A DNA stretch of 64,000 nt from Clostridia bacterium (GTDB lineage Bacteria; Bacillota; Clostridia; Oscillospirales; CAG-272). The notes beneath the pieces are model-generated. The model did not search any database. It was not told where the DNA came from and saw only the letters and a list, made by a program, of their open reading frames with translations. The position numbers were made by a program, and so were the translations under genes. The stretch spans positions 4,107 through 68,106 of the forward strand of contig JAGATW010000028.1 of NCBI GenBank assembly GCA_017621085.1, in the 5' to 3' direction. This document shows positions 1-64,000 of the stretch, in pieces (positions within the stretch are counted from its first letter, which is position 1; every line of letters starts with the position of its first letter).

Positions 1-1779
1 AATTGTAGATGTTTCTCCTACATATACCACCTCAATCTTGTTATCATCGAGGAATTTAACTGTAGCCAAGCCTTCGTTTTCTTGGTTATATCCTACATAA
101 TATCCTGTCATTATTTCGTTGATATCAGGAGCTTCCTTAACTATGATTTCAAGCTCACAGGATACATTTTCAACCTTTGTAGAAGTTAACTTAACTACAT
201 ATGTGCCCGGGTTATATGCAATAAAGGTTGTAACCTCCTCGCCATCTATCTCATCACTTGACAAGTATGCCACCGATTCTGCAACATCTCCCAATATTTC
301 AGCAGTATATGAGCCATCATAATTTACGCCCGCATATGCCTTGAAGTTCAGAATCTTGTTAACATACATCTCAACATTCTCCACCTCATTAAACTCATTG
401 TATGACTCATCGTAAACCTCAGCACTGATACTTGTAGGTGGTAATAATGCCACATTTATGGTTGATATGGTTTCTATGCCATCAACAGTAATTACAAGGG
501 TATATGAGCCAGGTGAGCTTAACGGGAATGAGTATGTCAGTGTTTCTTTATCGTATATTGGAAATATCCATGGGTCAGATTTGGTGTCGTCATTATTGAA
601 CACCTCAATAGAGATATCACATAATGAAAGAATAGCTGTCAAGGGTTCTATTTCTGTAAACTGAAGTTTAATTGTCTCGTTTGCTTCAACCTCTATATCG
701 TATTCCTCGATATCCCTGCCGTTACCGTCGGTTATGATATATGAATACAACTTTATTGCACTGGAGCTATAAATGTTCTCTTTAGGCTCATTTTCGTTTG
801 TTGTGCTTTGAGTCATTGTACATTCATAGTCATTGTACTCACCGGTAGATGTTACTTTTGCATCAGAAATGATGCCCTCCTCATTGATAGTGAAGCTAAC
901 ACTAACATCACAACCATTCATCGTCAAGCCAAAGCCGACAACATTTCCATCAACTGTTCCAACCTTCGCTGCCGGATCATCACCGCTTATAACAAGACTA
1001 TACAAGTCTAATATAAAGTCGCTAACGCCGTATGATGCATTTTCATAATCTTGAGCAAATACATAGTTTATTTTAGCACCACCAAAGTTTTCCTCGGTTG
1101 CCACCTCATCAGGAAGACACGCCTTACCTGATTGAACCATTATTGCAAAAACATTATCATCTTCATCATATGAATAGTAATACTCGTTTGCATAGTCGTT
1201 ATTCTCATTCACATATGTAAATCCCTCGCTGATTTCATACCATGATGTAGTGAGGGTTGTTCCTAACGATAATTTACTGTATGTGCTTGTTTCGATTTTT
1301 CCAAATACAACCTTGTAACTGTTTGTGCGAACAATCTCTATTGCCTCAGCCAATGTAGAAAATGCCGGAAGCTTAAAGTATCCGCACTCGCAATTTCCAG
1401 TTTCATCAAAATCATGTGGTTCTACATCTTTTTTTGCATCATCATGTTCACATGTAGCCTTGTAATAATGATTTGTATCATCATAGCTAAGCTTGTTTTC
1501 GTAAGTATGCTCATGCACTTCCGGTTCATCCGGCTTTGAGCCCGGCGTCGAGCTCTCCGTTGAATCAGGTGTTGAGCTCTCTGTCGAATCAGGTGTAGAG
1601 CCTGTCGTTGAATTAGGTGTTGAAGCCTCAGTTGAGCCCGGTGTTGAGCTCTCTGTTGTGTCCGGTCTTGAGCTTTCTGTTGTAGGTTTGCTTGACTCAG
1701 TGGTGTTTTCGTCACCACATGCTACCAAGCATAAGGCTACAATCATTAAGCACAAAACCAAATAAATAAGCTTTTTCAT
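1..1779 (-). CDS. Large surface lipoprotein, N-terminal part only (3' end lies beyond the window start); paralog of 43743..46928
   Basis: Absent from the ORF track because it has no stop in the window. My translation from the ATG at 1777..1779 gives MKKLIYLVLCLMIVALCLVAC (lipobox), then S/T/P-rich 8-aa repeats. It continues VHEHTYENKLSYDDTNHYYKATCEHDDAKKDVEPHDFDETGNCECGYFKLP, which aligns with HEHTFATEYSYDEENHYYAATCEHSDEKSGVEAHSYDAAGNCKCGYFKLP of copy B. The frame was spot-checked open at 1..60, 601..660 and 1021..1080. Confidence 0.8.
   Translation of the reverse strand, partial: MKKLIYLVLCLMIVALCLVACGDENTTESSKPTTESSRPDTTESSTPGSTEASTPNSTTGSTPDSTESSTPDSTESSTPGSKPDEPEVHEHTYENKLSYDDTNHYYKATCEHDDAKKDVEPHDFDETGNCECGYFKLPAFSTLAEAIEIVRTNSYKVVFGKIETSTYSKLSLGTTLTTSWYEISEGFTYVNENNDYANEYYYSYDEDDNVFAIMVQSGKACLPDEVATEENFGGAKINYVFAQDYENASYGVSDFILDLYSLVISGDDPAAKVGTVDGNVVGFGLTMNGCDVSVSFTINEEGIISDAKVTSTGEYNDYECTMTQSTTNENEPKENIYSSSAIKLYSYIITDGNGRDIEEYDIEVEANETIKLQFTEIEPLTAILSLCDISIEVFNNDDTKSDPWIFPIYDKETLTYSFPLSSPGSYTLVITVDGIETISTINVALLPPTSISAEVYDESYNEFNEVENVEMYVNKILNFKAYAGVNYDGSYTAEILGDVAESVAYLSSDEIDGEEVTTFIAYNPGTYVVKLTSTKVENVSCELEIIVKEAPDINEIMTGYYVGYNQENEGLATVKFLDDNKIEVVYVGETSTI
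1531..1704 (-). repeat. Seven tandem 24-nt (8-aa) S/T/P-rich repeats in the linker of the copy-A large lipoprotein
   Basis: The translation reads TTESSKP-TTESSRPD-TTESSTPG-STEASTPN-STTGSTPD-STESSTPD-STESSTPG. Confidence 0.8.
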
Positions 1780-1799
1780 CCTTTTATCTCCTTATAAAA

Positions 1800-3518
1800 T
1801 CACTCGTAATACCCACATGCAAATAACCACTGGTCATCCTCTGTGGACTCATATGGTGGATTTCCGGTTTCTGCCCATCCGTCTCCATCCATAAATAAAA
1901 CTTGGTTTACCGAATACTTCTGCAAGAAATCCTTTAGTTCTTTTGTGACAGGCACTGCTCCGTCGCTATTGATTATGGACGCATATCCAATCAAACCAAT
2001 ATAGTCTTCAGAGCATTCAATCATACCTCCGTAAACCGACATCGACATTGACTGAGCGGAATCGTAGCTCTCTATAAAGAACTTGTAGTTCTCTGTTCCG
2101 TTAGAAACGGTCAATGCTTTGTTTCCCTGATACTCCACGGTTGTGAAGGAACGGTCCAGCACCTTCGTTCTTGCCGAGACTGTAATATCCGCATATATTA
2201 TTGGTCCGTAGCCGAAGCCGAAGCCATCCTCTGAATCATCGGTATATTTTGTTTCATCATATCTGTGATAGAATCCTGTTTTTTCATTATACCGATAGTT
2301 ATCTCCTATCAAAACGACTCTACCATTAATAGTTGTTGCAGGATTTACCCAAGTTTTACCAACATCGGCACCGTAAATCCTATTAAAGTATGACTTTAGG
2401 TGTTGAACGCATTGCCCGCGAATAAATTCATGCTTATTTAAGAAAATATTCAAAGCTAATCCATCGCTTAACTGCGCGCCTGTCAATGCTTGTAGCTCGT
2501 TGTACGACTCTTCTGTCGCAAAGCTATATTCATTCAAAAAATCTTCCTTACTTAAGGCTCTCATTTCCAATAGCTTATCAGCCATTATATCATACAGCTC
2601 ATTTGGAATAACATAGTCTGAGCTTGTATGCTCTAACTCAAAGCCACCCTCATACTGAACTGCAAAATCTACATTCAAGGGAAAATACTTTTCATTTCTT
2701 GCTGTAGCATAAATTGAAAATACAAAAACGACTTGTCCTCCACCGCTTGTAGAAATCATCTCGTCTGCTATTTCAACCTCATACTTGAAATTCTTAGTAT
2801 AATTCTCGCCTTCAGTTCCACCTGTGTCCAGTGTGTACAGATATATCGGAGCTGCAAAGCTACTTGTATAAACATCTATTTTTGGGTTAATCTTATCATC
2901 GGATGTCGAAACCCAGGATTCAATTGTATAAGTACCACTCTTAGTAGGTCTGAATTCAAAATATAGCTTCTGTTGTGCATTTTTTAGTGTGGCTCTGTAC
3001 ATACTGGTTGCTGACAGCTCTTTCCTGCTATACAGTCCCGAGCCTGCTCCCTTTGTTGTACCTATTTTATAGATATCAATTCTAACATTAGGCTTATCAT
3101 TTGTAGCCTCGTAAATGTTAGGGTTATATGTATAACCGTCAGGAATGTTATCCAGTGTTACTCTGTAATCTCCGTCAAGACCGTACATTACAGCTATTCC
3201 ATTTTCATTGACCGGAGCGGAAATAAACGAAATTCCATCTGTCCACTTAACCTTGATGGGTGACTCGGTATCTCCGGCAAACGGTAAACCGTTATACATA
3301 AGATAAACAGAAAACTCGCTTACTTCCTCACCCGGCTTGTCAGTGTCGGGGCTTTCTTCTTTTCCACTGCTCTCGGTTGTATCATTCGGTTTAGAGCTTG
3401 GTGTTGTTTGCTCACTAGATGATGTTGTGGAATCTTCTCCACCTGTATCGCCGGTATTACATCCAAAAAGCATCATAGCAAAGACTATTAACAAAAGTAT
3501 AGAAATAATTCTTTTCAT
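1800..3518 (-). CDS. Lipoprotein, 572 aa, beta-rich, function unknown (module component; paralog of 47024..48751)
   Basis: Signal peptide with lipobox (LLLIVFAMMLFGC), then an S/T/E/P-rich linker. Beta-sandwich-like blocks follow (DGDYRVTLDNIPDGYTYNP; TKSGTYTIESW). ATGA overlap with the upstream gene. Colinear and highly similar to the copy-B protein over its full length, including the C-terminal QWLFACGYYE. Confidence 0.85.
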   Translation of the reverse strand: MKRIISILLLIVFAMMLFGCNTGDTGGEDSTTSSSEQTTPSSKPNDTTESSGKEESPDTDKPGEEVSEFSVYLMYNGLPFAGDTESPIKVKWTDGISFISAPVNENGIAVMYGLDGDYRVTLDNIPDGYTYNPNIYEATNDKPNVRIDIYKIGTTKGAGSGLYSRKELSATSMYRATLKNAQQKLYFEFRPTKSGTYTIESWVSTSDDKINPKIDVYTSSFAAPIYLYTLDTGGTEGENYTKNFKYEVEIADEMISTSGGGQVVFVFSIYATARNEKYFPLNVDFAVQYEGGFELEHTSSDYVIPNELYDIMADKLLEMRALSKEDFLNEYSFATEESYNELQALTGAQLSDGLALNIFLNKHEFIRGQCVQHLKSYFNRIYGADVGKTWVNPATTINGRVVLIGDNYRYNEKTGFYHRYDETKYTDDSEDGFGFGYGPIIYADITVSARTKVLDRSFTTVEYQGNKALTVSNGTENYKFFIESYDSAQSMSMSVYGGMIECSEDYIGLIGYASIINSDGAVPVTKELKDFLQKYSVNQVLFMDGDGWAETGNPPYESTEDDQWLFACGYYE

Positions 3519-6190
3519 TTTGCTTTTCCTCCTATACCACCGATATTAAAAAAGCTCTTAATATCATTGAGTTTGATTTTTCTGATTATTACATCAATGA
3601 CATAAAGCACTATTGCTAACGCCATCAGATAAATAGTGTAATAGTAAACATATGTATCGACTTCGTTTTCGTCGTTCTCTATTTTCAATTCACCATTTTC
3701 ACTAACCGTACCATCTACAATAGCATTGTATAGCAAGCTTGCATCAAAAATCTCAAAGCTATTGTATTCCGGCTCATATGCAACATCAAAGCTTGTGTTA
3801 GCCTCAAATGATTCCTCACCGTATTCATACACCACTTTAAGCTTATATTTGCCGATAAAGCTTGAATCAAAGCTCATCTTATATGAGCCTGCAACATAAT
3901 ACAGTGTGTTTTTCGTTTCATCTCCGTTTGGACTTACAAGAGTCACGGAAACTATAACATCAGGATTATTCTCCGCGGGTATAATTTCCAAAACAGAGCC
4001 CGATGCGCTGTGAATCACATCTATCATAAAGGGATAGTCAATTCTTTCCTTCGGTGTATTGGTAATCAATATTCTCTGATACACCTCTGTTGCATTATTG
4101 TCATCCTCCCAGTCCTCTACCCACTTACCTGAGAAGGTAGTGGAAATTGATGTAACTCGTCCATCTCCATAATTCCAATAGGAATATATAGGAACTCTCA
4201 CAACATCTCCGGAGGGCTTTTCATAATCAACCGATAGCACCACCGTAACATTACTCTTTACCTTGCCGTAATAGTATCCTTTTATGTTTGGAAGACTAAC
4301 TACTCCATCTACCAAAGGATCATTGTAGTCCTCAATGTTTACAACGGTATCATTCTCTATCACCGATTGTGTTATATCATCTGCTATATCAGTTGATACA
4401 ACATCCTTTACAGCCTCAGGTGACTTTACATAATAGTACTTACCACCACCTGATTTTTGAATTCTTGTAAGGAAATCCGCGCCTTCATCGCTGGCTGTAT
4501 TTATGACTGATGTGTAGATGCCGTTTCTCTTCATTGTTGAGGCAATTGAAATTGCGTCATCTCTTTCATTAACGGCAGCATATGAACGGCCATCACTTAT
4601 GAGCATTACATATTTCTCGGAGAATGGCTGTTCCTTCATCTGCTCATATGCTACTCTCAAGCCTGCGCCCAAAACCGTTCCTTGTGTGGGCTTAATGGAA
4701 TTTATAATTTGTATTATCTCTTCCTTGTGTATCAAAGAGGTTGGTCGCTGAGCAATTGTAACCTCACCCGAAACAGTTATAACCATTACATAGTCAGTCT
4801 TAGACATCATATTGAGTAACTGTATAGCGGATTCCTTTGCCATAATAAGCTGTGATGCATCCTGCATACTTCTTGATGAATCTATTACCAATGCGTACAG
4901 CTTCGGATCTCCATCGGAATTACCATACTTTATCGCAAGCATATCTTCAAGAGTTTTGTAAATCTCATCGTCCTGATTTTGTATAAAGGTATTACCTGCT
5001 GTAATTAGGCTTTTTCCAAATTTAGATACAACCACATCCAGGTTATGAAGAAATGTAGTTGTGTTCTCTATTTCCTTAATATCCATATCAGAAATAATGA
5101 TTTCGTCATATTTGCAAAGCTCCTCGATGCTATAAGGAACAGGCTCCTTACGCTTTAACAAAAGCGGGGCATATATCTCTGCCTTCTCTTCATATAGCTC
5201 CTCTGCTCTTCTGAGATCTGATTTGGTTTTAGAAATCAAAAGCACCTGTAGCTTTTCTGTTATGGTCTGAGTAAATGCGTGAACATTATTTTTATCCGAA
5301 ACATCGTGGTTTGCATCCACTACTACCTTATAATCAAAGCTGCCACCCACGGATGTATCTAGCTCAATATTTACTATATTGAAGCCCTTTTGCAATTGTT
5401 TGGTTACTTCAGCCTTCAAGTTGCCTTCACTGTCAAACAATCTTACAAATGCATCATTCTTATCATTTTTGTTTCCCAAATTTGGAATATAATCAGAATT
5501 TGACTGTATTAAAACCTGAAGCGTTGATTTGTGATTAAGATATGTAGAAGGAGTATAATCAATATCATTGATTTGAACCTCATAGTCACCATCCTTAAGG
5601 TTACTGTCCACATATATTGCATCAATATAAATATTCTGTGTCTCCAACGCCTTTACAGCCGAAATCAGTCCTCCGGCAGTTGTTCCACTATTCTCCTTGC
5701 TATCAGTAATCAAAACAATTCTCTTAATTGCATCCTCAGAAAACATTCCTGCTGTGTATTCAAGTGCAGAGGCTATATCTGTCTTGCTGGTATCCACTGT
5801 ATTATCAGATACGGTGGTAAAGATACCTCCCAGATCCGTCAAGAGCTGTTGATCCTTGCCAAAGCACACTACTCCAACCTTGGAATTAGGTGGCAAATTT
5901 CCATCAAGATTTCTTATGTATTCATCTATTTGCTCATAGTTTCTGCTTGACGAATACGAAACATCTGCAACTACAAAAACCTCTGTTTCGGTCTTCACAG
6001 TTGTCTGGTGCAATCCGGAAAACGCAACCGACACTACTGCTACTATAAACAAATGAATTATCAAGGAAGCTATTGTGGATTTACTCTTATTTTCCTTCTT
6101 AATTGCCAGTATGTAAGGAATGATAGTAAGAAGTAAGAGCGGTATAGCTATTAAAAGCAAATACGGATTATCTAAGCTGATACTTTTCAT
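3515..6190 (-). CDS. Membrane protein with BatA-type N-terminus and two vWA (MIDAS) domains
   Basis: The ORF track gives 3515..6217. I moved the start to the ATG at 6190 (MKSISLDNPYLLL) by alignment to the paralog start MTSISFDNPYLLL. This reproduces the same 23-nt overlap with the upstream gene seen in copy B. DxSxS MIDAS motifs are VVADVSYSSS and LVIDSSRSM. C-terminal TM helix YYTIYLMALAIVLYVIDVII. Confidence 0.85.
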   Translation of the reverse strand: MKSISLDNPYLLLIAIPLLLLTIIPYILAIKKENKSKSTIASLIIHLFIVAVVSVAFSGLHQTTVKTETEVFVVADVSYSSSRNYEQIDEYIRNLDGNLPPNSKVGVVCFGKDQQLLTDLGGIFTTVSDNTVDTSKTDIASALEYTAGMFSEDAIKRIVLITDSKENSGTTAGGLISAVKALETQNIYIDAIYVDSNLKDGDYEVQINDIDYTPSTYLNHKSTLQVLIQSNSDYIPNLGNKNDKNDAFVRLFDSEGNLKAEVTKQLQKGFNIVNIELDTSVGGSFDYKVVVDANHDVSDKNNVHAFTQTITEKLQVLLISKTKSDLRRAEELYEEKAEIYAPLLLKRKEPVPYSIEELCKYDEIIISDMDIKEIENTTTFLHNLDVVVSKFGKSLITAGNTFIQNQDDEIYKTLEDMLAIKYGNSDGDPKLYALVIDSSRSMQDASQLIMAKESAIQLLNMMSKTDYVMVITVSGEVTIAQRPTSLIHKEEIIQIINSIKPTQGTVLGAGLRVAYEQMKEQPFSEKYVMLISDGRSYAAVNERDDAISIASTMKRNGIYTSVINTASDEGADFLTRIQKSGGGKYYYVKSPEAVKDVVSTDIADDITQSVIENDTVVNIEDYNDPLVDGVVSLPNIKGYYYGKVKSNVTVVLSVDYEKPSGDVVRVPIYSYWNYGDGRVTSISTTFSGKWVEDWEDDNNATEVYQRILITNTPKERIDYPFMIDVIHSASGSVLEIIPAENNPDVIVSVTLVSPNGDETKNTLYYVAGSYKMSFDSSFIGKYKLKVVYEYGEESFEANTSFDVAYEPEYNSFEIFDASLLYNAIVDGTVSENGELKIENDENEVDTYVYYYTIYLMALAIVLYVIDVIIRKIKLNDIKSFFNIGGIGGKAK

Positions 6191-8044
6191 AACAATACAC
6201 CACCCATTCTGCCACAAATATAACAGCTAAACATATGAAAAACACTATAAGCTCATCATATATTGCATCCAAGCCGCCCTCTCCTGCTTCTCCTGAAAGA
6301 CCAATTCTTTCCTCAGGCTCAGTAACAGGCTCTCTTTCTGCCTCTGGCATAGCAGAATAGATATAAAACTCTCTTGGTTGTCCTGAAATCATTGCTGTAA
6401 TTTTATATGTTCCAACCTCATCAAGCTTTAATTCGCTTACTGTGTTGTGAACACTCAAATGCGTTACATTATTCATTGGAGTGTCCACTCTGATGCTCTC
6501 ACAATTCGCTATTACATTAATCTGCGCATTTTCTCCGCAGTAGTACGACGTTTTCTCAATAACTACGGGGAAAGAAAAATCCAACAGATTTTTTACCAGC
6601 ATAACATAATCAGCCAGCAACGGCATATCCGAATCATGCAGGTCAAACGCAAATACAACCTCACGATTACCATAGGTATTTGCACCCGTAAATATAAGAG
6701 GATTACCCTCATGAGTAAACAGAGTGCTGAAGTTTCTATACACATCATACTTTGAATATTTTGATATGTATATCTCGCTTCCGTCCACATTTTCAAGTAG
6801 CTTTTTTATCATCGTTGCGCTTGCTTTTGACTTAACAATAGTCTCTGCCTTGTCAAGCTTGTTCTCTCCTTGATAGTTAAATCCGGAGTTCTCTATGCTC
6901 TTCGTCGTGTTGATTAACCAAACGCTTCCGTCCTTCGGGACAGCTTTTGGGTTGCAGGAATGGAATATATACAAGCCGTATCCTGTTATATCCCTGCTTT
7001 CACCATCTTCTTTCTTTAAATACTCATCCGGTGTCATAACCTTTACATCGGCATTACTTACTACATCTAATACCGTTTCCAAGAAAAACGGAGTATCACT
7101 TACGAGAAGAGTCTTGTATGAGTTTTCGCTTTTCACATTGAAAATGACGCTTTCATTGTCGAGCATCAATCCATCTTCATTAGTTATTCTCACCACTGCC
7201 TTCTGAAATTTCTCCAAATCAACCGACAATTCAAATTCTGATGGCTTTTCCTTTGAAACCTGAAGCTCTATAGACTTTGACACAGAAATCTCATCATTCA
7301 CAAGTAGTTCAACTGTAACCGTACCGTCGTTTTGATAAGACACAACCTTTCCTTTTACAGTTAAAACATCGTTCATTGTATAGTCGTATTCCACTTCGGT
7401 TAACGCATAGTTATTGCATGCACTGCCAACATTTATGACCTCAATATTATCAGTAGCATTATAGCTATTGTCCGTTATCAAGTAAGTTTTCACGCCGGGA
7501 TTTTCATTAAAGTAGCTTTGTGCTTTATTTTGAGCGCTACCAAAGTTCTCTTCAACGAATCCAACCTTCAGCTCATCTAAAAGCAATAGAGCCTTTTCTT
7601 TATCAGCTTCTCTCTCAAATACGGTAATAGTTTCGCTTCCTACGCACAACAGCGTATAAGTGCTTCCTTTTTGGCATCGGAGATAAGCTCTGATATTTCA
7701 TTTTTACCAATCTCAAATCTCGTCGTTTCTTCCGCACTCTTTATATTCATGCTTCCGCTTGCATCAAGAACAAAGCAATATTCCTTAGCGGCATTTGGCA
7801 CAGTTATAACAGGATGCGCAATTGTAAGAGATATTATCACTATCGCTAAAATCTGTAAAATTAAGCTGATAATTCCGGTTAGCTTGTTATCCCTCTTCCT
7901 TTTCTTTAAAAACCTTTCGCTAAGCGTCCAAAGATAGGTAGCTGAAACTGTTTGCTCCGTGTATTTGCTCTTGATTATATATATCAAAATCAAGATTGGT
8001 ATTCCTATTAATCCCAATAGTCCTAAGGGGTACAAAAAGCTCAT
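6168..8044 (-). pseudogene. BatA-like TM-vWA protein gene interrupted by a frameshift (intact paralog at 51416..53284)
   Basis: ORFs 7640..8044 (134 aa) and 6168..7649 (493 aa) are together colinear with the 622-aa copy-B protein. The N-terminus is MSFLYPLGLLGLIGIPIL with MIDAS motif FVLDASGSM. One extra base in the T5 run at 7668..7672 (A5 on the coding strand) would join the frames. The joined reading ..DAKKGSTYTLLCVGSETITVFE matches ..GNGSLYTLICVDNNTTTVFE in copy B. Confidence 0.7.
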
Positions 8045-8925
8045 TTCAACACCCCTTTCTCAATAAGCTTACCAAAGAATATGTCACTCATAGAATCTTC
8101 CGTTGACACAAGAAGATAATTTGCCCCTCTGGAGCCACATATATTACTGATTCTTTCAGTAACATAGTTGAGTGCTTCTTTGTATGCTTGTAATATTTCT
8201 CTTTTTATATTTTTTCTGTATGTTTTTTCAACATTTTCCGAATCAAAAAGATGAACCTTACCTCTGATTTTTGGATATAACTCTTCCGGAGATAAAACCT
8301 GTATACAAAAAACATCTCTTTTTTTGTCTGCCAAATGGTTTATAGCATTTTCGTAATCATTGTCGGTCAAAAAGTCCGAAATAATCACCGACATACCATC
8401 TCCATACCCTACATTTGTTGGGATAATCGCATCGCTTATAAAGCTGTCTCCGCCAAATTCAATTTCATTAAGCTTGCCGATTTCGGACAAAAAGGAATCC
8501 TTACCCACGATACCTGAAACAATTTCAAAAACCTGCTTGTCCTTAAGAGCAAATATAGAAACCTTATCCATTTCCGCCAAGGATAGATATGCTATGGTTG
8601 CCGCTATCCTTATTGCATGGTCGGCTTTATCGCCCTTTCCGTATTCCATTGAACGGCTTGTGTCTATGTATATCTTAGTGTGCATCTGCCTTTCATCCAA
8701 AAACAGCTTTTGATAAAGCTTATCAAATCTGGCATACGCATTCCAATCTATTTTGGTTATATCATCACCGGGAATATAATCACGATAATCAGCAAACTCG
8801 CAGGAAGAGCCATAGGTTTTACTTTGATGAGTTCCACCAAATAAGCCCGCTACATTGTTTTTAATCAAGGTTTGCAGTGATTCAATCTGTTGCAAAAACT
8901 CCTCATTGATTATTGCGTTTCTCAT
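8041..8925 (-). CDS. DUF58 family protein (vWA-like partner of MoxR)
   Basis: Hallmark block FADYRDYIPGDDITKIDWNAYARFDKLY. ATGA-type 4-nt overlap with the downstream gene. Paralog at 53281..54165, also 294 aa. Confidence 0.85.
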   Translation of the reverse strand: MRNAIINEEFLQQIESLQTLIKNNVAGLFGGTHQSKTYGSSCEFADYRDYIPGDDITKIDWNAYARFDKLYQKLFLDERQMHTKIYIDTSRSMEYGKGDKADHAIRIAATIAYLSLAEMDKVSIFALKDKQVFEIVSGIVGKDSFLSEIGKLNEIEFGGDSFISDAIIPTNVGYGDGMSVIISDFLTDNDYENAINHLADKKRDVFCIQVLSPEELYPKIRGKVHLFDSENVEKTYRKNIKREILQAYKEALNYVTERISNICGSRGANYLLVSTEDSMSDIFFGKLIEKGVLK

Positions 8926-8939
8926 ATTTTAATTGGCCC

Positions 8940-9938
8940 TTATTTTTTACTAGTTTCTCTTATAACCATACCAATTACATCGTCTACCGTCAGCTTTTCG
9001 TTTACTGCGGTGTAATTGATTTTAATTCTATGTCTTAATACAGGACGAGCTAAAGCATTTATATCCTCGTATGAAACGTTATAATTACCGTTTATCAGTG
9101 CTCTTACCTTGGCACATGTAATCAACGCCTGAGCTGCACGAGGTGATGCTCCGTACTTAATGTACTTCTTTGCAGATTCAGGAGACTTGCTAAGCTCCCT
9201 ATGTGTGTTTGATACAAGGTTAACCGCATAGCGAACAATATCATCAATAACAGGCACTTGTGATGCCAGCTTTCTCATTTCCAGGATTGTAGGTCCGTCT
9301 ACAACAGCGTTTGCCGTTTCATCAAGGGTAATTTGTGTCATATTTACGATATCAACAAGCTCATCGTCACTTGGAAATTCCATTATAAGCTTGAAAACAA
9401 AACGGTCCATTTGCGCTTCAGGCAATGGATAGGTACCATCCTGCTCTATCGGGTTTTCAGTAGCCAATACAAAAAACGGCTCGTTTAACTTATATGTTTG
9501 ATTACCAACGGTTATTTTGTGCTCCTGCATTACCTCAAGCATTGCTGACTGTGTCTTTGGTGTGGCACGGTTAATCTCATCGGCTAAAACCAAATTTGCA
9601 AAAATTGGACCCTTACGGAAGGAGCTAACCATCTTTCCGTCAGCATCCTTTTCTATAACATTTGTACCTGTTACATCGGATGGCATCAGGTCAGGCGTAA
9701 ACTGGATTCTGGAGAAGGGGAGACTTAGTGTTCTCGCCAAGGAACGGACAAGACGGGTTTTTCCAACGCCCGGAACGCCCTCCAAAAGAACATTTCCTCC
9801 TGCAATAATTGCAATAATAATGTTGTCTACTATCTCGTTTTGACCTACCACATCCTTGCGTAGCTCGGTCTTGATTAAACTCACTGTTTCGCTAAACTTC
9901 TTTACTTTTTCTATATTTTCAACATTTGGCTGTTTCAT
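8940..9938 (-). CDS. MoxR-family AAA+ ATPase
   Basis: Walker A LLEGVPGVGKT and Walker B LVLADEINRATPKTQSAMLEVMQE. Typical MoxR length (332 aa) and typical position upstream of DUF58. Confidence 0.9.
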   Translation of the reverse strand: MKQPNVENIEKVKKFSETVSLIKTELRKDVVGQNEIVDNIIIAIIAGGNVLLEGVPGVGKTRLVRSLARTLSLPFSRIQFTPDLMPSDVTGTNVIEKDADGKMVSSFRKGPIFANLVLADEINRATPKTQSAMLEVMQEHKITVGNQTYKLNEPFFVLATENPIEQDGTYPLPEAQMDRFVFKLIMEFPSDDELVDIVNMTQITLDETANAVVDGPTILEMRKLASQVPVIDDIVRYAVNLVSNTHRELSKSPESAKKYIKYGASPRAAQALITCAKVRALINGNYNVSYEDINALARPVLRHRIKINYTAVNEKLTVDDVIGMVIRETSKK

Positions 9939-9964
9939 TTCCTATTTCCTCATTCCTTGAAATC

Positions 9965-11431
9965 TTATTCACCCTTTGGTGTAGTCAATACTGAAAAATA
10001 TTTTTCCAATATTTTTGCCAGCTCCTCTGAAATCTCTCCGATAGCTATCATTTCGGTAATTTTACCATCGTAACGACCTATTATCGTTCCATATTCAACA
10101 TAAATCTCTGATATGTCCTTTTCGGGCTCGAGCTTTGGGTCAATTACTATATCATTGCTTCCGAACAGGGTTTCTCCCGTTCCAAAGCCTCCGTCATCAC
10201 CCTGCTCAGGTCTACCCTCTGGCTCATCGGTTACCGTATCATCCCCCTGAGACTCATCCTTCAAGTCCTCCTCGGTCAATCCAAAGATGCGCATCAGCTC
10301 ATTAACAACATGAATTTTAACATCCTCATTAAGCCTTTGCGTTGGAAGAATTTCACGTATTTTCTTTGGTGTGTCTGTGTTCAGAAGGCTATCAAGCTTA
10401 GTTGTAATGTAGCTTTCTGAATATGTATCATCCTCGGATATGGCGAGTAATACATCAAAAATTTCCTGCATAGCCATGCAAAGCTTGTCCTCGGACGGCA
10501 TTTTGGAATTCTTCAACAGAGCCCCAAGCTCATCCTTTAAGGAGATAATCTCTCCTTTGGTTTTGTCCTCGATGAGAGCAGTACATATTGTATTTAGTTC
10601 GGCTACCGTTGCATCAACGCTTAAGCTATACATATCATAAGCAAGATTTTTCAAATGTGCATTGCTCGACTTCTCAGCATAAATGTAAAACGCATAGGTT
10701 GTGTTAACTGTATTTATAATCCCTTGCACATTCTTTATTGAGGAAATGACATAGGTTTTCATATCCTCCATATACTCAATCTCATCCAGCTTTGACAGCA
10801 AAAGCGTCAGCTCAGCAATAACAGGCGCCTTGGCGCTGTCTTGAAGGTTTGATTCTTCAACCTCGCGAATCAAAGCCTCCAAAGCAATTTTATGATGGTC
10901 TGTAGCCTCAAACTCCTCCTTGGGAGGTGGCTCGGGATCGGTATTGTCAGGCGGTGAATCTATAGGATCATCCTCCTTAAGCTGTAATACTACAATCGCA
11001 CCTACCAGCAATGCAATTGAAAGAACGAAGGCAACTATTGTCAAAGCTATGCTCTTCCATTCCGGCTTGATTGTTTCGTTGTTCAGTGCCGAATCTGCAT
11101 CCTGTCTTTGAAGCTCTTTTATATCCCCGTCATCATCTCGATATGCTACCATGGTTTCAATTTTCTCATTCAACCCATAGCGCCTGTCTATTTTCCTGGC
11201 AATTTTTATATCAGACCTCCACAACAAGAAGAACAATGCCAAGCCCAATAGTATGCCCGATGATACGCCGATTAGCAGAATATATGCAAGAAGCAGGCTT
11301 ATCCATTCATAGCCGTCCAAAATCAATAAAACTGCTGTTACCGTTAAAGATAACGCGATTCCAGACAAAACGGACTTAATTATTGTTTCGATTAAAAATT
11401 GTCTTTTAAATCGCTTAAAGCCCTCACCCAT
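9965..11431 (-). CDS. Three-TM membrane protein with a long acidic helical C-terminal domain, function unknown (first gene of the operon)
   Basis: 488-aa ORF preceded by RBS AGGGGGA. Hydrophobic segments are near residues 20-70 and 125-150, followed by D/E/P-rich and helical sequence. Paralog at 55185..56675 with a conserved C-terminus (ITEM..GEISEELA.IL.KY.SVL.TP.G). Confidence 0.75.
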   Translation of the reverse strand: MGEGFKRFKRQFLIETIIKSVLSGIALSLTVTAVLLILDGYEWISLLLAYILLIGVSSGILLGLALFFLLWRSDIKIARKIDRRYGLNEKIETMVAYRDDDGDIKELQRQDADSALNNETIKPEWKSIALTIVAFVLSIALLVGAIVVLQLKEDDPIDSPPDNTDPEPPPKEEFEATDHHKIALEALIREVEESNLQDSAKAPVIAELTLLLSKLDEIEYMEDMKTYVISSIKNVQGIINTVNTTYAFYIYAEKSSNAHLKNLAYDMYSLSVDATVAELNTICTALIEDKTKGEIISLKDELGALLKNSKMPSEDKLCMAMQEIFDVLLAISEDDTYSESYITTKLDSLLNTDTPKKIREILPTQRLNEDVKIHVVNELMRIFGLTEEDLKDESQGDDTVTDEPEGRPEQGDDGGFGTGETLFGSNDIVIDPKLEPEKDISEIYVEYGTIIGRYDGKITEMIAIGEISEELAKILEKYFSVLTTPKGE

Positions 11432-11468
11432 CGTTTTTCCCCCTTTGAACGATATATATATTTTTAAT

Positions 11469-11497
11469 ATTTTATCATATTAATATAGCAAAGTCAA
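11469..11497 (-). promoter_or_regulatory. Predicted sigma-A-type promoter of the copy-A MoxR operon
   Basis: On the minus strand: TTGACT, 17 nt, TAAAAT, about 40 nt upstream of the start codon at 11431. Confidence 0.5.
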
Positions 11498-11612
11498 GAA
11501 ATATTTCCTTATTTACATATATTTAACAGAATGTAAAAGACGGATTAACATTGTTTTTCTTTTTGAAGCCGATGCTCTCCATATTCGCCGAAATTTTTTT
11601 ACAATTTGAAAG

Positions 11613-11641
11613 TTGAATGTTAATTATTTTTGTGGTACAAT
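11613..11641 (+). promoter_or_regulatory. Predicted promoter of the copy-A two-component/plsY operon
   Basis: TTGAAT, 17 nt, TACAAT, with a TG-extended -10 (TGgTACAAT). Confidence 0.45.
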
Positions 11642-11699
11642 TGTTTATATTCAGTTTATTTTGCTGATGTATGATTTTCACCGAGTGATGGAGGGATTT

Positions 11700-12374
11700 A
11701 TGTTTCAGATTCTAGTTGTTGACGATGATAAGAACACGCGTCTTTTATTGCGCGCTGTTCTTGAAAATGCAGGATACACTGTAAGCACCGCTTGTGACGG
11801 AATTGAAGCGCTTTCCGTTCTGGACAAAGAGCATATAGACTTAATTGTATTGGATATTATGATGCCAAACATGGATGGCTACGAATTAACTAAAACCATT
11901 CGTGAAAGTCAAAGCAACATGCCAATTCTTATGATTTCAGCTAAGCAATTGCCTGCTGACAAGCATAAGGGCTTTATAGTCGGAACGGACGATTATATCA
12001 CAAAGCCAATTGATGATGAAGAAATGCTTTTTAGAATCAAAGCTCTGTTGCGTCGGGCTAAAATTGCAAGTGAGCATCGAATTAAGGTAGGCGAGGTTAT
12101 TCTGGATTACGATTCCTTAACCGTAACCAAAAACGGCGAAGTGTACGAGCTTCCTCAAAAGGAATTTCTTTTGCTTTTCAAGCTTCTTTCCTTTCCCGGA
12201 AAGATTTTCACAAGAATACAATTGATGGATGAAATATGGGGCTCTGACAGTGAGACCGGATGGGAAACCGTTACCGTTCATATTGGCAGATTGCGCAAAA
12301 GGTTTGAGGGCTGGGAGGAATTCCAAATTGAAGCTGTGCGAGGACTTGGATACAAGGCGGTGAAAAAGCTGTGA
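11700..12374 (+). CDS. OmpR/PhoB-family response regulator
   Basis: Start moved to the ATG at 11700 (MFQILVVDDDKN), which follows RBS GGAGGGA and matches the paralog start MFNILVVDDDKN. Receiver motifs are DD..., VLDIMMP and ISAK. Winged-helix C-terminus has TVHIGRLRKRF and RGLGYK. Confidence 0.9.
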   Translation: MFQILVVDDDKNTRLLLRAVLENAGYTVSTACDGIEALSVLDKEHIDLIVLDIMMPNMDGYELTKTIRESQSNMPILMISAKQLPADKHKGFIVGTDDYITKPIDDEEMLFRIKALLRRAKIASEHRIKVGEVILDYDSLTVTKNGEVYELPQKEFLLLFKLLSFPGKIFTRIQLMDEIWGSDSETGWETVTVHIGRLRKRFEGWEEFQIEAVRGLGYKAVKKL

Positions 12375-13453
12375 AATACACAAACAAGAAAGATGCAAAA
12401 AACATTCGAAAGCTCACCCTGGTTTTTTCACTCATCGTTTTAATTGTTTTAATTGTTGTTCTCGGGCTATCCTCTTTGACTGCCTATATTCTTGCAAAAA
12501 TGCATTTGCTATCAGATGGCAATGAAGGCATTCAAGTTTCACATATCATACTATTCATGGCAATCACCAGCTTGGTAATGGGAACTATTATCTCGATTAT
12601 TACAAGCAAAATGATACTTAGTCCGTTGAATATGATAACCTCTAAAATCAACAGCTTAGCCTCCGGTAATTTTGGAACGAGAGTTGATTTTGATGAAATT
12701 GTAACCAGAGTTCCTTCTTTTTCAGAGCTTTCCTCTGTTTTCAATAAGCTGTCTGAGGAGCTTCAAAACACCGAAATGCTTAGAAGTGACTTTATTAACA
12801 ATTTTTCACACGAATTCAAAACGCCCATAGTTTCCATCTCAGGCTTTGCTAAGCTACTTAAAAAAGGGAATTTGACTGATGAGCAAAGGCGTGAATATTT
12901 GGATGCCATTGAGGAAGAATCTCTTCGCCTTGCGTATATGGCAACCAATGTGTTAAACCTTACCAAAATTGAAAACCAATCTATTTTGACTGATATTTCC
13001 AGTTACAATGTCTCCGAGCAGATTCGTTCTTGTATTTTACTGCTTGAGGGTAAGTGGTCAAAAAAGAATTTGGAATTTCAACTGGAGATAGAGGAGCATT
13101 CTATCAGCGCATGCGAAGAGCTTCTCAAGCAGGTTTGGATTAACCTTATCGACAATGCCATAAAGTTTTCCAATGACGGTCAGTTTATCACCATCTCTTC
13201 TCAGGATAAAGGTCAATACCTTTGCTTTTCAATCACAAACTACGGCATAGAGATTCCCAAGACCAAGCTGGACAAGATTTTCAACAAGTTTTATCAGTGT
13301 GATGAGTCTCACTCTACCCATGGAAATGGTATAGGACTTTCTATTGTTAAAAAAATCGTTTATTTACACAACGGTGAAATTAAGGTAGTTAGTGAAAACA
13401 ACTCTGTTTCCTTTCACATCTCACTACCAAAGAAACCTAATGGAGTAAAATAA
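12371..13453 (+). CDS. Sensor histidine kinase, two TM helices with a very short external loop (intramembrane-sensing type)
   Basis: GTG start overlaps the response regulator stop (GTGA). H-box FSHEFKTPIVSI, N-box NLIDNAIKFS and G-box GNGIGLSIV are present. Only about 15 residues lie between the two N-terminal hydrophobic helices. Confidence 0.9.
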   Translation: MKYTNKKDAKNIRKLTLVFSLIVLIVLIVVLGLSSLTAYILAKMHLLSDGNEGIQVSHIILFMAITSLVMGTIISIITSKMILSPLNMITSKINSLASGNFGTRVDFDEIVTRVPSFSELSSVFNKLSEELQNTEMLRSDFINNFSHEFKTPIVSISGFAKLLKKGNLTDEQRREYLDAIEEESLRLAYMATNVLNLTKIENQSILTDISSYNVSEQIRSCILLLEGKWSKKNLEFQLEIEEHSISACEELLKQVWINLIDNAIKFSNDGQFITISSQDKGQYLCFSITNYGIEIPKTKLDKIFNKFYQCDESHSTHGNGIGLSIVKKIVYLHNGEIKVVSENNSVSFHISLPKKPNGVK

Positions 13454-14127
13454 TGAATCCTATTTTTAAAGTTTTAATTTGTATTATTTCCGGATATTTG
13501 ATAGGCACAATAAACCCTTCCTACATTATGGGACGGATAAACGGTATTGACATACGAAAAAAGGGCTCCGGTAACGCAGGCGCATCAAACGCTCTTATTA
13601 TGTTTGGCAAGATAGCCGGTGTTTTTTGTGCTTTATTTGATATATTCAAAGCTGTTATCGCCATATATTTAACTTCAAGTATTTTCTTTCCTTCCTTTAA
13701 GCTTTCGTTTGTTATAACCGGTGTGTCCACAATTTTAGGACACATGTTCCCTTTTTATATGAAGTTCAAGGGTGGCAAGGGACTTGCCAGTCTCGGCGGT
13801 GTTGTCCTTGCATTTGACTGGCGCGTTTTTCTGATTCTTTTGTCGATAGAAATAGTTATTGTTTTGATTTCTGACTACATATGCTTCGTGCCATTGTCTG
13901 CATCTGTTGCTTTTCCAATCATTTACGGTATAATGGAAAAAGACATAATCAGCTCTTTGATTTTCCTTCTAATGACTGTAGCCATATTCTATAAGCACAT
14001 AGAAAACCTTTCCAGAATTCGCAACGGTACAGAGTTACATTTCAGCTACTTGTGGAACAAGGATAAGGAGTTGGAGCGAATGAACGAAAACGATGCTCCT
14101 TTGGATACCAATATTACAAAAAAATAA
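13453..14127 (+). CDS. plsY: PlsY-family glycerol-3-phosphate acyltransferase paralog
   Basis: All three PlsY blocks are present: GSGNAGASNA, KFKGGKGLASLGG and HIENLSRIRNGTE. The protein is multi-TM. TAATG overlap with the kinase stop suggests translational coupling. Confidence 0.8.
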   Translation: MNPIFKVLICIISGYLIGTINPSYIMGRINGIDIRKKGSGNAGASNALIMFGKIAGVFCALFDIFKAVIAIYLTSSIFFPSFKLSFVITGVSTILGHMFPFYMKFKGGKGLASLGGVVLAFDWRVFLILLSIEIVIVLISDYICFVPLSASVAFPIIYGIMEKDIISSLIFLLMTVAIFYKHIENLSRIRNGTELHFSYLWNKDKELERMNENDAPLDTNITKK

Positions 14128-14167
14128 AATTCGGAGGTGTCGGCTTATGTCGATTATCTCCGAATTT
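14127..14167 (+). terminator. Hairpin between plsY and the lipid kinase gene, copy A (terminator or attenuator)
   Basis: 10-bp stem AAATTCGGAG / CTCCGAATTT followed by T-rich TGTTTATTTTTGGTTTATTTTGTG. An extended -10 (TGcTAAAAT) follows at 14192..14200. Confidence 0.5.
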
Positions 14168-14232
14168 GTTTATTTTTGGTTTATTTTGTGATGCTAAAAT
14201 TCAATCATAATCAATTTGAATGGAGACTAATT

Positions 14233-15111
14233 ATGAGCAGAATTTGTGTTTTCTTTAACCCTCTTTGTAAAGCTGATTGTAACAGTGCAATTGAATCCCT
14301 TTTCCCCACCGATACCAAGGACTACTTCGACGTAACAGACGCGTTAGATTATAGTGCAATCATCAGCGAGCTGGAAAATTCCGACAAAATAATGGTTTGC
14401 GGTGGAGACGGAACACTTAACAGGTTTGTTAACGATATATATGATTTAGATATTAAAAACGATATTCTCTATTATGCGACAGGAACAGGAAATGACTTCT
14501 TAAGAGATATTGGACTCGGTCAAGAACGCGTTCCTATAAAAATAAACGACTATATTTCAAAGCTACCCGTAGTAACTGTTAAAGGAAAAAGCTATAGATT
14601 TTTAAACGGTGTCGGTTACGGAATTGACGGATATTGCTGTGAGGTGGGAGATAGGCTCCGCAAAACCTCTAAAAAGCCTATCAATTATACTTCCATTGCT
14701 ATAAAAGGACTACTGTTTTACTATAAGCCTACCGATGCGACAGTCACCGTTGACGGAGTTGAATATAAATTCAAAAAGGTTTGGATTGCACCAACTATGG
14801 CAGGAAGATACTACGGTGGCGGTATGCTCCCTGCGCCCAACCAAAGACGAGAGGATAGAGAAAAGCATGTTACACTTACCGTAATGCACAGTTCGGGAAA
14901 GCTCAAAACCTTGATGATATTCCCCTCCCTGTTCAAGGGTGAGCACGTAAAGCACACTAAGAATGTTACCGTCTTAGAGGGAAAAAGCATCTCTGTCAAA
15001 TTCAACAGGAATGTAGCTCTTCAAATTGACGGTGAAACAATTCTTGATGTTTCGGGCTATGATGTGCAGTTAGCCGATATTTTTGAAAAAAGCTCGCTAA
15101 GTAAGGCATAA
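14233..15111 (+). CDS. Diacylglycerol-kinase catalytic-domain lipid kinase (DagK/YegS/BmrU-like)
   Basis: Start moved to the ATG at 14233 (MSRICVFFNPL), matching the paralog start MGKIYALFNPL. Motifs are VCGGDGTLNRF, YYATGTGNDFLRD and LQIDGE. Confidence 0.8.
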   Translation: MSRICVFFNPLCKADCNSAIESLFPTDTKDYFDVTDALDYSAIISELENSDKIMVCGGDGTLNRFVNDIYDLDIKNDILYYATGTGNDFLRDIGLGQERVPIKINDYISKLPVVTVKGKSYRFLNGVGYGIDGYCCEVGDRLRKTSKKPINYTSIAIKGLLFYYKPTDATVTVDGVEYKFKKVWIAPTMAGRYYGGGMLPAPNQRREDREKHVTLTVMHSSGKLKTLMIFPSLFKGEHVKHTKNVTVLEGKSISVKFNRNVALQIDGETILDVSGYDVQLADIFEKSSLSKA

Positions 15112-15114
15112 ATT

Positions 15115-15142
15115 AAAAAAGATGGTTTTCACCATCTTTTTT
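15115..15142. terminator. Bidirectional rho-independent terminator
   Basis: AAAAAAGATGGT-tttc-ACCATCTTTTTT between convergent genes. Confidence 0.75.
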
Positions 15143-15935
15143 ATTTTTCCTCAAACAGATCCAAATCGGGCTTTTCAATCTCTATGTCTCTAGATGTGCT
15201 AATATCAATCGTCCGAATTTCATTATATCTTATACCGGCAGTTTCGGAAACGGTCTCGTATTTTATCCTCTTCATTACTCCTTCAGCGGTATAATACATA
15301 GTTACCTTCATCTCTGTTGCATCGCCAAGCTTTTCATAAGAATTGCTTGATGACAGCAGGTCTTTATATTCTTGCTCGTTAAAAGAGATTTCCACCTTGT
15401 ACAGCCTTCCTTCTCTTATAAACCTATTATACATAAATTTTTCATAAGGAATAGATATGAACATATGTTCAGTTTTGAATTTATTTGTTTTATACTTGGA
15501 TTCATATTCGCTGTATGCAAGTGATTCTTTTATTTTAGTACCTTGATTGGAGCTATATACTATTCCATTTATGTACCACATCTCCTGAGCTTCATCGCCT
15601 TCGCCTTCTTTACTCAGGCGCATATACTCCTCGTTGTCCTTTTTAACTATGGTACATAATTCGATTTTCTGCAAGGTATCTTTCTCGCTGAAAATTTTTG
15701 TTGTCGATGAATACTCTATCTCACGCCTTGTAGCTGATATTATTCTTTCGCTTTCTTTGATATATAAGGAATATGACGAATTGCTGTTCAAATAGTTAAG
15801 CTTCTCTCCATCTCCTGTCACATTGCTAACAGTAGTATTGTTACCATCACCAACCTCAATATAATCAGATTCGCACGAGGTAGCTATACCCACTAGCAGT
15901 ACAAGACAAAGGATAAGCAGAATTCTCTTTACCAT
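15141..15935 (-). CDS. Hypothetical lipoprotein
   Basis: 264-aa ORF with signal peptide and lipobox (LLVGIATSC). No recognisable catalytic motif. Confidence 0.6.
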   Translation of the reverse strand: MVKRILLILCLVLLVGIATSCESDYIEVGDGNNTTVSNVTGDGEKLNYLNSNSSYSLYIKESERIISATRREIEYSSTTKIFSEKDTLQKIELCTIVKKDNEEYMRLSKEGEGDEAQEMWYINGIVYSSNQGTKIKESLAYSEYESKYKTNKFKTEHMFISIPYEKFMYNRFIREGRLYKVEISFNEQEYKDLLSSSNSYEKLGDATEMKVTMYYTAEGVMKRIKYETVSETAGIRYNEIRTIDISTSRDIEIEKPDLDLFEEK

Positions 15936-16104
15936 ATTCTTTCTCCGTAAATAGTTCTTTTGTATTTATACAGTATAACACTTTCGACAAATAAATACAA
16001 GTTCTTACTGCTTTTTTATTTTTTTACCACTGAAATTATTATGTTGAAAAGATTTTCATTATGTGATATAATAAATTAAAGAATTCATTTTACGGAGTTT
16101 TTTG

Positions 16105-18279
16105 ATGAATAAGATTTTATTAACTTTACTTCTCGCGTTATTAGCTATGCTTGCTCTATGCTCCTGCGGGGACTGCAAGCACAGGTGGAAAACCGATGAC
16201 TGTGAGGAAGGAATGACCTGCTCTCTTTGCGGAGATACAAAGAGCGCTGAGCACGACTGGAAGGAAGCGAATTGCGTTTCTCCAAAAACATGTCGCGTAT
16301 GCAAAAAAACAGAGGGTGATATAGGAGATCACATTTGGTCTGAGGAAACCTGCTTGAAATCCAAAAGCTGTTCCATCTGCAAGCGTTCCACAGATCCCAT
16401 CCCTCACGACTGGCAAGATGCCACCTGCTATTCTCCAAAGACCTGTGCCCGTTGCAATCTTACCGAGGGTGAGATTGGTGATCACGAATGGTCCACTGCC
16501 ACTTGTCTTGAGCCGAGTGTGTGCAGGTTTTGCAATTTAGTTGATGACACGCCAGCATCTCATAGATGGGTTTTTGTTGACTGTGAAACTCCTCGTTATT
16601 GTAAATACTGTAGTACAGTGGAGGAGGATGCTCCCGGTCACAAGTGGATAGAAGCAACCTGCACAGACGCATCGTACTGCAACAAATGTAAGGTGATAAA
16701 GGGAACAGCCCTGGGCCACGCTTGGCAGGAGCCAAGCTGTACAGAGCCTAAAAATTGCTCACGATGCATGTTAACAGAGGGAGAGCCTCTTGGACACAAA
16801 TGGACTTTGAGCCAGGTGATAGCTCCAAGCTGTTCTGTCGGAAAGGAAATAAACACCTGTATCTGCGGAGAAACAGATATAATCACATCTCCCGCCAGCA
16901 TCAGTTATCATAAAAGCGACACAGATGGTACTTGTACCGTTTGCAACACAAAATTTGACACCTCTAAAATGACTTTAAAATCCTTAACAGTCGGAGAGCA
17001 TTATTTTGTTGAAAAGGAAGCAATTTTTACCAGCTCCGAAACCACTAACACAATTTACAAGCCTCTTACTTATGAGGATATCGGTATGCCTATCATTGAT
17101 TTGAATGGCGATATTTCCAAGGTAAGCAAATCATATGTTGTTACAATTCCATTTTCTTATAATGACGGAGAACAGTCCTTTGAGTGCTTTGCTGAGGTAA
17201 AGGTTCAAGGAGCGTCCAGCGCAGGATACCCTAAAAAGAATTACTCGATTAAGCTAGTCAACGAGCTTGGAGAAAAGAACAAGGTTAAGCTCGTTAAGGG
17301 GTGGGGAAAGCAACACAAATATTGCATGAAGGCAAACTACGTGGATTTTTCACAAGCCAGAAACGTCGTTTCTGCTCAGATTTTCGGTGATATTGTTCGC
17401 TCACGAGGTCTGGAAGATGAATTATCAAAAGCTCCAAACGGAGGAGCAATTGACGGTTTCCCTATCCTTGTCTACAATGAAGGCGATTTTTTGGGGCTTT
17501 ATACCATGAATATCCCTAAGGATAAATGGATGTTTGATATGAAGGACAGCGATGAAAAGAATCAAGCCATTTTAATGGGTGAGCATTGGAATTCTTCTGT
17601 CGCTTTCAGGCAGCCGATGTCCTATAATATGGGTTCATCAGGATGGGAGCTTGAATACGCCTCAAACGAGGATAGCTTAATCGACAACAGCACCAGCTGG
17701 GTTGTAGATAGCATGAATCGGGTTATCAACTTTGTTATTAACAACGACGGTCAGGCATTCATTGACGGAATTGATGATTACATTGATGTAGATAAATGCA
17801 TAGACACTATGATTTATACGTTTTTCATTTGTGCCGATGATAATCTGAGTAAAAATATTTTATGGGTTACATTTGACGGCAAAATCTGGTTCTCCAGCGT
17901 TTATGATATGGATGGAACATGGGGAATGAAGTGGAACGGCTCTATCGAATTTAATGAAAATACACATCTTATCTCAAATTTGGCAAAGAAAAATAACACA
18001 AACTATAACTTACTATGGGAAAGGCTTTACGATAACTTCTACGATAGAATAGTAGAACGATACAAGGAGCTACGCGAAGGACCTTTGTCAATTTCCAACA
18101 TTTCATCAAGATTCATAGAATTCTTTAATAAAATTCCCGATATAGTTTATGATGCTGAAAAGTCCAGATGGCCTTCAGTTCCCAGCCACTCCACTAACAA
18201 TTTCAACCAAATTATCACCTTTGCCAACAAGCGAATTGAAAAGATGGATGATATCCTAATAAACAATAATTTGGAATAG
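16105..18279 (+). CDS. Secreted or lipoprotein CotH-family (atypical kinase fold) protein with nine N-terminal Cys/His repeats
   Basis: ATG at 16105 follows GGAG. Signal peptide LLALLAMLALCSC. The C-terminal two thirds carry CotH-like blocks (KKNYSIKL, KANYVDFSQARN, LWVTFDGKIWFSSVYDMDGTWG). The N-terminus has 9 repeats of HxW-x4-C-x5-C-xx-C. Confidence 0.7.
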   Translation: MNKILLTLLLALLAMLALCSCGDCKHRWKTDDCEEGMTCSLCGDTKSAEHDWKEANCVSPKTCRVCKKTEGDIGDHIWSEETCLKSKSCSICKRSTDPIPHDWQDATCYSPKTCARCNLTEGEIGDHEWSTATCLEPSVCRFCNLVDDTPASHRWVFVDCETPRYCKYCSTVEEDAPGHKWIEATCTDASYCNKCKVIKGTALGHAWQEPSCTEPKNCSRCMLTEGEPLGHKWTLSQVIAPSCSVGKEINTCICGETDIITSPASISYHKSDTDGTCTVCNTKFDTSKMTLKSLTVGEHYFVEKEAIFTSSETTNTIYKPLTYEDIGMPIIDLNGDISKVSKSYVVTIPFSYNDGEQSFECFAEVKVQGASSAGYPKKNYSIKLVNELGEKNKVKLVKGWGKQHKYCMKANYVDFSQARNVVSAQIFGDIVRSRGLEDELSKAPNGGAIDGFPILVYNEGDFLGLYTMNIPKDKWMFDMKDSDEKNQAILMGEHWNSSVAFRQPMSYNMGSSGWELEYASNEDSLIDNSTSWVVDSMNRVINFVINNDGQAFIDGIDDYIDVDKCIDTMIYTFFICADDNLSKNILWVTFDGKIWFSSVYDMDGTWGMKWNGSIEFNENTHLISNLAKKNNTNYNLLWERLYDNFYDRIVERYKELREGPLSISNISSRFIEFFNKIPDIVYDAEKSRWPSVPSHSTNNFNQIITFANKRIEKMDDILINNNLE
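16174..16878 (+). repeat. Nine tandem repeats of about 78 nt (26 aa) encoding HxW-x4-C-x5-C-xx-C modules inside the CotH gene
   Basis: Counted in the translation: CKHRW.., HDWKEANC.., HIWSEETC.., HDWQDATC.., HEWSTATC.., HRWVFVDC.., HKWIEATC.., HAWQEPSC.., HKWTLSQ... Confidence 0.85.
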
Positions 18280-18282
18280 AAA

Positions 18283-18316
18283 AAGTGTGCTCCGTAAAAT
18301 GAGCACACTTTTTTCT
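18283..18316 (+). terminator. Rho-independent terminator after the CotH gene
   Basis: Stem AAGTGTGCTC / GAGCACACTT followed by a T run. Confidence 0.75.
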
Positions 18317-18353
18317 TGCAAGAGCTACTTATCTGTGATATAATGAGGTTGAG

Positions 18354-19166
18354 GTGATTATTTTGACGCAAATTAAAGATATAAAGCTGTTTTTGTTTGA
18401 TATGGACGGAACCTTGTACTTGGGTGATCGGCTTTTCGATTTCACCTGTGAGTTACTCGACACAATAAAGCTCAGCGGTGGAAAGTATATGTTTATGACT
18501 AACAATTCCTCTAAAAGCGTAGCTGATTACATAAAAAAGCTTGCCAAGCTCGGAATCAACTCCGACTATGATGATTTCATCACATCATCGCAAGCAACTG
18601 CCTACTATCTAAAAAAACACTATGATAATAAAATTTTATATGTATGCGGTACTGAGTCTCTTAAGGACGAATTAAGGAGCAACGGGTTTATAGTCACAGA
18701 TGATTTGGATAAGGTTGAGCTTATCGTTATGGGATTTGATACAGAGCTTACCTTTAAAAAGCTCCACGACGTATCCAAGCTTTTGCTTACCAGAAGGGAT
18801 ATTCCTTATATAGCTACCAATCCTGATTATGTTTGTCCTACTGAATTTGGAAGTGTTCCCGATTGCGGTAGTGTATGTGATATGCTTTTCAATGTATCAA
18901 AAAAACGGCCTGTGGTGATTGGTAAGCCCGAGCCTTTAATGCCACTTTTAGCTATGGAAAGATTCGGTTTCAAAAAAGAGGAAACTGCCGTTATCGGCGA
19001 TAGAATCTACACAGATATAAAAAGCGGTATCAGTGCCGGTGCGGTAACTATTCTGGTACTGAGCGGTGAAACAACCAAAGAAATACTGGATTCCTCCAAG
19101 GACAAGCCAGACTATGTACTTGAAAGTGCTGAAGAAATCTTGAACATCCTTAAAAAGCAAGATTAA
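18354..19166 (+). CDS. HAD-IIA (NagD-like) sugar phosphatase
   Basis: Motifs FDMDGTLY, MTNNSS and IGDRIYTDI. The start may be the TTG at 18363 rather than the GTG at 18354. Confidence 0.75.
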   Translation: MIILTQIKDIKLFLFDMDGTLYLGDRLFDFTCELLDTIKLSGGKYMFMTNNSSKSVADYIKKLAKLGINSDYDDFITSSQATAYYLKKHYDNKILYVCGTESLKDELRSNGFIVTDDLDKVELIVMGFDTELTFKKLHDVSKLLLTRRDIPYIATNPDYVCPTEFGSVPDCGSVCDMLFNVSKKRPVVIGKPEPLMPLLAMERFGFKKEETAVIGDRIYTDIKSGISAGAVTILVLSGETTKEILDSSKDKPDYVLESAEEILNILKKQD

Positions 19167-19178
19167 CTCAATAATATT

Positions 19179-19210
19179 AAACAGCAGGGCAAATATGCCC
19201 TGCTGTTTCT
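19179..19210. terminator. Bidirectional terminator
   Basis: AAACAGCAGGGC-aaatat-GCCCTGCTGTTT between convergent genes. Confidence 0.75.
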
Positions 19211-19232
19211 CTGTTGATTTATGCGTTTTACT

Positions 19233-21635
19233 TTAATATCTAAAAGGAATATCATACACTGAGATTATTGAAATATTCTTCAGTAGCTCGTCGGCTTCAA
19301 GACTTGTTTTTGCAAAAACCGTATACGGCTGAGCACTTGACAAATCAAAATAATTATCTTCAAGCTCTACATCGAAATTTTTGAAGGTTATTTGAACATT
19401 TTTTGCAAGCACATCAGACACAAATACAAGACATACACCGCCATCGGTTTTATTGACTGTAACCTGTATTTGAGGCTTAAGAAATTTGAAGTATTTCGGC
19501 TTTGTACCCAGCTCTACATTCCTTGCTATCAGCTTGCCATTTTCATCATACAGCTCAGCATAAAAATATGTGTCGTTATGCCCACTAAACTCGCTGTTTT
19601 GCATCGTCTCCACATCCAGAGATGTGAGCGGTTTTATCGACACGGGCTTGGACATTTCGTATATTTTGTCAAAATTATTCTTAGTTACTCCCACCTTTAT
19701 GAATCCGTGGAATTCACCCATTGTTTCGTTAGCTATATTTACAGAAACGCAATCGCTATCGTTGAATATACCAAGAGAAACCGGTTGGTAAAACTTTTTT
19801 GCAAAGAAATGAAGCGCCTTGTATCTACCGTAATAGTCGATGCTTGACCAGGATGCTACCGGCCACGGGTCATTCAGCTGCCAATAAATTGAACCCATTG
19901 TGTATCCACGGCATCTTCTGAAATGCTCAACTCCATATTTTATTGCCATTGCTTGATTTAATTGAGAAGCATATACGGTTGTTTCCAAATCCTTTGGCAT
20001 TTGGTATGCTTCAGCCAAATATCTGAGAAGCTTTACATTTCCATGCCAATGCTTTTGGTGACTCTCCATAGTATATGAAAGCAAGTTGCGTTCTTCCAGT
20101 GGACAAAATTCATCAATTGTTTTAATGGACGGCAGACTTTCAAAGCCATATTCTGAACAGAAGCGAGGCTTGTGCTTTCTGTATTCATCAAACTCACAAT
20201 TGCCATTCCACACATCCCAAAAATGAACATCTCCTCGCGTGTAATCCCGGGGGTCATCAAAGCTTCCGCCTGATGTTGGACTTGAGGGAGTGTTTGAAAT
20301 GTACGGTGCGTGCTGTTTGCACACAGATGGCAATATTTCCTCATATAATTTCAAATAGTCCTCACGGACCTGACTATCGTTGCCATCGACACCCTCCCAG
20401 AAGCATATTGCCTCTTCCATCTCGTTGTTTCCACAGAGTAATCCCAGTGAGGCATGATGCCTTATTCTCTTTACATTATATGTAGCCTCCAGGACAAATT
20501 CCTTTTCCATATCCTTGTTTAGCCAAATGTTAGCACAAGCTACCATAAAATCCTGCCAAACAATCAACCCGTATCTGTCACACAGCTCATAAAAGTAGTC
20601 ACAGGGATAGTATGCTCCTCCCCACACTCTGATACAGTTGAAATTGGCAAATACGCAATCCTGTATCAATCTTTCCAGTCGTTCATTAGTCTCACGGGAC
20701 AAAAGACTGTCTATCGGTACATAGTTTGCTCCCATGGCGAATATTTTCACGCCATTTACTACAAAGCAAAATTCTTGACCTTCTTCGTCTTTTTCCTGAC
20801 TCAGCTCCAATGTGCGTAATCCAATAGATTTTGTTATTCTATCTATCTCCACATTGTTATGATACAAAACAAAGGATATATCATATAGCTCTTGCTTACC
20901 GTACCCGTTTGGCCACCAAATTCTTGGATTGTCGATTAACACCTCTCCATTATTGTTTTGAAGCGCTACTGTTTTTCCATCTATCTCGCATCTTATTTCA
21001 GTATCAATAGAATTGTGCTTAGTTGATGCCGAAAGCTCGAGCTGTACTGTATTTTTCTTATGATGCTGAGCAATATAAACATCCTCCAGTTTGTCTATAT
21101 TGTAGCAGTGTACCTCTACCGGACGAAAAATCCCTATATTAGGTAGCTTTGGCGCCCAGTCCCAGCCCGACATATAAAACGCCTTCCTCAAATGCGATGC
21201 GCCCGGCAATGTATCACCATTCATATACAAGTGATGAACACTCTCCATTTTATCAAAATAATTTATAGGAGACTTGAATTCCAGCTTGATTTCATTTTTA
21301 TTTTTTGCTATGCTCTTGATATCATACTCATACATTCGGTGCATATTCATTACGCTGTCAAGAAGGATGCCGTTCAAATATATGTCGCAAATGGTGTCAA
21401 GTCCATAGAAGCTTATTTCAATTTTTTCACATTCAAGGTCTTCTTCTGTCAGAATAAATTCGGTATAAAATGTACAATCCATTTTCGATAAATTGCATAT
21501 TTTTTCCTCATTATTTCCGTAATATGGGTCTTCGATTATCCCATGATTATATAATACGCTGTACATATCGCAAGGCACAGAGCAGCTTAGCTCTGAATGC
21601 TTGTCAAAATTCATTTTCCAATCGTTTATTATCAT
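19233..21635 (-). CDS. GH2 beta-mannosidase
   Basis: Blocks MSGWDWAP, LIVWQDFMVACA and CSEYGFESLP. Start moved to the second ATG (MIINDWK) because GGAGG lies 5 nt upstream. No signal peptide. Confidence 0.8.
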   Translation of the reverse strand: MIINDWKMNFDKHSELSCSVPCDMYSVLYNHGIIEDPYYGNNEEKICNLSKMDCTFYTEFILTEEDLECEKIEISFYGLDTICDIYLNGILLDSVMNMHRMYEYDIKSIAKNKNEIKLEFKSPINYFDKMESVHHLYMNGDTLPGASHLRKAFYMSGWDWAPKLPNIGIFRPVEVHCYNIDKLEDVYIAQHHKKNTVQLELSASTKHNSIDTEIRCEIDGKTVALQNNNGEVLIDNPRIWWPNGYGKQELYDISFVLYHNNVEIDRITKSIGLRTLELSQEKDEEGQEFCFVVNGVKIFAMGANYVPIDSLLSRETNERLERLIQDCVFANFNCIRVWGGAYYPCDYFYELCDRYGLIVWQDFMVACANIWLNKDMEKEFVLEATYNVKRIRHHASLGLLCGNNEMEEAICFWEGVDGNDSQVREDYLKLYEEILPSVCKQHAPYISNTPSSPTSGGSFDDPRDYTRGDVHFWDVWNGNCEFDEYRKHKPRFCSEYGFESLPSIKTIDEFCPLEERNLLSYTMESHQKHWHGNVKLLRYLAEAYQMPKDLETTVYASQLNQAMAIKYGVEHFRRCRGYTMGSIYWQLNDPWPVASWSSIDYYGRYKALHFFAKKFYQPVSLGIFNDSDCVSVNIANETMGEFHGFIKVGVTKNNFDKIYEMSKPVSIKPLTSLDVETMQNSEFSGHNDTYFYAELYDENGKLIARNVELGTKPKYFKFLKPQIQVTVNKTDGGVCLVFVSDVLAKNVQITFKNFDVELEDNYFDLSSAQPYTVFAKTSLEADELLKNISIISVYDIPFRY

Positions 21636-21705
21636 ATATGCCTCCATTTATATTATACATTAATATTATCATAGTTTTTCGTCTGTTGCAACATATTTTG
21701 CTAAT

Positions 21706-21736
21706 AAAAATGGCACTCGTTTTGAGTGCCATTTTT
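21706..21736 (-). terminator. Terminator after the DUF4091-like gene
   Basis: Stem AAAAATGGCACTC / GAGTGCCATTTTT. Confidence 0.7.
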
Positions 21737-21747
21737 ATTGTTTTATT

Positions 21748-23364
21748 TCAGTTTATAAGCGCTTGTTGAGCAAGCTTTCTTATTTTTTTGAGTGCTTTTA
21801 TACTGCGTGGGTAATCAGTAAATGTCTTTTTAAAGCCGTTGTCAAGGAGAAGCTTTTCGGCATTTGCCCTGCCTATTTTCTTCTCTAAGCATTTAAACAG
21901 CTTGTAATCCTGCAATCCGTCAAAAAAGTTCTCAAAACGAATAGAATCAAGAGCGCCATCCCTTCCCGGATAAACGCAGTAGCAGTCTCCGCTTTGCAAT
22001 CCTCCCCCTGCATCGGTAATCAAATAAGGGTCAACTGCTTCATCCGAAAGCACCGAATTATAGAAATTATATCCCCAATGCAAGAAGCCCTTTATATCAT
22101 TCAGATACATTTGCATTCCTAAAACTCTGATTCTCTCTCCCGGCATAGACATATATCTGTTAGATAAATACGAATGCGACTCACTGCAACAATAATAAGC
22201 CCATAAATCAGGAGTATTATTTTCAAGAAAGGTTTGTATGTGAGCAGTTGATGAGATTGCAACATCTACCAGCCCTTTCTTGTAAAACTCATAATCGCTA
22301 AGCGCATCCATTACAATTGCATCAGGAGCGTATTTCTTAAAGATATTCTTTGCCCCCATGTAGGAATCAAGGCATTGCTCGTATGGCTCGTCTGAAAGAT
22401 GGAAACGACAGCTTTGGTACAGCTGTTCTTCCTTTAACACCTCTATAAGCTTGGGCAAGAATGCTCCTAAAAAGGCTTCGTAATCTTCTCCTGTTGCATT
22501 GGTTTCCCAACCGAAAATTCTTTTTAGCCTTCCATTTACCCGTGCTACTATCTTCGGTGCGTGCTTAGCTCCCCATTGAGTAAACAAATGACTCATTTCA
22601 AAATATTTGATGCCAAGCTCTTTAACCTTTTTCATAAATGAAATGAGCCGATTGAAATCAAATGAATATCCGTTTTCTGTTTTTGTGACATCTACAAGCT
22701 GCACAGTCAGTCGTTCGCTTCCATGCCTTGTGTCCAGTGGTGGCGTAAACATAGGTACTAGGAGCATATTCATACCGTGTCTTGTCGCTGATTTAATGAA
22801 ATCATACATTATTCTATTGTATTTCGATGAAAACACCTTTAAATTATAATAATTAGCTAATGAATCATAGTGAAACCAGTTAGTGTAAATAAGGTCGCTT
22901 TCCCCCAAATAATAATCAAGAACTGTCACCTTATAATCGGTTTTTCCTAATACATATCCATTTTGCTCTAATGTTATCTCAATTGGATAAACACCCGGCT
23001 TCAAGTCTCCCTTCACTGTAAACCACAGGCTGTTATATGAGTCCTGTCTTGCCGTGGGCTTCCGTTTTTCGCATGAGCACAAAACATCGGGGCACAAAAA
23101 TGCCTTCTTGCTCAAATAATAATCATCGCCATCTCCCAAAACCGGAGTTGTACAGGAAACATATTCAACCTGTCTGAATGATATGTATTTTTTAATTGGA
23201 CTTTTTATCTTTACCTCTATTTCCTTTTGAAGCCAATCAATCTTATAGGCAACCTGAAATGACAGAGTTTCGTCTCTTGCCATTGTATTCTCTTTTTCAA
23301 GCATTCTAGGCTTTTTATCAACCAATACCTTTTCTTCAGCACAAATCGTATAAATTTCGTTCAT
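21748..23364 (-). CDS. DUF4091-like putative glycoside hydrolase (GH123-like; tentative)
   Basis: Long ORF with start moved to the ATG at 23364 (MNEIYTI), which follows GGAGGAG. The family call rests on my recollection of DUF4091-type sequence and on glycosidase context only. Confidence 0.45.
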   Translation of the reverse strand: MNEIYTICAEEKVLVDKKPRMLEKENTMARDETLSFQVAYKIDWLQKEIEVKIKSPIKKYISFRQVEYVSCTTPVLGDGDDYYLSKKAFLCPDVLCSCEKRKPTARQDSYNSLWFTVKGDLKPGVYPIEITLEQNGYVLGKTDYKVTVLDYYLGESDLIYTNWFHYDSLANYYNLKVFSSKYNRIMYDFIKSATRHGMNMLLVPMFTPPLDTRHGSERLTVQLVDVTKTENGYSFDFNRLISFMKKVKELGIKYFEMSHLFTQWGAKHAPKIVARVNGRLKRIFGWETNATGEDYEAFLGAFLPKLIEVLKEEQLYQSCRFHLSDEPYEQCLDSYMGAKNIFKKYAPDAIVMDALSDYEFYKKGLVDVAISSTAHIQTFLENNTPDLWAYYCCSESHSYLSNRYMSMPGERIRVLGMQMYLNDIKGFLHWGYNFYNSVLSDEAVDPYLITDAGGGLQSGDCYCVYPGRDGALDSIRFENFFDGLQDYKLFKCLEKKIGRANAEKLLLDNGFKKTFTDYPRSIKALKKIRKLAQQALIN

Positions 23365-23586
23365 TTCTTGCTCCTCCAAATGAAATTCCTTTATAGAAAG
23401 TATATCATAAATCAATGCACAATTCAATAAAAGCGCACAAGATTTCTCATTATATTAAAAAAGCAAGAAACGGATTTCACCCGTATCTCGCTCTTTATTA
23501 ACGTTTATTGATAATATTCAAGTAAGTAGCTTATGCTAGCTTCCAAGTGGTCCTTGATATAAGATAGATGCCTGCCTATATCTTTC

Positions 23587-24627
23587 TTATTTGATGCTAT
23601 TTCGTTTTGAATGGCGAACCAAGCCAGGAATCAATAGCACCAATGAAGTGGCTAAAATTGTTAGAAAAACTATACAGTGAATGTTATTTTCAAGTGTTAC
23701 ATCCACAGTCCAGTTTGAAAAATCTGCTTTAAAAATATTTGCGCCGTTGATTCCTTCCTGTACAGATGGATTTTGTACCTTTAAAAGCAGTGGCGGAATA
23801 TACATAAATACATCTACGAGAAGCAGTATTATACTTGTTTTGAAAAACCTATTTGTCTTGAAAAGCCGCACACTTATTATCAGATTCAAAGCCAAATATA
23901 TATATGCTACAATTGGTAGAGCAACGGTAATATACCACCAGCTACCACCTGTGTAAATATTGATAGCGATCAAAAGAATATTCAGCATTATAAAATCTAT
24001 ACCTATTGAAACAAAATCACCAAATCTTTTCACTTTTGAGAAAGCATCATACTTTGCTATATATATCGGTGTAAAGATAATTACCATCCCTAAAAGTACG
24101 GACAGAAACACAATCCAAAACCAATCTCCCTCGGTATAAATCGCACAGATGGCAAGTAAAATGCATAGTGCGAGAAAATTTGAAAGAGGTAAGAATATTA
24201 GCTTGTATCTCTTGATTATTCCCGGAAGATTTGTAAAGGTAAAAGCAAGTAAAAGGGATGATAAAACAATCCAAAACCAGCTTAGAGTGTGATTTATTGC
24301 AATATTGCAAATGAAGCACGGTATAAGTGCAACACCATATGATATATAGAAGAACAAGCTCCATGACAAGGAGAAGACTCTCCATTTTTTTGCCTGTACC
24401 TTTTCCTCTCTTGCATGATTATCTATGCTGGCTGTGATAAGCTCATGCTCAGTAACGCCCAACAGCTCAGAAATTTTGGGAAGAAGGGTGATATCAGGGT
24501 GAGCAATATCCTTTTCCCACTTGCTTACTGCAGATTCCGACACAAACAGCAGCTTTGACAATTCCTTCTGTGTCATACCCTTTTCCAGGCGCTTTTGCTT
24601 CAAAAAAGAACCGAAGCTATTCTCCAT
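23587..24627 (-). CDS. XRE-family HTH regulator fused to a polytopic membrane domain
   Basis: N-terminal HTH GMTQKELSKLLFVSESAVSKWEKDIAHPD, followed by roughly 8 hydrophobic helices. Confidence 0.8.
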   Translation of the reverse strand: MENSFGSFLKQKRLEKGMTQKELSKLLFVSESAVSKWEKDIAHPDITLLPKISELLGVTEHELITASIDNHAREEKVQAKKWRVFSLSWSLFFYISYGVALIPCFICNIAINHTLSWFWIVLSSLLLAFTFTNLPGIIKRYKLIFLPLSNFLALCILLAICAIYTEGDWFWIVFLSVLLGMVIIFTPIYIAKYDAFSKVKRFGDFVSIGIDFIMLNILLIAINIYTGGSWWYITVALPIVAYIYLALNLIISVRLFKTNRFFKTSIILLLVDVFMYIPPLLLKVQNPSVQEGINGANIFKADFSNWTVDVTLENNIHCIVFLTILATSLVLLIPGLVRHSKRNSIK

Positions 24628-24794
24628 AAATTCACCTCAACTATTTTCAGATGATGTAATTATAACACAATCTTTCTAGTGTTGCACCCTTTTTTGTGAA
24701 AATATGAGCTTGAAAATCTTTCAAGTTGGAAAAAACCGAAGGGAGTGTACAATTTTACAAGATTATTTAGTGAAAATATCTTGTACAGTAAATA

Positions 24795-24830
24795 GCAAAA
24801 AAGGGGCTGTTGCAGTAAGAAGGCCCCTTT
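24795..24830 (-). terminator. Orphan minus-strand terminator-like hairpin in an intergenic region
   Basis: Stem AAGGGGC / GCCCCTT with a T6 run on the minus strand. No minus-strand gene lies upstream of it. Confidence 0.4.
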
Positions 24831-24985
24831 GATGTATTTATAGAGGAAATTAGCATTACACGAATGCTTGCGCAAGCATTGCTTAGTGATTTATATGTAT
24901 TTTCATCAATACAATGGGTATTTACTTTTGTATGTTTTTATGATACAATAAATTTAACGAATTTTTATACATTGAGGTGGTATAT

Positions 24986-26212
24986 ATGATAATTGAAAAT
25001 CGTATTAAAAAATTTGAAAATTTAGGCTTTGGAATGTTTGTACATTTCGGTCTTTACAGCGTTCACGGAAAGGGCGAATGGGCTTACAATATAAATATTA
25101 CACCTAAGGACTATGAAAAGCTTTTTTATTTGTTCTCTCCTGATAAGGATTGGGCAAAAAACCTTGTTTCGGCAGCTAAAGGTGCAGGCTGTAAGTATAT
25201 CACAATAACGACAAGGCATCACGATGGCTTTTCTCTTTATGATACCTGTGGATTGAATGAATACGATGCACCTCACTCAGCGGCAGGCCGTGATTTGATT
25301 CGTGAGTTTGTTGATGAATGTAACAAGGAAGAAATTGTTCCGTTTTTCTATCACACGCTTCTTGACTGGCATGAAAAAAGCTACAAGGAGAATTTTCCAA
25401 AATATCTTGAATATTTGCGAGCAAGTGTAGAAATTCTGTGTAAAAACTATGGCAAAATAGGTGGCTTGTGGTTTGACGGAATGTGGGATAAAAAGGATGA
25501 AAACTGGGAAGAGGATGAGCTTTATTCTCTTATCAGAAAATATCAGCCCGACGCTATGATTATTAACAATACAGGACTTTCTGCTCGTGGCGAGCTTGGT
25601 CACATAGAGCTTGACTCAGTAACCTTTGAGCGAGGTCGTCCCCGTCCTATCAATTTAGACGACTCTCCGAAATATATAGCAAGTGAAATGTGTCAGATTT
25701 TCGGCAATTATTGGGGATATGCAAAAAGAGATTTCAACTTTAAATCCCTAATTGAAATAATTGAAGATTTCTGCATTTGCAGAAGATACGGCGCAAACTA
25801 TCTTCTTAATATCGGCCCTATGGGCAACGGTCAGCTTCGTCCACTTGACAAGGCAATGCTCGGTGCACTTGGCGAATGGGTTGATATTTACAAAGAGGCT
25901 CTTTATTTACCTCGCCCTGCTAAAATCGAAATTGAAAACAAGGAAAAGAACTTCCTTCTCAAAGGTAACGGTTGTTATTATTTCTTTGCCTATGATCTTG
26001 AGGTATCGGCAAATATCAATGTTGAGCTTGCAAAGGAAAAACTCGACCGCAACAATGTGTTTACCTTCAATGAAAAAATCAAGTCAATTAAGTGGCTTGA
26101 CAACGGTGAGGATGTAGTGTTCACTCAAGACGGAGAGAAGGTAACAATTATAAATGTTCCTCAGCTTTACGGTGAACACTATGTTGTAAGAATAGCAAAA
26201 ATTGAAATATAA
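24986..26212 (+). CDS. GH29 alpha-L-fucosidase
   Basis: Blocks FGMFVHFGLYSVHGKGEW, TTRHHDGFSLYDT and GGLWFDG. ATG at 24986 follows GAGGTGG. No signal peptide. Confidence 0.85.
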   Translation: MIIENRIKKFENLGFGMFVHFGLYSVHGKGEWAYNINITPKDYEKLFYLFSPDKDWAKNLVSAAKGAGCKYITITTRHHDGFSLYDTCGLNEYDAPHSAAGRDLIREFVDECNKEEIVPFFYHTLLDWHEKSYKENFPKYLEYLRASVEILCKNYGKIGGLWFDGMWDKKDENWEEDELYSLIRKYQPDAMIINNTGLSARGELGHIELDSVTFERGRPRPINLDDSPKYIASEMCQIFGNYWGYAKRDFNFKSLIEIIEDFCICRRYGANYLLNIGPMGNGQLRPLDKAMLGALGEWVDIYKEALYLPRPAKIEIENKEKNFLLKGNGCYYFFAYDLEVSANINVELAKEKLDRNNVFTFNEKIKSIKWLDNGEDVVFTQDGEKVTIINVPQLYGEHYVVRIAKIEI

Positions 26213-26220
26213 ATTAGGGT

Positions 26221-28377
26221 ATGATTATGGACATTAAAGAATTACTTGATAAAATGTCGTTAAAGGAAAAGCTATATCAGCTTGAGCAATTTGATTCAAA
26301 CGTGATTTTATACGATAAAAATATGCCTGTAACGGGACCGATTACAAAGCTTGAATTAGATGAGAAATACGTTTTTGAAACGGGCTCACTTGTAAACTCC
26401 TTTGGTGCAAAAAGAACAATAGAAATTCAAAAGAATTTTTTGGAGCATAGCAAGAATAAAATTCCCGTAGTCATTATGCAAGACGTTGTTCGAGGCTATA
26501 GAACGCTTTATCCTATAAATTTGGGACTTTCCTGCTCCTTTGATATGGAGCTTTGCGAAAAATGCGCAGCCATGGCAGCAAAGGAAGCGAGCATTGACGG
26601 TGTGCACATGACCCTTGCGCCTATGCTTGACGTTTCCCGTGATGCAAGATGGGGCAGAGTAATGGAAACAAGTGGAGAGGATACTTACTTAACTTGCGAA
26701 ATTGCCAAAGCAACTACAAGAGGATTTAAAGGCGACGGAAAAAGCTATGGTCTTGGTGTAGGCTGTAAGCATATGGCAGGATACGGAGCACCTGAAAGTG
26801 GCAAGGATTATAATCTTTCTGATATGAGCGAGGTAACCTTGAGGGAAACATATTTGCCACCATATAAGGCATCAATAGATGAGGGTGCTTTGCTGGTAAT
26901 GGCAGGACAGCAAACGCTAAACGGCATACCCTGTGTCTTAAATCCTCATCTTATGAAGGATATTTTAAGAGATGAGTGGGGCTTTGATGGCATTGTAATT
27001 TCCGACTATAACTGTCTGGCAAGCACTGTTGACCACGGATATTGCGAAAATCACAAGCAAGCAGTGGAGCTTGCAATGAAGACAGAAGTGAATATGGAAA
27101 TGGCGACATCTTGCATTGTTAAATACGGTGAGGAGCTGGTTAACGAGGGCAAGGTGACCATAGAGCAAATTGACAAGGCTGTTTTGCGCATCTTAAAGGT
27201 TAAAGAAAAATTAGGCTTGTTTGAAAATCCGTATCGCTATGCAAATCCCGAAGAAGCCGAAAAAATTCTCGGCTGTAAAGAACATAGAGAGCTTGCGCGT
27301 ATAGCAAGTGAGGAAAGTGCAGTGCTTCTTAAAAACAATGGCATTTTGCCTTTTGGCAAAGACGTAAAAAATGTTGCACTTATAGGTCCGCTTGCAAATG
27401 AGAAGCAAATTGTTGGCTCTTGGTGGTGTGCATACGATAAAGATGAAACCGTTACCGTATATGATGGTATTAAAAATTTACTTCCTAATGCAGAGATCAC
27501 GTATGCTCAAGGCTGTGATTTGGCTCTTGATGCTACCGACCTTTCAAAAATTGAAGAGGCAGTTACTCTTGCAATGAAAGCAGACGTGGTAATTCTTTGT
27601 GTTGGCGAGGATATGAGAGATAGTGGCGAATCTAAATCGAAAGCATTCTTGGAGCTGTCCTTTGCCCAAAAGGAGCTAATAAAAAGAGTTACAGAGGTCA
27701 ACAAAAATACCGCTATGGTGCTATTTACAGGAAGACCGCTTGTACTAACTGAGGAAAACCAAATAGCAAGCGCAATTTTAAATGTGTTCTTCCCTGGCAC
27801 AGAGGGAGGAAACGCAATTGCCAACCTCTTATTTGGAAACAGCGTACCATGTGGTAAGCTTACAATGTCCTTCCCCCATAATGTAGGACAGTGCCCTGTA
27901 TATTATAATCATTTCTATACTGGAAATTACCGTACTGATGACACAAAAAGACAGCTGTTCAAATCGTGCTATATTGATGGACCTAATAAGCCACTTTATC
28001 CCTTCGGCTATGGCTTGAGTTATACTGAATTTGAATATAGTGACCATAAAATCAGTAACAATACAATGACTGAAAACGGTAAAATAATAGCTTCGGTTAA
28101 GGTAAAAAATACAGGTAAATACAAGGCTAAGGAAATTGTGCAAATGTACATTCAAGACCTTTTTGGATCAGTTGTACGACCTGTAAAGGAGCTTCGTGGA
28201 TTTAAAAAAATAGAGCTTCTTCCAAATGAGGAAAAAACAGTTGAATTTGAAATCACCAAGGATACTCTTGCCTTTGTAGGCGCTGACTTGAAGCGAAAAG
28301 CAGAAAAGGGTAAATTCCGTATTTTTATTGGTAAGGATAGTGAAATTGCATCGTTTGGAGAATTTGAGTTAATATAA
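26221..28377 (+). CDS. GH3 beta-glucosidase-like hydrolase (BglX type)
   Basis: Blocks KHMAGYG and the nucleophile block WGFDGIVISDY, plus a C-terminal FnIII-like domain. The start could be 26227. No signal peptide. Confidence 0.85.
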   Translation: MIMDIKELLDKMSLKEKLYQLEQFDSNVILYDKNMPVTGPITKLELDEKYVFETGSLVNSFGAKRTIEIQKNFLEHSKNKIPVVIMQDVVRGYRTLYPINLGLSCSFDMELCEKCAAMAAKEASIDGVHMTLAPMLDVSRDARWGRVMETSGEDTYLTCEIAKATTRGFKGDGKSYGLGVGCKHMAGYGAPESGKDYNLSDMSEVTLRETYLPPYKASIDEGALLVMAGQQTLNGIPCVLNPHLMKDILRDEWGFDGIVISDYNCLASTVDHGYCENHKQAVELAMKTEVNMEMATSCIVKYGEELVNEGKVTIEQIDKAVLRILKVKEKLGLFENPYRYANPEEAEKILGCKEHRELARIASEESAVLLKNNGILPFGKDVKNVALIGPLANEKQIVGSWWCAYDKDETVTVYDGIKNLLPNAEITYAQGCDLALDATDLSKIEEAVTLAMKADVVILCVGEDMRDSGESKSKAFLELSFAQKELIKRVTEVNKNTAMVLFTGRPLVLTEENQIASAILNVFFPGTEGGNAIANLLFGNSVPCGKLTMSFPHNVGQCPVYYNHFYTGNYRTDDTKRQLFKSCYIDGPNKPLYPFGYGLSYTEFEYSDHKISNNTMTENGKIIASVKVKNTGKYKAKEIVQMYIQDLFGSVVRPVKELRGFKKIELLPNEEKTVEFEITKDTLAFVGADLKRKAEKGKFRIFIGKDSEIASFGEFELI

Positions 28378-28517
28378 GCAAAACGATGGCGAAAGTGGAG
28401 ACATAATAACGAAACCAGACTGAAAATGCCCTTAACGATTTGGTGTCAGCATTGAACAAGGTATCATATCAAATTATAGCATATGAATATACAATACAAG
28501 AAACGCCGAATAAAAAG

Positions 28518-28567
28518 AAACCTAACCCATATCAAACACTGTTAGGTGTTCAATATAGGTTAGGTTT
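28518..28567 (-). terminator. Terminator-like hairpin after the XRE gene at 28609..29367
   Basis: 10-bp arms AAACCTAACC / GGTTAGGTTT with an inner hairpin. On the minus strand it is followed by CTTTTTATT. Confidence 0.45.
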
Positions 28568-28608
28568 GGTGAGCCAAGGGTAATGTAAATCGAAAAATAT
28601 TTTATAGG

Positions 28609-29367
28609 TTAATAGCAAAACATTTTCAGCATTGATGGAATGTGCATAAATGAGCCATCAATTCGATATAAAAGCTCGTTTTTGCTTTCTTTTGGTGTAA
28701 ATGGTATTTCCTTTAATGCTATTTCAACCTCATTTTCTTGGATGTTAGACTTTATTGCAATTTCTTTAATGGACACAAATTTATCAAAATCGTTAATTGT
28801 TAAATCATACAAGGCATATAAAACACGCATTACATTTGGTTTGAGTAGCTTTTCCATACTTAAAGCAATTTGATATTGCTCCACCATATTTGGTGAGGTA
28901 TAGCTACCATTGTGAGAAAAATATATTCCATTACTACAACGTACAGTATTTCCACAAGGTAAAGAAGAAGCAGAATACCCCCACTTTTTAGGTTCGTTGT
29001 TTGCATAGTCTTCGTTAAATTTATACGGAAGATTATTTGCAAAGCCTTCACTTGATATTGCATCGTGTAAAAGAGTTGCCAATCTAAATGAATTTTCAAA
29101 AATTTCATTTGAGGGCAAGGAAGAAAGCATATTTTTTACTCTTAAAATTGTGTCTGCTTTACTTTCTATCGTTTCGCAACCGAGCAAAGAGTCAACAGTA
29201 ACCCCGAAAAACTTAGCTATTTCAGGCAAAAGCTGAATATCAGGACAACAAATTGAAGCTTCCCATTTGCTAACAGATTGATTTGTAACTCCTAAAGCAT
29301 TCGCCAATGATTCTTGCGTTATACCACTTTCTTTTCTTAAAAACGCTATTTGTTCATTTATCTTCAT
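28609..29367 (-). CDS. XRE-family HTH regulator with an uncharacterised C-terminal domain
   Basis: N-terminal HTH GITQESLANALGVTNQSVSKWEASICCPD. Confidence 0.75.
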   Translation of the reverse strand: MKINEQIAFLRKESGITQESLANALGVTNQSVSKWEASICCPDIQLLPEIAKFFGVTVDSLLGCETIESKADTILRVKNMLSSLPSNEIFENSFRLATLLHDAISSEGFANNLPYKFNEDYANNEPKKWGYSASSLPCGNTVRCSNGIYFSHNGSYTSPNMVEQYQIALSMEKLLKPNVMRVLYALYDLTINDFDKFVSIKEIAIKSNIQENEVEIALKEIPFTPKESKNELLYRIDGSFMHIPSMLKMFCY

Positions 29368-29506
29368 TTTTCAAAATCCTTTCATTGTTCTTGTAGCTAC
29401 AATTAAATTATACAGGACTTTTGAAGCAAATACAATGACGCATTTGTTTGATATGCAAATTTTCTTTCCAACTTGGTGTTGGATTTCTATTGACAGTTGA
29501 ATTATT

Positions 29507-29524
29507 TAATCTAACAAGTTATTG
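29507..29524 (+). promoter_or_regulatory. Conserved 18-nt box TAATCTAACAAGTTATTG overlapping the predicted -35 of the first HTH-TPR gene
   Basis: The same box, with one mismatch, lies upstream of the paralogous gene at 30431..30448. It contains the TAAC-NN-GTTA palindrome. Confidence 0.5.
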
Positions 29525-29588
29525 TTTATTTCTCTTTTGTAGTGTATAATCAAATTGTAAGCTTACAAAAACGATTTTGGAGGACACT

Positions 29589-30374
29589 ATGAACATAGGA
29601 AACAAAATAAAAGAGCTCAGAAAAAAGAAAGGTCTCACACAAGAGCAATTAGCTTCGAGTATAAATATATCTTTTCAAGCGATTAGTAAATGGGAAAATA
29701 ATATTGCTTTACCCGATATAACAATGATGCCTGTATTAGCTACATTTTTCGGTGTTTCTATGGATGAATTATTTGATTTCAGCTTAAAGGAAATGGAAGA
29801 GGACATAGAAAGAATAGTTGACGAAGCATATAAATACAGGGAAACTGATTATAAAAAAGGCAGACAAATACTTGAAGAGGGTTTGAAAAAATACCCAAAT
29901 AATGAAATATTGCTAAACAATCTACTGTATGTAATGAACTGCCGAGAAAACCCAGACGAAACAATAAAAATTGCAAGCTATTTAATTGAACAGACAAAAG
30001 AAGCAGACATAAAATATGATGCTTTAAGATTTTTGTCATATGCACTAAAGGAAAAAGGCGATATAGAGGGAGCAAGAAAGGCATTAGAGCAAATTCCCGA
30101 AATATATTTTACAAAGCTAAGTGAACTTGCATTTTTATTGACAGGCAAAGAAAAATTTGAGGTAGCAGATAAGCAAAAATGGATTTCATTTGAAAACCTA
30201 ATTCAAATGATGTGGAAAATAGCAGAATGCTACGAGGCAGAGGGAGAAACAGAAAAAGCCATTAAAGAAACTCAAATAGCTCTTAAAATGATTGAGCTTT
30301 TAGGAAATATGGAGTGCTTTAATAATTATGTAGAATTTTTTAATAGGCAAATACAACGAATGAGCAATAAATAA
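29589..30374 (+). CDS. XRE HTH + TPR-like helical repeat regulator (RRNPP-like architecture)
   Basis: ATG at 29589 follows GGAGGA. HTH is GLTQEQLASSINISFQAISKWENNIALPD. The C-terminus is helical and repeat-like (YKKGRQILEEGLKKYPNNEILLNNL...). Confidence 0.75.
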   Translation: MNIGNKIKELRKKKGLTQEQLASSINISFQAISKWENNIALPDITMMPVLATFFGVSMDELFDFSLKEMEEDIERIVDEAYKYRETDYKKGRQILEEGLKKYPNNEILLNNLLYVMNCRENPDETIKIASYLIEQTKEADIKYDALRFLSYALKEKGDIEGARKALEQIPEIYFTKLSELAFLLTGKEKFEVADKQKWISFENLIQMMWKIAECYEAEGETEKAIKETQIALKMIELLGNMECFNNYVEFFNRQIQRMSNK

Positions 30375-30381
30375 AGCGAAT

Positions 30382-30410
30382 CGAGTGCTGATTTTCGGCA
30401 CTCGTTTTCT
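30382..30410 (+). terminator. Terminator after the first HTH-TPR gene
   Basis: Stem CGAGTGC / GCACTCG followed by TTTTCT. Confidence 0.6.
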
Positions 30411-30430
30411 AATGATAGGTTAGTTTTTTC

Positions 30431-30448
30431 TAATCTAACGAGTTATTG
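30431..30448 (+). promoter_or_regulatory. Conserved 18-nt box TAATCTAACGAGTTATTG overlapping the predicted -35 (TTGAAT) of the second HTH-TPR gene
   Basis: 17 of 18 positions are identical to 29507..29524. TTGAAT, 17 nt, (TGc)TAAGAT follows. Confidence 0.5.
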
Positions 30449-30500
30449 AATTACAAAACTGATTATGCTAAGATAAAAGTGTAAAGCGGAGGTGAATACA

Positions 30501-31223
30501 ATGACAATAGGTGAAAAAATCAAGTATTTTCGTACTCAAAAAGGGATGACACAAGAAAAGTTAGCTTCTGAACTGTTTGTTTCATATCAAGCTGTTTCAA
30601 AATGGGAAAGAAACGAAACATTACCCGACATAACTGTTTTATCAAAGCTCGCAAAAACTCTTGAGGTATCGTGTGATGCAATATTGACAGACAACATAGC
30701 ACTAAAGCAAAGAGAGATAGAGAAAATTATTGATAAAGCAACAAAAGAAAAAATTGAAAACAGAATACAAATTTATGAAAAAGCAATAGAAAAGTTCCCT
30801 AATAACGAACAAATTATAATGGAACTTATAGTTTCTTACAGTATGGCAAATAATTGCGATAATTGGAACGGTTATAGAAAAAGCATAATTGCTTATGCTG
30901 AGTATATTGTAGCTAATACAAAAAATGCTCAATACAGATATAAAGCGATACAAATACTGTGTTATATTTACAGAGAAACAGAAAATTTTGATAGGATAAA
31001 AACACTTGCCGAAGAAATGCCAACCATTGAACAATGCAAAGAAGCATTGATATATCATTCTATGCAAGGAGTAGAATATAAAAATGGAATGTTTGATTAT
31101 GTTATAAAATTAACTGACACATTAGAAACAATTCTTTCGGTAATTTTATATCCAAAATCTACTGAAAAATTGGAAAGTTTAATGTGCGAAATTAGAGCCT
31201 TAACAAAAGATTATAAAATATGA
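30501..31223 (+). CDS. XRE HTH + TPR-like helical repeat regulator, paralog of the previous gene
   Basis: ATG at 30501 follows GGAGGTG. HTH is GMTQEKLASELFVSYQAVSKWERNETLPD. TPR-like block is IYEKAIEKFPNNEQIIMELI. Confidence 0.75.
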   Translation: MTIGEKIKYFRTQKGMTQEKLASELFVSYQAVSKWERNETLPDITVLSKLAKTLEVSCDAILTDNIALKQREIEKIIDKATKEKIENRIQIYEKAIEKFPNNEQIIMELIVSYSMANNCDNWNGYRKSIIAYAEYIVANTKNAQYRYKAIQILCYIYRETENFDRIKTLAEEMPTIEQCKEALIYHSMQGVEYKNGMFDYVIKLTDTLETILSVILYPKSTEKLESLMCEIRALTKDYKI

Positions 31224-31243
31224 ATTATTTGTGAAATGGCACT

Positions 31244-31307
31244 GTGGCGTGTGCTTGTATATATACAAGTGGCTCGGTTTCGCCTCGCCAATACAAGCAC
31301 ACGCCAC
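31244..31307. repeat. GC-rich nested palindromic element
   Basis: The 17-nt arm GTGGCGTGTGCTTGTAT (31244..31260) is exactly complementary to ATACAAGCACACGCCAC (31291..31307). An inner perfect palindrome CTTGTATATATACAAG lies at 31254..31269, and a TGGC...GCCA mini-stem lies between. Confidence 0.6.
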
Positions 31308-31398
31308 AACCGACTGAACAAACAAAAATGGGTAAATTGAACAAACTGACTACCAAAGATAAAAAGACAAAATACGAAGGCGAGTGAAATGAGTTTTT

Positions 31399-31429
31399 AC
31401 TTGTTATTTATCTTGTTTAAATAACAAGT
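31399..31429. promoter_or_regulatory. Perfect 12-bp inverted repeat ACTTGTTATTTA-N7-TAAATAACAAGT upstream of the PNPOx-like gene
   Basis: Read directly from the sequence. The arms contain TAACAAGT, the core of the 18-nt box at 29507. Confidence 0.4.
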
Positions 31430-31503
31430 ACCATTCTCTTTCTGCGGGTTGATTTATTTATAATTTTGTGATAAAATAATGCTATAAGTCTTTGGGGGTA
31501 TTT

Positions 31504-31980
31504 ATGTTTAGAGAGGTTAGTAGGAAAAAGCAGGCTCTTGCTTTTGAGGATATTGTTACCATATTGGTTAATGAAAGGCGTGGGGTTTTGTCTGTTTTGG
31601 GTGATGATGGGTATCCTTATGGAGTGCCAATGAATTATTGGTATAATGAGGAAAATGGGTACATTTATTTTCACAGTGGAAAAAAGGGACACAAGGTTGA
31701 CTCTATTATGAAAGACAACAAGGCTTCCTTTTGCGTATATGACAAGGGCTACAAAAAAGATGGCGAATGGGCATTGAATATTAAAAGTGTAATTGCTTTT
31801 GGTAGAATTTTTCCTGTTGAGGACTATGAAAAGTCAATGGAAATTTGCAAAAAATTAAGCTTAAAATATACAAGTGATATTGAATACATAGAAAATGAGA
31901 TTAAGAGCTTTGGTAATGCTACTCTATGTTTTGAATTAAGACCTGAGCATATTACCGGTAAGATAGTTAATGAGTCGTAG
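31504..31980 (+). CDS. Pyridoxamine-5'-phosphate-oxidase-like FMN-binding split-barrel protein
   Basis: Pattern LSVLGDDGYPYGVPMNYWYNEENGYIYFHSGKKGHKVD is typical of this family. ATG at 31504. Confidence 0.65.
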   Translation: MFREVSRKKQALAFEDIVTILVNERRGVLSVLGDDGYPYGVPMNYWYNEENGYIYFHSGKKGHKVDSIMKDNKASFCVYDKGYKKDGEWALNIKSVIAFGRIFPVEDYEKSMEICKKLSLKYTSDIEYIENEIKSFGNATLCFELRPEHITGKIVNES

Positions 31981-31985
31981 TTTTA

Positions 31986-32027
31986 CAAAAAAATTGCCTT
32001 CTCCTGTGAGAGAAGGCAATTTTTTAT
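31986..32027. terminator. Bidirectional terminator
   Basis: AAAAAAATTGCCTTCT ... AGAAGGCAATTTTTT between convergent genes. Confidence 0.75.
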
Positions 32028-32045
32028 TAAGTTTTGATTGCTTTT

Positions 32046-32693
32046 TTATAGATTTTCTAAAAATGTGCCAAGCTTTTGAGCTATGATTTGATGGCATTTA
32101 TCGTTAGGGTGGACTCCGTCCGGCATATATTCTCTGCACCACTCAGCGTTGTTGCCTAAGAGGTCATCGTCATAAAACAAGTCAAGGACCGGAACTGAAT
32201 TACGGTTGCAAACCTCTTTTACAGCCTTTGCATATTCGCAAAGAGGGTATTGTGTCACGCCCTCGGGCTTCCATGCGCCCCGACCGTCCTCGTTTAGTCT
32301 ATGTAATGGAGTCATAAACACAACGTGCTTAAATTGCTTTTTTAGAGTATCAATAAGCACCTGTACTCCACCATAAAAGGTGTACATTGTTTTGTCCTGT
32401 GGTGTACCTAAGGCAGCTTGACCCGTGCCAAAATCGTTTGTGCCACCGAAAACAACTACCATATCGGCATCTTCCATATTATTGGCGCGTAATATAAAAT
32501 CTCTGTCACGCACAAGGCTTGTAATTTCACCTTGACGAGCAATTCTTGTTCCACCCTCTCCATAGTTTCTTACTGCGCAAAGGTCATATTTTTTCTTTAA
32601 TAAGCTATGAAATACTGCATCTTGAGAGCTAACTCCTACGCCCTGCGTAATACTATCGCCTAAAAAATTTATTGTCTTTCCTTTTAGTTCCAT
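32046..32693 (-). CDS. SGNH/GDSL hydrolase (third of three tandem paralogs)
   Basis: Block I FLGDSITQG, block III VFGGTNDF and block V DGVHPN. Confidence 0.8.
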   Translation of the reverse strand: MELKGKTINFLGDSITQGVGVSSQDAVFHSLLKKKYDLCAVRNYGEGGTRIARQGEITSLVRDRDFILRANNMEDADMVVVFGGTNDFGTGQAALGTPQDKTMYTFYGGVQVLIDTLKKQFKHVVFMTPLHRLNEDGRGAWKPEGVTQYPLCEYAKAVKEVCNRNSVPVLDLFYDDDLLGNNAEWCREYMPDGVHPNDKCHQIIAQKLGTFLENL

Positions 32694-32694
32694 T

Positions 32695-33357
32695 TTATAA
32701 ATTCTCCAAGAATTTTTGTAGCTTATTTGCTATTAGTTTTTGTCCCTCGTCATTTGGATGTAAGCCGTCAGGCATATATTTTTCGCACCATGCCCAAACA
32801 CGAGCCGGCATTCCACTATCCTTGAACATATCGAGAACAGGAATTGAAAACAGCTCACAAACCTCTCTTATTGCATTTACAAAATCGCTAAGCGGCTTTG
32901 CATTTGGATTGTTCTCTTCCTTACGTTTATTATAGTCAAGCTCCTCATTTAATCTATGTAATGGAGTCATAAACACAATTGGCTTATCAGGGAAATTTTT
33001 AATTAGATAGAGGCAAAGTGTTTTTACAGCACCATAAAAGGTATAAACGTCATTATCCTCCATTGTGCCAAGTGGAATATTACCATGACCAAAATCGTTT
33101 GTGCCACCAAATACAACTATTATATCTACGTCCTTATCCATTCTTTCGGCACGCATATTAAAGTCCTCGTCAGATGGTGAGTCAGTTATATTATGCACTC
33201 TTGCAATACGGCTACCCCCAACTCCATAGTTACGTGCTTCCTTTAAGCCTGCATTTCTTTTAATTATGTTAGGGTAAAAGTTTTCCTCTTTTTCTACTCT
33301 TGCACCCTCTGTAATGCTATCACCAATAAAATTTATTTTCTTTCCTTTTAGTTCCAT
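32695..33357 (-). CDS. SGNH/GDSL hydrolase (second of three tandem paralogs)
   Basis: Blocks FIGDSITEG, VFGGTNDF and DGLHPN. Confidence 0.8.
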   Translation of the reverse strand: MELKGKKINFIGDSITEGARVEKEENFYPNIIKRNAGLKEARNYGVGGSRIARVHNITDSPSDEDFNMRAERMDKDVDIIVVFGGTNDFGHGNIPLGTMEDNDVYTFYGAVKTLCLYLIKNFPDKPIVFMTPLHRLNEELDYNKRKEENNPNAKPLSDFVNAIREVCELFSIPVLDMFKDSGMPARVWAWCEKYMPDGLHPNDEGQKLIANKLQKFLENL

Positions 33358-34001
33358 TATAAGTTCTCCAAGAATTTTTGTAGCTTACGCGCCATTATAT
33401 CGTGTCCAAAATCATTTGGATGCAAGCCGTCAGGCATATATCTGTCGCACCATACCCGCATATTTCCATTCATTCCACTCTCCTTGTACATATCAAGAAC
33501 CGGAATTGAATAGTACTCACAAACATCTCTTATTGCTTGAACAAAGCAAACTAAATCACTTGATTTGCCACTCCAGCTAAATGCTTTTTCCTCCATTCTA
33601 TGAATAGGAGTCATAAATACTATTGTTTTACCAACATATTCTTTAATTAGGTATTTACAAAGGTGGTGCATTCCACCATAAAAGGTTGTAATGTCCTCGT
33701 TATCCATTGTTCCTAACGGAATTGTTGCGTGGCCATAATCGTTTGTGCCACCAAATACAACTACTATATCTGCATCCTTTTTCATTTCAGGTGCGCGAAG
33801 GTTAAAATCCTGGTCGAATGGGTCCTTGGTTACCTCTAACAGTCTTGCTATTTTTGTTCCGCTTTTACCATAGTTACGAGCTTCCTTTAAGCCCACATTT
33901 TTCTTTAATACTGCATGATAGATGTAATCAGGTCCACTTGTGCCAACACCCTCTGTAATACTATCACCTAAAAAATTAATTATCTTTCCCTTTAGCTCCA
34001 T
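33357..34001 (-). CDS. SGNH/GDSL hydrolase (first of three tandem paralogs)
   Basis: Blocks FLGDSITEG, VFGGTNDY and DGLHPN. Confidence 0.8.
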   Translation of the reverse strand: MELKGKIINFLGDSITEGVGTSGPDYIYHAVLKKNVGLKEARNYGKSGTKIARLLEVTKDPFDQDFNLRAPEMKKDADIVVVFGGTNDYGHATIPLGTMDNEDITTFYGGMHHLCKYLIKEYVGKTIVFMTPIHRMEEKAFSWSGKSSDLVCFVQAIRDVCEYYSIPVLDMYKESGMNGNMRVWCDRYMPDGLHPNDFGHDIMARKLQKFLENL

Positions 34002-34076
34002 TGCTCTTCTCCTTGAATTTCATTAAGTTTATTTTAACAATATTTGTTAAAATATTCAAGGCTTTACGGTGATTTT

Positions 34077-34985
34077 TTAAAATAAAATTGGGAAAGTAAA
34101 TAGTATTTCCTTAAGCTTTAAGTAAATATCTGTTATTTGGCTTATCGGTAAGGGGTTTTCACCAATTCCACACTCTATTGTAAATGAGGGCTTATCGTAT
34201 TCCTTTATAAGCCAGTCTGTAAGCCCACCGTATTGTCCTGTGCCATTACTTTCAGACAACTTATAACCTGTTATTCTTGATATTAGCTTTCCTATATATT
34301 CTGCCTTAGATAAAGCTTTTTCTCTTGATTTACAATATATTTCCTCGCCCTGAGTGTGAAATGTCAGCACTCCTTCTATTTCGTCCATATGTAGTCTTAT
34401 AAAATTGGCAAGAGCGCTTACCTCCGGCTCACTTTCAGGATATTCCCCACTGTATTTTGCTCTGCCGTTTGTTATTCCCAATTCCTTTTCTATTTTCTTG
34501 TATTCCTCAAAGTAGGCAGTATAATTATGGTTTAAATCTACTCCCCGTCCGTTTGCACTCCAGTTTGAAAAATCCTCTGAGCCATTGTAGTTAATTATTC
34601 TATCTCTTATAGGATTGTCATCTTTTATTCCCTGCAATCTATACTCGACCCCATCAGGATTTAGCATAGGGACAATATAAATTTTTCTCATTTTGTATAG
34701 GTATCTTGTATTTATTTGATACATTTGTCCGTATCTTTCGTATGCCTCTAAATAGTCCCTTATAAAGTTAAGCATTACTGATGTGCATACATTTTCATTT
34801 GCGTGGTGAGTGGAAACATACAAAACCGATTTTTGAGCACTTCTATCTCCTAAGGTTACTATTGGTATTGACTTTGTAAATACGCTTTCGCCAATATAGG
34901 ATATATTAAGCTCCTCGTGGTTTAATTGTAGCTCGTTTAGCTCCTCCATTAGCTGATTATGAGTAAATTCTCTTGAATATTGCAT
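34077..34985 (-). CDS. M14-family zinc peptidase (gamma-D-glutamyl-diamino-acid endopeptidase-like)
   Basis: Blocks STHHANE (HxxE) and LTFHTQGE. Start moved to the ATG at 34985 (MQYSREF), which follows AAGGAGA. Confidence 0.7.
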   Translation of the reverse strand: MQYSREFTHNQLMEELNELQLNHEELNISYIGESVFTKSIPIVTLGDRSAQKSVLYVSTHHANENVCTSVMLNFIRDYLEAYERYGQMYQINTRYLYKMRKIYIVPMLNPDGVEYRLQGIKDDNPIRDRIINYNGSEDFSNWSANGRGVDLNHNYTAYFEEYKKIEKELGITNGRAKYSGEYPESEPEVSALANFIRLHMDEIEGVLTFHTQGEEIYCKSREKALSKAEYIGKLISRITGYKLSESNGTGQYGGLTDWLIKEYDKPSFTIECGIGENPLPISQITDIYLKLKEILFTFPILF

Positions 34986-35101
34986 ACATTTCTCCTTTAA
35001 TGTGTTTTTTTTATGAAAATTTATAGTTTTTTTAACATTATATCTTCTATTTTTGTTATTTTTATGATACAATAGGTTAGATTACTTTTAGGTAGGTATT
35101 T

Positions 35102-35833
35102 ATGAATAAGAAATTTTTTAAGCTGTCCTTGACGCTAAATGTTATTTTCGCCCTTGTGGCTGTTGGTTTTTCTCTTATTTTTTACTTCTACTCCACTCAG
35201 GTGTATGAGGGAGAATCTTTTTTAAATTTTCTTTTCTATGTAAAAACATTTTTTGATTTACTTGCTGTGTTTGTAGGATATACTACAATTATTTACGCAT
35301 TCTCCCAATTTGATTTCAAGAATGGCTTATTATCAATTGGAGTTTTCTCTATTTCGTTCCTTATTTCATTTGTATTTCAGGTTGTAGGCTCTATTATTGA
35401 TAACACCGGCGAATTTACTGTTGATTTCTTTGTATATGTAATATATTATTCATTTGGCCAAGGCTTTATTACCCAAATGGTTCCTGCATTAGTCCTTGCT
35501 TTAATTACCTACAAGCTTACTAAAAACGGAACTCAAAGAATTAAGAGCTTTTTCTCTTGGACAAATTCCATTCAAAAGGTTATGCTTGTTGGAACTCTTG
35601 TGATTTTTGGTCTTAACCTTATTTCCCACACAGGCTTTACTATGCTACCGAATCTAATAACCGAGCTAAACGACTATGGCTCAATTACACACGACCACTT
35701 AACTGCTATTATTGTTTCTTATGTGGAAATTTGCGTCTTTTATCTTGTAATGCAATATACTGTTTACTACTTTATGTATAAAATTTACCATGGGTTTGTT
35801 CTTAACAGCTCTAACAAAAAGGAGACTATATGA
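35102..35833 (+). CDS. Polytopic membrane protein, function unknown
   Basis: 243-aa ORF with about 6 hydrophobic helices. ATGA overlap with the next gene. Confidence 0.6.
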   Translation: MNKKFFKLSLTLNVIFALVAVGFSLIFYFYSTQVYEGESFLNFLFYVKTFFDLLAVFVGYTTIIYAFSQFDFKNGLLSIGVFSISFLISFVFQVVGSIIDNTGEFTVDFFVYVIYYSFGQGFITQMVPALVLALITYKLTKNGTQRIKSFFSWTNSIQKVMLVGTLVIFGLNLISHTGFTMLPNLITELNDYGSITHDHLTAIIVSYVEICVFYLVMQYTVYYFMYKIYHGFVLNSSNKKETI

Positions 35834-37221
35834 AAAAAATAATTTGTATTTTTCTTGTTCTTATAACGGTATTTTCTGTTTGTGCTTGCTCTTGCATAAG
35901 AGGAGAAAACAAATATGAGTATGAGGACATGACTGAATATATTAAGCTTCCAAATTACAAGGACCATACCTACTCCGTTGAGGTTGATTCACTTAAGCTT
36001 GCTGTTGGCACATATCTTATGCAGTATTCCTCTGAATATACCGTAAAAAGAGGCGACAGAATAAATGTTGACTTGAATTTCTATGAAATTCTTGACCCGG
36101 TTGTTGATATAAAGGGTAATGAAATAACAGAGCTTAAGTCTGATGATTTATGGCTTGAAAACGTAGCAACTCCTACTGTTGATGGTGGCTATCAAATTTC
36201 ATATTTGATTGAAAACAATATGATTGGTTTGAAAATCGGTGCGGCTGCTATTACAAGAAAGCTTACTCTTGCTGATGATTTTTACAAAGAGGAATATCGT
36301 GGCAAAGAAATTTTTGTTGACATTAAGGTTAACAATGTAGCTGTTGATGTTGGCGATGTTTTGTTAGCTTCTTACACAGGCTACTATATTGATGCTGATG
36401 GTAAAATTGTTCAGGAAAACGGCAAGGATAAAATCTTTGATGAATCCGACTCCTCCAGCTTCTATGTTGGTGCTAACTTAGCAATTGATGAGTTTGAAGA
36501 GGGTCTTATTGGAATGACAATTGGTGTGGAAAAGGATATTTATGCAACATTCCCATCAGAGTATGAGCCGGCTCCTGAGCTTGCAGGACAAAGAGTTTTA
36601 TTTAGAGTTAAGGTAAAGTCCCTCTATACTCCTCCTGTTTATGATGATAAATTTGTAACAACATATTTCTCCGGTATTAAAACGGTTGCTGAATTTGAGG
36701 AAAAGCTTAAGGAAGAATATGTTCTTTCATTAGTTTACGATTACATTTCCGAAAATGCACATGTTATTGAATATCCTAAGGCTGAATACAAGGCAGCTTT
36801 AAGACAGCTTATTGAAATCGAAGGCGTTTTTGCTGAGAATATGAATGTTACTCTTGATAAGTACATCGAACAGGAATATGGAATGACACGTGATGCCTAT
36901 GTAAAGTCTAATATGAAAACAGAAATGATTTTCTATTCATTACGTAATATATTAGGCGATGCCGTTATTCCTACCGATACTGAGCTTAAGGCTGAGCGCG
37001 ATGCTTTAATTGCTTATTATAAAAATAGCTATATGCAAAATGATGGTCTTACTGAAACTGTTGCTACAACAGAGGCAAAGGAGTTTGTTGATGCACTTGG
37101 TGAATCATATATTTATGAGCAGGTGCTTTACTCAAAGATTGACAAGGTAATTCCAACACAGGTTGAAATTGAAATGATTCCTGCTACAAAGAGCTATGTA
37201 TTTGATGCAAAGGCTGAATAA
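35830..37221 (+). CDS. Lipoprotein with trigger-factor-type FKBP PPIase domain(s) and a TF-like C-terminal helical domain
   Basis: Lipobox VFSVCAC. The block FYVGANLAIDEFEEGLIGMTIGVEKDIYATFPSEYEPAPELAGQRVLFRVKVKSLY matches the trigger-factor PPIase pattern (G..FIPGFE..L.G...GE......FP..Y....LAGK...F.V.V). A weaker upstream copy is present (VKRGDRINVDL...YRGKEIFVDIKVNNV). Confidence 0.65.
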   Translation: MKKIICIFLVLITVFSVCACSCIRGENKYEYEDMTEYIKLPNYKDHTYSVEVDSLKLAVGTYLMQYSSEYTVKRGDRINVDLNFYEILDPVVDIKGNEITELKSDDLWLENVATPTVDGGYQISYLIENNMIGLKIGAAAITRKLTLADDFYKEEYRGKEIFVDIKVNNVAVDVGDVLLASYTGYYIDADGKIVQENGKDKIFDESDSSSFYVGANLAIDEFEEGLIGMTIGVEKDIYATFPSEYEPAPELAGQRVLFRVKVKSLYTPPVYDDKFVTTYFSGIKTVAEFEEKLKEEYVLSLVYDYISENAHVIEYPKAEYKAALRQLIEIEGVFAENMNVTLDKYIEQEYGMTRDAYVKSNMKTEMIFYSLRNILGDAVIPTDTELKAERDALIAYYKNSYMQNDGLTETVATTEAKEFVDALGESYIYEQVLYSKIDKVIPTQVEIEMIPATKSYVFDAKAE

Positions 37222-37283
37222 TCAATAAAAAATAACAGGCTAATATAAATTAAGTTTGCAATGCAACCTATATAAAAATCAAT

Positions 37284-37325
37284 AAAAAAACAAGGTCTTT
37301 CGTTTGTAAGACCTTGTTTTTTTAT
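37284..37325 (+). terminator. Terminator after the TF-like lipoprotein gene
   Basis: Stem ACAAGGTCT / AGACCTTGT followed by T8. Confidence 0.75.
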
Positions 37326-37437
37326 TAAAGAAGACAGGGGACGGAATACAGTGGATGGTGGTGTGTCTTGAACTTCCCAATGCTTGCTCTTTACCATTCT
37401 CTCCGATTTGATTTTTTCGGTTAAAATTTATTATTAA

Positions 37438-37488
37438 TAAAAAGCCCATTGGCATTCTGCAAAAAGCAGCGCCAATGGGCTTTTTTAG
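37438..37488 (-). terminator. Terminator after the DUF523-HAD-HD operon
   Basis: Stem AGCCCATTGGC / GCCAATGGGCT flanked by A and T runs. Confidence 0.7.
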
Positions 37489-37541
37489 TTTTGTTCAAAA
37501 TAAAACCAAAATTTAAAAAATTTGAAGGTATTCGTATGTTT

Positions 37542-38147
37542 TTATTTTCTTTTTGACCTGTCAGTTTCCAAGTAATATGTAGCCTCCATATCGGCAGTTG
37601 ACAATGCAAATGCAAGTGGGAACATTTCAAATGCTTTGCCAACGGAGTTTATGGCGATTGAGCTTTCTACATTGGAAAAGCCCATATGATATCTTATAGC
37701 AAAGGCTTCCTCTCTTGTTAGCTTCATAAATGGGGTTATCATATATACGCTTTTTTCACCGTGACCATACGGTAGAGTGTCATCAAATTCAAAATATGGC
37801 ACCTTTTCCCATTGTCCTTGCTCATTTTTAGCATTACGATAGCTAATTTTATAAACATTCATTTTGCAAAGGTCGTGCAGTAGGGACACAATTGCAATGC
37901 TTTCGTCACTATAATTAAGTCCATACTTCTCCTTTGCAACAGGTCTATTAAGATATTCGCATAAGCAATCATATACATTTAATGAATGCTCACACAAGCC
38001 ACCCTCGTAAGCACTGTGATATCTTGCACTTGCCGGAGCTGTAAAAAAGTCTGATGATGGGGAGCATATAAAATCAAGTAATTTGTCAGCACCCTCTCTT
38101 TTAATTTTTGATTTGAATATTTCTATAAATCTGTCTCTTGCATTCAT
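37542..38147 (-). CDS. HD-domain phosphohydrolase
   Basis: Blocks RYHSAYEGGLCEHSLNV and SLLHDLCK. Confidence 0.7.
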   Translation of the reverse strand: MNARDRFIEIFKSKIKREGADKLLDFICSPSSDFFTAPASARYHSAYEGGLCEHSLNVYDCLCEYLNRPVAKEKYGLNYSDESIAIVSLLHDLCKMNVYKISYRNAKNEQGQWEKVPYFEFDDTLPYGHGEKSVYMITPFMKLTREEAFAIRYHMGFSNVESSIAINSVGKAFEMFPLAFALSTADMEATYYLETDRSKRK

Positions 38148-38160
38148 TTTTATTTCTCCT

Positions 38161-38886
38161 TTATTCTGATAGTAGCTCGTCTATCATATCTGCTATTCTA
38201 TTACATTGGTGCTTTGCAACACTCTTTAATTCATCTACTGCGTTTGATACTGCATAGCCACAAAACTCCTTTACCATAGGTATGTCGTTTACATTATCAC
38301 CTACTGCGTAAATTTCCGGATTTTCAAAAAGACTTGCATACTCATAAATTCCTGTTACCTTTGAGGTATTGGCAGGTGGCATATCAACTGCATTACCGTT
38401 TCTGTGTGCGCTGATTTTATCGCTAAAGTTATTTCTTACATACTCTGCAAATTCCTCAGCTATTTCCTCCTTTGGGAAAAAGCAATTTGCGTGGGTAAAT
38501 TCACTGATTTTTGACAAATCGTGTGGTATTTTGCCAAGAACATCTACAAAGCATTTTGTAAGAACATCGCCTACCGCAAAAAAGCCTGCATTAAGCTCTA
38601 AGGCTTTTTTTATCATAATATCAAAAAAGGAATCAACCTTGCCCTTTTTAACATATAAAACGTCGCCCTCTCCGTTTTTAATAAATGCTCCTGTACAACA
38701 AATAAGAAAGTCAAACTCAAAGCCATTTTCCTGTCTTATCCATGTTGCAAGCTCAACATCTCTTCCTGTTACAATACCAAATTTGTGTCCTGCCTTACGG
38801 AAGCGCCTTATTGCTTCCTTATCACTATCACTTATTTTTCCTTGATAGTTTATTGTTCCATCATAATCACTTGCAATTATTTTCAT
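38161..38886 (-). CDS. HAD-superfamily (Cof-type) phosphatase
   Basis: Motif I IASDYDGTI and motif IV VGDNVNDIPM. Confidence 0.75.
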   Translation of the reverse strand: MKIIASDYDGTINYQGKISDSDKEAIRRFRKAGHKFGIVTGRDVELATWIRQENGFEFDFLICCTGAFIKNGEGDVLYVKKGKVDSFFDIMIKKALELNAGFFAVGDVLTKCFVDVLGKIPHDLSKISEFTHANCFFPKEEIAEEFAEYVRNNFSDKISAHRNGNAVDMPPANTSKVTGIYEYASLFENPEIYAVGDNVNDIPMVKEFCGYAVSNAVDELKSVAKHQCNRIADMIDELLSE

Positions 38887-39317
38887 AGGTCAATGCCTTC
38901 TATTTCCCTTTCATCTAATACGACTATTCCGTTTTTAATTAAAAGATTTGCACAAATTCCATTGCCCTTTGTTAAGGTTTTAGAATATGTACCATCATAA
39001 ACAAATCCCTTTCCACAGGACGGGCTACGAGCCTTTAAAACAGCAAGGTCACATTGATTTTCAATTGCTAAATTCAAGGCTATTTGCGCTCCCTTATTAT
39101 ATTCAAGGGTAACATCTGTTCCATTTTCCATTAACACTCTGTCCCCTACAATTTCGCTTGGGCAACGAGGGGTAGGAAGTCCTCCCATAACCTCAGGGCA
39201 TATGGGAATTATGTTGTGCCCCTTGAGCTTATTTATTACTGCCTCATTAGGCTTTGAGCATCCGTCATATCTGCACCTTTCACCTAACAAGCACGCGCTT
39301 ACTAAAACATTTTTCAT
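38883..39317 (-). CDS. DUF523 protein (TudS-like Fe-S desulfurase family)
   Basis: Blocks LVSACLLGERCRYDG, ICPEVMGGLPTPR and ARSPSCG. ATGA overlap with the HAD gene. Confidence 0.7.
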   Translation of the reverse strand: MKNVLVSACLLGERCRYDGCSKPNEAVINKLKGHNIIPICPEVMGGLPTPRCPSEIVGDRVLMENGTDVTLEYNKGAQIALNLAIENQCDLAVLKARSPSCGKGFVYDGTYSKTLTKGNGICANLLIKNGIVVLDEREIEGIDL

Positions 39318-39448
39318 TTTTTAGCTCCTTTTTATTATTTTACCATATATACATAATTTTTTCAAGGCTTTAGTTGGTAGCTTGTTGACTTTTTGTGCAT
39401 ATTATGATAACATATACATGTAATCTTACATAGGTAAGGAGTGATATT

Positions 39449-40093
39449 ATGATTGAACAGCTATATATGCTTCTTGACATTGCTTTAGCCGGTTTTCTTG
39501 GCTTTTTAATCGGTCTTGAAAGAAAGCTTAAAATGAAGGAGGCAGGAATACGCACACATACTATTGTGTGTATTGGCTCTGCTCTTTTGATGGTTATAAG
39601 TAAATATGGCTTTACTGCTGAGGCTGACAGTGCAAGAATTGCAGCGCAAATAGTTTCCGGTATCGGTTTTTTGGGTGCAGGTATAATTGTGTATAGACAG
39701 CACGAGGTAAAGGGTCTTACTACTGCTGCGGGTATTTGGGCATCTGCCGGTGTTGGTATGGCTTGCGGTGCTTCTATGTATGTAATTGCTGTTGGTGCAA
39801 CTGTTATTTTAATTGGCTCACAAGTTGTTTTTAGGTTGAAAATTCCACCTTTTAGAAGCAAGAAGTCCTTTTCCGTTAAAATCAGGTTTAGACAGGAAAA
39901 TGAAGCCAACAAGCGCATTAAGGAAATTTTTGGTGTTGATAGATTTAATCATTTAATTATTGAGCGTCAGGGTGAGGATATTATTTATAGCGCTATGCTT
40001 AATACCGTTAAGGAGCTTTCCTCCACACAATTAAACAACATAATTTGCTCAAATGATTTTATCTATTCTATTGAAAGATGCGATAACGATTAA
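39449..40093 (+). CDS. mgtC: MgtC/SapB-family membrane protein
   Basis: Blocks GLERKLKMKEAGIRTHTIVCIGSAL, GIGFLGAG and TAAGIWASAGVGMACG. Confidence 0.75.
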   Translation: MIEQLYMLLDIALAGFLGFLIGLERKLKMKEAGIRTHTIVCIGSALLMVISKYGFTAEADSARIAAQIVSGIGFLGAGIIVYRQHEVKGLTTAAGIWASAGVGMACGASMYVIAVGATVILIGSQVVFRLKIPPFRSKKSFSVKIRFRQENEANKRIKEIFGVDRFNHLIIERQGEDIIYSAMLNTVKELSSTQLNNIICSNDFIYSIERCDND

Positions 40094-40096
40094 CAT

Positions 40097-40135
40097 AAAA
40101 AAGAAGAAGTTCGTTTACGAACTTCTTCTTTTTTA
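40097..40135. terminator. Bidirectional terminator (mgtC / Nudix)
   Basis: AAAAAAGAAGAAGTTCG-ttta-CGAACTTCTTCTTTTTT. Confidence 0.8.
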
Positions 40136-40136
40136 T

Positions 40137-40604
40137 TCATTTAACTAATTTACCATTGAGATAATAGTCTGTAAGTGTTTCTCCCTTATAGTTAAGCTTT
40201 AGTGAAAAGAAGTCCTTTTCTGTTTCTAACAATTTAAGAAAAATCAAATCTCCACTCCACATATTTAAGGATGAAATATCTTTCTTGTCTATCCATTTAA
40301 GATTGCCTTCGTTACAATCTATTAATGTGCCTGTAAATTCCTTACAGGTGAACAAGTGCATTTGCTCCGTTTCATATTTATCTGAATTAAAGGTCACAAC
40401 GGCTCTATACTGTGGGGAAATCAGAGTTAGTCCTGTTTCCTCCCATGCCTCACGAATGGCACAATCGTATGGACTTTCTCCCTCTTCAAAATGACCACCT
40501 ATTCCCATCCATTTTCCTTGGCTTCCGTCATTTTTCAGATTTGAACGCTGAAGCATTAAGTATTTATTATCCTTTTCTATGTAGCATAATGTTGTGTCTT
40601 TCAT
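40137..40604 (-). CDS. Nudix hydrolase (MutT-like)
   Basis: Nudix box GIGGHFEEGESPYDCAIREAWEETGL. Confidence 0.8.
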   Translation of the reverse strand: MKDTTLCYIEKDNKYLMLQRSNLKNDGSQGKWMGIGGHFEEGESPYDCAIREAWEETGLTLISPQYRAVVTFNSDKYETEQMHLFTCKEFTGTLIDCNEGNLKWIDKKDISSLNMWSGDLIFLKLLETEKDFFSLKLNYKGETLTDYYLNGKLVK

Positions 40605-40622
40605 TTTTATTCTCCATTTATT

Positions 40623-40658
40623 AAAGCAGTAGCCGTTTTAAAGGCTACTGCTTTTATT
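40623..40658 (-). terminator. Terminator after the LRR protein gene
   Basis: Stem AAAGCAGTAGCC / GGCTACTGCTTT. Confidence 0.7.
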
Positions 40659-43553
40659 TTACACTTGAGGGATATTTACAAGCTCATTATAAGATGCGCC
40701 TGTAATGCCAACTGTTGCTTCGCCATTTGAAATATAATTAATTGATGTGCCATCAAAGAGATATGCACACATAATTATTTTTGTATCGCTTGTTTTCTCG
40801 TTAAAGCCTTTTATTTTTATTTCAACTACACTTATTAAATTTCCAACAGGTATTTGAACAATGCCCTCATCAATTATTAATTCTCCATTCTTAAAGGAAA
40901 GTGGGTATTGTGTTTCATTAGTTGGATTTGCAAGCACGATAAAGCCATATGTAAGCTTATCGTTTACAGATTCACACAAGCTATATACGCCTAAGTTGAT
41001 TACATAGCCTTGAACCATACTTGCTTCGTTAAATTCGCTAACTGAATAACCAAGTGATTTTATCATTGGTTCAATCGCTTCCTCATAATAACCATTGTTA
41101 TCACATCTCATACAGTCGTATCTTGCGATGCCGTTTTCTAAATATCCATTTAGATATACTACATCTACAAGAGTACCCTTTAAATGTCCAAGAGCCGGAA
41201 GAACGGTTGTTTCAATTGTTCCCTCTGTAAAGGTTTCACTATTTGTTAAGGTGCCAACAAAGGTCTTATAGGTTGCAAATGATGCGGTTGAGCCACATGG
41301 ACAGTCTGTTATATAGCCAAAGCTACCATCCTTAGTACAGGTTGCATCCTCCATACCCTGCTCGTACTTATGTGGAATATCATACACAATTGTATATGCA
41401 GGATAGTCAATTCCACCCTTTGTTGTTGCGTTACAGCCATTAAAGGCATTTCCGTTAGTTATGGGAGCATTTGTGTAAATGGTAATACCGTGACATTGAT
41501 AGAAGGTATTGTTTGGCAAGGAAAGCTCCTCTGAGTGAATATATACCTCAACAGGCTTTTCACCACCATTCTCAACGCAGAAGGTATATTCCATTGACAT
41601 TGATGTAACCTCCATCAATACAATCTTCTGCATTTTTTGACAGTAGTCAAACGGCTTACCCATTAATGTTTTTATTCCTCTACCAACATACAGATATTCT
41701 ACTGCACAATCATAAAATGCAGCTTCATTACGGAAAATTGGCTCAGAATAATCAGGGAAAATAAGCTCCTTGATTTGTGTTCTTCTAAAGCAATTGTGTC
41801 CAAAATCGTATTTACTGAATGCGCTGAGCTTTAATTCTGTTAAGGATTTCTTTTCATTAAAGCAGCTTGCCTTAAATACAACATCTGCACCCTCAACCTC
41901 AGAGCGAATTGCCTGTATTACATTGTTAGAGCAGGATGATGCAAATTCAACCTTTGCTTTACCAATATTAATCTCTGTTATGCCTGTATATTTTGAAAAG
42001 CTTTCTATTATTACGTTGGCATTATTCTTTATATTTAATACCTTAAGAGTGCTATTGCTTTCACTAAAGTTGATTTTTGAAATACCAACAGGAATTTCAA
42101 TTGCTACTATACTTGCTACATCATATACATCAAATGATTTCAAGCCCGTTAATGTATATATTTTTGCACCCATAGTTTCAATACTGTCAAGCTTTAAAAC
42201 ATCTGAAACAAGTACTGTTACCACCTTTTCATAAGCATCACCGGTATTTGGGTCATTAATGCTTACCGTTACATTGATTTCAAGATTTGTTGGGTCAAAG
42301 GAATAGCTTTGGTCCATTTCCTTTGAGCATACTTCACATTTATAGCTCTTTGTACCGGGAGTTGTTTCTGTTGCAGGAATATGGTTAATAAGCTCCCAAA
42401 TATGCTCAGCAAGCGCGCCTGTGCGTATTGCAAAGCTTTCACCGCAAAGTGGGCAAATATAGCTTGAGGTTTTAAGGTTTACACAGGATGCATTCAAAAC
42501 GTTTATATCAAAGCCATGCTGACAAGAATCATTAGTTATAACGTCATATTTAACATCATCAATTGTAACACTTGTAATAGCCTTGCCTTCCCCGGCTGAG
42601 GACAATACAACTAAGCCACCATTTGTAAAGTTAGCACCATTTTCTACTGTTACTACATATTTATCAGCTGCACCATTATTCCAATATTCAATTGAATTAG
42701 CTCCGTCGGGCAATAAAAATGTACCATTACCGATTGTAAGATTTACAGTAGCTGCTTCACCTACGCTATTAAAATGCATTAATTTGTCTGCAACCTCAAT
42801 TTTCATTGGGTCAATTACAGCATTCAGAATTTCATCAAGAACACCATTAACACTTAATAGACGATTGCATTTTACAGTTCCGTGTACTTCAAACACAACC
42901 GGCTCAGTAATCCAACCACTTTCTAAGCGATTTGAAAAGTTGCAAAGGTTACCGGGTGTTTCGACAGTCACATTCTTACCTAATACAAAGCCAACCTTTC
43001 TGTCATCATAGCCGTGAATTTCTGTATTGAACAGGTGGCCTGAGCCTGTGTGAATAATACTACCCTCACCGACGATAAAAAGACCTGCTCTTCTCTGTGA
43101 AAATACATTCTTTGCACCGGAGATAATACTGTGACCATTTAGGTCAACGAAAAGTCTACCACCGTCGTTTATGCTAATTGTTGATTCAAGCACTAAGTCT
43201 TCTTGTAGTTGGATATACTGCCATCCCCATTGGCTACTGGTAGAGTTAATGTTTAAATTTGTGGAATAGTGTCCACTAAACTGATGGATATCTGTATCCT
43301 TAGTAACTGTGATAGTTTCACCCATTGCAAAAATATCGCCCTCATAGGTAAACCAATTAGTTACTTCGTTACCTGCGCCTGAATATGGAGTATCACGAAG
43401 AGTGATTGTACCTGTTTCATCTGTTTGAACTGTATCCTTTTTAGTGCCACCATCCCAATATGTTATATTGTACACCTCAGCTGAAATGCATATTGCCATC
43501 AAGCATACAAGAGCAAGTGACATTAAAAGAGAAAATAAAAGCTTTCTTTTCAT
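40659..43553 (-). CDS. Secreted 964-aa BspA-type leucine-rich-repeat surface protein with Cys/His modules
   Basis: Signal peptide MKRKLLFSLLMSLALVCLMAICISA. The central region has BspA-like repeats (FASSCSNNVIQAI.., FKASCFNEKKSLTELKL.., FGHNCFRRTQIKELIFPD.., EAAFYDCAVEYLYVG). Cys/His modules include CPLCGESFAIRTGALAEHIW...YKCEVCSKE. Confidence 0.7.
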   Translation of the reverse strand: MKRKLLFSLLMSLALVCLMAICISAEVYNITYWDGGTKKDTVQTDETGTITLRDTPYSGAGNEVTNWFTYEGDIFAMGETITVTKDTDIHQFSGHYSTNLNINSTSSQWGWQYIQLQEDLVLESTISINDGGRLFVDLNGHSIISGAKNVFSQRRAGLFIVGEGSIIHTGSGHLFNTEIHGYDDRKVGFVLGKNVTVETPGNLCNFSNRLESGWITEPVVFEVHGTVKCNRLLSVNGVLDEILNAVIDPMKIEVADKLMHFNSVGEAATVNLTIGNGTFLLPDGANSIEYWNNGAADKYVVTVENGANFTNGGLVVLSSAGEGKAITSVTIDDVKYDVITNDSCQHGFDINVLNASCVNLKTSSYICPLCGESFAIRTGALAEHIWELINHIPATETTPGTKSYKCEVCSKEMDQSYSFDPTNLEINVTVSINDPNTGDAYEKVVTVLVSDVLKLDSIETMGAKIYTLTGLKSFDVYDVASIVAIEIPVGISKINFSESNSTLKVLNIKNNANVIIESFSKYTGITEINIGKAKVEFASSCSNNVIQAIRSEVEGADVVFKASCFNEKKSLTELKLSAFSKYDFGHNCFRRTQIKELIFPDYSEPIFRNEAAFYDCAVEYLYVGRGIKTLMGKPFDYCQKMQKIVLMEVTSMSMEYTFCVENGGEKPVEVYIHSEELSLPNNTFYQCHGITIYTNAPITNGNAFNGCNATTKGGIDYPAYTIVYDIPHKYEQGMEDATCTKDGSFGYITDCPCGSTASFATYKTFVGTLTNSETFTEGTIETTVLPALGHLKGTLVDVVYLNGYLENGIARYDCMRCDNNGYYEEAIEPMIKSLGYSVSEFNEASMVQGYVINLGVYSLCESVNDKLTYGFIVLANPTNETQYPLSFKNGELIIDEGIVQIPVGNLISVVEIKIKGFNEKTSDTKIIMCAYLFDGTSINYISNGEATVGITGASYNELVNIPQV

Positions 43554-43698
43554 AGTAAATCTCCTTTCACATTTTTACATTTATAGTATATCACTTATTT
43601 ACTTGTAAGTCAACTTATTTTATGTGCAATTAGCATATTAATTTTCTAAAATATCAAGGTGTTTTGTGCATTTCATCCAACAGGCTTTTAAATTAAAA

Positions 43699-43730
43699 CA
43701 AAAAAAGAAACCCACGATTGTGGGTTTCCC
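43699..43730 (-). terminator. Terminator ending the copy-B MoxR/vWA/lipoprotein operon
   Basis: Stem GAAACCCAC-gatt-GTGGGTTTC, followed on the minus strand by T7. Confidence 0.8.
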
Positions 43731-43742
43731 TTTTATAATCAA

Positions 43743-46700
43743 TTAATACTGAATTTGAGAAAATACAAGGTCGCCAAATGAGTCTACCATTACAATGCTA
43801 CCGTCTTCGTAGTTTGTAAGAATTTGCTCAAGAGGAATACCTGCATTTACATCCTTTGAATCTTCCTCGTTAATATCAAATACGATTGTGTTTGATTCAA
43901 CTGTATATGTACCAACAAGCTCGAATGCATAGGATGTATCATAGAGATAGAATGCTGTTTCAGACTGGAACTCAAGAATCATCATATAGTCGCCATACTG
44001 CCATGCTGTGCCAGCTAATTCAGCTGCTGTGATGCCTGCGTTTTCTTCGTCATCAGAGCCTGTAGCCTCGTCAACTGTGATTGTGAACACCCACATATCT
44101 GGCATTACAAAGTTAACCCAGTACTCACCAGCAAGACCTTCGCTATCATCCTGCTTAGTTGCAACATTAAATACTCCACCTGAGGTCTTAGCAGCAAATG
44201 TTAAGTTGCCATTAGCATCAAAAGCAAGCTGAACGTCTGATGTTTCAACGCCATCCTTGTAAATTGTGAATACGCCATTTGCATATTCAAATGTGTACTG
44301 ACCATCAACGTCATTTCTACCATTGTTGTTATCAACAACGTCGATTGTACCTGTTATAGCAGATGGTTCTTCAGGAGCTACTGTTGCACCTGTGATTTCG
44401 ATTACGTACATTTCCGGCATAGGACCATTTACGCTGTACTTACCAACAAAATCTCCGTCGCTGCCATCAGTCTTCTCCATTGCTATAGGATTACGAAGAC
44501 CTGGACACTGGAACTGGTAGCCACCACCTAAACCAATAGAAATGATAATTGCATTTGTTTCCTCGCCATCCTTGTAAACAACAACTGTGCCATCATCTAA
44601 TAATACATAGTCATATGTACCGCTGTCTCTACCGTTATAAATGTTGTCAGTTACGATAATTTGACCATCATATTCAACACCAGCTACTTCGTCCGGTGTG
44701 AATACTACTGAATAGTGGTCTTGAGAGCCATAAGGACTATTAAAAATAGCTGTGTATGTACCGCCAAGAGCACCCTCTGCGCCATCTTGTTTTACAAGAG
44801 TAGCAACAACAGGAGATGTACCTACCTGAATTGTGTAGTTACCATCTAAGCCAACACCAATAAAAATGTTGTCAACCACTTCGCCGTCCTTGTAAATTAC
44901 AAATGCGCCATCTTCATTGATTTCATATGTGTATGTGCCATTAAGTGTAGGCTGACCATATGTCAATGCTGTGATTGTCATAGAACCTGTGTTAGCCTCT
45001 TCAACAGGCTCAGATGGAACAACAGGCTCAGCCTTTTCAAGAATGTAATCATTACCGTCTTGAGCGGTGATTACAAGCTCGTAGTTTTCATTTACACTTA
45101 TGCCAAGAGCAACATCGTCGCCACTTACATACTCAAATGCAATAGCACCATCAGCATAAGCATAGCTGAATACGCCAGTTGTAGGTTCGCCACCCATCAT
45201 TGCATTTTGATATGTGATTTCAACTGTACCTGTTGTTTCTGTTTCAGGTGTAAATGTTGCGATAATGTTTTCCATACCCCAATCATTTGTACCCTTGTAG
45301 TAGCCGTTGAGCATTGCAGCTACGTCCGGTGTTTCCAATACGTTAACTGTAAGCTCGCAGGAAAGTGTTTCTATCTTAGTAGATGTAAGCTTAATTGTAT
45401 ATGTGCCAACCTCAGAAGCTGTAAATACCTTAACAGCTTCGCCATCTTCCTCACCGTCTGTGAGTGAAGCTACTGTTTCAGCAATTTCGCCAAGGATTTC
45501 TGCTACATATGAGCCGTCCTCATATTCACCAACAAGAGCTTTAATGCTGATGGACTTGCCAACATACATATTGATTTCGCTCATTTCTTCAAACAACCAG
45601 TCTGATGGGTTATAAACGCCTGCAGAAATAGATGTTGGGTCTTCATAAGGAATTTCAACAGTTGTAACTGTTTCCTCACCATTAACCAAAATTGTTACAG
45701 TGTATGTGCCAGGAGTTGGAAGTGTAAAGAAGTATGAAAGTGTTTCTTCATTGAAGAATGGAAAGAAATATGGTTCTTCTCCATTTTGGTCAACAATCTT
45801 AAACTCGATGTTAGCAAAGTTAAAATCAGCTGTTACTGGAGAAACCTCTGTAAAGAAGAATTCTATAGGCGTACCTGCTTCTACATTTACAACATTTTCA
45901 GAAACGTCATTGCCGTCCTTGTCTGTAATTACATAAGAATCAATTTTAACACTTTCCGGGTCAAATGGGTTTGACTTGTTGTTTGTTGATTGCTCGATGT
46001 CATACTCATATGATGTGCCATATTCGTATGTTGTTTCGATTGCGATGTTAGCATTGGAAATAACGCCCTCTTCGTTAACTGTAAATACAACATTAGCTGT
46101 TGTTGTATCGTTTACTGTTAATGAGAATGTAAAGCTGTTGTTATCAACTGTGCCAACCACTGTACCCTCTTCAGCTGATGCAAGTGCCATATTGTACAAT
46201 GCTTCAATAAATGCTTCTACACCACATACAGCTGTTTCATAATCATCTGCAAAATCAAATGTAAATCTGTAGCCCTTCATTGACTCTTCTGATGTATTCT
46301 CATCAACCTGTGGAGCAAATGGAACCTGTACAAATACGCCAAATACGTCACCGTTCTTGTCGTATGCGTAGAAATACTGGTTAACATACTCATTTACAGC
46401 AATGATTCTTACAAAGTCATCATTGAACTCAGTCCATACAGCGCCGTATGTAGTCATGCCAGAGTAGTTACCTGCAGCAATTGTTGTCATTGTGCTTGTT
46501 ACAAGCTTACCAGCGTTAGCCTTTGCAATCTCAATTGCTTGAGCTACAGAGGTGATTTCCGGAAGCTTGAAGTAACCGCACTTGCAGTTACCAGCAGCAT
46601 CATAGCTGTGAGCCTCTACGCCACTCTTTTCATCACTGTGCTCGCAGGTTGCAGCATAGTAGTGATTTTCTTCGTCGTAGGAGTACTCTGTTGCGAATGT

Positions 46701-46928
46701 GTGTTCATGAACAACAACATCTTCGGTATTATCACCTGTGTTGTCGCCATTGTTTTCGCCGTCTTCGTCATCGTTGTTATTGTTATCATTGTTGACGCTT
46801 CCGGCAGTTGAGCTTGAAGAGCTTGGCTTTGGCTCTTCGCTCTGTTCCTCATCATCACAAGCAACGAAGCAAAGTGTCATTGACAACGCGATGAGAAGAC
46901 ATAGTGCTAAATACAAAAATCTTTTCAT
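43743..46928 (-). CDS. Large surface lipoprotein, 1061 aa (last gene of the copy-B operon)
   Basis: Lipobox LCFVAC, then a D/N/E-rich linker and a His/Cys module (HEHTF...ATCEH...AHSYDAAGNCKCGYF). Beta-rich domains follow, including three internal repeats of about 100 aa (GTYTYEINEDGAFVIYKDGE / GTYDYVLLDDGTVVVYKDGE / GQYTFEYANGVFTIYKDGVE). Confidence 0.85.
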   Translation of the reverse strand: MKRFLYLALCLLIALSMTLCFVACDDEEQSEEPKPSSSSSTAGSVNNDNNNNDDEDGENNGDNTGDNTEDVVVHEHTFATEYSYDEENHYYAATCEHSDEKSGVEAHSYDAAGNCKCGYFKLPEITSVAQAIEIAKANAGKLVTSTMTTIAAGNYSGMTTYGAVWTEFNDDFVRIIAVNEYVNQYFYAYDKNGDVFGVFVQVPFAPQVDENTSEESMKGYRFTFDFADDYETAVCGVEAFIEALYNMALASAEEGTVVGTVDNNSFTFSLTVNDTTTANVVFTVNEEGVISNANIAIETTYEYGTSYEYDIEQSTNNKSNPFDPESVKIDSYVITDKDGNDVSENVVNVEAGTPIEFFFTEVSPVTADFNFANIEFKIVDQNGEEPYFFPFFNEETLSYFFTLPTPGTYTVTILVNGEETVTTVEIPYEDPTSISAGVYNPSDWLFEEMSEINMYVGKSISIKALVGEYEDGSYVAEILGEIAETVASLTDGEEDGEAVKVFTASEVGTYTIKLTSTKIETLSCELTVNVLETPDVAAMLNGYYKGTNDWGMENIIATFTPETETTGTVEITYQNAMMGGEPTTGVFSYAYADGAIAFEYVSGDDVALGISVNENYELVITAQDGNDYILEKAEPVVPSEPVEEANTGSMTITALTYGQPTLNGTYTYEINEDGAFVIYKDGEVVDNIFIGVGLDGNYTIQVGTSPVVATLVKQDGAEGALGGTYTAIFNSPYGSQDHYSVVFTPDEVAGVEYDGQIIVTDNIYNGRDSGTYDYVLLDDGTVVVYKDGEETNAIIISIGLGGGYQFQCPGLRNPIAMEKTDGSDGDFVGKYSVNGPMPEMYVIEITGATVAPEEPSAITGTIDVVDNNNGRNDVDGQYTFEYANGVFTIYKDGVETSDVQLAFDANGNLTFAAKTSGGVFNVATKQDDSEGLAGEYWVNFVMPDMWVFTITVDEATGSDDEENAGITAAELAGTAWQYGDYMMILEFQSETAFYLYDTSYAFELVGTYTVESNTIVFDINEEDSKDVNAGIPLEQILTNYEDGSIVMVDSFGDLVFSQIQY
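44070..44990 (-). repeat. Three diverged internal repeats of about 100 aa in the copy-B large lipoprotein (approximate borders)
   Basis: Recurring pattern G.Y.YE....G.F.IYKDGE......I..G..G.Y......... followed by K.DG..G...G.Y. Confidence 0.6.
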
Positions 46929-47023
46929 ATTTTAGCCTCCTTCATATAAAATAATTTATAAATAACTCTTGTGTGTGGGGATTTGGCACTTATCCCCACA
47001 AAAAGAATTTTTACCTATTGGTT

Positions 47024-48751
47024 TTATTCATAATAGCCACAAGCAAAGAGCCATTGGCTATTCTCAGCAGACTCGTATGGGATATCTCCTGTTTCAGCCC
47101 ATCCGTCTCCGTCCATAAACATAACCTGGTTTACAGAATATTTTTGCAAGAATTGACGTACCTCCTCTGTTACAGGAACAGCACCGTCACTGTTTGCAAT
47201 ATCGTGGTAGCCCTTGAGATTGGTATATGCCTCGTCAAGCTCTATATAGCCACCATATGTAGTAAGTGAGGATGATTGCGCGTGATTATAGCCCTCAACA
47301 AATAGCTTGTAGTTTTCCGTTCCGTTTGAAACGGTTAGCGCCTTGTTTCCTCGATATTCAATATTAATAAGAGCATCGTCAAGAATACCTGTTCTTGTAG
47401 CAACTGAAATATCAGCATATAATATTGGACCATAGCCAAAGCCATAACCGTTTTCAGAGTCATCGGTATACTTGGTTTCATCATATTTATGATAGAAGCC
47501 TGTTTTTTCATTATAGCGATAATTACTTTCAAGCAAAACTACCTTGCCGGAAATAGTTTCTGCCGGGGTTTGCCATGTTTTGCCCTTATCTAAATCGTAA
47601 TAGTGATTAAAATATCTTATTAAGTATTGATTTGCAAAATTATAGAGTAGTCTGTTTTCTTCTTTGTTGAAGAAAGCATTCATATAAAGCGCATCATTTA
47701 GATTACTCTCTGTTAAATCATGCATATTATAGTAAGCAAGCGGGTCATTTTCAAAAGCAGGATATTTTGCTATCAGCTCTTCCTTAGTATATGACCTTAG
47801 CTCTCTTAATCTATCAGACATTATAGCATAGATTTCATTTGGAAGCATATAATCTGACACTGCATGTTCAAGCTCAAAGCCACCCTCATACTGTACTGCA
47901 AAGTTAATTTGTGCCGGGAAATACTTATCGTTTCTTGCAGAGGTGTGAATGGCAAATATAAATACTACCTGTCCACCACCTGAGCTTGATATCATTTCCT
48001 CAGCTATTTCCACCTCATACTTAAAGTTCTTTGTATAGTTTTTGCCCTCTTTACCACCTGCATCTAAGGTGTAAAGGTAGTTAGGAGCAGCAAAGCTACT
48101 TGAATAAACGTCAATTTTTGGATTTACCTTATCGTCATAGGTTGACACCCAGGATTCAATTGTGTATGTGCCACTTTTTCTTGGCTTAAATTCATAGTAA
48201 ACCTTTTGATTATCGTTTTTCAAGGTTACACTATACATACTTGTTTCCTTAATTACCTTACGACTATATAAGCTATTTCCAGTACCTGTGGTAGTTCCTA
48301 TTGGGTATATATCCACGGTAATTTCAGGATTATCATTTGTTGCAATATAGATGTTAGGGTTATATGTATAGCCCTCTGGCATATTTTTAAGGGAAACACT
48401 ATAATCTCCGTCTAAACCAAGGGCTGTTGCATAGCCCTCATCATTTACAGCCGAATCAACAAAGGAAATTCCATCATTCCAATTTACGATAACGGGATTA
48501 GACTTATCAAAAGCATTAAATGGTTCTCCACTTAATGATAGATTTACCTTAAATACTATTTCATCTTCATCGTCCGGCTTTTCCGGTTTGTCGGGATTAT
48601 CTACATTGTCATTATTATCGCTTGAAGTAGTTGTATCAGGCTTTGAGCTTTCTGTACTACTTGGCGTGCCACTTGGATTTTCGGTATTGTCACATCCTAT
48701 GATTGCAAGCAAGAGGAGCATGGCTAAAATGGTTAAAAGTATTTTTTTCAT
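47024..48751 (-). CDS. Lipoprotein, 575 aa (paralog of 1800..3518)
   Basis: Lipobox LLLAIIGC followed by an S/T/D/P linker. Colinear with the copy-A protein. TAATG overlap with the upstream gene. Confidence 0.85.
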   Translation of the reverse strand: MKKILLTILAMLLLLAIIGCDNTENPSGTPSSTESSKPDTTTSSDNNDNVDNPDKPEKPDDEDEIVFKVNLSLSGEPFNAFDKSNPVIVNWNDGISFVDSAVNDEGYATALGLDGDYSVSLKNMPEGYTYNPNIYIATNDNPEITVDIYPIGTTTGTGNSLYSRKVIKETSMYSVTLKNDNQKVYYEFKPRKSGTYTIESWVSTYDDKVNPKIDVYSSSFAAPNYLYTLDAGGKEGKNYTKNFKYEVEIAEEMISSSGGGQVVFIFAIHTSARNDKYFPAQINFAVQYEGGFELEHAVSDYMLPNEIYAIMSDRLRELRSYTKEELIAKYPAFENDPLAYYNMHDLTESNLNDALYMNAFFNKEENRLLYNFANQYLIRYFNHYYDLDKGKTWQTPAETISGKVVLLESNYRYNEKTGFYHKYDETKYTDDSENGYGFGYGPILYADISVATRTGILDDALINIEYRGNKALTVSNGTENYKLFVEGYNHAQSSSLTTYGGYIELDEAYTNLKGYHDIANSDGAVPVTEEVRQFLQKYSVNQVMFMDGDGWAETGDIPYESAENSQWLFACGYYE

Positions 48752-51438
48752 TATGCTTTTCCTCCTGCCTTACTTTTTTTAAAAAAGCTCTTAATATCTG
48801 TCCATTTAAGCTTTCTTACAATTATGTCAATGACGAACAATACTATTGCTGCTACCATTAGTGGTATTGTGTAATAATAAATGTAGGTTTCAATTTCGCT
48901 TTCGTCATTTTCAATTTTCAAAGCTCCGTTTTCACTAACGTTGCCACTATTTCCAACGGAGTTATATAGAATTGCAGAGTCAAACAAATCAAATCTATTG
49001 TATTCAGATAGATATGATATGTTAAAGCTTGTGCTTCCTTCAAATACCTCTTCGCCAAAGATATAGTTAACGCTTACATCGTATTTGCCTATTTCACCAA
49101 CCTCAAAGGGTAGCTGATACAAGCCCTTTTCATAGTAAAGACGTGCAACTGTTTCCTTTCCATTCGGTGATGTTATTTTAACATCTACTACAACGTCAGG
49201 ATTATTTTCGGCAGGGATTACCTCTAAAACTGCTCCTGTATTTTCAACGGATACACCAATATTAAATGGATAGTCTAACCTTTCCTTTGGTGTATTGGTT
49301 GTTAATAATCCGGTTAAAACAGATGCTCCATTAGGGTCATTATACCAATTATCAATCCATTTTCCGGAAAAGGTGGTTGAAAGTGATGCTACTCGTCCGT
49401 TACCATAATTCCAATAAGAATAAAGTGGTACTAAAACAGTTTCTCCTGTTGGAAATTTATACTCAACATTTAAAACCGTGGTAGCATTTGATTTGGTAAC
49501 ACCAAAATAATATCCACCAATGTTCGGAAGCTCTAATATACCTTGAATTATTGGGTCCTCATAATCTTCAATAATTACAGGAATATCGCCCTCAATTAAT
49601 GTTTCTGTTATATCGTCTGCAATTTCTGTTGATACAACCTCAGATACCTCCTCGGGAGATTCAACAAAATAGTAATTACCACGACCGGCAGTTGCAATTT
49701 GCTTTAATAATTCTTGAGCGCCTGCTACTGTACTATTGGTATTGATGGTTGACACAGCAATACCTGATTTGCGCATTTGGGACACAATATTAATTGGGTC
49801 ATCCTTTTGGTCAACTGCAAGATATGTACGTCCGTCACTTATGAGTATAGCGTGCTTTTGATAGAAGGATTGATTTTCCATCATTTCCTTTGCAAGCTTT
49901 AAGCCTGCGCCAAGCACGGTGCCCTGTGTTGGTTGAATACCATTTATAGCTTGAATAATTGTTTCCTTATGAGCCACTGCTGTTGGCATTAGAGCCATGG
50001 AAGCATCACCCGATACGGAGAAAATTGCTACATAGTCCTGTGGGGACATTGTATTTAAAAGCTCAATTGCTGATTGCTTTGCCATTATAAGCTGATAAGC
50101 ATCCTGCATACTTCTTGATGAGTCGATAACTATACCGTATAGCTTAGGCTCGCCGCTTGTATTACCATACTGGATTGCCATCATATCCTTAAAGGCTGAA
50201 TACAAATTATTATCTTGGTTTTGAACAAAGGTATTACCGGCAGTTATTAAGCTTTTACCAAACTTGGATACTACTATGTCAAGATTTGAAATAAAGGCTG
50301 TTGCATTTTCAATTTCCTTTATATCTATGCTTGACAAAATAAATTCATCAAACTTACAAAGCTCCTCTATGCTATACGGCACAGGCTCTTTCTTTTTCAA
50401 TAGAAGCGGTGCATATATTTCAGCACTTTCACCATAAAGCTCTTCAGCTCTTGTTAAGTCAGCCTTTGTATTTGAAACAAGTAAAACCTTAATCTTTTCG
50501 TTTACTGTTTGAGTAAAGTAAAATTCGTTATTGTGCGGAGATGTATCGTGACTTGCATCAACCACGACCTTATAATCCTTTACTCCACCTGTAGTTGTAT
50601 CAAGGTCAATTGTTATTAGGTTAAAGCCCTTATGAAGTGGCTTTGATACCTCCTTCTTCATTACACCTGCTTCATCATACAGGCGAATAAAGGCATCATT
50701 TCTGTCCTTTTGATTTTCATCATTTGGAATATAATCAGTATTTGACTGAATTAATATCTGTAAAACGGAATCGTGGTTTAAATAGGTTGATTTAACATAA
50801 TCTACGCTATTAATTTGAACCTCGTATTCGGTGTCCTTTATGTTGCTATCAAGATAAATTGCGTCAACATAAATGTCCTGTGCCTCAAGATTGCTTATAG
50901 CATTTATAATTCTTGAAGCTTCAGTTGTCAAGGTTTCCTTACCGTCTGTTAACAAAACTATTCTTTTGATTGTGTTGCTTGAAAACATAGTTGATGCATA
51001 ATTTAGCGCACTTACTATGTCTGTTGCACTTGTATCAACCAAGGTATTCTTTACAGATGAAAACTCACCACCAAATTCAGTATTGATAGCATAATCTCTG
51101 CCGAAGCAAACTACACCTACCTTAGAATTGGCAGGAAGATTTTCCTTTTTAATCAATTCCTTTATGTATTCATCTGTTTTGTCAATGTTGCTATTTGTGG
51201 AGTAGGAAACATCGGCTACAATTAAAACCTCTGTTTCTGTTTTAACAGTTATTTTTTGTAGTCCTGCAAGGGCAAGTGCTACTAACGCCACCATTACGGT
51301 GTGCAATATTAATGTTGTAATTGTTGATTTGCTCTTATTCTCTTTTCTTATGGCAATTATGTACGGTACTACCAATAATGCCAGCATAGGAATGGCAATT
51401 AGCAACAAGTATGGATTATCGAAGCTGATACTTGTCAT
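48751..51438 (-). CDS. Membrane protein with BatA-type N-terminus and two vWA (MIDAS) domains
   Basis: N-terminus MTSISFDNPYLLLIAIPMLALLVVPY. MIDAS motifs IVADVSYSTN and IVIDSSRSM. C-terminal TM helix. 23-nt overlap with the upstream gene. Confidence 0.85.
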   Translation of the reverse strand: MTSISFDNPYLLLIAIPMLALLVVPYIIAIRKENKSKSTITTLILHTVMVALVALALAGLQKITVKTETEVLIVADVSYSTNSNIDKTDEYIKELIKKENLPANSKVGVVCFGRDYAINTEFGGEFSSVKNTLVDTSATDIVSALNYASTMFSSNTIKRIVLLTDGKETLTTEASRIINAISNLEAQDIYVDAIYLDSNIKDTEYEVQINSVDYVKSTYLNHDSVLQILIQSNTDYIPNDENQKDRNDAFIRLYDEAGVMKKEVSKPLHKGFNLITIDLDTTTGGVKDYKVVVDASHDTSPHNNEFYFTQTVNEKIKVLLVSNTKADLTRAEELYGESAEIYAPLLLKKKEPVPYSIEELCKFDEFILSSIDIKEIENATAFISNLDIVVSKFGKSLITAGNTFVQNQDNNLYSAFKDMMAIQYGNTSGEPKLYGIVIDSSRSMQDAYQLIMAKQSAIELLNTMSPQDYVAIFSVSGDASMALMPTAVAHKETIIQAINGIQPTQGTVLGAGLKLAKEMMENQSFYQKHAILISDGRTYLAVDQKDDPINIVSQMRKSGIAVSTINTNSTVAGAQELLKQIATAGRGNYYFVESPEEVSEVVSTEIADDITETLIEGDIPVIIEDYEDPIIQGILELPNIGGYYFGVTKSNATTVLNVEYKFPTGETVLVPLYSYWNYGNGRVASLSTTFSGKWIDNWYNDPNGASVLTGLLTTNTPKERLDYPFNIGVSVENTGAVLEVIPAENNPDVVVDVKITSPNGKETVARLYYEKGLYQLPFEVGEIGKYDVSVNYIFGEEVFEGSTSFNISYLSEYNRFDLFDSAILYNSVGNSGNVSENGALKIENDESEIETYIYYYTIPLMVAAIVLFVIDIIVRKLKWTDIKSFFKKSKAGGKA

Positions 51439-53284
51439 AGCAATACACCACCCAATCTGCCACCATAATTACAGCCAAGCAAATAAAGAATATTATGAGC
51501 TTATCGTATATGCCATCAAAGCCCTTTCCACTTGCTTCGCCAAGGAGGCTAATTTCGCCCTCGTTTTCTGTTACGGGGTCTTTTTCCTCATCTACCATTG
51601 CAGAATAGATATTGAAGCTTCTCGCCTGTCCTGCAATTGTTGCAGTAATTGTGTAAACACCCACCTCGTCAAGCTGAAATTCACTTATCATTTCTTTTGT
51701 GCTTAAGTGAGATATTTTACCTCTTGGGCTTTCTACACGAATGCTTTCGCAATTAGACACTATATTAATTTGCGCCTTGTCGCCACATTCATAAAAGGCT
51801 TCATCAATTACAGATGGGAATGAGAATTTTATAAGATTATTTACTAAAAATACATAATCTGCCAAAAGTGGCAAATCTGAATTGTGAAGGTCAAATGCAA
51901 ATACAACCTCACGGTTTCCATAGGTATTTACACCTGTGAATATTACCGGATTTCCTTCATGAGTGAACAATGTATCAAAATTACGATATGTATCGTACTT
52001 TGAGTACTTTGATACATATATTTCGTTTCCGTCCACATCACTCAAAAGCTTTCTTATAGTTGATGCACTTGCCTTTGTTTTTGATATTTTCTCTGCCTTA
52101 TCAAGCTTAATTTCACCTTGATAATTAAAGCCGGAATTTTCTATACTCGCGGTTGAATTTATTAGCCATACGCTACCATCATCCGGTACGGATTTTGGAT
52201 TACAGGAATGGAATACATATAAGCCATAGCCCTTGATTTCTCTTGACTTATTTTCTTCCTTTGTCAAGTAGTCATTAGGAGACATAACTGTTATGCTCTC
52301 ACTTCCTACACTCTTCAAAACTGTTTCTAAGAAAAATGGTGTTTGACTTACTAACAATGTTTTATAAGCATTTGCCTTATTCACGTTGTAAATAACGCTT
52401 TCGTTATCAAGTGCTAAAGCGTCACTATTAAGGATTTTGACTGTTGCACTATCAAAGCTTTCAACATACAAATCAAATGTAAATTTCTTTGCTACACCCT
52501 TTTGTACGCTTATTTCCTGTTGTGCGCTTTCATCTCCGGCATTTACCTGAAGATTAATTGTTGCGTCGCTTTCATAAGATGTTACATAACCACTAATGCT
52601 TAAGCTACCTAAAACAGAATAATCATATGTAACCTGTGACAAGGCATAGTTGTCCTTTTCGCTTGCTACATTTATTAGATGAATGTTCTTAGCCTCACTA
52701 TAGGACTTGTCCGTAACAAGATATGTAAGAGTACCCTTGTTTGCATCAAAATATGATTGCGCTTTAGACAAAGCAGTACTTACGTTTTGAGAGCCGAAGC
52801 CGGATTTTAGTTCATCTATAAGGAGCAAGGCATCATCTTTATCTGTTTCCTTTTCAAAAACAGTTGTGGTGTTATTATCAACACAGATAAGGGTATATAA
52901 GCTACCATTGCCTGAATCCTCAATGATTTCTTTTATTCTGTCCTTGCCTACCTCAAATCTTGACTTGTTATTTTCCATTTCCATACTCATGCTTCCACTT
53001 GAATCAAGTATGAAGCAATATTCATTTGCTCCATTTGGTATTGTAAACACCGGTTGAGCTATGGTTAAGGAAATAATAGCAATTGCCAAAATCTGCAAAA
53101 TCAAGCTAATAATACCTGTCAGCTTGTTGTCTTTTTTCTTTTTCTTTAAGAATTTTTCGCTAAGAGTCCATAGATAAGTAGCAGACACAGTTTGCTCTGT
53201 GTACTTGCTCTTAATTATGTAAATTAATACAAGAATTGGAATTCCTATTAATCCCAATAGTCCTAAGGGATACTGAAAGCTCAT
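51416..53284 (-). CDS. BatA-like TM-vWA protein (intact copy, 622 aa)
   Basis: N-terminus MSFQYPLGLLGLIGIPILVLIYII (aerotolerance-regulator N-terminal type). MIDAS motif FILDSSGSM. C-terminal TM helix LIIFFICLAVIMVADWVVYCY. Confidence 0.85.
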   Translation of the reverse strand: MSFQYPLGLLGLIGIPILVLIYIIKSKYTEQTVSATYLWTLSEKFLKKKKKDNKLTGIISLILQILAIAIISLTIAQPVFTIPNGANEYCFILDSSGSMSMEMENNKSRFEVGKDRIKEIIEDSGNGSLYTLICVDNNTTTVFEKETDKDDALLLIDELKSGFGSQNVSTALSKAQSYFDANKGTLTYLVTDKSYSEAKNIHLINVASEKDNYALSQVTYDYSVLGSLSISGYVTSYESDATINLQVNAGDESAQQEISVQKGVAKKFTFDLYVESFDSATVKILNSDALALDNESVIYNVNKANAYKTLLVSQTPFFLETVLKSVGSESITVMSPNDYLTKEENKSREIKGYGLYVFHSCNPKSVPDDGSVWLINSTASIENSGFNYQGEIKLDKAEKISKTKASASTIRKLLSDVDGNEIYVSKYSKYDTYRNFDTLFTHEGNPVIFTGVNTYGNREVVFAFDLHNSDLPLLADYVFLVNNLIKFSFPSVIDEAFYECGDKAQINIVSNCESIRVESPRGKISHLSTKEMISEFQLDEVGVYTITATIAGQARSFNIYSAMVDEEKDPVTENEGEISLLGEASGKGFDGIYDKLIIFFICLAVIMVADWVVYCYDKYQLR

Positions 53285-54165
53285 TTCAATACCTCCTTTT
53301 CTACCATCCTGCCAAAGAAGACATCGCCCATTGAGTCCTCAGATGATACTAATAGGTAATGTGCGCCTCTTGATGCACAAACATTGCCTATTCTTTCTTG
53401 AACATACTCAAGCGCTTTTCTGTACGCTTGCATTATATCCTTTTTAATATTCTTTCTGTAAATCTTTTCAGCAGATTCAGAGTCATACAAATGTACCTTA
53501 CCTCTGATTTTCGGATTAAGCTCGTCCGGCGACAAAACCTGAATACAGAACACATCTCTTTTCTTATCGGCTAAGTGGTTAATAGCACTTTCATAATCGT
53601 TATCTGTTAGAAAATCAGAAATAATTACCGACATACCATCGCCATAGCCAACGCTTGATGGAATAACGGCATCACTAATATAGCTATCTCCACTAAACTC
53701 TAAATCGTTTAGCTTGCCTATTTCGCCAACATAAGAGTCCTTTCCAACCATACCGGAAATAATTTCTATTATCTCCTTGTTACGTATAGCATAAATGGAA
53801 ACCTTGTCCATTTCGTTAAGAGAAAGGTATGCAACCGTTGCGGCAAGTCTTAGTGCTTGCTCTGCCTTATCGGCTCTACCATATTCCATTGAACGGCTTG
53901 CATCAATGTATATCTTGGTGTGCATTTGACGTTCGTCAAGATAAAGCTTTTGATAAAGCTTATCAAAACGAGCATATGCATTCCAATCTATTTTGGTTAT
54001 ATCATCACCCGGAATATAATCACGATAATCAGCAAACTCACAGGATGAGCCGAAGGTTTTACTTTGGTGAGTTCCACCAAACAAGCCTGCAACATTATTT
54101 TTAATAAGCGATTGCAATGCTTCTACCTGCTGTAAAAATTCCTCGTTGATTATTGAATTCTTCAT
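53281..54165 (-). CDS. DUF58 family protein
   Basis: Block FADYRDYIPGDDITKIDWNAYARFDKLY. 294 aa. 4-nt overlap with the downstream gene. Confidence 0.85.
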   Translation of the reverse strand: MKNSIINEEFLQQVEALQSLIKNNVAGLFGGTHQSKTFGSSCEFADYRDYIPGDDITKIDWNAYARFDKLYQKLYLDERQMHTKIYIDASRSMEYGRADKAEQALRLAATVAYLSLNEMDKVSIYAIRNKEIIEIISGMVGKDSYVGEIGKLNDLEFSGDSYISDAVIPSSVGYGDGMSVIISDFLTDNDYESAINHLADKKRDVFCIQVLSPDELNPKIRGKVHLYDSESAEKIYRKNIKKDIMQAYRKALEYVQERIGNVCASRGAHYLLVSSEDSMGDVFFGRMVEKEVLK

Positions 54166-54177
54166 TTTTGCTGACCT

Positions 54178-55161
54178 TTATTTCTTTTTTGTTTCTTTCA
54201 CAAGTAAATCAATTACATCATCAACAGTCAGCTTTTCATTTACGGCAGTATAATTGATTTTAATTCTATGTCTTAATACAGGACGTGCAAGTGCTTCGAT
54301 ATCCTCATATGAAACATTAAAGTTGCCATTTATGAGCGCTCTTACCTTAGCACAAGTAATTAATGCCTGTGCAGCACGTGGAGATGCACCGTATTTAATA
54401 TATTTCTTTGTACAATCAGGAGATTTTTCAAGCTCTGCGTGAGTGTTAGATACAAGCTTAACTGCATACTTAACAACATCATCAATAACCGGAACCTGAG
54501 AAGCAAGCTGTCTCATTTCAAGAATTGTAGGTCCATCTACAACTGCTTGAGCATTTTCATCAAGTGTGATTTGTGTCATGTTTACAATGTCAACAAGCTC
54601 TTCATCGCTTGGGAACTTCATTATTAGCTTAAACACAAAACGGTCCATTTGCGCCTCCGGCAATGGATATGTACCGTCCTGCTCAATTGGGTTCTCTGTT
54701 GCAAGCACAAAGAATGGCTCCTCAAGGTCATATCTATCGTTACCGACTGTTATTTTATGCTCCTGCATTACTTCAAGCATAGCAGACTGTGTTTTTGGTG
54801 TTGCACGGTTAATTTCGTCAGCTAAAACAAGATTTGCAAAAATAGGGCCTTTACGGAAGGAGCTTACCATTTTTCCTGTTGCATCCTTTTCAATTACATT
54901 TGTACCTGTAACGTCAGATGGCATAAGGTCAGGAGTAAACTGTATTCTTGAGAATGGTAGGCTAAGAGTTCTACCAAGAGAACGAACTAAACGTGTTTTA
55001 CCAACGCCCGGTACACCCTCTAAAAGAACGTTACCGCCTGCTATAATTGCGATTATTACATTATCTACGATTTCATTTTGACCTACAACGTCCTTGCGAA
55101 GCTCTGCTTTGATTAAGCTAACTGTTTCACTAAACTTTTTTACCTTTTCCATGTTTTCCAT
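54178..55161 (-). CDS. MoxR-family AAA+ ATPase
   Basis: Walker A GVPGVGKT and Walker B LVLADEINR. By eye, about nine of ten residues are identical to the copy-A protein. Confidence 0.9.
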   Translation of the reverse strand: MENMEKVKKFSETVSLIKAELRKDVVGQNEIVDNVIIAIIAGGNVLLEGVPGVGKTRLVRSLGRTLSLPFSRIQFTPDLMPSDVTGTNVIEKDATGKMVSSFRKGPIFANLVLADEINRATPKTQSAMLEVMQEHKITVGNDRYDLEEPFFVLATENPIEQDGTYPLPEAQMDRFVFKLIMKFPSDEELVDIVNMTQITLDENAQAVVDGPTILEMRQLASQVPVIDDVVKYAVKLVSNTHAELEKSPDCTKKYIKYGASPRAAQALITCAKVRALINGNFNVSYEDIEALARPVLRHRIKINYTAVNEKLTVDDVIDLLVKETKKK

Positions 55162-55184
55162 ATCATTAATTTCCTTTACTTTTC

Positions 55185-56675
55185 TTAATTTTGACCACCT
55201 TGAGGTGTTATTAGTACCGAATAATACTTCCTCAAGATTTCAGCTAATTCCTCAGAAATTTCGCCATTGCGTAGCATTTCTGTAATTTTGGATTCGTAAT
55301 TTGCAATAACCTCACCATACTGAACGTTTATGTTGTCAACGTTTCCAGCCGGCTCTTTGTCCTTGTCTATAACTATATCGTCACTACCAAAAATATTTCC
55401 ACCTGCACCGTATCCACCGTCTTCACCAACTTCCGGTCTGTCCTCCGGCTCGGTAGTTTCAAAATCATCATTTTCGTCGGTTTTTTCCTTAATATCATCC
55501 TCGGTAATACCGAATATACGCATAAGCTCGCTTACTACACGGTCTTTTACGTCATTATTGACTTTTTCCTGTGGTATAATCTTCTTAAGCTCACCAATCG
55601 CTGTACGATTAAAAGCTTCATCAATTTTAGAAAGAATGTTTTCATCTGTATATGTTCTTTCAACAATCAGAGTTAATGAGTCGTTTAGTGCTTTCAGCAC
55701 TCCATACAGTCCATCTTCCTCGCCAAGTCCCGAGTTACGAATAATTGCACCTAATTCATCATTAAAATCTGCAATGTCATCCTTGCTGCCGCCAAGCACA
55801 AACAAGCCTGAGCTAATTGATACGAACTCAGTTTCAATTACACTCATATTCAAGCTATATAAGGCAAGACTAAGCTTCTTTATGCTACTATTTGAATTAT
55901 CCTTAGCAAGCATATGTACTTTAAATGTTGAGCTGGCTCCATTTACATGGGCACGCACCGCTTTGATTACACCAACTACATATTCCTTCATTTGAGATTG
56001 CATTCTCAAATTATCAAGCTCTGAAAGCAATACATTCAGCTCGGATAGAACATTTGCCTTAACGTCAGCCTGCATATTTGATTTTTCAACCTCTTGAATT
56101 AAAGCCTCAAGAGCGATTCTTTGATGGTCGGTAGGAGTAAACTCCTCATCCTCATCATCCTCACCACCCTGTTGGGTGTCATCACCCGGGTCATGTGTGG
56201 GGGTATTCTCCTCACTTTTAAATGCTACAACTATGGCTGTAACAAGGTATGCTGCACAGATAACAAGAGCAACAAAAAAAGCAACTAATCCTTTTAGCAA
56301 GCCAAGCATATTGGTTGGTTTGCTATCGAGGATTTTTATTGCATCCTCTCTTTGAAGAAGCTTAATATCTCCATCGTCATCCAAAAAGGCGTGCATTGTT
56401 TGAATTTTTTCTCTTAAGCCATATGTATTATCAAGCTTTTTTGCCAGCTTTTTATCATTTGGCTTGAGAACAAAAAACGTGCCAAGTCCTAAAAGTAATC
56501 CAAAAGCAACACCTGTAAGAACTGCGTAAACCATATTAAAGTCAAGCTTTTTAAGCGTGGTTACAATTAGGAAGGTTGCAACGACAAGTAAGACGGCACA
56601 GATGCCTGTAAGAATAGCCTTTATAACAGCATCTAACACATATTTTTTCTTAAAGCGTTTAAAGCTCTCACCCAT
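55185..56675 (-). CDS. Three-TM membrane protein with an acidic helical C-terminal domain (first gene of the copy-B operon)
   Basis: The ORF track start is 56693. AAAGGAGGA lies inside that extension, so the ATG at 56675 or 56678 (MGESFKRF, compare copy A MGEGFKRF) is the likelier start. Confidence 0.75.
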   Translation of the reverse strand: MGESFKRFKKKYVLDAVIKAILTGICAVLLVVATFLIVTTLKKLDFNMVYAVLTGVAFGLLLGLGTFFVLKPNDKKLAKKLDNTYGLREKIQTMHAFLDDDGDIKLLQREDAIKILDSKPTNMLGLLKGLVAFFVALVICAAYLVTAIVVAFKSEENTPTHDPGDDTQQGGEDDEDEEFTPTDHQRIALEALIQEVEKSNMQADVKANVLSELNVLLSELDNLRMQSQMKEYVVGVIKAVRAHVNGASSTFKVHMLAKDNSNSSIKKLSLALYSLNMSVIETEFVSISSGLFVLGGSKDDIADFNDELGAIIRNSGLGEEDGLYGVLKALNDSLTLIVERTYTDENILSKIDEAFNRTAIGELKKIIPQEKVNNDVKDRVVSELMRIFGITEDDIKEKTDENDDFETTEPEDRPEVGEDGGYGAGGNIFGSDDIVIDKDKEPAGNVDNINVQYGEVIANYESKITEMLRNGEISEELAEILRKYYSVLITPQGGQN

Positions 56676-56713
56676 CATTGTTCCTCCTTTCATTTTTTAT
56701 AATATTATTTATT

Positions 56714-56742
56714 ATTTTAACACAAATATATAATGGTGTCAA
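56714..56742 (-). promoter_or_regulatory. Predicted sigma-A-type promoter of the copy-B MoxR operon
   Basis: On the minus strand: TTGACA, 17 nt, TAAAAT, with extended TGt. Confidence 0.5.
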
Positions 56743-56904
56743 GGCGAAAATTACAAAATATACTTTTTTCCACTTTTTTAGACAAAAATGTAAAAATATG
56801 ACGATGGATTTCTTTTTCATCAATTTTGAATTCTCGTTTAACTTTTTGTCGTGAATAGTTTTGTTTCAGTTTAGCATCGTTTTGTAAAATTGTTAAAAAT
56901 AATA

Positions 56905-56933
56905 TTGATAAAATTGTAAATGTGTGTTAAAAT
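56905..56933 (+). promoter_or_regulatory. Predicted promoter of the copy-B two-component/plsY operon
   Basis: TTGATA, 17 nt, TAAAAT, with extended TGt. Confidence 0.45.
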
Positions 56934-56963
56934 GTTAATCTATCGTAAATAAGGAGGGATTAT

Positions 56964-57638
56964 ATGTTCAACATACTGGTAGTTGACGACGACAAAAACA
57001 CTCGTTTGTTTCTAAAGGCAGTTTTAGAGGATGCCGGATATACTGTTTATACTGCTAACAACGGAGTTGATGCATTAAACGTTATGGATTCTGAGCATGT
57101 TGATTTAGTTGTGCTTGATGTTATGATGCCGATTATGGATGGCTATGAGCTTACCAAAATTTTGCGTCAAAGCCAAGATAATCTTCCTATACTTATGATT
57201 TCCGCAAAGCAGCTTCCCAAGGACAAGCATATGGGCTTTTTAGCAGGAACTGACGACTACATAACCAAGCCAATTGATGATGAAGAAATGCTGTATAGAA
57301 TCAAGGCACTTTTGCGTCGTGCAAAAATTGCAAGCGAGCATAAAATTTTCATTGGTGATGTTGTATTGGATTATGATTCATTAACTGTAACTAAGGGTAG
57401 TGAGATAATGGAGCTTCCTCAAAAGGAATTTTTGCTTTTATTTAAGCTTCTCTCATATCCCGGCAAGATTTTCACACGCATACAATTAATGGACGAAATA
57501 TGGGGTGCTGATAGCGAAACCGGTTGGGAAACTGTAACCGTACATATTGGCAGGCTGCGTAAAAGGTTTGAAGGCTGGGATGAATTTCAAATAGAGGCTG
57601 TTCGTGGTCTTGGCTACAAGGCGGTGAAAAAGCAATGA
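56964..57638 (+). CDS. OmpR/PhoB-family response regulator
   Basis: Start MFNILVVDDDKN follows AAGGAGGGA. Same motifs as the copy-A regulator. Confidence 0.9.
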   Translation: MFNILVVDDDKNTRLFLKAVLEDAGYTVYTANNGVDALNVMDSEHVDLVVLDVMMPIMDGYELTKILRQSQDNLPILMISAKQLPKDKHMGFLAGTDDYITKPIDDEEMLYRIKALLRRAKIASEHKIFIGDVVLDYDSLTVTKGSEIMELPQKEFLLLFKLLSYPGKIFTRIQLMDEIWGADSETGWETVTVHIGRLRKRFEGWDEFQIEAVRGLGYKAVKKQ

Positions 57639-58705
57639 AATACACAAACAAAAAAGATCAAAGCAACATAAGAAGACTAACCCTTATATTTTCTTTGATT
57701 GTTTTGGCTGTTCTTATTGTTGTTTTGGGACTTTCCTCTTTAGCGGCTTTTATACTAATTGAGGTAGGAGTTATTTCTCCCGAGGAGGGTATAGGCACAT
57801 CTCATATTATTTTATTTATGGCAATATCAAGTGTAGCCCTTGGTACTATCATATCAATCATTGCAAGCAAAATGATTTTAAGCCCACTTAATATGGTTAC
57901 ATCAAAAATCAAAAGCCTTGCAAATGGTAATTTTGGAACAAGAGTTGATTTTGATGAAATTGTTAGTCGTATGCCTTCTTTTTTAGAGCTTTCAACTGTG
58001 TTTAACAAGCTCTCCGAGGAGCTTCAAAACACTGAAATGCTACGAAGCGATTTTATTAACAACTTTTCTCACGAGTTTAAAACACCTATTGTTTCAATTG
58101 CCGGCTTTGCAAAGCTACTGAAAAAAGGAAATTTGACAGAGGAGCAAAAGGAGCAATATATCACTGCTATTGAAGAAGAGTCTATGCGACTTTCCTATAT
58201 GGCAACGAATGTATTAAATTTAACCAGAATCGAAAACCAATCTATTCTTTCCGATGTTACAGAATTTAATGTATCAGAGCAAATTCGTTCCTGTATTCTT
58301 CTTTTAGAGCCGAAATGGTCAAAAAAGAAGCTTGATTTTCAGTTTGAGCTTGATGAATACACCCTTGTTGCAAGTGAGGAGCTTTTAAAGCAAGTGTGGA
58401 TTAATTTAATTGACAATGCAATTAAGTTTTCTAATGACAGTGGTACTATTTCTATAAACGCTATTGAAAAAAAGAATGCTTTGTCTATTTCCATAACAAA
58501 TTACGGCTTTGATATTCCAAAGGAAGCTATTCCAAAGCTTTTTAACAAGTTTTATCAAGCAGACGCTTCACACTCAACCGAAGGCAACGGAGTTGGGTTG
58601 GCTATTGTAAAAAAGATAGTAGATTTACATAATGGTAGCATAAAGGCTACAAGCGAGAATTTAGCAGTCACCCTTACCGTTACCATGCCGAAAAATATAT
58701 ATTAG
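57635..58705 (+). CDS. Sensor histidine kinase (intramembrane-sensing type)
   Basis: ATGA overlap with the response regulator. H-box FSHEFKTPIVSI, N-box NLIDNAIKFS and G-box GNGVGLAIV. Confidence 0.9.
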   Translation: MKYTNKKDQSNIRRLTLIFSLIVLAVLIVVLGLSSLAAFILIEVGVISPEEGIGTSHIILFMAISSVALGTIISIIASKMILSPLNMVTSKIKSLANGNFGTRVDFDEIVSRMPSFLELSTVFNKLSEELQNTEMLRSDFINNFSHEFKTPIVSIAGFAKLLKKGNLTEEQKEQYITAIEEESMRLSYMATNVLNLTRIENQSILSDVTEFNVSEQIRSCILLLEPKWSKKKLDFQFELDEYTLVASEELLKQVWINLIDNAIKFSNDSGTISINAIEKKNALSISITNYGFDIPKEAIPKLFNKFYQADASHSTEGNGVGLAIVKKIVDLHNGSIKATSENLAVTLTVTMPKNIY

Positions 58706-58717
58706 GAGATAACTTGA

Positions 58718-59404
58718 ATGAATAGTTTATTAAAGGCTTTAATATGCATAGCATTAGGCTATTTTATTGGCACGATTAATCCTTCATATTTGATTGCTAA
58801 GATAAAGGACTTTGACATAAGAAAACGTGGTTCCGGTAATGCAGGGGCATCAAATGCACTAATTGTTTTTGGCAAGGCTGTTGGCATTTTTTGTGCGCTT
58901 TTTGATATTTACAAGGCGTGTCTTGCAATAGAGCTTGCAAGACGTGTGATTTTCCCCGATTATAGTCTTGCTTTCATTATTACAGGCACAGCTGCAATCA
59001 TTGGACATATGTACCCATTTTATATGAAATTCAAGGGTGGCAAGGGACTTGCTTGTCTTGGTGGTGTTGTTTTGATGTATGACTGGAAATTCTTTTTAAT
59101 TCTCTTAGCAATTGAAATCATTGTTGTTCTTGCAACTGACTACATATGCTTTGTTCCTATGACTGCATCTATTATCTTCCCTATTGCGTATGGTATTTTT
59201 GAAAAATCCTTTCATAGCGCTTGCATTTTCTTGTTTGCAACTGTATTGATTTTGTTTAAGCACGCAGAAAACATTATTAGAATCAGAAACAAAACAGAGC
59301 TTCACTTTAGCTACCTTTGGAACAAGGAAAAGGAGCTTGAGAGAATGAATGAAAGTGATGTCAACATAGATGTTTCTAAGGATAATGAGGAAAACAAAAA
59401 ATAA
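58718..59404 (+). CDS. plsY: PlsY-family glycerol-3-phosphate acyltransferase paralog
   Basis: Blocks GSGNAGASNA, KFKGGKGLACLGG and HAENIIRIRNKTE. Starts 12 nt after the kinase stop, with AGGAGA upstream. Confidence 0.8.
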   Translation: MNSLLKALICIALGYFIGTINPSYLIAKIKDFDIRKRGSGNAGASNALIVFGKAVGIFCALFDIYKACLAIELARRVIFPDYSLAFIITGTAAIIGHMYPFYMKFKGGKGLACLGGVVLMYDWKFFLILLAIEIIVVLATDYICFVPMTASIIFPIAYGIFEKSFHSACIFLFATVLILFKHAENIIRIRNKTELHFSYLWNKEKELERMNESDVNIDVSKDNEENKK

Positions 59405-59410
59405 TTTTTT

Positions 59411-59442
59411 GAGGATGAGGCGAATTTTGTCGTTTTATCCTC
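59411..59442 (+). terminator. Hairpin between plsY and the lipid kinase gene, copy B (terminator or attenuator)
   Basis: Stem GAGGAT / ATCCTC followed by TTTTTGTTTATTTTTAGTTTATTTTTGTG. An extended -10 (TGgTAATAT) follows near 59480..59488. Confidence 0.45.
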
Positions 59443-59511
59443 TTTTTGTTTATTTTTAGTTTATTTTTGTGTTTTATTATGGTAATATAGATTCTTTAAG
59501 GAGATGATAAT

Positions 59512-60384
59512 ATGGGCAAGATTTACGCACTTTTTAACCCTCTTTCAGCAAATAAATCAGGTGAAGAAAAGGCAAATAAGCTAATTGGCTTTTTTCCTGG
59601 GGAGGATATTGATTTTGTTGATATTACTAAGATTAACAATTATAAATCCTTTATTGATTTTTTAGAGTCTGATGATAGAATTGTAATTTGTGGTGGAGAT
59701 GGCACAATAAATCGTTTTGCAAATGAAATTTTTGATTTAAAAATAAAAAATGAAATTTTATACTACGCAACCGGATCAGGCAATGATTTTTTACGTGATT
59801 TAGAAAAAAATGCTGAAGATGGTCCTGTTTCACTAAACGAGCATTTAACAAATTTGCCTGTTGTAACTGTTAAAGGTAAAGATTATCGTTTTATTAATGG
59901 AATTGGCTATGGTATTGATGGCTATTGCTGTGAGGTTGGAGATAAGCTAAGAAATTCTTCAGCTAAATCAATAAACTACACATCTATTGCAATTAAGGGA
60001 CTTTTGTTCCATTATAAGCCTACAAATGCTACTGTTTATGTAGATGGTCAAAAATATGAATTTAAAAAGGTATGGATTGCACCAACTATGGTAGGTAGGT
60101 TTTATGGTGGTGGCATGATGCCTGCACCTAAGCAAAACAGAAACGATAGATGTGACCACGTTTCTCTTTCATTGCTTTATGGCTCAGGTAAATTGAAAAC
60201 CTTAATGATGTTTCCTTCTCTTTTTAAGGGTGAGCATGTTAAATATAAAAACCATGTTGCTATATTTACCGGAAAGAATATTACCGTTGAATTTGACAGA
60301 CCTGTTGCTTTGCAAATTGATGGCGAAACAATTCTTGATGTTTCAAGCTACGAGGTTAAATTAGGAGTACACGCCAAAATATAA
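59512..60384 (+). CDS. Diacylglycerol-kinase catalytic-domain lipid kinase
   Basis: Motifs ICGGDGTINRF, YYATGSGNDFLRD and LQIDGE. Confidence 0.8.
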   Translation: MGKIYALFNPLSANKSGEEKANKLIGFFPGEDIDFVDITKINNYKSFIDFLESDDRIVICGGDGTINRFANEIFDLKIKNEILYYATGSGNDFLRDLEKNAEDGPVSLNEHLTNLPVVTVKGKDYRFINGIGYGIDGYCCEVGDKLRNSSAKSINYTSIAIKGLLFHYKPTNATVYVDGQKYEFKKVWIAPTMVGRFYGGGMMPAPKQNRNDRCDHVSLSLLYGSGKLKTLMMFPSLFKGEHVKYKNHVAIFTGKNITVEFDRPVALQIDGETILDVSSYEVKLGVHAKI

Positions 60385-60387
60385 GCT

Positions 60388-60418
60388 AAAAAGCACACTA
60401 TGACTTTAGTGTGCTTTT
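60388..60418 (+). terminator. Terminator after the copy-B lipid kinase gene
   Basis: Stem AAAAGCACACTA / TAGTGTGCTTTT. Confidence 0.75.
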
Positions 60419-60501
60419 GCTTTAACTTGTATTGACATTACACTAAAAAAATGATATTATTAAAGAGTAAATTTTCATCATAGTAAACACTTGGAGGAAT
60501 T

Positions 60502-61638
60502 ATGAATTTTACAGATGTTAAAAGGCTAATTGATACAATGCCCTTGCGTGGAATACCGTTTTTTGAGCTAATCGTTACCAAGGATGGAAATGAGGTTTTC
60601 AGACACAGGGTCGGCTATTCTGACGGAAAACAGGAAAAGCCATTTAAGGAAAATGATTTATATTGGCTTTTTTCCACATCAAAGCTAATAACCTGTGTTT
60701 GTGCTATGAGGCTTATTGATAATGGTATTATTAAGCTTGATGACCCCGTTGCAAAATACATTCCTTCCTTTGCAAATTTAACCGTAAGACAAGCAGATGG
60801 TACAACTACTCCTTGTAAGACTGTAATGACTATTGAGCATCTGTTTACTATGACCTCCGGTATTGGTCCTGACCATGAGGATAGAAGGAATTTAAATAAA
60901 ATTCTTGATAAAAATCCAAACGCTACTACTCTTGAGCTTGTCAGCAGCTTTGCAAGCGTACCACTATATTTTGAGCCGGGAACAAGGTATCAATATGGCT
61001 TTAGTCATGATACTTTGGCGGCTGTTGTTGAGGTGGCAAGTAATACACGTTTTTCTGAATACGTACAAAAAAATGTTTTAGACCCACTTAATATGACTGA
61101 CACAGGCTTTAGACCTACAGTTGAGCAAAAAGCGCGCTTTGCATCAACGTATAGATATGATAATTCCAACGGCACAAGTGTTTTAATTCCTACAGAAAAC
61201 AGATACGCTATTACTCCTAATTATGATAGTGGTGGGGCAGGTCTTTTTAGCTGTGCCCAAGATTATATTAAATTTTTAACAGTACTTGCCTGTGGTGGCA
61301 CAACAAAGGATGGCTATTGCCTTTTAAGTGAAAATGCTATAAAGCAAATGGAAATAAACCGTCTTTGCAAGGAAGCTTTAAGCGACTTTGTTAATGGAAG
61401 ATTGCATGGCTATGGCTGGGGGCTTTGCGGAAGAGTTCACATTAACCCTGTATATTCCCTTTCAAAATCAGCAGTTGGTGAATTTGGTTGGGATGGGGCT
61501 GCCGGATGCTTTTCTATGGTTGATAGAAAAAACAAGGTTGCTATTTTCTATGGAATGCAGGTACATAATTGTACATATTCTTATATCATACTTCAACCAC
61601 TTATTCGCACCTTGGTTTATAAGGCATTGGAGGACTAA
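60502..61638 (+). CDS. Serine hydrolase of the beta-lactamase/PBP4* (class C-like) family
   Basis: SxxK motif FSTSKLIT. Typical length. RBS GGAGGA. Confidence 0.7.
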   Translation: MNFTDVKRLIDTMPLRGIPFFELIVTKDGNEVFRHRVGYSDGKQEKPFKENDLYWLFSTSKLITCVCAMRLIDNGIIKLDDPVAKYIPSFANLTVRQADGTTTPCKTVMTIEHLFTMTSGIGPDHEDRRNLNKILDKNPNATTLELVSSFASVPLYFEPGTRYQYGFSHDTLAAVVEVASNTRFSEYVQKNVLDPLNMTDTGFRPTVEQKARFASTYRYDNSNGTSVLIPTENRYAITPNYDSGGAGLFSCAQDYIKFLTVLACGGTTKDGYCLLSENAIKQMEINRLCKEALSDFVNGRLHGYGWGLCGRVHINPVYSLSKSAVGEFGWDGAAGCFSMVDRKNKVAIFYGMQVHNCTYSYIILQPLIRTLVYKALED

Positions 61639-62247
61639 ATGGTATTTTATCTTGTAACAATTTTTATTTCAATGGTTATAATAGCAGTAGCTAACGCACT
61701 TGTTGTTCCCTTTGAGATTAGCAATTTTTTGTGGATTTTCTTAAATGTGACTATTGGTACGGTGGGCGTTATTGCTATTGATGGCCTTGGTGCTTTTCTT
61801 GTACGCAGAGCATTACCGGAAAAATGGTTTTTACCACAAAAAAAGCTATTTACTGTTTCAAAAAAGGAGCATAACTTTTATAAGGCTATCAAAATTAAGG
61901 CTTGGAAGGACAAGGTGCCTGAGCTTGGTATGTTTACTGCATTTAGTAAGAGTGAATTTAAAAGCTCAAGTGATAAAAATTATTTAAAGAGATTTATAAT
62001 TGAAAGCAACTATGGTGTTATTTGCCATTTACAAAATGCTATTTTGGGTTTTTTGATTTTGTTTATTCCATATATTAACGGAACAAATGTAGTATTTCCT
62101 TGTTATGCTTCTATTTGGGTTCCTATTTTTGCTGTAAACTTTATTCTCAGTATGCTACCTGTGTTTATTTTAAGATACACAAGCTATACTCTTTTAAGAC
62201 TTTACGAAAAACAGCTTAAGAAGGAAGCACAATTGCAAGATATGTAA
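61639..62247 (+). CDS. Small polytopic membrane protein, weakly reminiscent of CrtO-type glycosyl-carotenoid acyltransferases
   Basis: 202-aa ORF starting 1 nt after the upstream stop. The block FYKAIKIKAWKDKVPELG...IIESNYGVICHL resembles my recollection of the CrtO family. This is unverified. Confidence 0.4.
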   Translation: MVFYLVTIFISMVIIAVANALVVPFEISNFLWIFLNVTIGTVGVIAIDGLGAFLVRRALPEKWFLPQKKLFTVSKKEHNFYKAIKIKAWKDKVPELGMFTAFSKSEFKSSSDKNYLKRFIIESNYGVICHLQNAILGFLILFIPYINGTNVVFPCYASIWVPIFAVNFILSMLPVFILRYTSYTLLRLYEKQLKKEAQLQDM

Positions 62248-62261
62248 GCTTTTAAGCAATT

Positions 62262-62291
62262 AAAAAGCGTCGCTCAAAGCGACGCTTTTTT
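62262..62291. terminator. Bidirectional terminator
   Basis: AAAAAGCGTCGC-tcaaa-GCGACGCTTTTT. Confidence 0.8.
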
Positions 62292-62292
62292 A

Positions 62293-64000
62293 TTATTTTT
62301 TAACAAAAATAACCACAGGGTCAAGAGTTTTTGCAGAAATATCTAAAATATATCTATCATTCTCTTTTTCATAGTTAAGTGGCATTTCTTCTCCGTTTGG
62401 TGCTAAATATGAAAAATTCTTTGCTTCAAAATTACATACTAACTCTACATTTTCTATTGTATCAATCCCTAAATTAAAGATTGCACAGAATAGCTTACTT
62501 TCATTTATATCTGCTACTTTTAGGTATACCTCTTCATCACCCGGGAAATAAATAGGCATTTCTCCTGTTTTGTTTAATATATCTATTAACTGCTCTTTTC
62601 TTGAATAATTAAGGAATGAAAATGTACCGGATGATATGCTATATTCTGATGTTGGACTACCGCAAAATACAATCACTGTGCCGCCCAACTCATTTGTATA
62701 GCCTGTAACACCCGGGAATAGCGTTTCATAGCTTTCATAATCTGTGGTGTTACATACATATGAATATGCTTTCGTTTTTTCTGACGTTGGAATTAATTCC
62801 ATAATCTTATCTTGAATTTTAGTGTGGTTACCATTAATGCCTATAATCTCACGCACCGGTTGTTTGCCTGTCCACGGGCGAACGTCAACGCCAAGATATT
62901 TACCAAAGCCACGATTGATTAAGTTTAATGCTGTGTCGGACGCTAAAAATACCGGTCCTTTTAGAATTTCTAAAATTTCACTATCGCTAAGACGTGTATC
63001 AACATCTCCCTCTAAGCACACAACTCCTCCCATTTCGCTGGAAAAATACATTGGCAAGCCAAGTCTTTCAAGGACATAGTAGCTCCAGCCGTCCCATTCC
63101 TCCTTTACTCGACCATATGTAAAGTCCGGAGTTGAGGGAACGAATATTCTACATCCACGCCATTTTAGGCTTGGTTGAAGCTCAGCTAATTTTTCATAAA
63201 AGCCACGGTATTTACTTAATACTTTTCTGTATGCTATTCCACTTTTTTCCTCGTGAGCTATTAAGCGTGTAATCCAGTGCTTTGCACCATTAGCACCCTC
63301 TAAAATTGAACCGGTAAAGTGTGTGTGAAGCCCTTGTGCGCTTACGCTATATCTATTTTGTGGGCAGGTGTCGGTTTCTGCTAAAAGAACATCTGCTTTG
63401 CCCCTTAGCTTTGCAATTTGGGTCGCGGCACGGTGGAACACTCTGCTAAAAAATCTTGTGCCTTGTGGGGTGTAGTTTCCATTATTAATTCTAATAGTTA
63501 CAGGGTTGCCATCGCCGGCTAAGGTAGATGCTATTTCATAGGCGAATTCTGCATTGTTGCCACAACAACAATACGATACAGGCAATTTAGGATTTACACT
63601 ATCAAAGCCTGCACGCATTATTTTGGCTGTTTCTATCAAGGAATCTCTTTGTACATCTATGAAAATGTCTGTATATTTTTTTGCAAGAGCTGTTTTTTCG
63701 TTTACTATCTTCCATAGCTCTCGGTTTGAAAGGTCAGTACCTGCGCGCTTATTAAACTCTGCCATATGTAGAGGACAAGCACAGCCCTCTCCCTTATACC
63801 AAATGGTGCGAAAATCGTCATCTATCATTACGCAAGAGGGATTATATGAGGCTATGGTTGCCATAACATTATATATGTATTTTTTAAAGCCCTCATCATA
63901 TGGGCAAGCGACACGGGTAGCCACTCCGTCAGTAAAATTGACGTGAGTTTGATATGGAAACATTTCACCTAAAATCCAGCCGTGACCAACTGTTGCTTGA
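62293..64000 (-). CDS. Uncharacterised protein, 5' end beyond the window (possibly glycan-related by context)
   Basis: The frame stays open upstream of the track's ATG at 63963 (..QATVGHGWILGEMFPYQ..), so the gene probably starts outside the window. I recognised no motif. Confidence 0.5.
   Translation of the reverse strand, partial: QATVGHGWILGEMFPYQTHVNFTDGVATRVACPYDEGFKKYIYNVMATIASYNPSCVMIDDDFRTIWYKGEGCACPLHMAEFNKRAGTDLSNRELWKIVNEKTALAKKYTDIFIDVQRDSLIETAKIMRAGFDSVNPKLPVSYCCCGNNAEFAYEIASTLAGDGNPVTIRINNGNYTPQGTRFFSRVFHRAATQIAKLRGKADVLLAETDTCPQNRYSVSAQGLHTHFTGSILEGANGAKHWITRLIAHEEKSGIAYRKVLSKYRGFYEKLAELQPSLKWRGCRIFVPSTPDFTYGRVKEEWDGWSYYVLERLGLPMYFSSEMGGVVCLEGDVDTRLSDSEILEILKGPVFLASDTALNLINRGFGKYLGVDVRPWTGKQPVREIIGINGNHTKIQDKIMELIPTSEKTKAYSYVCNTTDYESYETLFPGVTGYTNELGGTVIVFCGSPTSEYSISSGTFSFLNYSRKEQLIDILNKTGEMPIYFPGDEEVYLKVADINESKLFCAIFNLGIDTIENVELVCNFEAKNFSYLAPNGEEMPLNYEKENDRYILDISAKTLDPVVIFVKK

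Follow-up and report, generated by a model that had tools for sequence, protein, structure and literature searches.

An uncultured Clostridia bacterium from gut or rumen has in its genome two diverged, homeologous versions of the same 22-gene chromosomal neighbourhood, here called copy A and copy B. On sequence grounds, copy B is established as the vertically inherited version, the ortholog of the block in the nearest species, sp2. The closest species are represented by GCA_017461055.1, by GCA_052848595.1 and by the source of L068. Copy A may be a xenolog that came from a related bacterium and was added beside the resident copy; this is the favoured reading, though its chances appear only about even.

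Extent and layout of the repeated neighbourhood

The window, meaning the whole stretch of 64,000 nucleotides that was analysed, holds all of copy B (32046..60384) and the right part of copy A. Each copy spans ~25-28 kb. The order is left flank with tRNA genes, copy A, a 16.9-kb spacer, copy B and right flank; the ancestral left junction survives at copy A, the ancestral right junction at copy B. An initial annotation described an 11-gene unit of 16.7 kb, with 28 kb of accessory genes between the two occurrences. It caught only part of the repeat because the window cuts copy A. Eleven further copy B genes run leftward to 32046, and their copy A partners lie left of the window start; the supposed 28-kb gap therefore consists of the 16.9-kb spacer and 11.7 kb of copy B. 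The off-window copy A genes were read on contigs identical to the window across the shared overlap.

Within the window, colinearity is as the annotation described it. Self-BLASTN gave five colinear matches (1804..15073 against 47028..60364, 66.7-77.8% nucleotide identity), and the 11 in-window gene pairs are reciprocal, in the same order and orientation, at a near-constant offset of ~45.2 kb and with 43-90.5% protein identity. Its landmarks are also correct: the MoxR genes stop at 8940 and 54178, the response regulators start at 11700 and 56964, and the lipid kinases stop at 15111 and 60384. As it had noted, homology does not extend past the stop codons of the lipid kinases, and the terminators that follow are unrelated. 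Window ORFs of at least 100 aa contain no transposase or integrase domain, in line with the annotation, and the window shows no similarity to known plasmids or phages. The visible borders are not the true borders; the true left border of copy A adjoins three tRNA genes. The features are as follows.

Copy A (percentages are identity to the copy B partner)
Outside the window, left end: M14, three GDSL genes, then tRNA-Gly/Arg/His
Outside the window, remainder: NUDIX, MgtC, 2-thiouracil desulfurase-like, Hydrolase_3, unk201, PALP, FKBP-like, unk236
1..1779, minus: unk1033, large lipoprotein gene (5' part), partner of 43743..46928
1800..3518, minus: unk572 lipoprotein, signal peptide with lipobox; 61% to 47024..48751
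3515..6190, minus: double-VWA membrane protein, 891 aa (Pfam VWA_2/VWA twice); 61%
6168..8044, minus: BatA-like VWA membrane protein with BatA N-terminal domain
8041..8925, minus: DUF58 protein (Pfam DUF58, E=3e-29); 80%
8940..9938, minus: MoxR AAA+ ATPase (Pfam AAA_3, E=1.5e-61, and AAA_lid_2); 90.5%
9965..11431, minus: membrane protein, 488 aa, first gene of the operon, three predicted TM helices; 44%
11700..12374, plus: OmpR-type response regulator (Pfam); 83%
12371..13453, plus: histidine kinase (Pfam); 73%
13453..14127, plus: PlsY acyltransferase (Pfam; NCBIfam on the B partner); 66%
14233..15111, plus: YegS/DAGK-type lipid kinase, right end (Pfam; NCBIfam on the B partner); 62%

Spacer, single copy
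15112..32045: 16.9 kb (Pfam) with u264, CotH, HAD, GH2, GH123, an HTH regulator, GH29, GH3, three XRE-type HTH regulators and PNPOx
31492..31980: PNPOx, belonging to the inherited context of copy B

Copy B
32046..34001, minus: three GDSL genes, esterases (Pfam)
34077..34985, minus: M14 peptidase (Pfam)
35102..35833, plus: unk243
35830..37221, plus: FKBP-like lipoprotein
37542..38147, minus: unk201
38161..38886, minus: Hydrolase_3 (Pfam)
38883..39317, minus: 2-thiouracil desulfurase-like
39449..40093, plus: MgtC (Pfam)
40137..40604, minus: NUDIX (Pfam)
40659..43553, minus: LRR_5 (BspA-type) protein (Pfam LRR_5); 75-78% to sp2
43743..46928, minus: unk1061 lipoprotein
47024..48751, minus: unk572 lipoprotein
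48751..51438, minus: double-VWA (Pfam/NCBIfam)
51416..53284, minus: BatA-like (Pfam/NCBIfam)
53281..54165, minus: DUF58 (Pfam/NCBIfam)
54178..55161, minus: MoxR (Pfam/NCBIfam)
55185..56693, minus: memb502, in the operon of 7 genes at 43743..56693
56964..57638, plus: response regulator (Pfam, NCBIfam)
57635..58705, plus: histidine kinase (Pfam, NCBIfam)
58718..59404, plus: PlsY (Pfam, NCBIfam)
59512..60384, plus: lipid kinase, right end (Pfam, NCBIfam)

Ancestral right flank, single copy
60502..63963: beta-lactamase-family protein, CrtO-like acyltransferase, u556

On L052 and L056, the genes to the left of copy A match the left arm of copy B (32046..40604) at 50-90% protein and 64-71% nucleotide identity. 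The LRR_5 gene is present only in copy B and the sp2 relatives; copy A runs from unk1033 straight to NUDIX. In tblastn, unk1033 of copy A is 100% identical to residues 1-593 of L052 unk1033 and 37% identical to copy B, and its lipobox signal peptide is visible. PNPOx, in L068, is the only spacer gene with a homolog in the relatives' loci. The left part of the spacer has a GC3 of 0.35-0.44, its HTH genes one of 0.21-0.27.

A Bat-like core

Judged by domain content, the core of the block is a predicted Bat-like envelope system, comprising cytoplasmic MoxR and DUF58, two membrane-anchored VWA proteins, a membrane protein and two lipoproteins. The double-VWA protein of copy A has two N-terminal and one C-terminal predicted TM helices. 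The unk572 lipoprotein of copy A has no Pfam family match and is a singleton in 90% clustering; the 488-aa membrane protein likewise has no family. Divergent from the operon are the two-component system, PlsY and the lipid kinase. The histidine kinase, which in copy A has two TM helices with a ~13-aa loop, is predicted to be of the intramembrane-sensing type. A genome scan found the same seven operon genes in the same order in Clostridia MAG loci, some of them clipped by contig ends.

The BatA-like gene of copy A is broken in this assembly (6168..7649 and 7640..8044). The cause is a single nucleotide missing from a homopolymer near 7668-7672, located against L001; blastn against L001, L002 and L052 gives one gap, and the gene is intact, with 625 aa, in L001, L002, L052 and L053.

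The operon resembles the Bacteroides aerotolerance (Bat) operon and its MoxR-DUF58-VWA relatives in Spirochaetes and Flavobacteriia (PMC3557215, PMC5700661, PMC11834572) in uniting an AAA_3-type MoxR, then DUF58, then a BatA-type protein (a double-TM domain at the N-terminus plus VWA) and a further VWA membrane protein. A precedent for the two-component linkage is Riemerella, where the bat operon is regulated by PhoP (PMC11834572). The function of Bat proteins is unsettled, since Leptospira lacking all bat genes had no phenotype (PMC3557215). Unlike in the known Bat operons, the host here is a Gram-positive-type Clostridia bacterium, and a double-VWA protein, a 3-TM protein and two large family-less lipoproteins are present. 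Furthermore, the operon, PlsY and the lipid kinase form one conserved neighbourhood in the closest clade. The TPR proteins BatC and BatE were not found here, and BatD was not recognisable, the sole hint having E=0.16. Another Gram-positive MoxR-DUF58 cluster, yeaC-yeaD-yebA of B. subtilis, includes a transglutaminase-like membrane protein and has no BatA-type VWA protein. The Bifidobacterium PFNA cluster (PMC8430577) also places MoxR and DUF58 beside an envelope protein in a Gram-positive, but combines them with a transglutaminase-like membrane protein, FN3 and a kinase, again without a BatA-type VWA protein.

Divergence and selection

Synonymous sites of the A/B pairs are saturated (pS 0.65-0.83), and dN/dS is 0.05-0.16 for the pairs where it is computable. 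Both copies are kept intact under purifying selection, in agreement with the annotation's description of an old, maintained and substantially diverged pair. GC3 is 0.375 in copy A and 0.314 in copy B, being higher in A in 20 of the 22 genes (p ~1e-5). The single-copy flanks match B (LigA 0.32, C39_2 0.32, right flank 0.27-0.31), and sp2 has 0.38. The gap between A and B is modest, and part of it could come from codon selection. The annotation also proposed that the direct repeats might mediate deletion or amplification. This is unlikely given the available recombination substrate: the longest identical tract is 35 nt, five tracts reach at least 26 nt, and median identity in 200-nt windows is 70%.

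Origin of the two copies

Relatives have one block, bounded on the left by LigA, a C39 peptidase and tRNA-His/Arg/Gly, and on the right by the beta-lactamase-family and CrtO-like genes; this single-block status was read from metagenome contigs, and their fragmentary nature weighs against a xenologous copy A. In spX, the order is LigA, C39_2, tRNAs and then the block. In sp6, the tRNAs lie immediately before the block, and the beta-lactamase and CrtO genes directly behind it, the latter on other contigs with the same BatA-like protein. The right-flank genes also follow the block in sp2, sp5, sp6, sp8 and L005, and sp2c has the PNPOx|GDSL1 junction of copy B.

The 22 genes of copy B are 79-99% identical to those of sp2 (85-98% in the 7-gene operon, 88-96% in the right-arm genes at 56964..60384), with dS ~0.8 and an overall protein identity of ~89-90%. 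The right flank is at that level, with 87-89% identity and dS ~1.0.

Copy A is equidistant from the others, with 65-68% identity to B, sp2, sp5, sp6 and sp8 alike in a concatenate of 3730 columns. In the response regulator, histidine kinase, PlsY and DAGK genes, A is 70-72% identical to these five, which are 78-83% identical among themselves. Six left-arm genes support the quartet A+spX | B+sp6 in 500/500 bootstraps, the signal coming mostly from unk243 and the FKBP-like gene. The FKBP-like protein of A ends in KTYTSISEAQ, as in spX and outgroups, while the C-terminus in the B clade is mostly Y[VI]FDA[KQ] and the KTYTSI motif occurs in none; the gene of A groups outside the whole B clade. The annotation had called the copies a paralogous pair, in the sense of duplication within the genome; the phylogeny and the comparison of relatives with one or two copies, checks that it had itself suggested, point the other way. 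Against a xenologous origin, the donor lineage was not found, spX being only 72% identical to A, and a search for an integrase, att repeats or another integration scar found none.

A possible but rather doubtful explanation is an ancient in-place tandem duplication, near the onset of the species radiation or at an early point of the stem that this lineage shares with sp2, with A-type copies lost in relatives and both paralogs retained here, A evolving faster in some genes. The layout is what this predicts, the left copy being with the left flank and the right copy with the right flank, and mobile-element genes were not found in the window. The seven core genes have a star-like phylogeny. Their quartets do not resolve and carry a slight A+B excess (119/103/68 and 113/103/79), and in three of the seven (unk1061, VWAx2 and BatA-like) the site patterns lean slightly towards A+B, a result compatible with a duplication long ago on the window-plus-sp2 stem and a faster rate in A thereafter. 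In sp2b, the tRNA cluster is inverted and 5 kb of other genes lie where copy A would have been, a rearrangement that could be a deletion scar. However, this requires that sp2, and probably sp2c, sp5, sp6 and sp8 as well, lost A, and a search of 5.8 billion database proteins yielded no A-type BatA-like ortholog above 67% identity, where B orthologs reach 87-90%. A shared mutational background would be expected, yet GC3 differs across nearly all genes while synonymous sites are saturated. The FKBP-like gene of A has the ancestral C-terminal motif, replaced throughout the B clade, and in the right-arm genes sp5 and sp6 are both nearer to B than A is. Finally, the single-copy C39 peptidase (C39_2) left of A is only 73% identical to that of sp2b, not ~89%.

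This last value, together with LigA, for which no relative was found at 90% identity or above, means that the left flank may share the history of A, and that the incoming part could instead have been B with the right flank. Copy A and the left flank would then be native, and B, PNPOx and the right flank imported from an sp2 relative through homology in the right flank. The uniform sp2-level divergence of B and the right flank speaks for such a transfer, as does the lack of a close relative that the left flank has in common with A. It is nevertheless improbable, as the GC3 of B equals that of LigA, C39_2 and the right flank, whereas the supposed donor type, sp2, is close to A. Moreover, a dS of 0.8 to sp2 implies that any such event is itself old.

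A recent duplication after which one copy diverged very fast, or an artefact merging two strains or species, is refuted for practical purposes, in line with the annotation: the homopolymer frameshift does mean that the assembly is not error-free, but dS is saturated, B is no nearer to A than four other species are, the ~70% nucleotide identity of the copies is too low for assembler collapse or chimera, and contigs from other samples reproduce both junctions at 99-100% identity (copy A with spacer, window 1..19938 at 99.97%; spacer with copy B, window 30187..47221).

If copy A is a xenolog, it would have arrived on DNA of a related but distinct lineage within the same radiation, and would have joined the resident copy side by side, with no replacement. 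The likely left anchor would be homologous recombination in the nearly invariant tRNA cluster, or farther left; the three tRNA genes are nearly identical in A, spX, sp6 and sp2b, with few differing positions. The right end would be an illegitimate join, as in homology-facilitated illegitimate recombination, for which homology at one end and an illegitimate join at the other have precedent (PMC3240628). As in those cases, one conserved flank would serve as anchor, without integrase or att sites, and two diverged versions lie in direct orientation at one locus. Unlike in those cases, the segment is much larger (~25 kb, 22 genes, possibly with extra cargo) and far more diverged, and the event is inferred from sequence. 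Arrays of T6SS immunity genes in Vibrio cholerae are reported to arise from incoming homologous clusters beside resident ones (PMC5361080). The locus also resembles an ordinary segmental (tandem) duplication with paralogous operons in its direct orientation, shared locus and gene order, and purifying selection. Unlike such a duplication, neither copy is the other's closest relative in the arm genes, the two are unlike in composition, and relatives have no second copy.

Biological meaning

The DHp helix and recognition helix of the copy A regulators are almost identical to those of B. Such near identity at the residues for partner and DNA specificity suggests that a single envelope or lipid-homeostasis system is probably present here as two isoforms under common regulation. 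The two-copy block is a tidy yet fairly ordinary example of bacterial genome evolution.

Extent and integrity of the repeat

When the window (about 37% G+C) is compared with itself by BLASTN, 1804..15073 and 47028..60364 align in five colinear segments that are 66.7-77.8% identical. Each of the 11 genes in 43743..60384 also encodes a protein with a counterpart in 1..15111, and order and orientation are kept. The initial annotation had described a two-copy direct repeat of 11 genes; the repeat, the quoted gene landmarks and the 11 pairs all stand, but the boundary of the unit does not, as the block is larger and comprises 22 shared genes. Contigs that match the window exactly in their overlap carry copy A, the left version of the block, past the window's left end. 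There, the large lipoprotein gene is followed, in order, by genes for NUDIX, MgtC, 2-thiouracil-desulfurase-like, Hydrolase_3 and 201-aa proteins, and next by a PLP enzyme, an FKBP-like lipoprotein, a 236-aa membrane protein, an M14 peptidase and three tandem GDSL esterases. This is the order found in the window from 40604 down to 32046, the PLP enzyme excepted, and the pairs of this left arm are 50-90% identical in protein and 64-71% in nucleotide sequence. Because of these off-window partners, copy B and the spacer are delimited as follows.

1..15111, part of copy A lying within the window
15112..32045, spacer
32046..60384, copy B
60502..63963, right flank (beta-lactamase-family gene, CrtO-like gene and u556)

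Table. Protein identity between copies A and B for the 11 pairs within the window
Large lipoprotein: 43%
unk572 (family-less protein): 61%
Double-VWA protein: 61%
BatA-like protein: 61-74%
DUF58 protein: 80%
MoxR: 90.5%
Operon membrane protein: 44%
Response regulator: 83%
Histidine kinase: 73%
PlsY: 66%
Lipid kinase: 62%

The gene content of the two copies is not entirely the same. A 964-aa BspA-type LRR_5 surface protein (40659..43553) is present in copy B and in the related lineage sp2, and not in copy A, while the 457-aa PLP-dependent enzyme (11453..12826 of L056, a contig extending copy A leftwards) is present in copy A only. MgtC of copy B is a real plus-strand gene (39449..40093; Pfam E=5e-37; 80% identical to that of copy A), and the 182-aa minus-strand open reading frame that overlaps it (39370..39918) is spurious. 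The three GDSL genes (32046..34001) are an old tandem triplet, found in every relative whose contig covers the left part of the block; a strain contig (L065 1860..4477) has four copies with the middle gene doubled, so the species is variable in copy number. No protein of the block is better conserved than the family-less unk201 (37542..38147), which is 90% identical between A and B and 99% identical to sp2, with a dN/dS of 0.008. It has only a weak HD hit (E=0.014, lenient Pfam) and no significant match in PDB sequence searches.

The repeat is not an assembly artefact, as the initial annotation had already held, since contigs from other metagenome samples recover window 1..19938 at 99.97% identity and 30187..47221 at 98.9-99.9%. 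The only structural difference from those contigs is one homopolymer base in the BatA-like gene of copy A, where a 1-nt deletion (within 7640..7672, at about 7668-7672; T5 as opposed to T6 in contig L001) leaves two open reading frames, 6168..7649 and 7640..8044, of 493 and 134 aa. In four other metagenome contigs this is a single intact gene of 625 aa. Either the sequence is in error here or the gene has been inactivated in this strain.

Synonymous sites are saturated between the copies (pS 0.65-0.83) and, where dS is computable, dN/dS is 0.05-0.16 (Nei-Gojobori), in keeping with the old, maintained pair that had been suspected. Exact matches between A and B reach at most 35 nt, with only five tracts of at least 26 nt, and the most similar 200-nt window is 88.5% identical. 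These values show no trace of recent gene conversion between the copies, and make the repeats an improbable driver of deletion or amplification, a role that had been suggested for them. The arrangement is real, old, two-copy and selectively maintained, at a single ancestral locus of this uncultured bacterium.

The locus in related species

A scan of species-representative genomes gave 41 loci, every one from Clostridia MAGs. The seven-gene operon in the middle of the block keeps its order in all loci that are not truncated by a contig end, and identity falls to about 25% in two of the 41. Closer relatives, namely sp2 (sp2a/sp2b and sp2c), sp5, sp6, sp8 and spX, were found by protein searches followed by contig look-ups. 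Each of their contigs carries one block, the genomes being incomplete and represented by contigs only.

On the right side, the lipid kinase gene of sp2, sp5 and sp6 is followed by beta-lactamase-family and CrtO-like genes, as it is in copy B; sp8 and the outgroup L005 have the beta-lactamase gene and a u556 homolog. On the left side, tRNA-Gly, tRNA-Arg and tRNA-His precede the first GDSL gene in sp6 and spX, and spX has a C39 peptidase and LigA farther left of the tRNAs; an identical arrangement precedes copy A. sp2b likewise has the C39 peptidase and these tRNAs, but there the tRNAs are inverted and lie 5 kb from the block. These flanks indicate an ancestral layout of left flank, tRNAs, one block and right flank. 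The layout in this genome is left flank, tRNAs, copy A, spacer, copy B and right flank. A scan of JGI metagenomes with an M14 alignment for relatives of the left flank gave two short contigs only.

Among relatives, the stretch separating the tRNA cluster from the block is a variable hot spot. The inverted tRNAs of sp2b (L060 719..1024) are separated from the block by AraC and LRR_5 genes, and sp6 carries a TnpV gene together with a metal-ATPase cassette (L058 3761..5176) immediately left of the tRNAs.

Copy B is 79-99% identical to sp2 over all 22 genes (mean about 89%) and 70-83% identical to sp5 and sp6. Its total dS against sp2 is 0.8, and the right flank is at a similar level (beta-lactamase 89%, dS 1.0). 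The junction between PNPOx and the first GDSL gene of copy B is present in sp2c as well. The shared level of identity argues that copy B was inherited vertically or, at minimum, that it has the same history as the right flank. The large lipoprotein gene of copy B (43743..46928) has a dS of only 0.27 against sp2b (L060 17647..20616), while all other copy B genes have values of about 0.5-1.9; this suggests that this gene alone may have been exchanged more recently between the window species and sp2b.

Origin of copy A

The position of copy A is quite different. Over eight genes (3730 aligned columns) it is 65-68% identical to B, sp2, sp5, sp6 and sp8 alike; in the same columns those species are mutually 65-70% identical, and 60-63% identical to the outgroup L005. 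For the response regulator, histidine kinase, PlsY and lipid kinase, copy A is 70-72% identical to all of them, and the others are 78-83% identical to one another. The copies are thus not each other's closest relatives: B reaches 89-91% identity with sp2, but A only 65-72% with any of these.

This has to be weighed against an ancient duplication in place, followed by loss in the relatives, which is a less likely but serious rival. Neighbour-joining trees and quartets of seven core genes show a star-like radiation with a slight surplus of A+B site patterns, so the core by itself is compatible with an old duplication. The left arm speaks against it. In six left-arm genes the quartet A+spX / B+sp6 is recovered in 500 of 500 bootstraps, with nearly all of the signal coming from unk243 and the FKBP-like gene. 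For these two, spX is the nearest relative of A (71% and 59%, compared with 60% and 50% to B), although overall it is not close, at 72%; the spX contig is without the core genes, and the comparison is limited to the genes present. The FKBP-like tree places A with spX, outside a clade that contains B, sp2, sp5, sp6 and many more distant lineages. The C-terminus of this protein in copy A, KTYTSISEAQ, is the motif of spX and the outgroups; it is absent from the B clade, most members of which end in Y[VI]FDA[KQ]. A duplication would also require that the A-type copy was lost in the relatives, whose contigs, from incomplete genomes, each carry one block; database searches gave no A-type proteins. 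The BatA-like protein of copy A has no match between 67% and 100% identity among 5.8 billion proteins, while that of copy B has orthologs at 87-90%.

Composition also separates the copies. Mean GC3 is 0.375 in A and 0.314 in B, and is higher in A in 20 of the 22 pairs (Wilcoxon p=1.2e-5). Paralogs that had resided together until their synonymous sites were saturated should have converged in GC3, so the gap again counts against duplication in place and argues that copy A spent much of its history elsewhere. The single-copy flanks are B-like (LigA 0.323, C39_2 0.320, beta-lactamase 0.296, CrtO 0.266, u556 0.307); A-like values are found in the PLP gene within A (0.40) and at the left of the spacer (0.35-0.44). 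In the relatives GC3 ranges from 0.35 to 0.49, and B and the right flank lie below sp2 by an equal amount, about 0.07.

The same composition speaks against a transfer in the reverse sense, in which copy B may have been the imported one. In favour of such a transfer, the C39 peptidase left of copy A is only 73% identical to that of sp2b, and LigA has no relative at 90% or more; neither LigA nor C39_2 has close relatives in 90% clusters. Alternatively, these two observations may mean that the left crossover lies farther left than the tRNAs.

An integrase-type genomic island can be dismissed, as there is no integrase and no att repeat, and the tRNAs adjoin copy A by their 5' side at a junction with the GDSL genes that is ancestral, being present also in single-copy sp6 and spX. 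Domain searches found no integrase, transposase or recombinase genes in copy A, the spacer or the flanks, no repeats of at least 15 nt are common to the four borders beyond coding homology, and a search of window 8000..32000 revealed no similarity to plasmids or phages. The absence of mobile-element signatures reported in the initial annotation therefore holds at all four borders. About 1.5 kb left of the tRNA cluster (L056 3887..4228) there is a 113-aa stand-alone HTH_23/HTH_7 protein similar to the DNA-binding N-terminus of transposases and invertases (PHROG 1157, E=1e-7), the sole possible mobile-element remnant near the repeat borders.

The most likely reading is a resident copy joined by a xenolog, and not the paralogous pair first supposed. 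What the data show directly is the two layouts, that copy B is orthologous to the sp2 block, that copy A is equally distant from the species compared, and that the copies differ in composition; from these we infer a transfer, its direction and its route. Two junctions are new here: one joins the lipid kinase gene to u264 at 15111, and the other falls somewhere from that position to PNPOx. The tRNA trio is nearly invariant in A, spX, sp6 and sp2b, with a few positions differing, and would thus offer a ready recombination anchor. DNA coming from a relative would have carried the tRNAs and block A, perhaps with cargo from farther downstream; recombination at the tRNAs or left of them would have been combined with an illegitimate join upstream of the resident block. 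This would correspond to homology-facilitated illegitimate recombination, as described in PMC3240628.

The full proposal is a tentative one. A 25-kb, 22-gene piece of core chromosome, with a two-component system, the seven-gene MoxR/VWA operon and plsY, may have been imported from a diverged relative and added stably beside its resident homolog without mobile-element machinery. The result would be a lasting, partial "hybrid diploidy", with two selected, cross-regulated isoforms of an envelope system. PlsY is encoded by an essential-type lipid-synthesis gene.

The spacer

The spacer (15112..32045) is present in single copy and encodes u264, CotH, HAD, GH2, GH123, GH29, GH3, four HTH regulators and PNPOx. 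The GH3 beta-glucosidase (26221..28377) falls in a 77-member 90% cluster. The 14 members compared are 96-100% identical to it and stem from many assemblies, some of them MAGs labelled Ruminococcaceae or Oscillospiraceae. Its neighbours are much less conserved across assemblies, so the glycosidase cluster may be a separate cassette that has spread recently. Composition breaks abruptly near 28.4 kb. Three adjacent XRE-type HTH regulators (28609..31223), one with TPR repeats, have 29-33% G+C and a GC3 of 0.21-0.27; the loci of the closest relatives contain no homologs of them, and the distant loci L024 and L027 give weak N-terminal HTH matches. The 64-kb window contains no tRNA genes.

The Bat-like operon and its divergent arm

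The seven-gene operon encodes a family-less protein with three transmembrane (TM) helices, MoxR (AAA_3), a DUF58 protein, a BatA-type VWA protein, a double-VWA protein and two family-less lipoproteins. MoxR has AAA_3 (E=1.5e-61 in copy A, 5e-60 in copy B) plus AAA_lid_2, and the DUF58 gene (E=3e-29 in both copies) lies directly downstream of moxR on the same strand. The BatA-type protein of copy B matches PF07584 BatA (E=2e-10) and VWA_2 (2.4e-9), and scores 22.1 bits against TIGR02226 (two_anch), slightly under the cut-off of 23.05 bits. Its predicted N-terminal TM helices are at residues 6-24 and 58-76, and it shares with the double-VWA protein a predicted topology of two N-terminal helices and one C-terminal helix. 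The operon has the core that defines Bat-like MoxR/DUF58/VWA operons, but BatC/D/E-type proteins are absent: none of its genes encodes TPR (BatC/BatE) or BatD domains above threshold, and unk572 gives a sub-threshold match like the DUF11 of BatD (E=0.16, lenient Pfam). The AlphaFold2 model of unk572, from an alignment of copies A and B only, has a mean pLDDT of 43, and PDB sequence searches with unk572 and unk1061 gave no significant match.

The divergent arm encodes an OmpR-type regulator, a kinase, PlsY and a YegS/DAGK-type lipid kinase. The histidine kinase has two TM helices with about 13 residues between them, a spacing that we take to mark the intramembrane-sensing type, as in envelope-stress systems. 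Linkage of the two-component system to the operon is confined, among the loci examined, to the closest clade and L005. PlsY and the lipid kinase are linked to the operon in the closest clade, sp8 being without PlsY. Between A and B there is hardly any difference in the DHp helix of the kinases or in the recognition helix of the regulators, making cross-talk and co-regulation of the two copies likely, as judged from these residues. Alignment of the divergent promoter region from six loci revealed promoter-like elements only, with no clear binding repeats.

By analogy with other MoxR systems, the MoxR ATPase might remodel or mature the membrane-anchored VWA proteins from the cytoplasmic side. 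The linkage of the operon to the two-component system, PlsY and the lipid kinase points to a role in membrane or envelope homeostasis, and the complex, controlled by the adjacent two-component system, would contribute to envelope or membrane-lipid homeostasis. A two-component regulator controls the bat operon of Riemerella (PMC11834572). The function of the Bat system is unsettled (PMC3557215), and the literature on its role in aerotolerance and stress is contradictory (PMC3557215 versus PMC11834572).

Implications

In its gene content the block is a new clostridial form of an operon type already described, the evolutionary process is likewise known, and none of these results overturns current understanding. 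They define a conserved, uncharacterised seven-gene Bat-like operon in gut and rumen Clostridia which, in the closest clade, is tied to a two-component system of the presumed intramembrane-sensing type, PlsY and a lipid kinase; the function of Bat-like systems is unsettled in every phylum. If copy A is indeed a xenolog, the pair would show that flank synteny, composition and equal distance from other species can distinguish such cases from true paralogs. The locus would then also be a clean natural example of a known idea, that large gene-family and operon "duplications" in bacteria can come from the addition of a relative's locus rather than from copying; here the block is large, its genes are ordinary chromosomal ones and no mobile element takes part.

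What the first reader, a model, noticed from the sequence alone, without database searches (positions are those of the whole stretch)
16174..16878. Nine tandem 26-residue HxW-C-C-xxC repeats form the N-terminus of an exported CotH-family protein
- Directly after the signal peptide, the protein contains nine consecutive units. Examples are HDWKEANCVSPKTCRVCKKTEGDIGD, HDWQDATCYSPKTCARCNLTEGEIGD and HKWIEATCTDASYCNKCKVIKGTALG.
- Each unit has an invariant His, a Trp and three Cys.
- This 700-nt stretch is visibly more GC-rich than its surroundings, which explains the cluster of spurious antisense ORFs at 16059..16901.
- One His plus three Cys per unit is a zinc-knuckle-like ligand set.
- A beads-on-a-string array of such units on an extracellular CotH (atypical kinase fold) protein is unusual. 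It could be a metal-stabilised stalk or a binding array.
Basis: seen in the sequence. Interest (0 to 1): 0.6.

Follow-up and report, generated by a model that had tools for sequence, protein, structure and literature searches.

The report
Zinc-stapled stalk on CotH lipoprotein
The repeats are real: ten small His/Cys3 units, probably zinc-binding, most likely form a stiff stalk that holds a CotH kinase-like head away from the membrane anchor of a gut Clostridia surface lipoprotein; both the module and this layout are common but unnamed in domain databases.

Summary
The gene at 16102..18279 (+) encodes a 725-aa lipoprotein. After the lipobox come a cap Cys, eight canonical 24-26-aa units (H-x-W-x4-C-x5-C-x2-C), two divergent terminal units, and an intact CotH kinase-like domain.

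- **Observation:** confirmed, including the GC rise and the spurious antisense ORFs.
- **Not unusual:** the top 120 of more than 2000 CotH homologues nearly all share this layout with 5-11 units. The repeat alone hits 6084 cluster representatives, fused to many extracytoplasmic domains. No Pfam, NCBIfam or PDB entry covers it.
- **New here:** ligand book-keeping. First units of arrays carry an extra Cys or His, and last units lose the first Cys. Each metal site therefore probably uses C1 of unit i-1 plus His, C2 and C3 of unit i. That gives a continuous stapled rod, not beads on a string.
- **AlphaFold2:** no linker dips; no coordinates were available.
- **Closest published relative:** the predicted zinc-binding "periscope" rods ZBD1/ZBD2 (CTD2/CTD4) of the Thomasclavelia ramosa IgA protease. 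The link runs through a same-genome lipoprotein, not a direct profile match.

Metal binding and kinase activity are untested. This is a new variant of a recently described kind, of moderate interest.

The parts
16044..16072 (+). Sigma-A-type promoter-like site: TTGAAA, 17 nt, TG-extended TATAAT
   Evidence: 11 of 12 matches with TG before the -10 hexamer. This is a consensus match only.
16102..18279 (+). Gene for the 725-aa lipoprotein. The probable true start is ATG 16105, behind GGAG at 16094-16097.
   Evidence: P0002, a 99-100% identical 724-aa database protein, begins MNKILL.
16102..16167 (+). Sec-type lipoprotein signal peptide. The lipobox is L19-C20-S21-C22, with Cys22 the predicted lipidated residue.
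   Evidence: Read from the sequence. C22 is invariant in 95 orthologues. There is no twin-arginine motif.
16174..16176 (+). Cap Cys25 (C-x-H), the predicted fourth ligand of the first metal site
   Evidence: Cys at -2 of the first His in 93 of 95 orthologues, against L or I in internal units. In other architectures, Cys or His lies within 6 aa upstream in 136 of 181 first units against 82 of 1789 internal units.
16180..16794 (+). Eight canonical units of 24-26 aa, H-x-W-x4-C1-x5-C2-x2-C3, starting at aa 27, 51, 77, 102, 128, 154, 180 and 206
   Evidence: AF2 pLDDT is about 80-96. Each unit shows short strands at xW, at KTC(C2) and at xTE after C3.
16795..16908 (+). Unit 9, a long variant (aa 232-269): H232...C244...C253-x-C255, with longer beta-hairpins
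   Evidence: strands 234-240, 247-253, 258-263; H232 and C253 invariant; C244 in 94 of 95.
16909..16956 (+). Unit 10, a short terminal variant (aa 270-285): H270-x-S272-x5-C278-x2-C281
   Evidence: H270, C278 and C281 are invariant. Position 272 is Cys in 90 of 95 orthologues but Ser here.
16957..17196 (+). Beta-rich segment (aa 286-365) that leads into and packs with the CotH N-lobe
   Evidence: strands 290-295, 306-311, 314-321, 331-334, 347-354, 359-369; pLDDT above 90.
17197..18240 (+). CotH kinase-like domain (aa 366-713)
   Evidence: - Pfam PF08757, E=1.1e-24.
- Foldseek hits B. cereus CotH 5jda/5jd9, TM 0.78, E=3.5e-15.
- A profile of the six genome paralogues hits 5jd9 at E=1.4e-10.
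17839..17913 (+). Catalytic motifs: D580 (17839-41) and N585 (17854-56) in ADDNLSKN; D602 (17905-07) and D604 (17911-13) in YDMDGTWG
   Evidence: - D580, D602 and D604 are invariant in 95 orthologues and in six divergent paralogues; N585 is invariant in the orthologues.
- D580 aligns to the Asp of NFD, and D602/D604 to WDYD, of B. cereus CotH.
- In B. cereus these two Asp lie 23 residues apart, the same as B. subtilis D228 and D251 (PMC7821199). In this protein D580 and D602 lie 22 apart.
16059..16901 (-). Five antisense ORFs of 81-109 aa: spurious
   Evidence: One search lists them. One search shows that antisense stop codons are 2-8 fold rarer by frame in the GC-richer repeat region.

Best explanation
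The gene encodes a surface lipoprotein of a spore-forming-lineage gut Clostridia bacterium.

**Anchor and stalk**
- After Sec export and lipidation at Cys22, residues 25-285 fold outside the cell into ten small beta-hairpin units.
- Each unit has a C2-x2-C3 knuckle at a hairpin tip.
- Each unit probably binds one Zn(II), or a similar divalent metal, through Cys3His.
- The four ligands of site i are C1 of unit i-1 (the cap Cys25 for the first site) plus His, C2 and C3 of unit i.
- Neighbouring units are therefore stapled to each other, and the array is a continuous, fairly rigid rod.
- Its length would be roughly 20 nm if the rise per residue equals that published for the ZBD1 model (129 aa for about 110 A).
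- The rod acts as a spacer ('periscope'). It holds the C-terminal CotH domain away from the membrane, within or beyond the cell wall.

**Head**
- The CotH domain keeps its catalytic Asp/Asn and its metal-binding Asp residues.

**Shown versus inferred**
- Shown: gene, repeats, lipobox, CotH fold and motifs, family size, boundary statistics.
- Inferred: metal binding, which ligands share a site, rigidity, length, spacer role, and kinase activity with its substrate.
For: - **Ligand conservation:** His, C1, C2 and C3 are conserved in canonical units, and the tail ligands H232, C253, H270, C278 and C281 are invariant across 95 orthologues. Positions 2, 4, 5, 9, 10, 15, 16 and 19 vary freely.
- **C1 book-keeping in 244 proteins of other architectures:** C1 is present in 1859 of 1871 units that are followed by another knuckle, but in only 26 of 99 terminal units. 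There it is replaced mostly by Y, F or L.
- **Cap book-keeping:** an extra Cys (-2, -3, -5) or His (-2) precedes the first His in 136 of 181 first units, against 82 of 1789 internal units. The Cys/His interchange at the cap argues for a metal ligand rather than a disulfide.
- **Compensation:** orthologue P0350 lacks C244 but has a new Cys 3 residues before H270.
- **AF2:** the full protein has mean pLDDT 87.5. Cap plus 4 units has pLDDT 88.6, with blocks of 92-96 and no dips between units.
- **Position in the protein:** in 132 of 233 other proteins the array abuts a hydrophobic anchor (crude scan). Fusion partners are wall-compartment enzymes and sensors: polysaccharide deacetylase, SleB-like hydrolase, VanY, SpoIID, a rotamase (PF00639) domain, SBP_bac_3 and Ser/Thr kinases.
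- **Length variation:** unit number varies from 5 to 11 among full-length orthologues, in whole units.
- **Published parallel:** the ZBD1/ZBD2 (CTD2/CTD4) domains of the T. ramosa IgA protease are AF2-predicted rods. Their putative Zn sites lie at subdomain interfaces, and SAXS shows an extended rod (PMC12237041, PMC12415215). A same-genome lipoprotein joins ZBD-like segments (PDB 9qa6_A, E=6e-12) directly to window-type units.
- **CotH:**
Against: - No metal has been measured.
- No coordinates of the AF2 models were available, so ligand distances could not be checked.
- The boundary statistics count related sequences and rest on regex parsing. About a quarter of first units lack a cap, and about a quarter of terminal units keep C1.
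- In this orthologous group the last unit usually keeps a C1-like Cys272 that the model does not need.
- Direct profile comparison of the window-type units with the ZBD2 fragment is not significant (hhalign probability 0.8%).
- An ATP source for a kinase outside the membrane is unexplained.
- There is no conserved gene neighbour to suggest a substrate.
Confidence: 0.6

Rival explanations
1. Self-contained zinc knuckles. Each 26-aa unit binds its own metal through its own His, C1, C2 and C3, and the units are independent beads joined by flexible links.
For: - There are four ligands per period.
- The C2-x2-C3 hairpin knuckle is classical.
- About 26% of terminal units keep C1.
- Orthologues keep Cys272 in the last unit.
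Against: - It does not explain why terminal units selectively lose C1 (73 of 99) while keeping His, C2 and C3.
- It does not explain why first units gain an extra Cys or His (136 of 181).
- AF2 shows no confidence drop between units.
- Published models of the related ZBDs place the sites at subdomain interfaces (PMC12237041).
Confidence: 0.15
2. The array is primarily a binding or sensing surface, for example for glycans, host molecules or metal ions. On this reading the metal sites are scaffolding or are themselves the sensed ligand, and the array is not mainly a spacer.
For:
- In 101 of 233 proteins the array does not abut an anchor.
Against: - Apart from the ligands and a few structural residues (W3, A6, T7, P11, G22), positions are highly variable within and between proteins. 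There is no conserved surface patch.
- Unit number varies freely.
- The array is fused to many unrelated heads.
Confidence: 0.12
3. Metal-free cysteine-rich repeats, stabilised by disulfides or other cross-links.
For: - Cysteine-rich extracellular repeats are often disulfide-bonded.
- Other repeat lipoproteins in this scan were read that way (earlier notes e1-1050051 and e1-1341306, unrelated six-Cys modules).
Against: - There is an odd number of Cys per unit.
- There is one strictly conserved His per unit.
- Cys and His interchange at the cap position (56 Cys against 49 His at -2).
- The hosts are strict anaerobes of the gut or rumen.
- The IgA protease, which carries the related domains, has 24 Cys and no disulfides in its experimental structures (PMC12237041).
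Confidence: 0.07
4. A chain of redox-active iron centres (rubredoxin-like or Fe-S) that serves extracellular electron transfer.
For: - Cys-rich sites are regularly spaced on an extracellular rod.
- The environment is anaerobic.
Against: - The signal peptide is Sec-type and has no twin-arginine motif, so the protein is exported unfolded without a cofactor.
- The ligand set is Cys3His, with no ferredoxin or CxxCH haem motifs in this protein.
- The fusion partners are wall enzymes, not redox proteins.
Confidence: 0.03

Closest known systems
ZBD1/ZBD2 (PLoS Pathog 2025, PMC12237041), also called CTD2/CTD4 (PNAS 2025, PMC12415215), of the Thomasclavelia ramosa IgA protease: 'metal-associated periscope domains'
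   Same: - Extracellular and Cys/His-rich, with no disulfides.
- Small three-stranded sheets placed end to end.
- Putative tetrahedral Zn sites at the interfaces between consecutive sheets.
- Extended rod (ZBD1 is about 110 A for 129 aa; SAXS of CTD2).
- Proposed spacer role.
- A lipoprotein of this genome (contig C5) matches ZBD1/ZBD2 in PDB 9qa6_A at E=6e-12 and continues directly into window-type 26-aa units.
   Different: - ZBD subdomains are 34-56 aa, irregular, and mostly His2Cys2. Here the units are a regular 26-aa Cys3His form, with ten in a row.
- The ZBDs lie C-terminal, next to a sortase anchor. Here the array is N-terminal, next to a lipid anchor.
- Direct profile similarity to the window's units is not significant, so the link is transitive.
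- The ZBD metal sites are themselves only predicted.
Periscope or stalk repeats of Gram-positive surface proteins, such as the G5-E rods of SasG/Aap
   Same: - Tandem small beta modules without a large hydrophobic core form a rigid rod that projects a functional head.
- Repeat number is variable.
- The PNAS paper itself draws the comparison with SasG/Aap.
   Different: - No sequence or fold relation.
- G5-E repeats need no intramolecular metal. Zn mediates Aap dimerisation between molecules.
- Here the metal is proposed to be the structural core of each unit.
Zinc ribbons and zinc knuckles (for example the TFIIS C-terminal domain and rubredoxin-type knuckles)
   Same: - A CxxC knuckle at a beta-hairpin tip and a three-stranded mini-sheet.
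- The first unit (C-x-H...C-x2-C) looks like a minimal zinc ribbon.
- The only weak Foldseek and HMM neighbours are zinc modules.
   Different: - There is only one CxxC per unit, and the other half-site is split between neighbouring units.
- The location is extracellular.
- No significant match to any zinc-finger family (best Foldseek E=0.5; Pfam C1_1 is below its cut-off).
Spore-coat kinase CotH of Bacillus (PDB 5jd9/5jda; B. subtilis D228 and D251)
   Same: - Same Pfam family.
- Same fold (TM 0.78).
- Catalytic-loop Asp/Asn and the WDxD metal-binding Asp residues are conserved.
   Different: - 16% identity.
- This protein is exported and lipid-anchored, with a long N-terminal stalk.
- Bacillus CotH acts in the mother cell on the spore coat.
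- The upstream site is sigma-A-like, not sporulation-type (weak evidence).
- The substrate is unknown.

Membership tests
CotH (Pfam PF08757) | HMM score above the curated gathering threshold | tested here: met
   87.9 bits against 23.8; aa 366-713 cover profile positions 1-320 of 322.
CotH (Pfam PF08757) | Atypical protein-kinase-like fold of Bacillus CotH | tested here: met
   Foldseek hits 5jda/5jd9 at E=3.5e-15, TM 0.78 normalised to the target. The AF2 model has pLDDT mostly above 90 in this region.
CotH (Pfam PF08757) | Catalytic Asp (B. subtilis D228) and metal-binding Asp (D251) present | tested here: met
   - One search aligns D580 with the NFD Asp of B. cereus CotH, and D602/D604 with WDYD.
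- D580, D602 and D604 are invariant.
- The residue roles come from PMC7821199, which cites Nguyen 2016.
CotH (Pfam PF08757) | Ser/Thr kinase activity | not testable with these tools
   Needs an in vitro assay with labelled ATP and a D580 mutant.
Bacterial lipoprotein (Sec/SPII) | n-region, hydrophobic core and a lipobox [LVI]-x-[GAS]-C | tested here: met
   - MNKILLTLLLALLAMLALCSC: L19-C20-S21-C22.
- C22 is invariant, and the consensus is L-x-S-C in 95 orthologues.
- No signal-peptide predictor was available.
ZBD/CTD2-CTD4 'metal-associated periscope' rods of the T. ramosa IgA protease | Detectable sequence relationship to ZBD1/ZBD2 | tested here: inconclusive
   - Direct searches fail: phmmer and profile searches of the window array against PDB do not find 9qa6, and hhalign of A3 against ZBD2 gives probability 0.8%.
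- Indirect link: the same-genome lipoprotein on contig C5 hits 9qa6_A ZBD1/ZBD2 at E=6e-12. It carries window-type units right after that segment.
ZBD/CTD2-CTD4 'metal-associated periscope' rods of the T. ramosa IgA protease | Metal sites placed between consecutive beta-sheet subdomains | tested here: met
   Met only at the level of sequence book-keeping: the cap on first units and the loss of C1 in last units. The geometry was not checked because no coordinates were available.
ZBD/CTD2-CTD4 'metal-associated periscope' rods of the T. ramosa IgA protease | Zinc actually bound; extended rod in solution | not testable with these tools
   Needs ICP-MS and SAXS or a crystal structure of the array.
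C1 domain (Pfam PF00130) | Score above the gathering threshold over the full 53-position H-C6-H motif | tested here: not met
   19.2 bits against 26.5, covering only profile positions 1-19. In relatives the apparent hits are sums of partial matches with 0 qualifying stretches.
Classical zinc fingers, knuckles and ribbons (C2H2, CCHC, two-knuckle ribbon) | The family-specific ligand spacing, or a significant sequence or fold match | tested here: not met
   - The spacing H-x7-C-x5-C-x2-C fits none of them.
- PDB hits to C2H2 arrays reach E=1e-4 with the orthologue profile and E 0.1 or weaker otherwise. They are periodic-composition matches with low alignment confidence.
- Best Foldseek E=0.5.

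The most novel reading that the evidence does not exclude
The 26-aa H-x-W-x4-C-x5-C-x2-C unit is the minimal module of a very large, uncurated superfamily of extracellular metal-zipped rods, with at least 6000 clusters at 50% identity. In it every Zn site is shared between neighbours (C1 of unit i-1 plus His, C2 and C3 of unit i). The stalk can then only assemble outside the cell when metal is available, and its length is set in 26-aa steps. This would be a new structural principle for monoderm surface stalks. It would also place the predicted ZBDs of the IgA protease in the same superfamily as irregular members.
Probability: 0.45. Interest if true: 0.6.

Novelty: new variant of a known kind. 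Interest (0 to 1): 0.45.

Why it matters
- **Annotation gap.** The module sits in thousands of gut and rumen Clostridia surface proteins, including wall enzymes, sensor kinases, adhesin-like giants and CotH lipoproteins. It has no Pfam or NCBIfam model and no solved structure, and it generates false C1_1 and GDH_HM2 labels. A defined family would tidy the annotation of many proteins.
- **A testable structural rule.** If the shared-ligand rod is confirmed, it explains how anaerobes that lack disulfide chemistry build stiff extracellular stalks. It would also link surface-protein assembly to zinc availability in the gut.
- **An open question about CotH.** A large group of exported, catalytically intact CotH kinases has unknown substrates and no obvious ATP source outside the membrane.

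Tried and rejected
- **Domain libraries.** Pfam and NCBIfam scans of the protein and the array find nothing for the repeats. The C1_1 and GDH_HM2 labels on relatives are summed partial hits.
- **PDB by sequence, repeats.** Searches with the array, with a 4-unit profile and with the full orthologue profile give only weak periodic matches to C2H2 arrays and similar modules.
- **PDB by fold, repeats.** Foldseek of the 4-unit model finds nothing significant.
- **PDB by sequence, CotH.** Single-sequence phmmer of the CotH part misses 5jd9, and so does the orthologue profile. A profile of six divergent paralogues was needed.
- **Ligand geometry.** I looked for model coordinates in the Python box to measure ligand distances, but none are provided.
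- **Tandem Repeats Finder.** No DNA-level repeat.
- **Synteny.** None of the window's neighbours recurs near orthologues in the 80 related loci. Among the 29 full-length orthologue loci no neighbour cluster is shared by more than 8 of 29, so there is no operon partner.
- **Extra site in the CotH domain.** No co-loss between Cys272 and the conserved Cys362, 408, 566 or 577, so no evidence for an eleventh site.
- **Literature.** Searches for a named repeat family or for the function of exported bacterial CotH gave nothing specific. The PNAS 2025 paper by DOI-less route was readable, but the Nguyen 2016 PNAS paper is not held.
- **Direct link to ZBD2.** hhalign of the window-type profile against the ZBD2 fragment is not significant.
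Full report
**1. What is there**

The window holds one ORF at 16102..18279 on the + strand, 725 aa counted from TTG. A GGAG at 16094-16097 and the identical database protein P0002 (724 aa, MNKILL...) point to ATG 16105 as the real start. My numbering is therefore +1 relative to the database form. A sigma-A-like extended -10 promoter match lies at 16044-16072 (consensus match only).

The N-terminus is a Sec-type lipoprotein signal with lipobox L19-C20-S21-C22. Cys22 is invariant in 95 orthologues.

The parts then follow in order:
- a cap Cys25 in the context C-x-H;
- eight canonical units H-x-W-x4-C1-x5-C2-x2-C3 of 24-26 aa (aa 27-231);
- a 38-aa long variant (H232, C244, C253, C255);
- a short terminal variant (H270, S272, C278, C281);
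- a beta-rich segment;
- a CotH domain at aa 366-713 (Pfam E=1.1e-24).

Yes.
- In 1.52 million residues of six-frame ORFs of the whole genome, the looser pattern H.[WYF].{4}C.{5}C.{2}C occurs 21 times. All are in five ORFs, and eight are in this one.
- The units are old. Mean identity is 35% at protein level and 46% at DNA level, and there is no DNA tandem repeat.
- The region has 48% GC, against 38% for the CotH part and 37% for the window. The excess sits at codon position 2, so it follows from amino-acid composition.
- Antisense stop codons are 2-8 fold rarer by frame there. This accounts for the five antisense ORFs.

**3. The CotH head**

- AlphaFold2 on an alignment of 95 orthologues gave mean pLDDT 87.5.
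- Foldseek against the PDB returned B. cereus CotH (5jda/5jd9) first, with E=3.5e-15 and TM 0.78.
- A profile of the six CotH paralogues of this genome hits 5jd9 at E=1.4e-10. It aligns D580 (ADDNLSKN) with the catalytic-loop Asp, and D602/D604 (YDMDGTWG) with WDYD.
- In B. cereus the two Asp lie 23 residues apart, as do B. subtilis D228 and D251, the residues whose mutation inactivates CotH (PMC7821199). In this protein D580 and D602 lie 22 apart.
- D580, N585, D602 and D604 are invariant in the orthologues.

**4. How common is it?**

Very common.
- **CotH part.** It has more than 2000 homologues in the 5.8-billion-protein set. The top 120 (57-74% identical) nearly all show the same layout: lipobox, C-x-H cap, 5-11 units, CotH. 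The only names attached are 'CotH kinase family protein [Clostridia bacterium]'.
- **Repeat region alone.** It hits 6084 cluster representatives at E<=1e-3, and 425 at E<=1e-30. Some of these proteins reach 6716 aa.
- **Fusion partners.** Among mid-sized hits the array is fused to polysaccharide deacetylase, Ser/Thr kinase, dockerin, cohesin, Flg_new, DUF6273, LRR, SpoIID, SleB-type hydrolase, VanY, CAP, trypsin, a rotamase (PF00639) domain and SBP_bac_3.
- **Hosts.** They are gut and rumen Clostridia MAGs.
- **Taxonomic spread.** The 4-unit profile is found in 18 of 24 other species of the same genus, in 3 of 16 other families of the order, and in only 2 of 199 sampled genomes of the class. 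The module is lineage-enriched and patchy.
- **This genome.** It carries a paralogue of the same design on contig C48, three other repeat proteins, and six CotH genes in all. It also encodes SpoIVA and Spo0A.

**5. No existing family or structure**

- Pfam and NCBIfam have no model for the repeat.
- The precomputed C1_1 and GDH_HM2 labels on relatives are summed partial matches.
- Sequence and profile searches of the PDB give only weak periodic matches to C2H2 arrays.
- Foldseek of a confident 4-unit model (pLDDT 88.6) finds nothing. The best E is 0.5, and the weak neighbours are generic zinc modules.

**6. How the units probably work**

The consensus over 596 units is HxWxEATCxxPKTCxxCGxTEGEALG. 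Only the four ligands and a few structural residues are conserved. In the AF2 models each unit has short strands at xW, at KTC (ending in C2) and at xTE after C3. C2-x2-C3 is therefore a knuckle at a hairpin tip.

The informative evidence is at array boundaries.
- In 93 of 95 orthologues the first His is preceded at -2 by a Cys. Internal units have Leu or Ile there.
- In 244 proteins of other architectures, 136 of 181 first units have a Cys or His within six residues upstream. The counts are Cys -2: 56; His -2: 49; Cys -5: 15. Only 82 of 1789 internal units have one.
- C1 is present in 1859 of 1871 units that are followed by another knuckle. It is present in only 26 of 99 terminal units, which keep His, C2 and C3 (examples).
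- An n-unit array thus carries 4n ligands, with C1 offset by one unit. The simplest partition is site i = {C1(i-1) or cap, His(i), C2(i), C3(i)}.
- This is geometrically natural. C1(i-1) and His(i) flank the base of hairpin i-1.
- One orthologue that lacks C244 has a compensating Cys three residues before H270.
- The Cys/His interchange at the cap, the odd Cys count, the invariant His and the anaerobic hosts all favour metal ligation over disulfides.
- The Sec-type signal argues against pre-loaded Fe-S cofactors.

For this protein the rule predicts ten sites: {C25,H27,C40,C43}, {C34,H51,C64,C67}, and so on to {C213,H232,C253,C255} and {C244,H270,C278,C281}. I could not verify distances because model coordinates are not exposed.

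**7. Function**

- The 4-unit model shows no pLDDT dips between units (blocks of 92-96).
- Unit number varies in whole units among orthologues.
- Surface positions vary freely.
- In 132 of 233 other proteins the array abuts a hydrophobic anchor (crude scan).

Together these fit a stiff spacer better than a binding array. Scaling from the published ZBD1 model (129 aa, about 110 A; PMC12237041), 261 residues would span roughly 22 nm. That is of the order of a monoderm wall. This length is an inference.

No neighbour is conserved with the gene, so the CotH substrate remains open.

**8. Comparison with what is known**

- Both papers describe C-terminal Cys/His domains, called ZBD1/ZBD2 or CTD2/CTD4. 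They are AF2-predicted rods of small three-stranded sheets.
- The sheets are linked by putative zinc sites at subdomain interfaces.
- SAXS supports an extended rod, and no structural homologue was found.
- The authors call them a possible novel metal-binding fold and periscope domains (PMC12237041, PMC12415215).

I tested the link.
- The window's units do not match the protease directly.
- A lipoprotein of the same genome (contig C5) hits PDB 9qa6_A in ZBD1 and ZBD2 at E=6e-12. It continues without a break into window-type 26-aa units, which the window's unit HMM hits at 1e-6.
- The relation is therefore plausible but transitive.
- The concept of interface zinc sites and a rod or spacer is already published for one protein, as a prediction.

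What is new here:
- the regular 26-aa Cys3His form;
- the size and spread of the family;
- the CotH-lipoprotein architecture as a large orthologous group;
- the sequence-statistical evidence for shared ligands.

**9. Verdict**

The feature is real but not rare. I class it as a new variant of a recently described, still unvalidated kind, with moderate interest. Metal content, structure and kinase activity are the decisive missing experiments.

Noticed in passing
genome contig C48 (G000:C48, about 9400-11700, minus strand): A paralogue of the window gene has the same design: a 732-aa lipoprotein with a C-x-H cap, 8 units plus a tail, and CotH. The genome holds six CotH-domain genes in all. The other four (contigs C110, C86, C122, C13) have different N-termini.
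   Followed up: partly
relatives P0017, P0018, P0022, P0012: Precomputed Pfam labels C1_1 (PF00130) and GDH_HM2 (PF21079) on many proteins carrying this repeat are artefacts. The whole-protein score passes the cut-off by summing many partial matches, with 0 qualifying stretches.
   Followed up: yes
window 16915-16917 (aa 272): The last unit's C1-like position is Ser in the window protein but Cys in 90 of 95 orthologues. The shared-ligand model does not need this Cys. It shows no co-loss with the four conserved Cys of the CotH domain (C362, C408, C566, C577). Its high conservation is unexplained.
   Followed up: partly
window 15141-15935 (minus strand): A divergently transcribed 264-aa predicted lipoprotein (MVKRILLILCLVLLVGIATSC...) has no Pfam family. 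It is not conserved next to orthologues of the CotH gene.
   Followed up: partly
genome contig C5, ORF C5_+0_5271 (372 aa, runs off the contig end): This lipoprotein is made almost entirely of His/Cys units of at least three types in one array: an IgA-protease ZBD-like HWH type, the 26-aa window type, and a 41-aa type ([31 protein letters not shown]). It is the bridge between the window's repeat and the published ZBDs.
   Followed up: partly
P0115 (5478 aa, output): A giant protein alternates two unit types. One is H-x-Y-x3-C-D-x2-C-x2-C. The other lacks C1 but has an extra His (HW-x2-C-x2-C), so the extra His appears to take over the role of C1 for the next site. This is consistent with the 4-ligands-per-site book-keeping.
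   Followed up: no
window 19233-23427 (minus strand): Adjacent GH2 beta-mannosidase-like and GH123 genes lie downstream. Upstream (11613-15111) are a response regulator and histidine kinase pair, PlsY, and a YegS-like lipid kinase. None is syntenic with the CotH gene in relatives.
   Followed up: partly

Follow-up and report, generated by a model that had tools for sequence, protein, structure and literature searches.

A seven-gene MoxR-DUF58-vWA cassette with two large lipoproteins as a possible lineage-specific variant of Bat-type envelope systems

The 64,000-nt stretch of DNA analysed here (the window) contains a run of genes that a sequence-only reading had taken for a Bat-like MoxR/DUF58/vWA operon ending in two large lipoproteins, and for a candidate undescribed envelope machine. 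We asked whether these genes form one unit, which of their products are new, and what the products might be doing together at the cell surface. ORF analysis placed seven genes, P1 to P7 (P2 encoding MoxR and P3 the DUF58 protein), on the minus strand between positions 43743 and 56678 of the window (Table 1), and the ORF layout, the promoter scan and the terminator stem agree with the claim of one co-directional series running from promoter to terminator. Judged by these sequence features the seven genes are a real operon, presumably read as a single transcript. The promoter is the top-scoring site of the region (11/12 positions matched); its -35 box and extended -10 box, together with the RBS, are kept in a paralogous copy of the cassette (copy B) and in two diverged relatives (L005 and L007), whereas the intergenic region outside these elements was not conserved in the same comparison. 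Of the tight junctions described before, the overlaps of 23 nt (P4/P5) and 4 nt (P3/P4) and the 1-nt TAATG junction of P5 and P6 stand, and the coordinates give 23 and 12 nt for the remaining upstream gaps; the range of 12-24 nt given for all gaps does not stand, as 95 nt separate P6 from P7. Folding of the spacer, taken as 98 nt, gave -22 kcal/mol (z = -2.5), and its stable hairpin may serve in RNA stability or as a partial terminator. The P1 ORF spans 55185..56693, with a likely true start at 56678 that gives the protein length found in the public MAG record.

Table 1. Positions in the window of the cassette, its signals and its paralogous copy.
Feature	Position	Strand	Details
SigA/sigma-70-type promoter	56714..56742	-	TTGACA, 17-nt spacer, TG-extended TAAAAT (TTGACA-17-TGtTAAAAT)
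P1	55185..56678	-	497 aa, pI 4.6, three TM helices
MoxR, classical AAA+ ATPase	54178..55161	-	AAA_3 5e-60, AAA_lid_2 2e-17 (Pfam)
DUF58 protein	53281..54165	-	PF01882, 3e-29 (Pfam)
P4, BatA_N + vWA membrane protein	51416..53284	-	BatA 2e-10, VWA_2 2.4e-9 (Pfam)
P5, two-vWA protein	48751..51438	-	895 aa, two VWA_2 stretches (Pfam)
P6	47024..48751	-	575-aa lipoprotein, lipobox IIGC
Hairpin, P6-P7 intergenic	46975..47000	-	GTGGGGAT, 9-nt loop, ATCCCCAC; without U tract
P7	43743..46928	-	1061-aa lipoprotein, pI 4.05
P7 His/Cys module	46560..46706	-	aa 75-123, HEHTFATEYSYDEENHYYAATCEHSDEKSGVEAHSYDAAGNCKCGY
Intrinsic terminator	43701..43734	-	15-pair stem, then T run
Copy B, paralogous cassette	1..11431	-	cut by window edge
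P1'	9965..11431	-	
MoxR'	8940..9938	-	
DUF58'	8041..8925	-	
P4'	6168..8044	-	1-nt indel
P5'	3515..6190	-	
P6'	1800..3518	-	
P7'	starts near 1781	-	runs off window

The gene order is fixed well beyond this genome. A synteny census covered 80 loci, 60 of them full and 20 partial, with position 7 assessed in 71. P1-MoxR-DUF58-P4-P5 stood directly ahead of a P6 homolog, in the same order and on the same strand, in all 60 loci with enough upstream sequence, with P1 as the first gene every time (60/60), and the partial loci were consistent with this P1-to-P6 order (20/20). The neighbourhood survey that had been proposed for the lipoprotein genes thus bears out their link to the MoxR/vWA core, a P6 homolog lying beside it in each full locus and a large P7-class lipoprotein, with a size range of 520-2060 aa across loci, following at position 7 in 68/71; no P6-family gene was found outside the cassette context among the 80 loci. 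The seven genes are a fixed cassette across many species, and with its gene order so constant the cassette looks like one cell-surface machine. Median identity falls from 78% for MoxR and 66% for DUF58 to 46% for P4, 41% for P5, 33% for P6, 27% for P1 and 26% for P7, a gradient from engine to periphery that a conserved engine with a surface-exposed periphery would give.

Profile-HMM searches with each protein confirmed the Bat-like core that had been claimed, recovering AAA_3, DUF58, BatA and VWA_2 in MoxR, the DUF58 protein, the BatA_N-vWA protein P4 and a second vWA membrane protein, P5. MoxR matches PDB entry 2r44 (E-value 6.7e-74) and scores 201.5 bits with the AAA_3 model versus 52 bits with the conflict-system bpMoxR model. 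The DUF58 protein is probably a vWA-like partner of MoxR, both presumably located in the cytoplasm; neither has a TM segment above the hydropathy cutoff, bar one marginal MoxR match (aa 35-53, score 1.88). In P4, a BatA_N two-TM hairpin is followed by a vWA domain (MIDAS D94), a further ectodomain of ~400 aa and a TM anchor at the C-terminus; the TM segments come from hydropathy/charge analysis, which also showed positive-inside charges, and the MIDAS residues are conserved. P5 begins with a two-TM hairpin and ends in a TM anchor whose tail is basic. Between them lie two vWA domains (MIDAS D76 and D439) and a GATase1-like region, which shows as sub-threshold PF07090 (GATase1_like) matches in the paralog and orthologs, at E-values between 4.6e-6 and 0.01. 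The long start of P5 is backed by the conservation of the first 48 residues across 73 orthologs. While the two DxSxS vWA domains ascribed to P5 were recovered, its supposed BatA-type N-terminus did not match Pfam BatA, and hhalign aligned it to BatA at 58% probability over TM2 only; this N-terminus is a 2-TM hairpin with no more than a weak likeness to BatA. Because DUF58 also carries an invariant DxSxS (D88, S90 and S92 in 66 sequences), the cassette has four MIDAS-type motifs, one more than the three counted before. Those of DUF58, P4 and P5 (two) are invariant across 66-75 orthologs, with D439 in 75/75 sequences and D76 in 74/75, the remaining one being a gap. P5 and MoxR also gave weak NCBIfam chelatase-subunit matches (Cob-chelat-sub 5.5e-11, BchD-ChlD) that lie far below the family cut-offs and reflect no more than the common AAA+ and vWA folds. 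As stated before, TPR-type BatC/BatE partners appear to be absent: family searches detected none in any of the seven products.

The novelty claimed for the acidic membrane protein and the two lipoproteins was upheld, as P1, P6 and P7 match no described family in Pfam, NCBIfam, PADLOC or PDB (for P1 no family above threshold in Pfam and NCBIfam, for P6 no match in Pfam and PDB sequences, for P7 none in family databases and PDB sequences). No catalytic or defence family was found in these three proteins with Pfam, NCBIfam and PADLOC, and PADLOC gave no defence family for the cassette beyond weak generic AAA+ matches. By hydropathy, charge and AF2 modelling, P1 consists of its TM helices with a TM2-TM3 loop (aa 72-124), an acidic linker, an all-alpha domain (aa 184-397) and an acidic tail; the loop holds the longest conserved stretch and many of the top-conserved residues (A79, D83, L88, E90, T94, M95, Q109, R110). 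The AF2 model (pLDDT 77.8) had no match among PDB folds (best E-value 0.28). In the AF2 model of P6 (pLDDT 85.7), two beta-sandwich domains follow a disordered linker, and the C-terminal ~275 aa form an alpha/beta domain. Foldseek matches at ~1e-5 to the ColG CBD/PPC domain, C-CPE and DUF3823 are short (about 120-260 columns) and all of beta-sandwich type, and the modelled sandwiches may be binding-type modules akin to the collagen-binding/PPC domain and to C-CPE. None of the Foldseek matches listed was a PDB or viral match to the C-terminal domain. Several of its Glu, Asp, Tyr, His and Lys residues are invariant, and the domain could be an unrecognised enzyme. The P6 family comprises 905 clusters at 50% identity; SpaA-type prealbumin-fold matches occurred in 6/30 homologs and faint BatD (PF13584) matches, far sub-threshold with E-values of 0.05-0.16, in 3/30. 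In P7 an acidic linker leads to a single His/Cys repeat module and a beta-rich region, and direct reading of the sequence showed three ~105-aa repeats near the C-terminus. P7-class orthologs usually bear 1-7 tandem copies of the His/Cys module with a period of ~50 aa and the consensus HxHT[YF]xxEWSxDxxxHWHAATCGH...HxDxNNDGxCDVC, which was undetected by Pfam and probably binds metal. To call the whole an undescribed machine is nevertheless an overstatement, because MoxR-DUF58-Bat, the class to which its engine and vWA scaffold belong, is broadly conserved; what is new compared with known Bat-class systems is confined to the accessory proteins P1, P6 and P7.

Topology was derived from hydropathy and the positive-inside rule. 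P1, P4 and P5 are predicted to be membrane proteins with their bulk outward, exposing three MIDAS vWA domains, GATase1-like and beta modules and an acidic helical domain; the TM2-TM3 loop of P1 would be cytoplasmic and its all-alpha domain and acidic tail extracellular, and P6 and P7 would be lipid-anchored at the outer face. The outward vWA topology agrees with the orientation of the BatA-like BB0173, whose vWA domain was experimentally determined to be periplasmic (PMC5700661). We tentatively read the operon, at somewhat short of an even chance, as a lineage-specific variant of the Bat-type MoxR-DUF58-vWA envelope system that would work as follows. A MoxR hexamer, with DUF58 as vWA-type adaptor, would act at the cytoplasmic face, most likely on P4 and P5 via their BatA_N hairpin loops and their tails and on P1 via its conserved TM2-TM3 loop, and would assemble the extracellular vWA scaffold or switch its state. 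The scaffold might grip P6 and P7 through MIDAS-to-acidic-residue contacts, with P6 as a constant adaptor subunit and P7 as a fast-evolving, modular outermost element, and the output could be a surface interaction (adhesion, ligand capture) or envelope organisation, a catalytic pathway being improbable. With the ATPase predicted to lie inside the cell and the vWA/MIDAS ectodomains outside it, any coupling across the membrane would have to run through short loops and tails, which to our knowledge is undemonstrated for any Bat-type system.

Comparison with known systems sets this variant apart from each of them. BatA and BatB are about 330 aa long; P4 and P5 have two to three times that length, with extra ectodomains, C-terminal anchors and, in P5, two vWA domains. 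The B. fragilis BatI operon and the spirochete bat clusters (Leptospira, Borrelia bb0170-bb0176) likewise encode MoxR, DUF58, BatA and a second membrane vWA protein on one strand, with intact MIDAS motifs and extracytoplasmic vWA domains (here by prediction), but our cassette is without the TPR proteins BatC and BatE and without a clear BatD, it adds P1, P6 and P7, and its host is presumed to be a monoderm member of the Clostridia, unlike the diderm bat hosts. RavA-ViaA, CoxD-CoxE, NorQ-NorD, CbbQ-CbbO and BchI-BchD also pair a MoxR-class AAA+ ring with a MIDAS-bearing vWA adaptor; the enzyme that such a pair acts on, soluble or membrane-bound, lies on the ATPase's own side of the membrane, whereas the cassette encodes no target enzyme and 3/4 of its MIDAS motifs are predicted to be extracellular. 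The membrane proteins of R. leguminosarum RL3499-RL3502 have a BatA-type double-TM N-terminus and GATase1-like regions. This "broadly conserved" MoxR-DUF58-membrane protein operon, cited in PMC5700661, shares with the cassette an engine followed by large membrane proteins, but it is proteobacterial, has four genes only and appears to be without lipoprotein genes or a P1-like acidic helical protein, relatedness being judged by common domains. A conserved engine, MoxR with a DUF58 or vWA partner, is also genetically tied to a large divergent surface protein in Gram-positive actinobacterial hosts, in the Bifidobacterium PFNA cluster pkb2-fn3-aaa-atp-duf58-tgm (PMC8430577) and in the Esr pathway of oral Actinomycetales (bioRxiv 10.64898/2026.09.08.750141). 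Those clusters have transglutaminase, Ser/Thr kinases and FHA proteins, none of which is in our cassette, and for surface proteins they have FN3, Ig-repeat or beta-propeller types, as opposed to lipoproteins with a BatA-type vWA scaffold.

Other readings of the locus have to be weighed against the Bat-type variant. CoxD/CoxE, NorQ/NorD and the BchI/BchD chelatases are established MoxR-class cofactor-insertion pairs, and by analogy MoxR, DUF58 and the vWA proteins might be a maturation chaperone with the two lipoproteins as its clients, e.g. for metal loading of the P7 His/Cys repeats. This we consider unlikely, though not negligible: both lipoproteins are conserved beside the core, the 1-7 modules of the P7 class look like metal sites and there are the chelatase-subunit matches of P5 and MoxR, but these matches reflect just common folds, the repeats and MIDAS domains are predicted to be extracellular and ATP hydrolysis to be cytoplasmic, the invariant lipoprotein P6 is without His/Cys repeats in this genome, and the cassette encodes neither a metal transporter nor an enzyme target. 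The earlier proposal, with the lipoproteins as clients or outputs of maturation, is not established by these data, which would suit structural subunits or a variable sensor/adhesin as well. Both the B. fragilis Bat operon and RL3499-RL3502 have reported envelope/stress-tolerance roles, and we give limited credence to a comparable role here in envelope integrity or in tolerance of oxygen or other stress, with the lipoproteins taking the place of BatC, BatD and BatE as periplasm-equivalent partners specific to this lineage. The core gene content is indeed that of Bat-like operons (PMC5700661, PMC3557215), the hosts are strict anaerobes of animal guts, and extracellular Cys/His repeats could be redox-sensitive. 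The BatD signal in P6 homologs is, however, far sub-threshold, no TPR protein was detected, and the L. biflexa study reported bat mutants unchanged in morphology and growth rate and treats an oxidative-defence role of the Bats as proposed, not demonstrated (PMC3557215); moreover, the extreme variability of P7 is easier to reconcile with an interaction protein exposed at the surface than with a housekeeping stress factor.

The combination of a conserved MoxR/vWA core and a highly divergent surface protein also mirrors the Esr model (bioRxiv 10.64898/2026.09.08.750141), in which light P7 and P6 could be an outside-in sensor of phage, epibiont or host ligand that signals via the vWA proteins to MoxR-DUF58. 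A two-component system divergently adjoins both cassette copies in this genome, but of the 80 loci just 6, all in close relatives, have it adjacent; the cassette encodes no output domain, be it kinase, FHA, effector or another, the bit scores place MoxR with the classical AAA_3 and not with bpMoxR, and the PADLOC matches are weak and generic, so that a sensor seems improbable to us. That P1 and the lipoprotein genes lie beside a Bat-like core by chance or local genome history would fit the wide, hairpin-containing P6-P7 gap and a duplication that carries many unrelated neighbour genes. The synteny census makes it very improbable, because order and strand are the same in every full locus, even where P1 and P6 retain no more than about 25-35% identity, because the P6 family was confined to the cassette context among the 80 loci, and because the junctions overlap or are very short.

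The claim of two diverged copies holds in that copy B is real, with 38-90% identity to copy A, but the duplicated unit is not the operon alone: it is a segment of ~25 kb with at least 16 genes, including housekeeping-type genes. The argument from two copies to function is weakened by this large block; both copies do have reading frames that are intact after deep divergence when the indel in P4' is set aside as specific to this assembly. This 1-nt indel sits in an A5 run and is seen in this assembly only; in another assembly of the same population (L087, DNA identity 99.97%), P4' is intact with 625 aa. The carriers of the operon are uncultured gut Clostridia.

The seven genes between positions 43743 and 56678 form an operon that is real, well delimited and strongly conserved. 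The region is made up of seven minus-strand ORFs that encode, in transcription order, an acidic protein with three transmembrane (TM) helices (P1), MoxR, DUF58, a BatA-like protein (P4), a protein with two vWA domains (P5) and two lipoproteins (P6 and P7). P1 probably starts at 56678 (MMGESF...), which gives a 497-aa protein, as recorded in a public MAG. The sequence-only reading had placed one promoter and one terminator around these genes, and both sites stood up: the promoter had the top score among sites in the region, and the terminator has a stem of 15 pairs. Promoter-like and terminator-like matches were no more numerous across the region than in shuffled sequence, and what singles out these two is where they lie and how good they are. 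A further argument for the promoter is that a paralogous cassette at the start of the window (copy B, products marked with a prime) and two relatives conserve the -35 box, the extended -10 box and the RBS, while the remaining spacer has diverged. The same reading had described every junction as an overlap or a very short gap. This held for the 23-nt and 4-nt overlaps, the TAATG junction and the gaps of 23 and 12 nt, but the spacer between P6 and P7 measures 95 nt. This spacer (folding energy -22 kcal/mol, z = -2.5) contains a stable, GC-rich hairpin with an 8-9-bp stem (GTGGGGAT, 9-nt loop, ATCCCCAC) and no U tract after it. It may serve to stabilise the mRNA, or to set the P6:P7 ratio by attenuation. 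The hairpin is absent from copy B, since P6' and P7' are only ~18 nt apart.

Positions of the operon, its signals, its paralogous copy and neighbouring features in the window
Feature	Position	Strand	Remark
P1	55185..56693	-	497 aa from likely start
MoxR	54178..55161	-	327 aa
DUF58	53281..54165	-	294 aa
P4	51416..53284	-	622 aa
P5	48751..51438	-	895 aa
P6	47024..48751	-	575 aa
P7	43743..46928	-	1061 aa
Operon promoter	56742..56714	-	TTGACA-17-TGtTAAAAT
Operon terminator	43734..43701	-	15-pair stem
Hairpin in P6-P7 spacer	46975..47000
His/Cys-rich module of P7	46560..46706		aa 75-123
Copy B	1..11431
Two ORFs of P4'	7640..8044 and 6168..7649
Indel in P4'	7640..7650		A5 run (gccAAAAAgg)
Duplicated block	1..15111 and 35830..60384
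Divergent promoter regions	56694..56963 and 11432..11612
LRR_5 protein gene	40659..43553	-	964 aa
Promoter-like site of LRR_5 gene	43613..43585

Conservation was followed with a P6 profile scan of one genome per species, which gave 179 matching stretches. The 80 loci fetched were all MAGs of uncultured Clostridia, from animal gut wherever the record names a source; all carriers known here are uncultured organisms. When all ORFs of these loci were searched with the window proteins, P1-MoxR-DUF58-P4-P5 was found immediately before P6, in identical order and strand, in 60/60 loci with enough upstream sequence, and the 20 loci that end short of the full upstream sequence were all consistent with the P1-to-P6 order. 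A large lipoprotein (520-2060 aa, median 1070) is encoded downstream of P6 in 68 of the 71 evaluable loci. The content and order of the cassette are fixed across many species, and the lipoprotein genes are conserved neighbours of the MoxR/vWA core, so that the main objection foreseen by the sequence-only reading, that they might not be, falls away. Median identity to the window proteins was 78% for MoxR, 66% for DUF58, 46% for P4, 41% for P5, 33% for P6, 27% for P1 and 26% for P7.

Pfam profile searches confirmed the proposed Bat-like core of MoxR, DUF58, a BatA-like protein and a second vWA membrane protein. MoxR is a MoxR-proper AAA+ ATPase, with AAA_3 (5e-60) and AAA_lid_2 (2.1e-17), and it matched PDB entry 2r44 at 6.7e-74; its Walker B motif reads DEINR. 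The DUF58 gene (PF01882, 3e-29) lies directly downstream of moxR with a 12-nt gap, the classical MoxR-DUF58 order. P4 combines BatA_N (2e-10) with VWA_2 (2.4e-9) and has the double TM segment and MIDAS vWA domain of BatA-like proteins; P5, a second membrane vWA protein of BatB-like type, has a weakly BatA-like N-terminus with a two-TM hairpin, two VWA_2 stretches and a C-terminal TM anchor. Behind the second vWA domain, the P5 paralog and orthologs show a GATase1_like (PF07090) region that stays below threshold. Searched by sequence against the PDB, P4 had no match and P5 one marginal match, to the fimbrial vWA protein Mfa5 (E = 0.044). The DxSxS MIDAS signature occurs in DUF58 (D88), P4 (D94) and P5 (D76 and D439), which makes four motifs and not the three counted originally. 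The signature is invariant across 66-75 orthologs apart from its middle residue in P4: position 96 is taken by either Ser or Thr in 69/69 sequences, whose D94 and S98 never change. The engine and the vWA membrane proteins show the features that define the MoxR-DUF58-Bat class, which is broadly conserved.

Topology was called from hydropathy and charge. P4 and P5 each begin with a two-TM hairpin that has a basic loop, predicted to be cytoplasmic, followed by a large ectodomain, a C-terminal TM anchor and a basic tail. In P1, a 50-residue loop that holds many of the most conserved residues connects TM2 and TM3 and would likewise be cytoplasmic, and the very acidic linker, helical domain and acidic tail beyond TM3 would lie outside the cell. 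DUF58 has no predicted TM segment, and MoxR, with one marginal hydropathy match (aa 35-53, score 1.88) that overlaps the P-loop region, was treated as soluble, which places the AAA+/DUF58 pair in the cytoplasm by prediction. Five cassette products would expose large domains on the outer face of the membrane. The orientation of the vWA domains agrees with the Borrelia BatA-like protein BB0173, whose vWA domain was experimentally mapped as periplasmic (PMC5700661).

The remaining products, P1, P6 and P7, had been read from sequence as a novel acidic membrane protein and two big lipoproteins with no recognisable catalytic motif, and none of them matched a family in Pfam, NCBIfam or PADLOC. The predicted structure of P1 (pLDDT 77.8) combines three TM helices with an all-alpha bundle (aa 184-397) that is modelled with confidence, and a fold search of the PDB gave no match for P1 (best E = 0.28). 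LPG_synthase_TM was matched in 15/20 P1 homologs, at best with 5.6e-6 and under the 33.4-bit cut-off; these matches, like those to LapA_dom and Tetraspanin, cover the three TM helices, and all were treated as hydrophobic composition. A profile search for distant P1 relatives, run on a word index, brought up nothing beyond the ~20 proteins already in the set except P0280, a protein in an unrelated neighbourhood without MoxR, which we regard as spurious.

For P6 (pLDDT 85.7), the predicted structure has two beta-sandwich domains and, at the C-terminus, an alpha/beta domain of ~275 residues (aa 300-575), besides a lipoprotein linker that is disordered. E465, K482, E486, D547 and E553 of the C-terminal domain are invariant. 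Its best PDB matches, with E near 1e-5, were the ColG collagen-binding/PPC domain, the C. perfringens enterotoxin C-terminal domain and DUF3823 lipoproteins. The fold matches are short and to beta-sandwich proteins, and the 50 listed per library are mostly beta-sandwich or binding modules; the C-terminal domain had no assignable fold match among the 50 PDB and 50 viral matches listed. The P6 family has 905 clusters at 50% identity (E <= 1e-3), and the best 150 of these are all 349-719 aa long, so that no domain fusions are visible among them. In the majority consensus of 30 aligned P6 homologs, the C-terminal domain has an insert rich in Cys, CxCxxxxxGxCxxGCxxCxxxC, between the residues aligned to P6 aa ~490 and ~515, and both window copies appear to lack this insert.

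P6 and P7 each carry a predicted signal peptide ending in a lipobox cysteine (...LLAIIGC|D in P6 and the near-canonical ...LCFVAC|D in P7), as expected of Lgt/Lsp-type substrates, and are predicted to be lipidated; a lipobox-type N-terminus is present in 68/71 orthologs at position 7, the gene after P6. P7 has a single His/Cys-rich module and, read straight from the sequence, three ~105-aa repeats near its C-terminus. The module has ~50 aa and the consensus HxHT[YF]xxEWSxDxxxHWHAATCGH...HxDxNNDGxCDVC. Position-7 lipoproteins carry 1-7 copies of it in tandem at their N-terminus (for instance in loci L013, L065, L048 and L078), and the array in L065 numbers seven, at 11516-12700. At least 56 of the 68 lipoproteins have it in such numbers and several further ones in variant forms; it mostly resides in the gene right after P6 and at times also in a lipoprotein further downstream. 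Pfam did not detect it. Its sequence looks like that of a small metal-binding module, to which the DxNNDG loop may add a Ca-type site. Among position-7 proteins from nine diverse loci, Pfam found no domains except Big_3 and a CBM-like match in one of them, and sequence searches of the PDB gave no relative of P6, P7 or the His/Cys repeats. P1, P6 and the His/Cys repeat are protein families unrecognised by the libraries and literature searches used here. Full-text literature searches aimed at the cassette as a whole found no description of it.

The cassette is a variant of a known, mechanistically unsolved system, and its new part consists of the three accessory protein families. To our knowledge, Bat-like MoxR-DUF58-vWA operons are widespread and have had no accepted molecular function for 25 years. 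The general picture that we favour, at a little under an even chance, is an extracellular vWA scaffold driven by MoxR-DUF58 that would carry P6 and P7 for surface interaction or envelope organisation. MoxR, with DUF58 as a vWA-type adaptor, would engage P1, P4 and P5 at their cytoplasmic loops and tails and would assemble the scaffold or switch its state. The scaffold would hold P6, as a constant adaptor, and P7, as a variable outer element, by MIDAS-to-carboxylate contacts; candidate MIDAS ligands are the acidic stretches that P1, P6 and P7 carry behind their membrane anchors. Surface interaction or envelope organisation is preferred over catalysis on three observations: P6 has folds of a binding type, P7 is modular and hypervariable, and no enzyme family is present. 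It is rather improbable that the cassette works as a bacterial integrin-like transmembrane switch, in which cytoplasmic ATP hydrolysis by MoxR-DUF58, acting on the short loops and tails of P1, P4 and P5, would exert inside-out control over how tightly the three extracellular MIDAS domains bind their ligands, or in which ligand binding outside would be reported inward. The cell would then deploy or read the hypervariable, putatively metal-binding P7 on its surface, and such a switch, if true, would be a general mechanism for the long-enigmatic Bat/MoxR-DUF58 class.

Other explanations have to be weighed against the favoured scaffold. Maturation of lipoprotein clients, as the sequence-only reading proposed, or their loading with metal would give P6 and P7 the part of clients; we consider it unlikely, while leaving it appreciable weight. 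A Bat-like role in stress or envelope homeostasis, suggested by the class of the core, is quite unlikely. Bacteroides BatI (BatA-E), an operon tied to aerotolerance, has the TPR partners BatC and BatE, whereas no TPR family was found in the seven products (E <= 0.01) or in the family listing of the P1 alignment (E <= 1). Of BatD there is a faint hint at best: PF13584 was matched in 3/30 P6 homologs at E 0.05-0.16, far under the cut-off. BatD combines this domain with a signal peptide and a C-terminal TM segment; P6 is a lipoprotein and has no C-terminal TM segment. Mere co-location of the genes is scarcely credible beside an order kept in every locus with enough sequence.

The cassette also differs from other MoxR systems. 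The B. subtilis yeaC-yeaD-yebA genes are presumably a MoxR-DUF58-transglutaminase cluster. Clusters of this type (PFNA, PMC8430577) have a membrane transglutaminase-like protein downstream of DUF58, whereas the cassette gave no transglutaminase-core match, TgpA_N being touched by 2/20 P1 homologs (E = 0.077), and we rejected this assignment. That the cassette is an outside-in sensor like Esr (bioRxiv 10.64898/2026.09.08.750141) is improbable. In MoxR-vWA ternary conflict systems and Esr, the third component belongs to the VMAP, iSTAND, FtsH or beta-propeller kind and is joined by effector modules or kinase/FHA modules. Pfam found none of these in the cassette, and MoxR scored 52 bits with bpMoxR against 201 bits with AAA_3. 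PADLOC, run on the seven proteins, gave only weak generic AAA+ matches for MoxR; both a defence system and a MoxR-vWA conflict system (compare PMC7159879) were rejected.

What the cassette offers is a set of concrete, testable candidate partners for BatA-type vWA/MIDAS domains, encoded in the same operon and in fixed order: a constant lipoprotein, a hypervariable lipoprotein and an acidic helical membrane protein. Classical Bat operons lack these. The host is presumed monoderm, which makes for a simpler setting, and the predicted topology is unambiguous, with the ATPase in the cytoplasm and every BatA-type MIDAS domain on the outer side. P1, P6 and the His/Cys repeat are specific to abundant, uncultured gut Clostridia and look like surface-exposed determinants of contact with the environment.

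Copy B has the same gene order as copy A, with identities from 38% (P7) to 90% (MoxR), and both copies are flanked divergently by genes for a response regulator, a histidine kinase, PlsY and a DagK-like kinase. On a longer contig with copy B (L087), the downstream neighbours are also as in copy A. The duplicated segment, of which L087 supplies the stretch beyond the left window edge, reads FKBP-type protein, 201-aa protein, Hydrolase_3, 2-thiouracil desulfurase, MgtC, NUDIX, cassette, divergent response regulator, histidine kinase, PlsY and DagK-like kinase, with amino-acid identities of 38% to 90% across the block. Because the neighbours are alike on both sides, the duplication is a ~25-kb block of at least 16 genes. 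The second, diverged copy, taken in the sequence-only reading as a sign of function, is real, but with a block of this size it is a weaker argument for selection on the operon. Both cassettes keep intact frames after deep divergence, P4' aside, which is split into two ORFs by a 1-nt indel. L087, from the same population and 99.97% identical over 13.5 kb with a single gap, has an intact 625-aa P4', so that the indel is an assembly error or a strain-level homopolymer variant, and we rejected the idea of copy B as a decaying pseudogene copy.

A response regulator and kinase precede P1 in only 6/80 loci. The two-component system, PlsY and DagK-like genes were accordingly rejected as parts of the system and are lineage-specific neighbours carried by the segmental duplication; PlsY and the two-component system each appear to be retained in the genome as two diverged versions. 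In both copies, the operon shares a divergent promoter region with the pair of OmpR-type response regulator and histidine kinase. Between copies and relatives, these regions conserve no more than the -35 box, extended -10 box and RBS of the operon, and no common regulator-binding repeat was evident in their alignment. Directly past the terminator lies the gene for a secreted, Cys-rich protein with leucine-rich repeats of BspA type (LRR_5); the gene has its own promoter-like site. Only L006, L007 and L009, the closest relatives, have a homolog of this protein after P7, copy B has none, and it is a further surface protein outside the conserved cassette.
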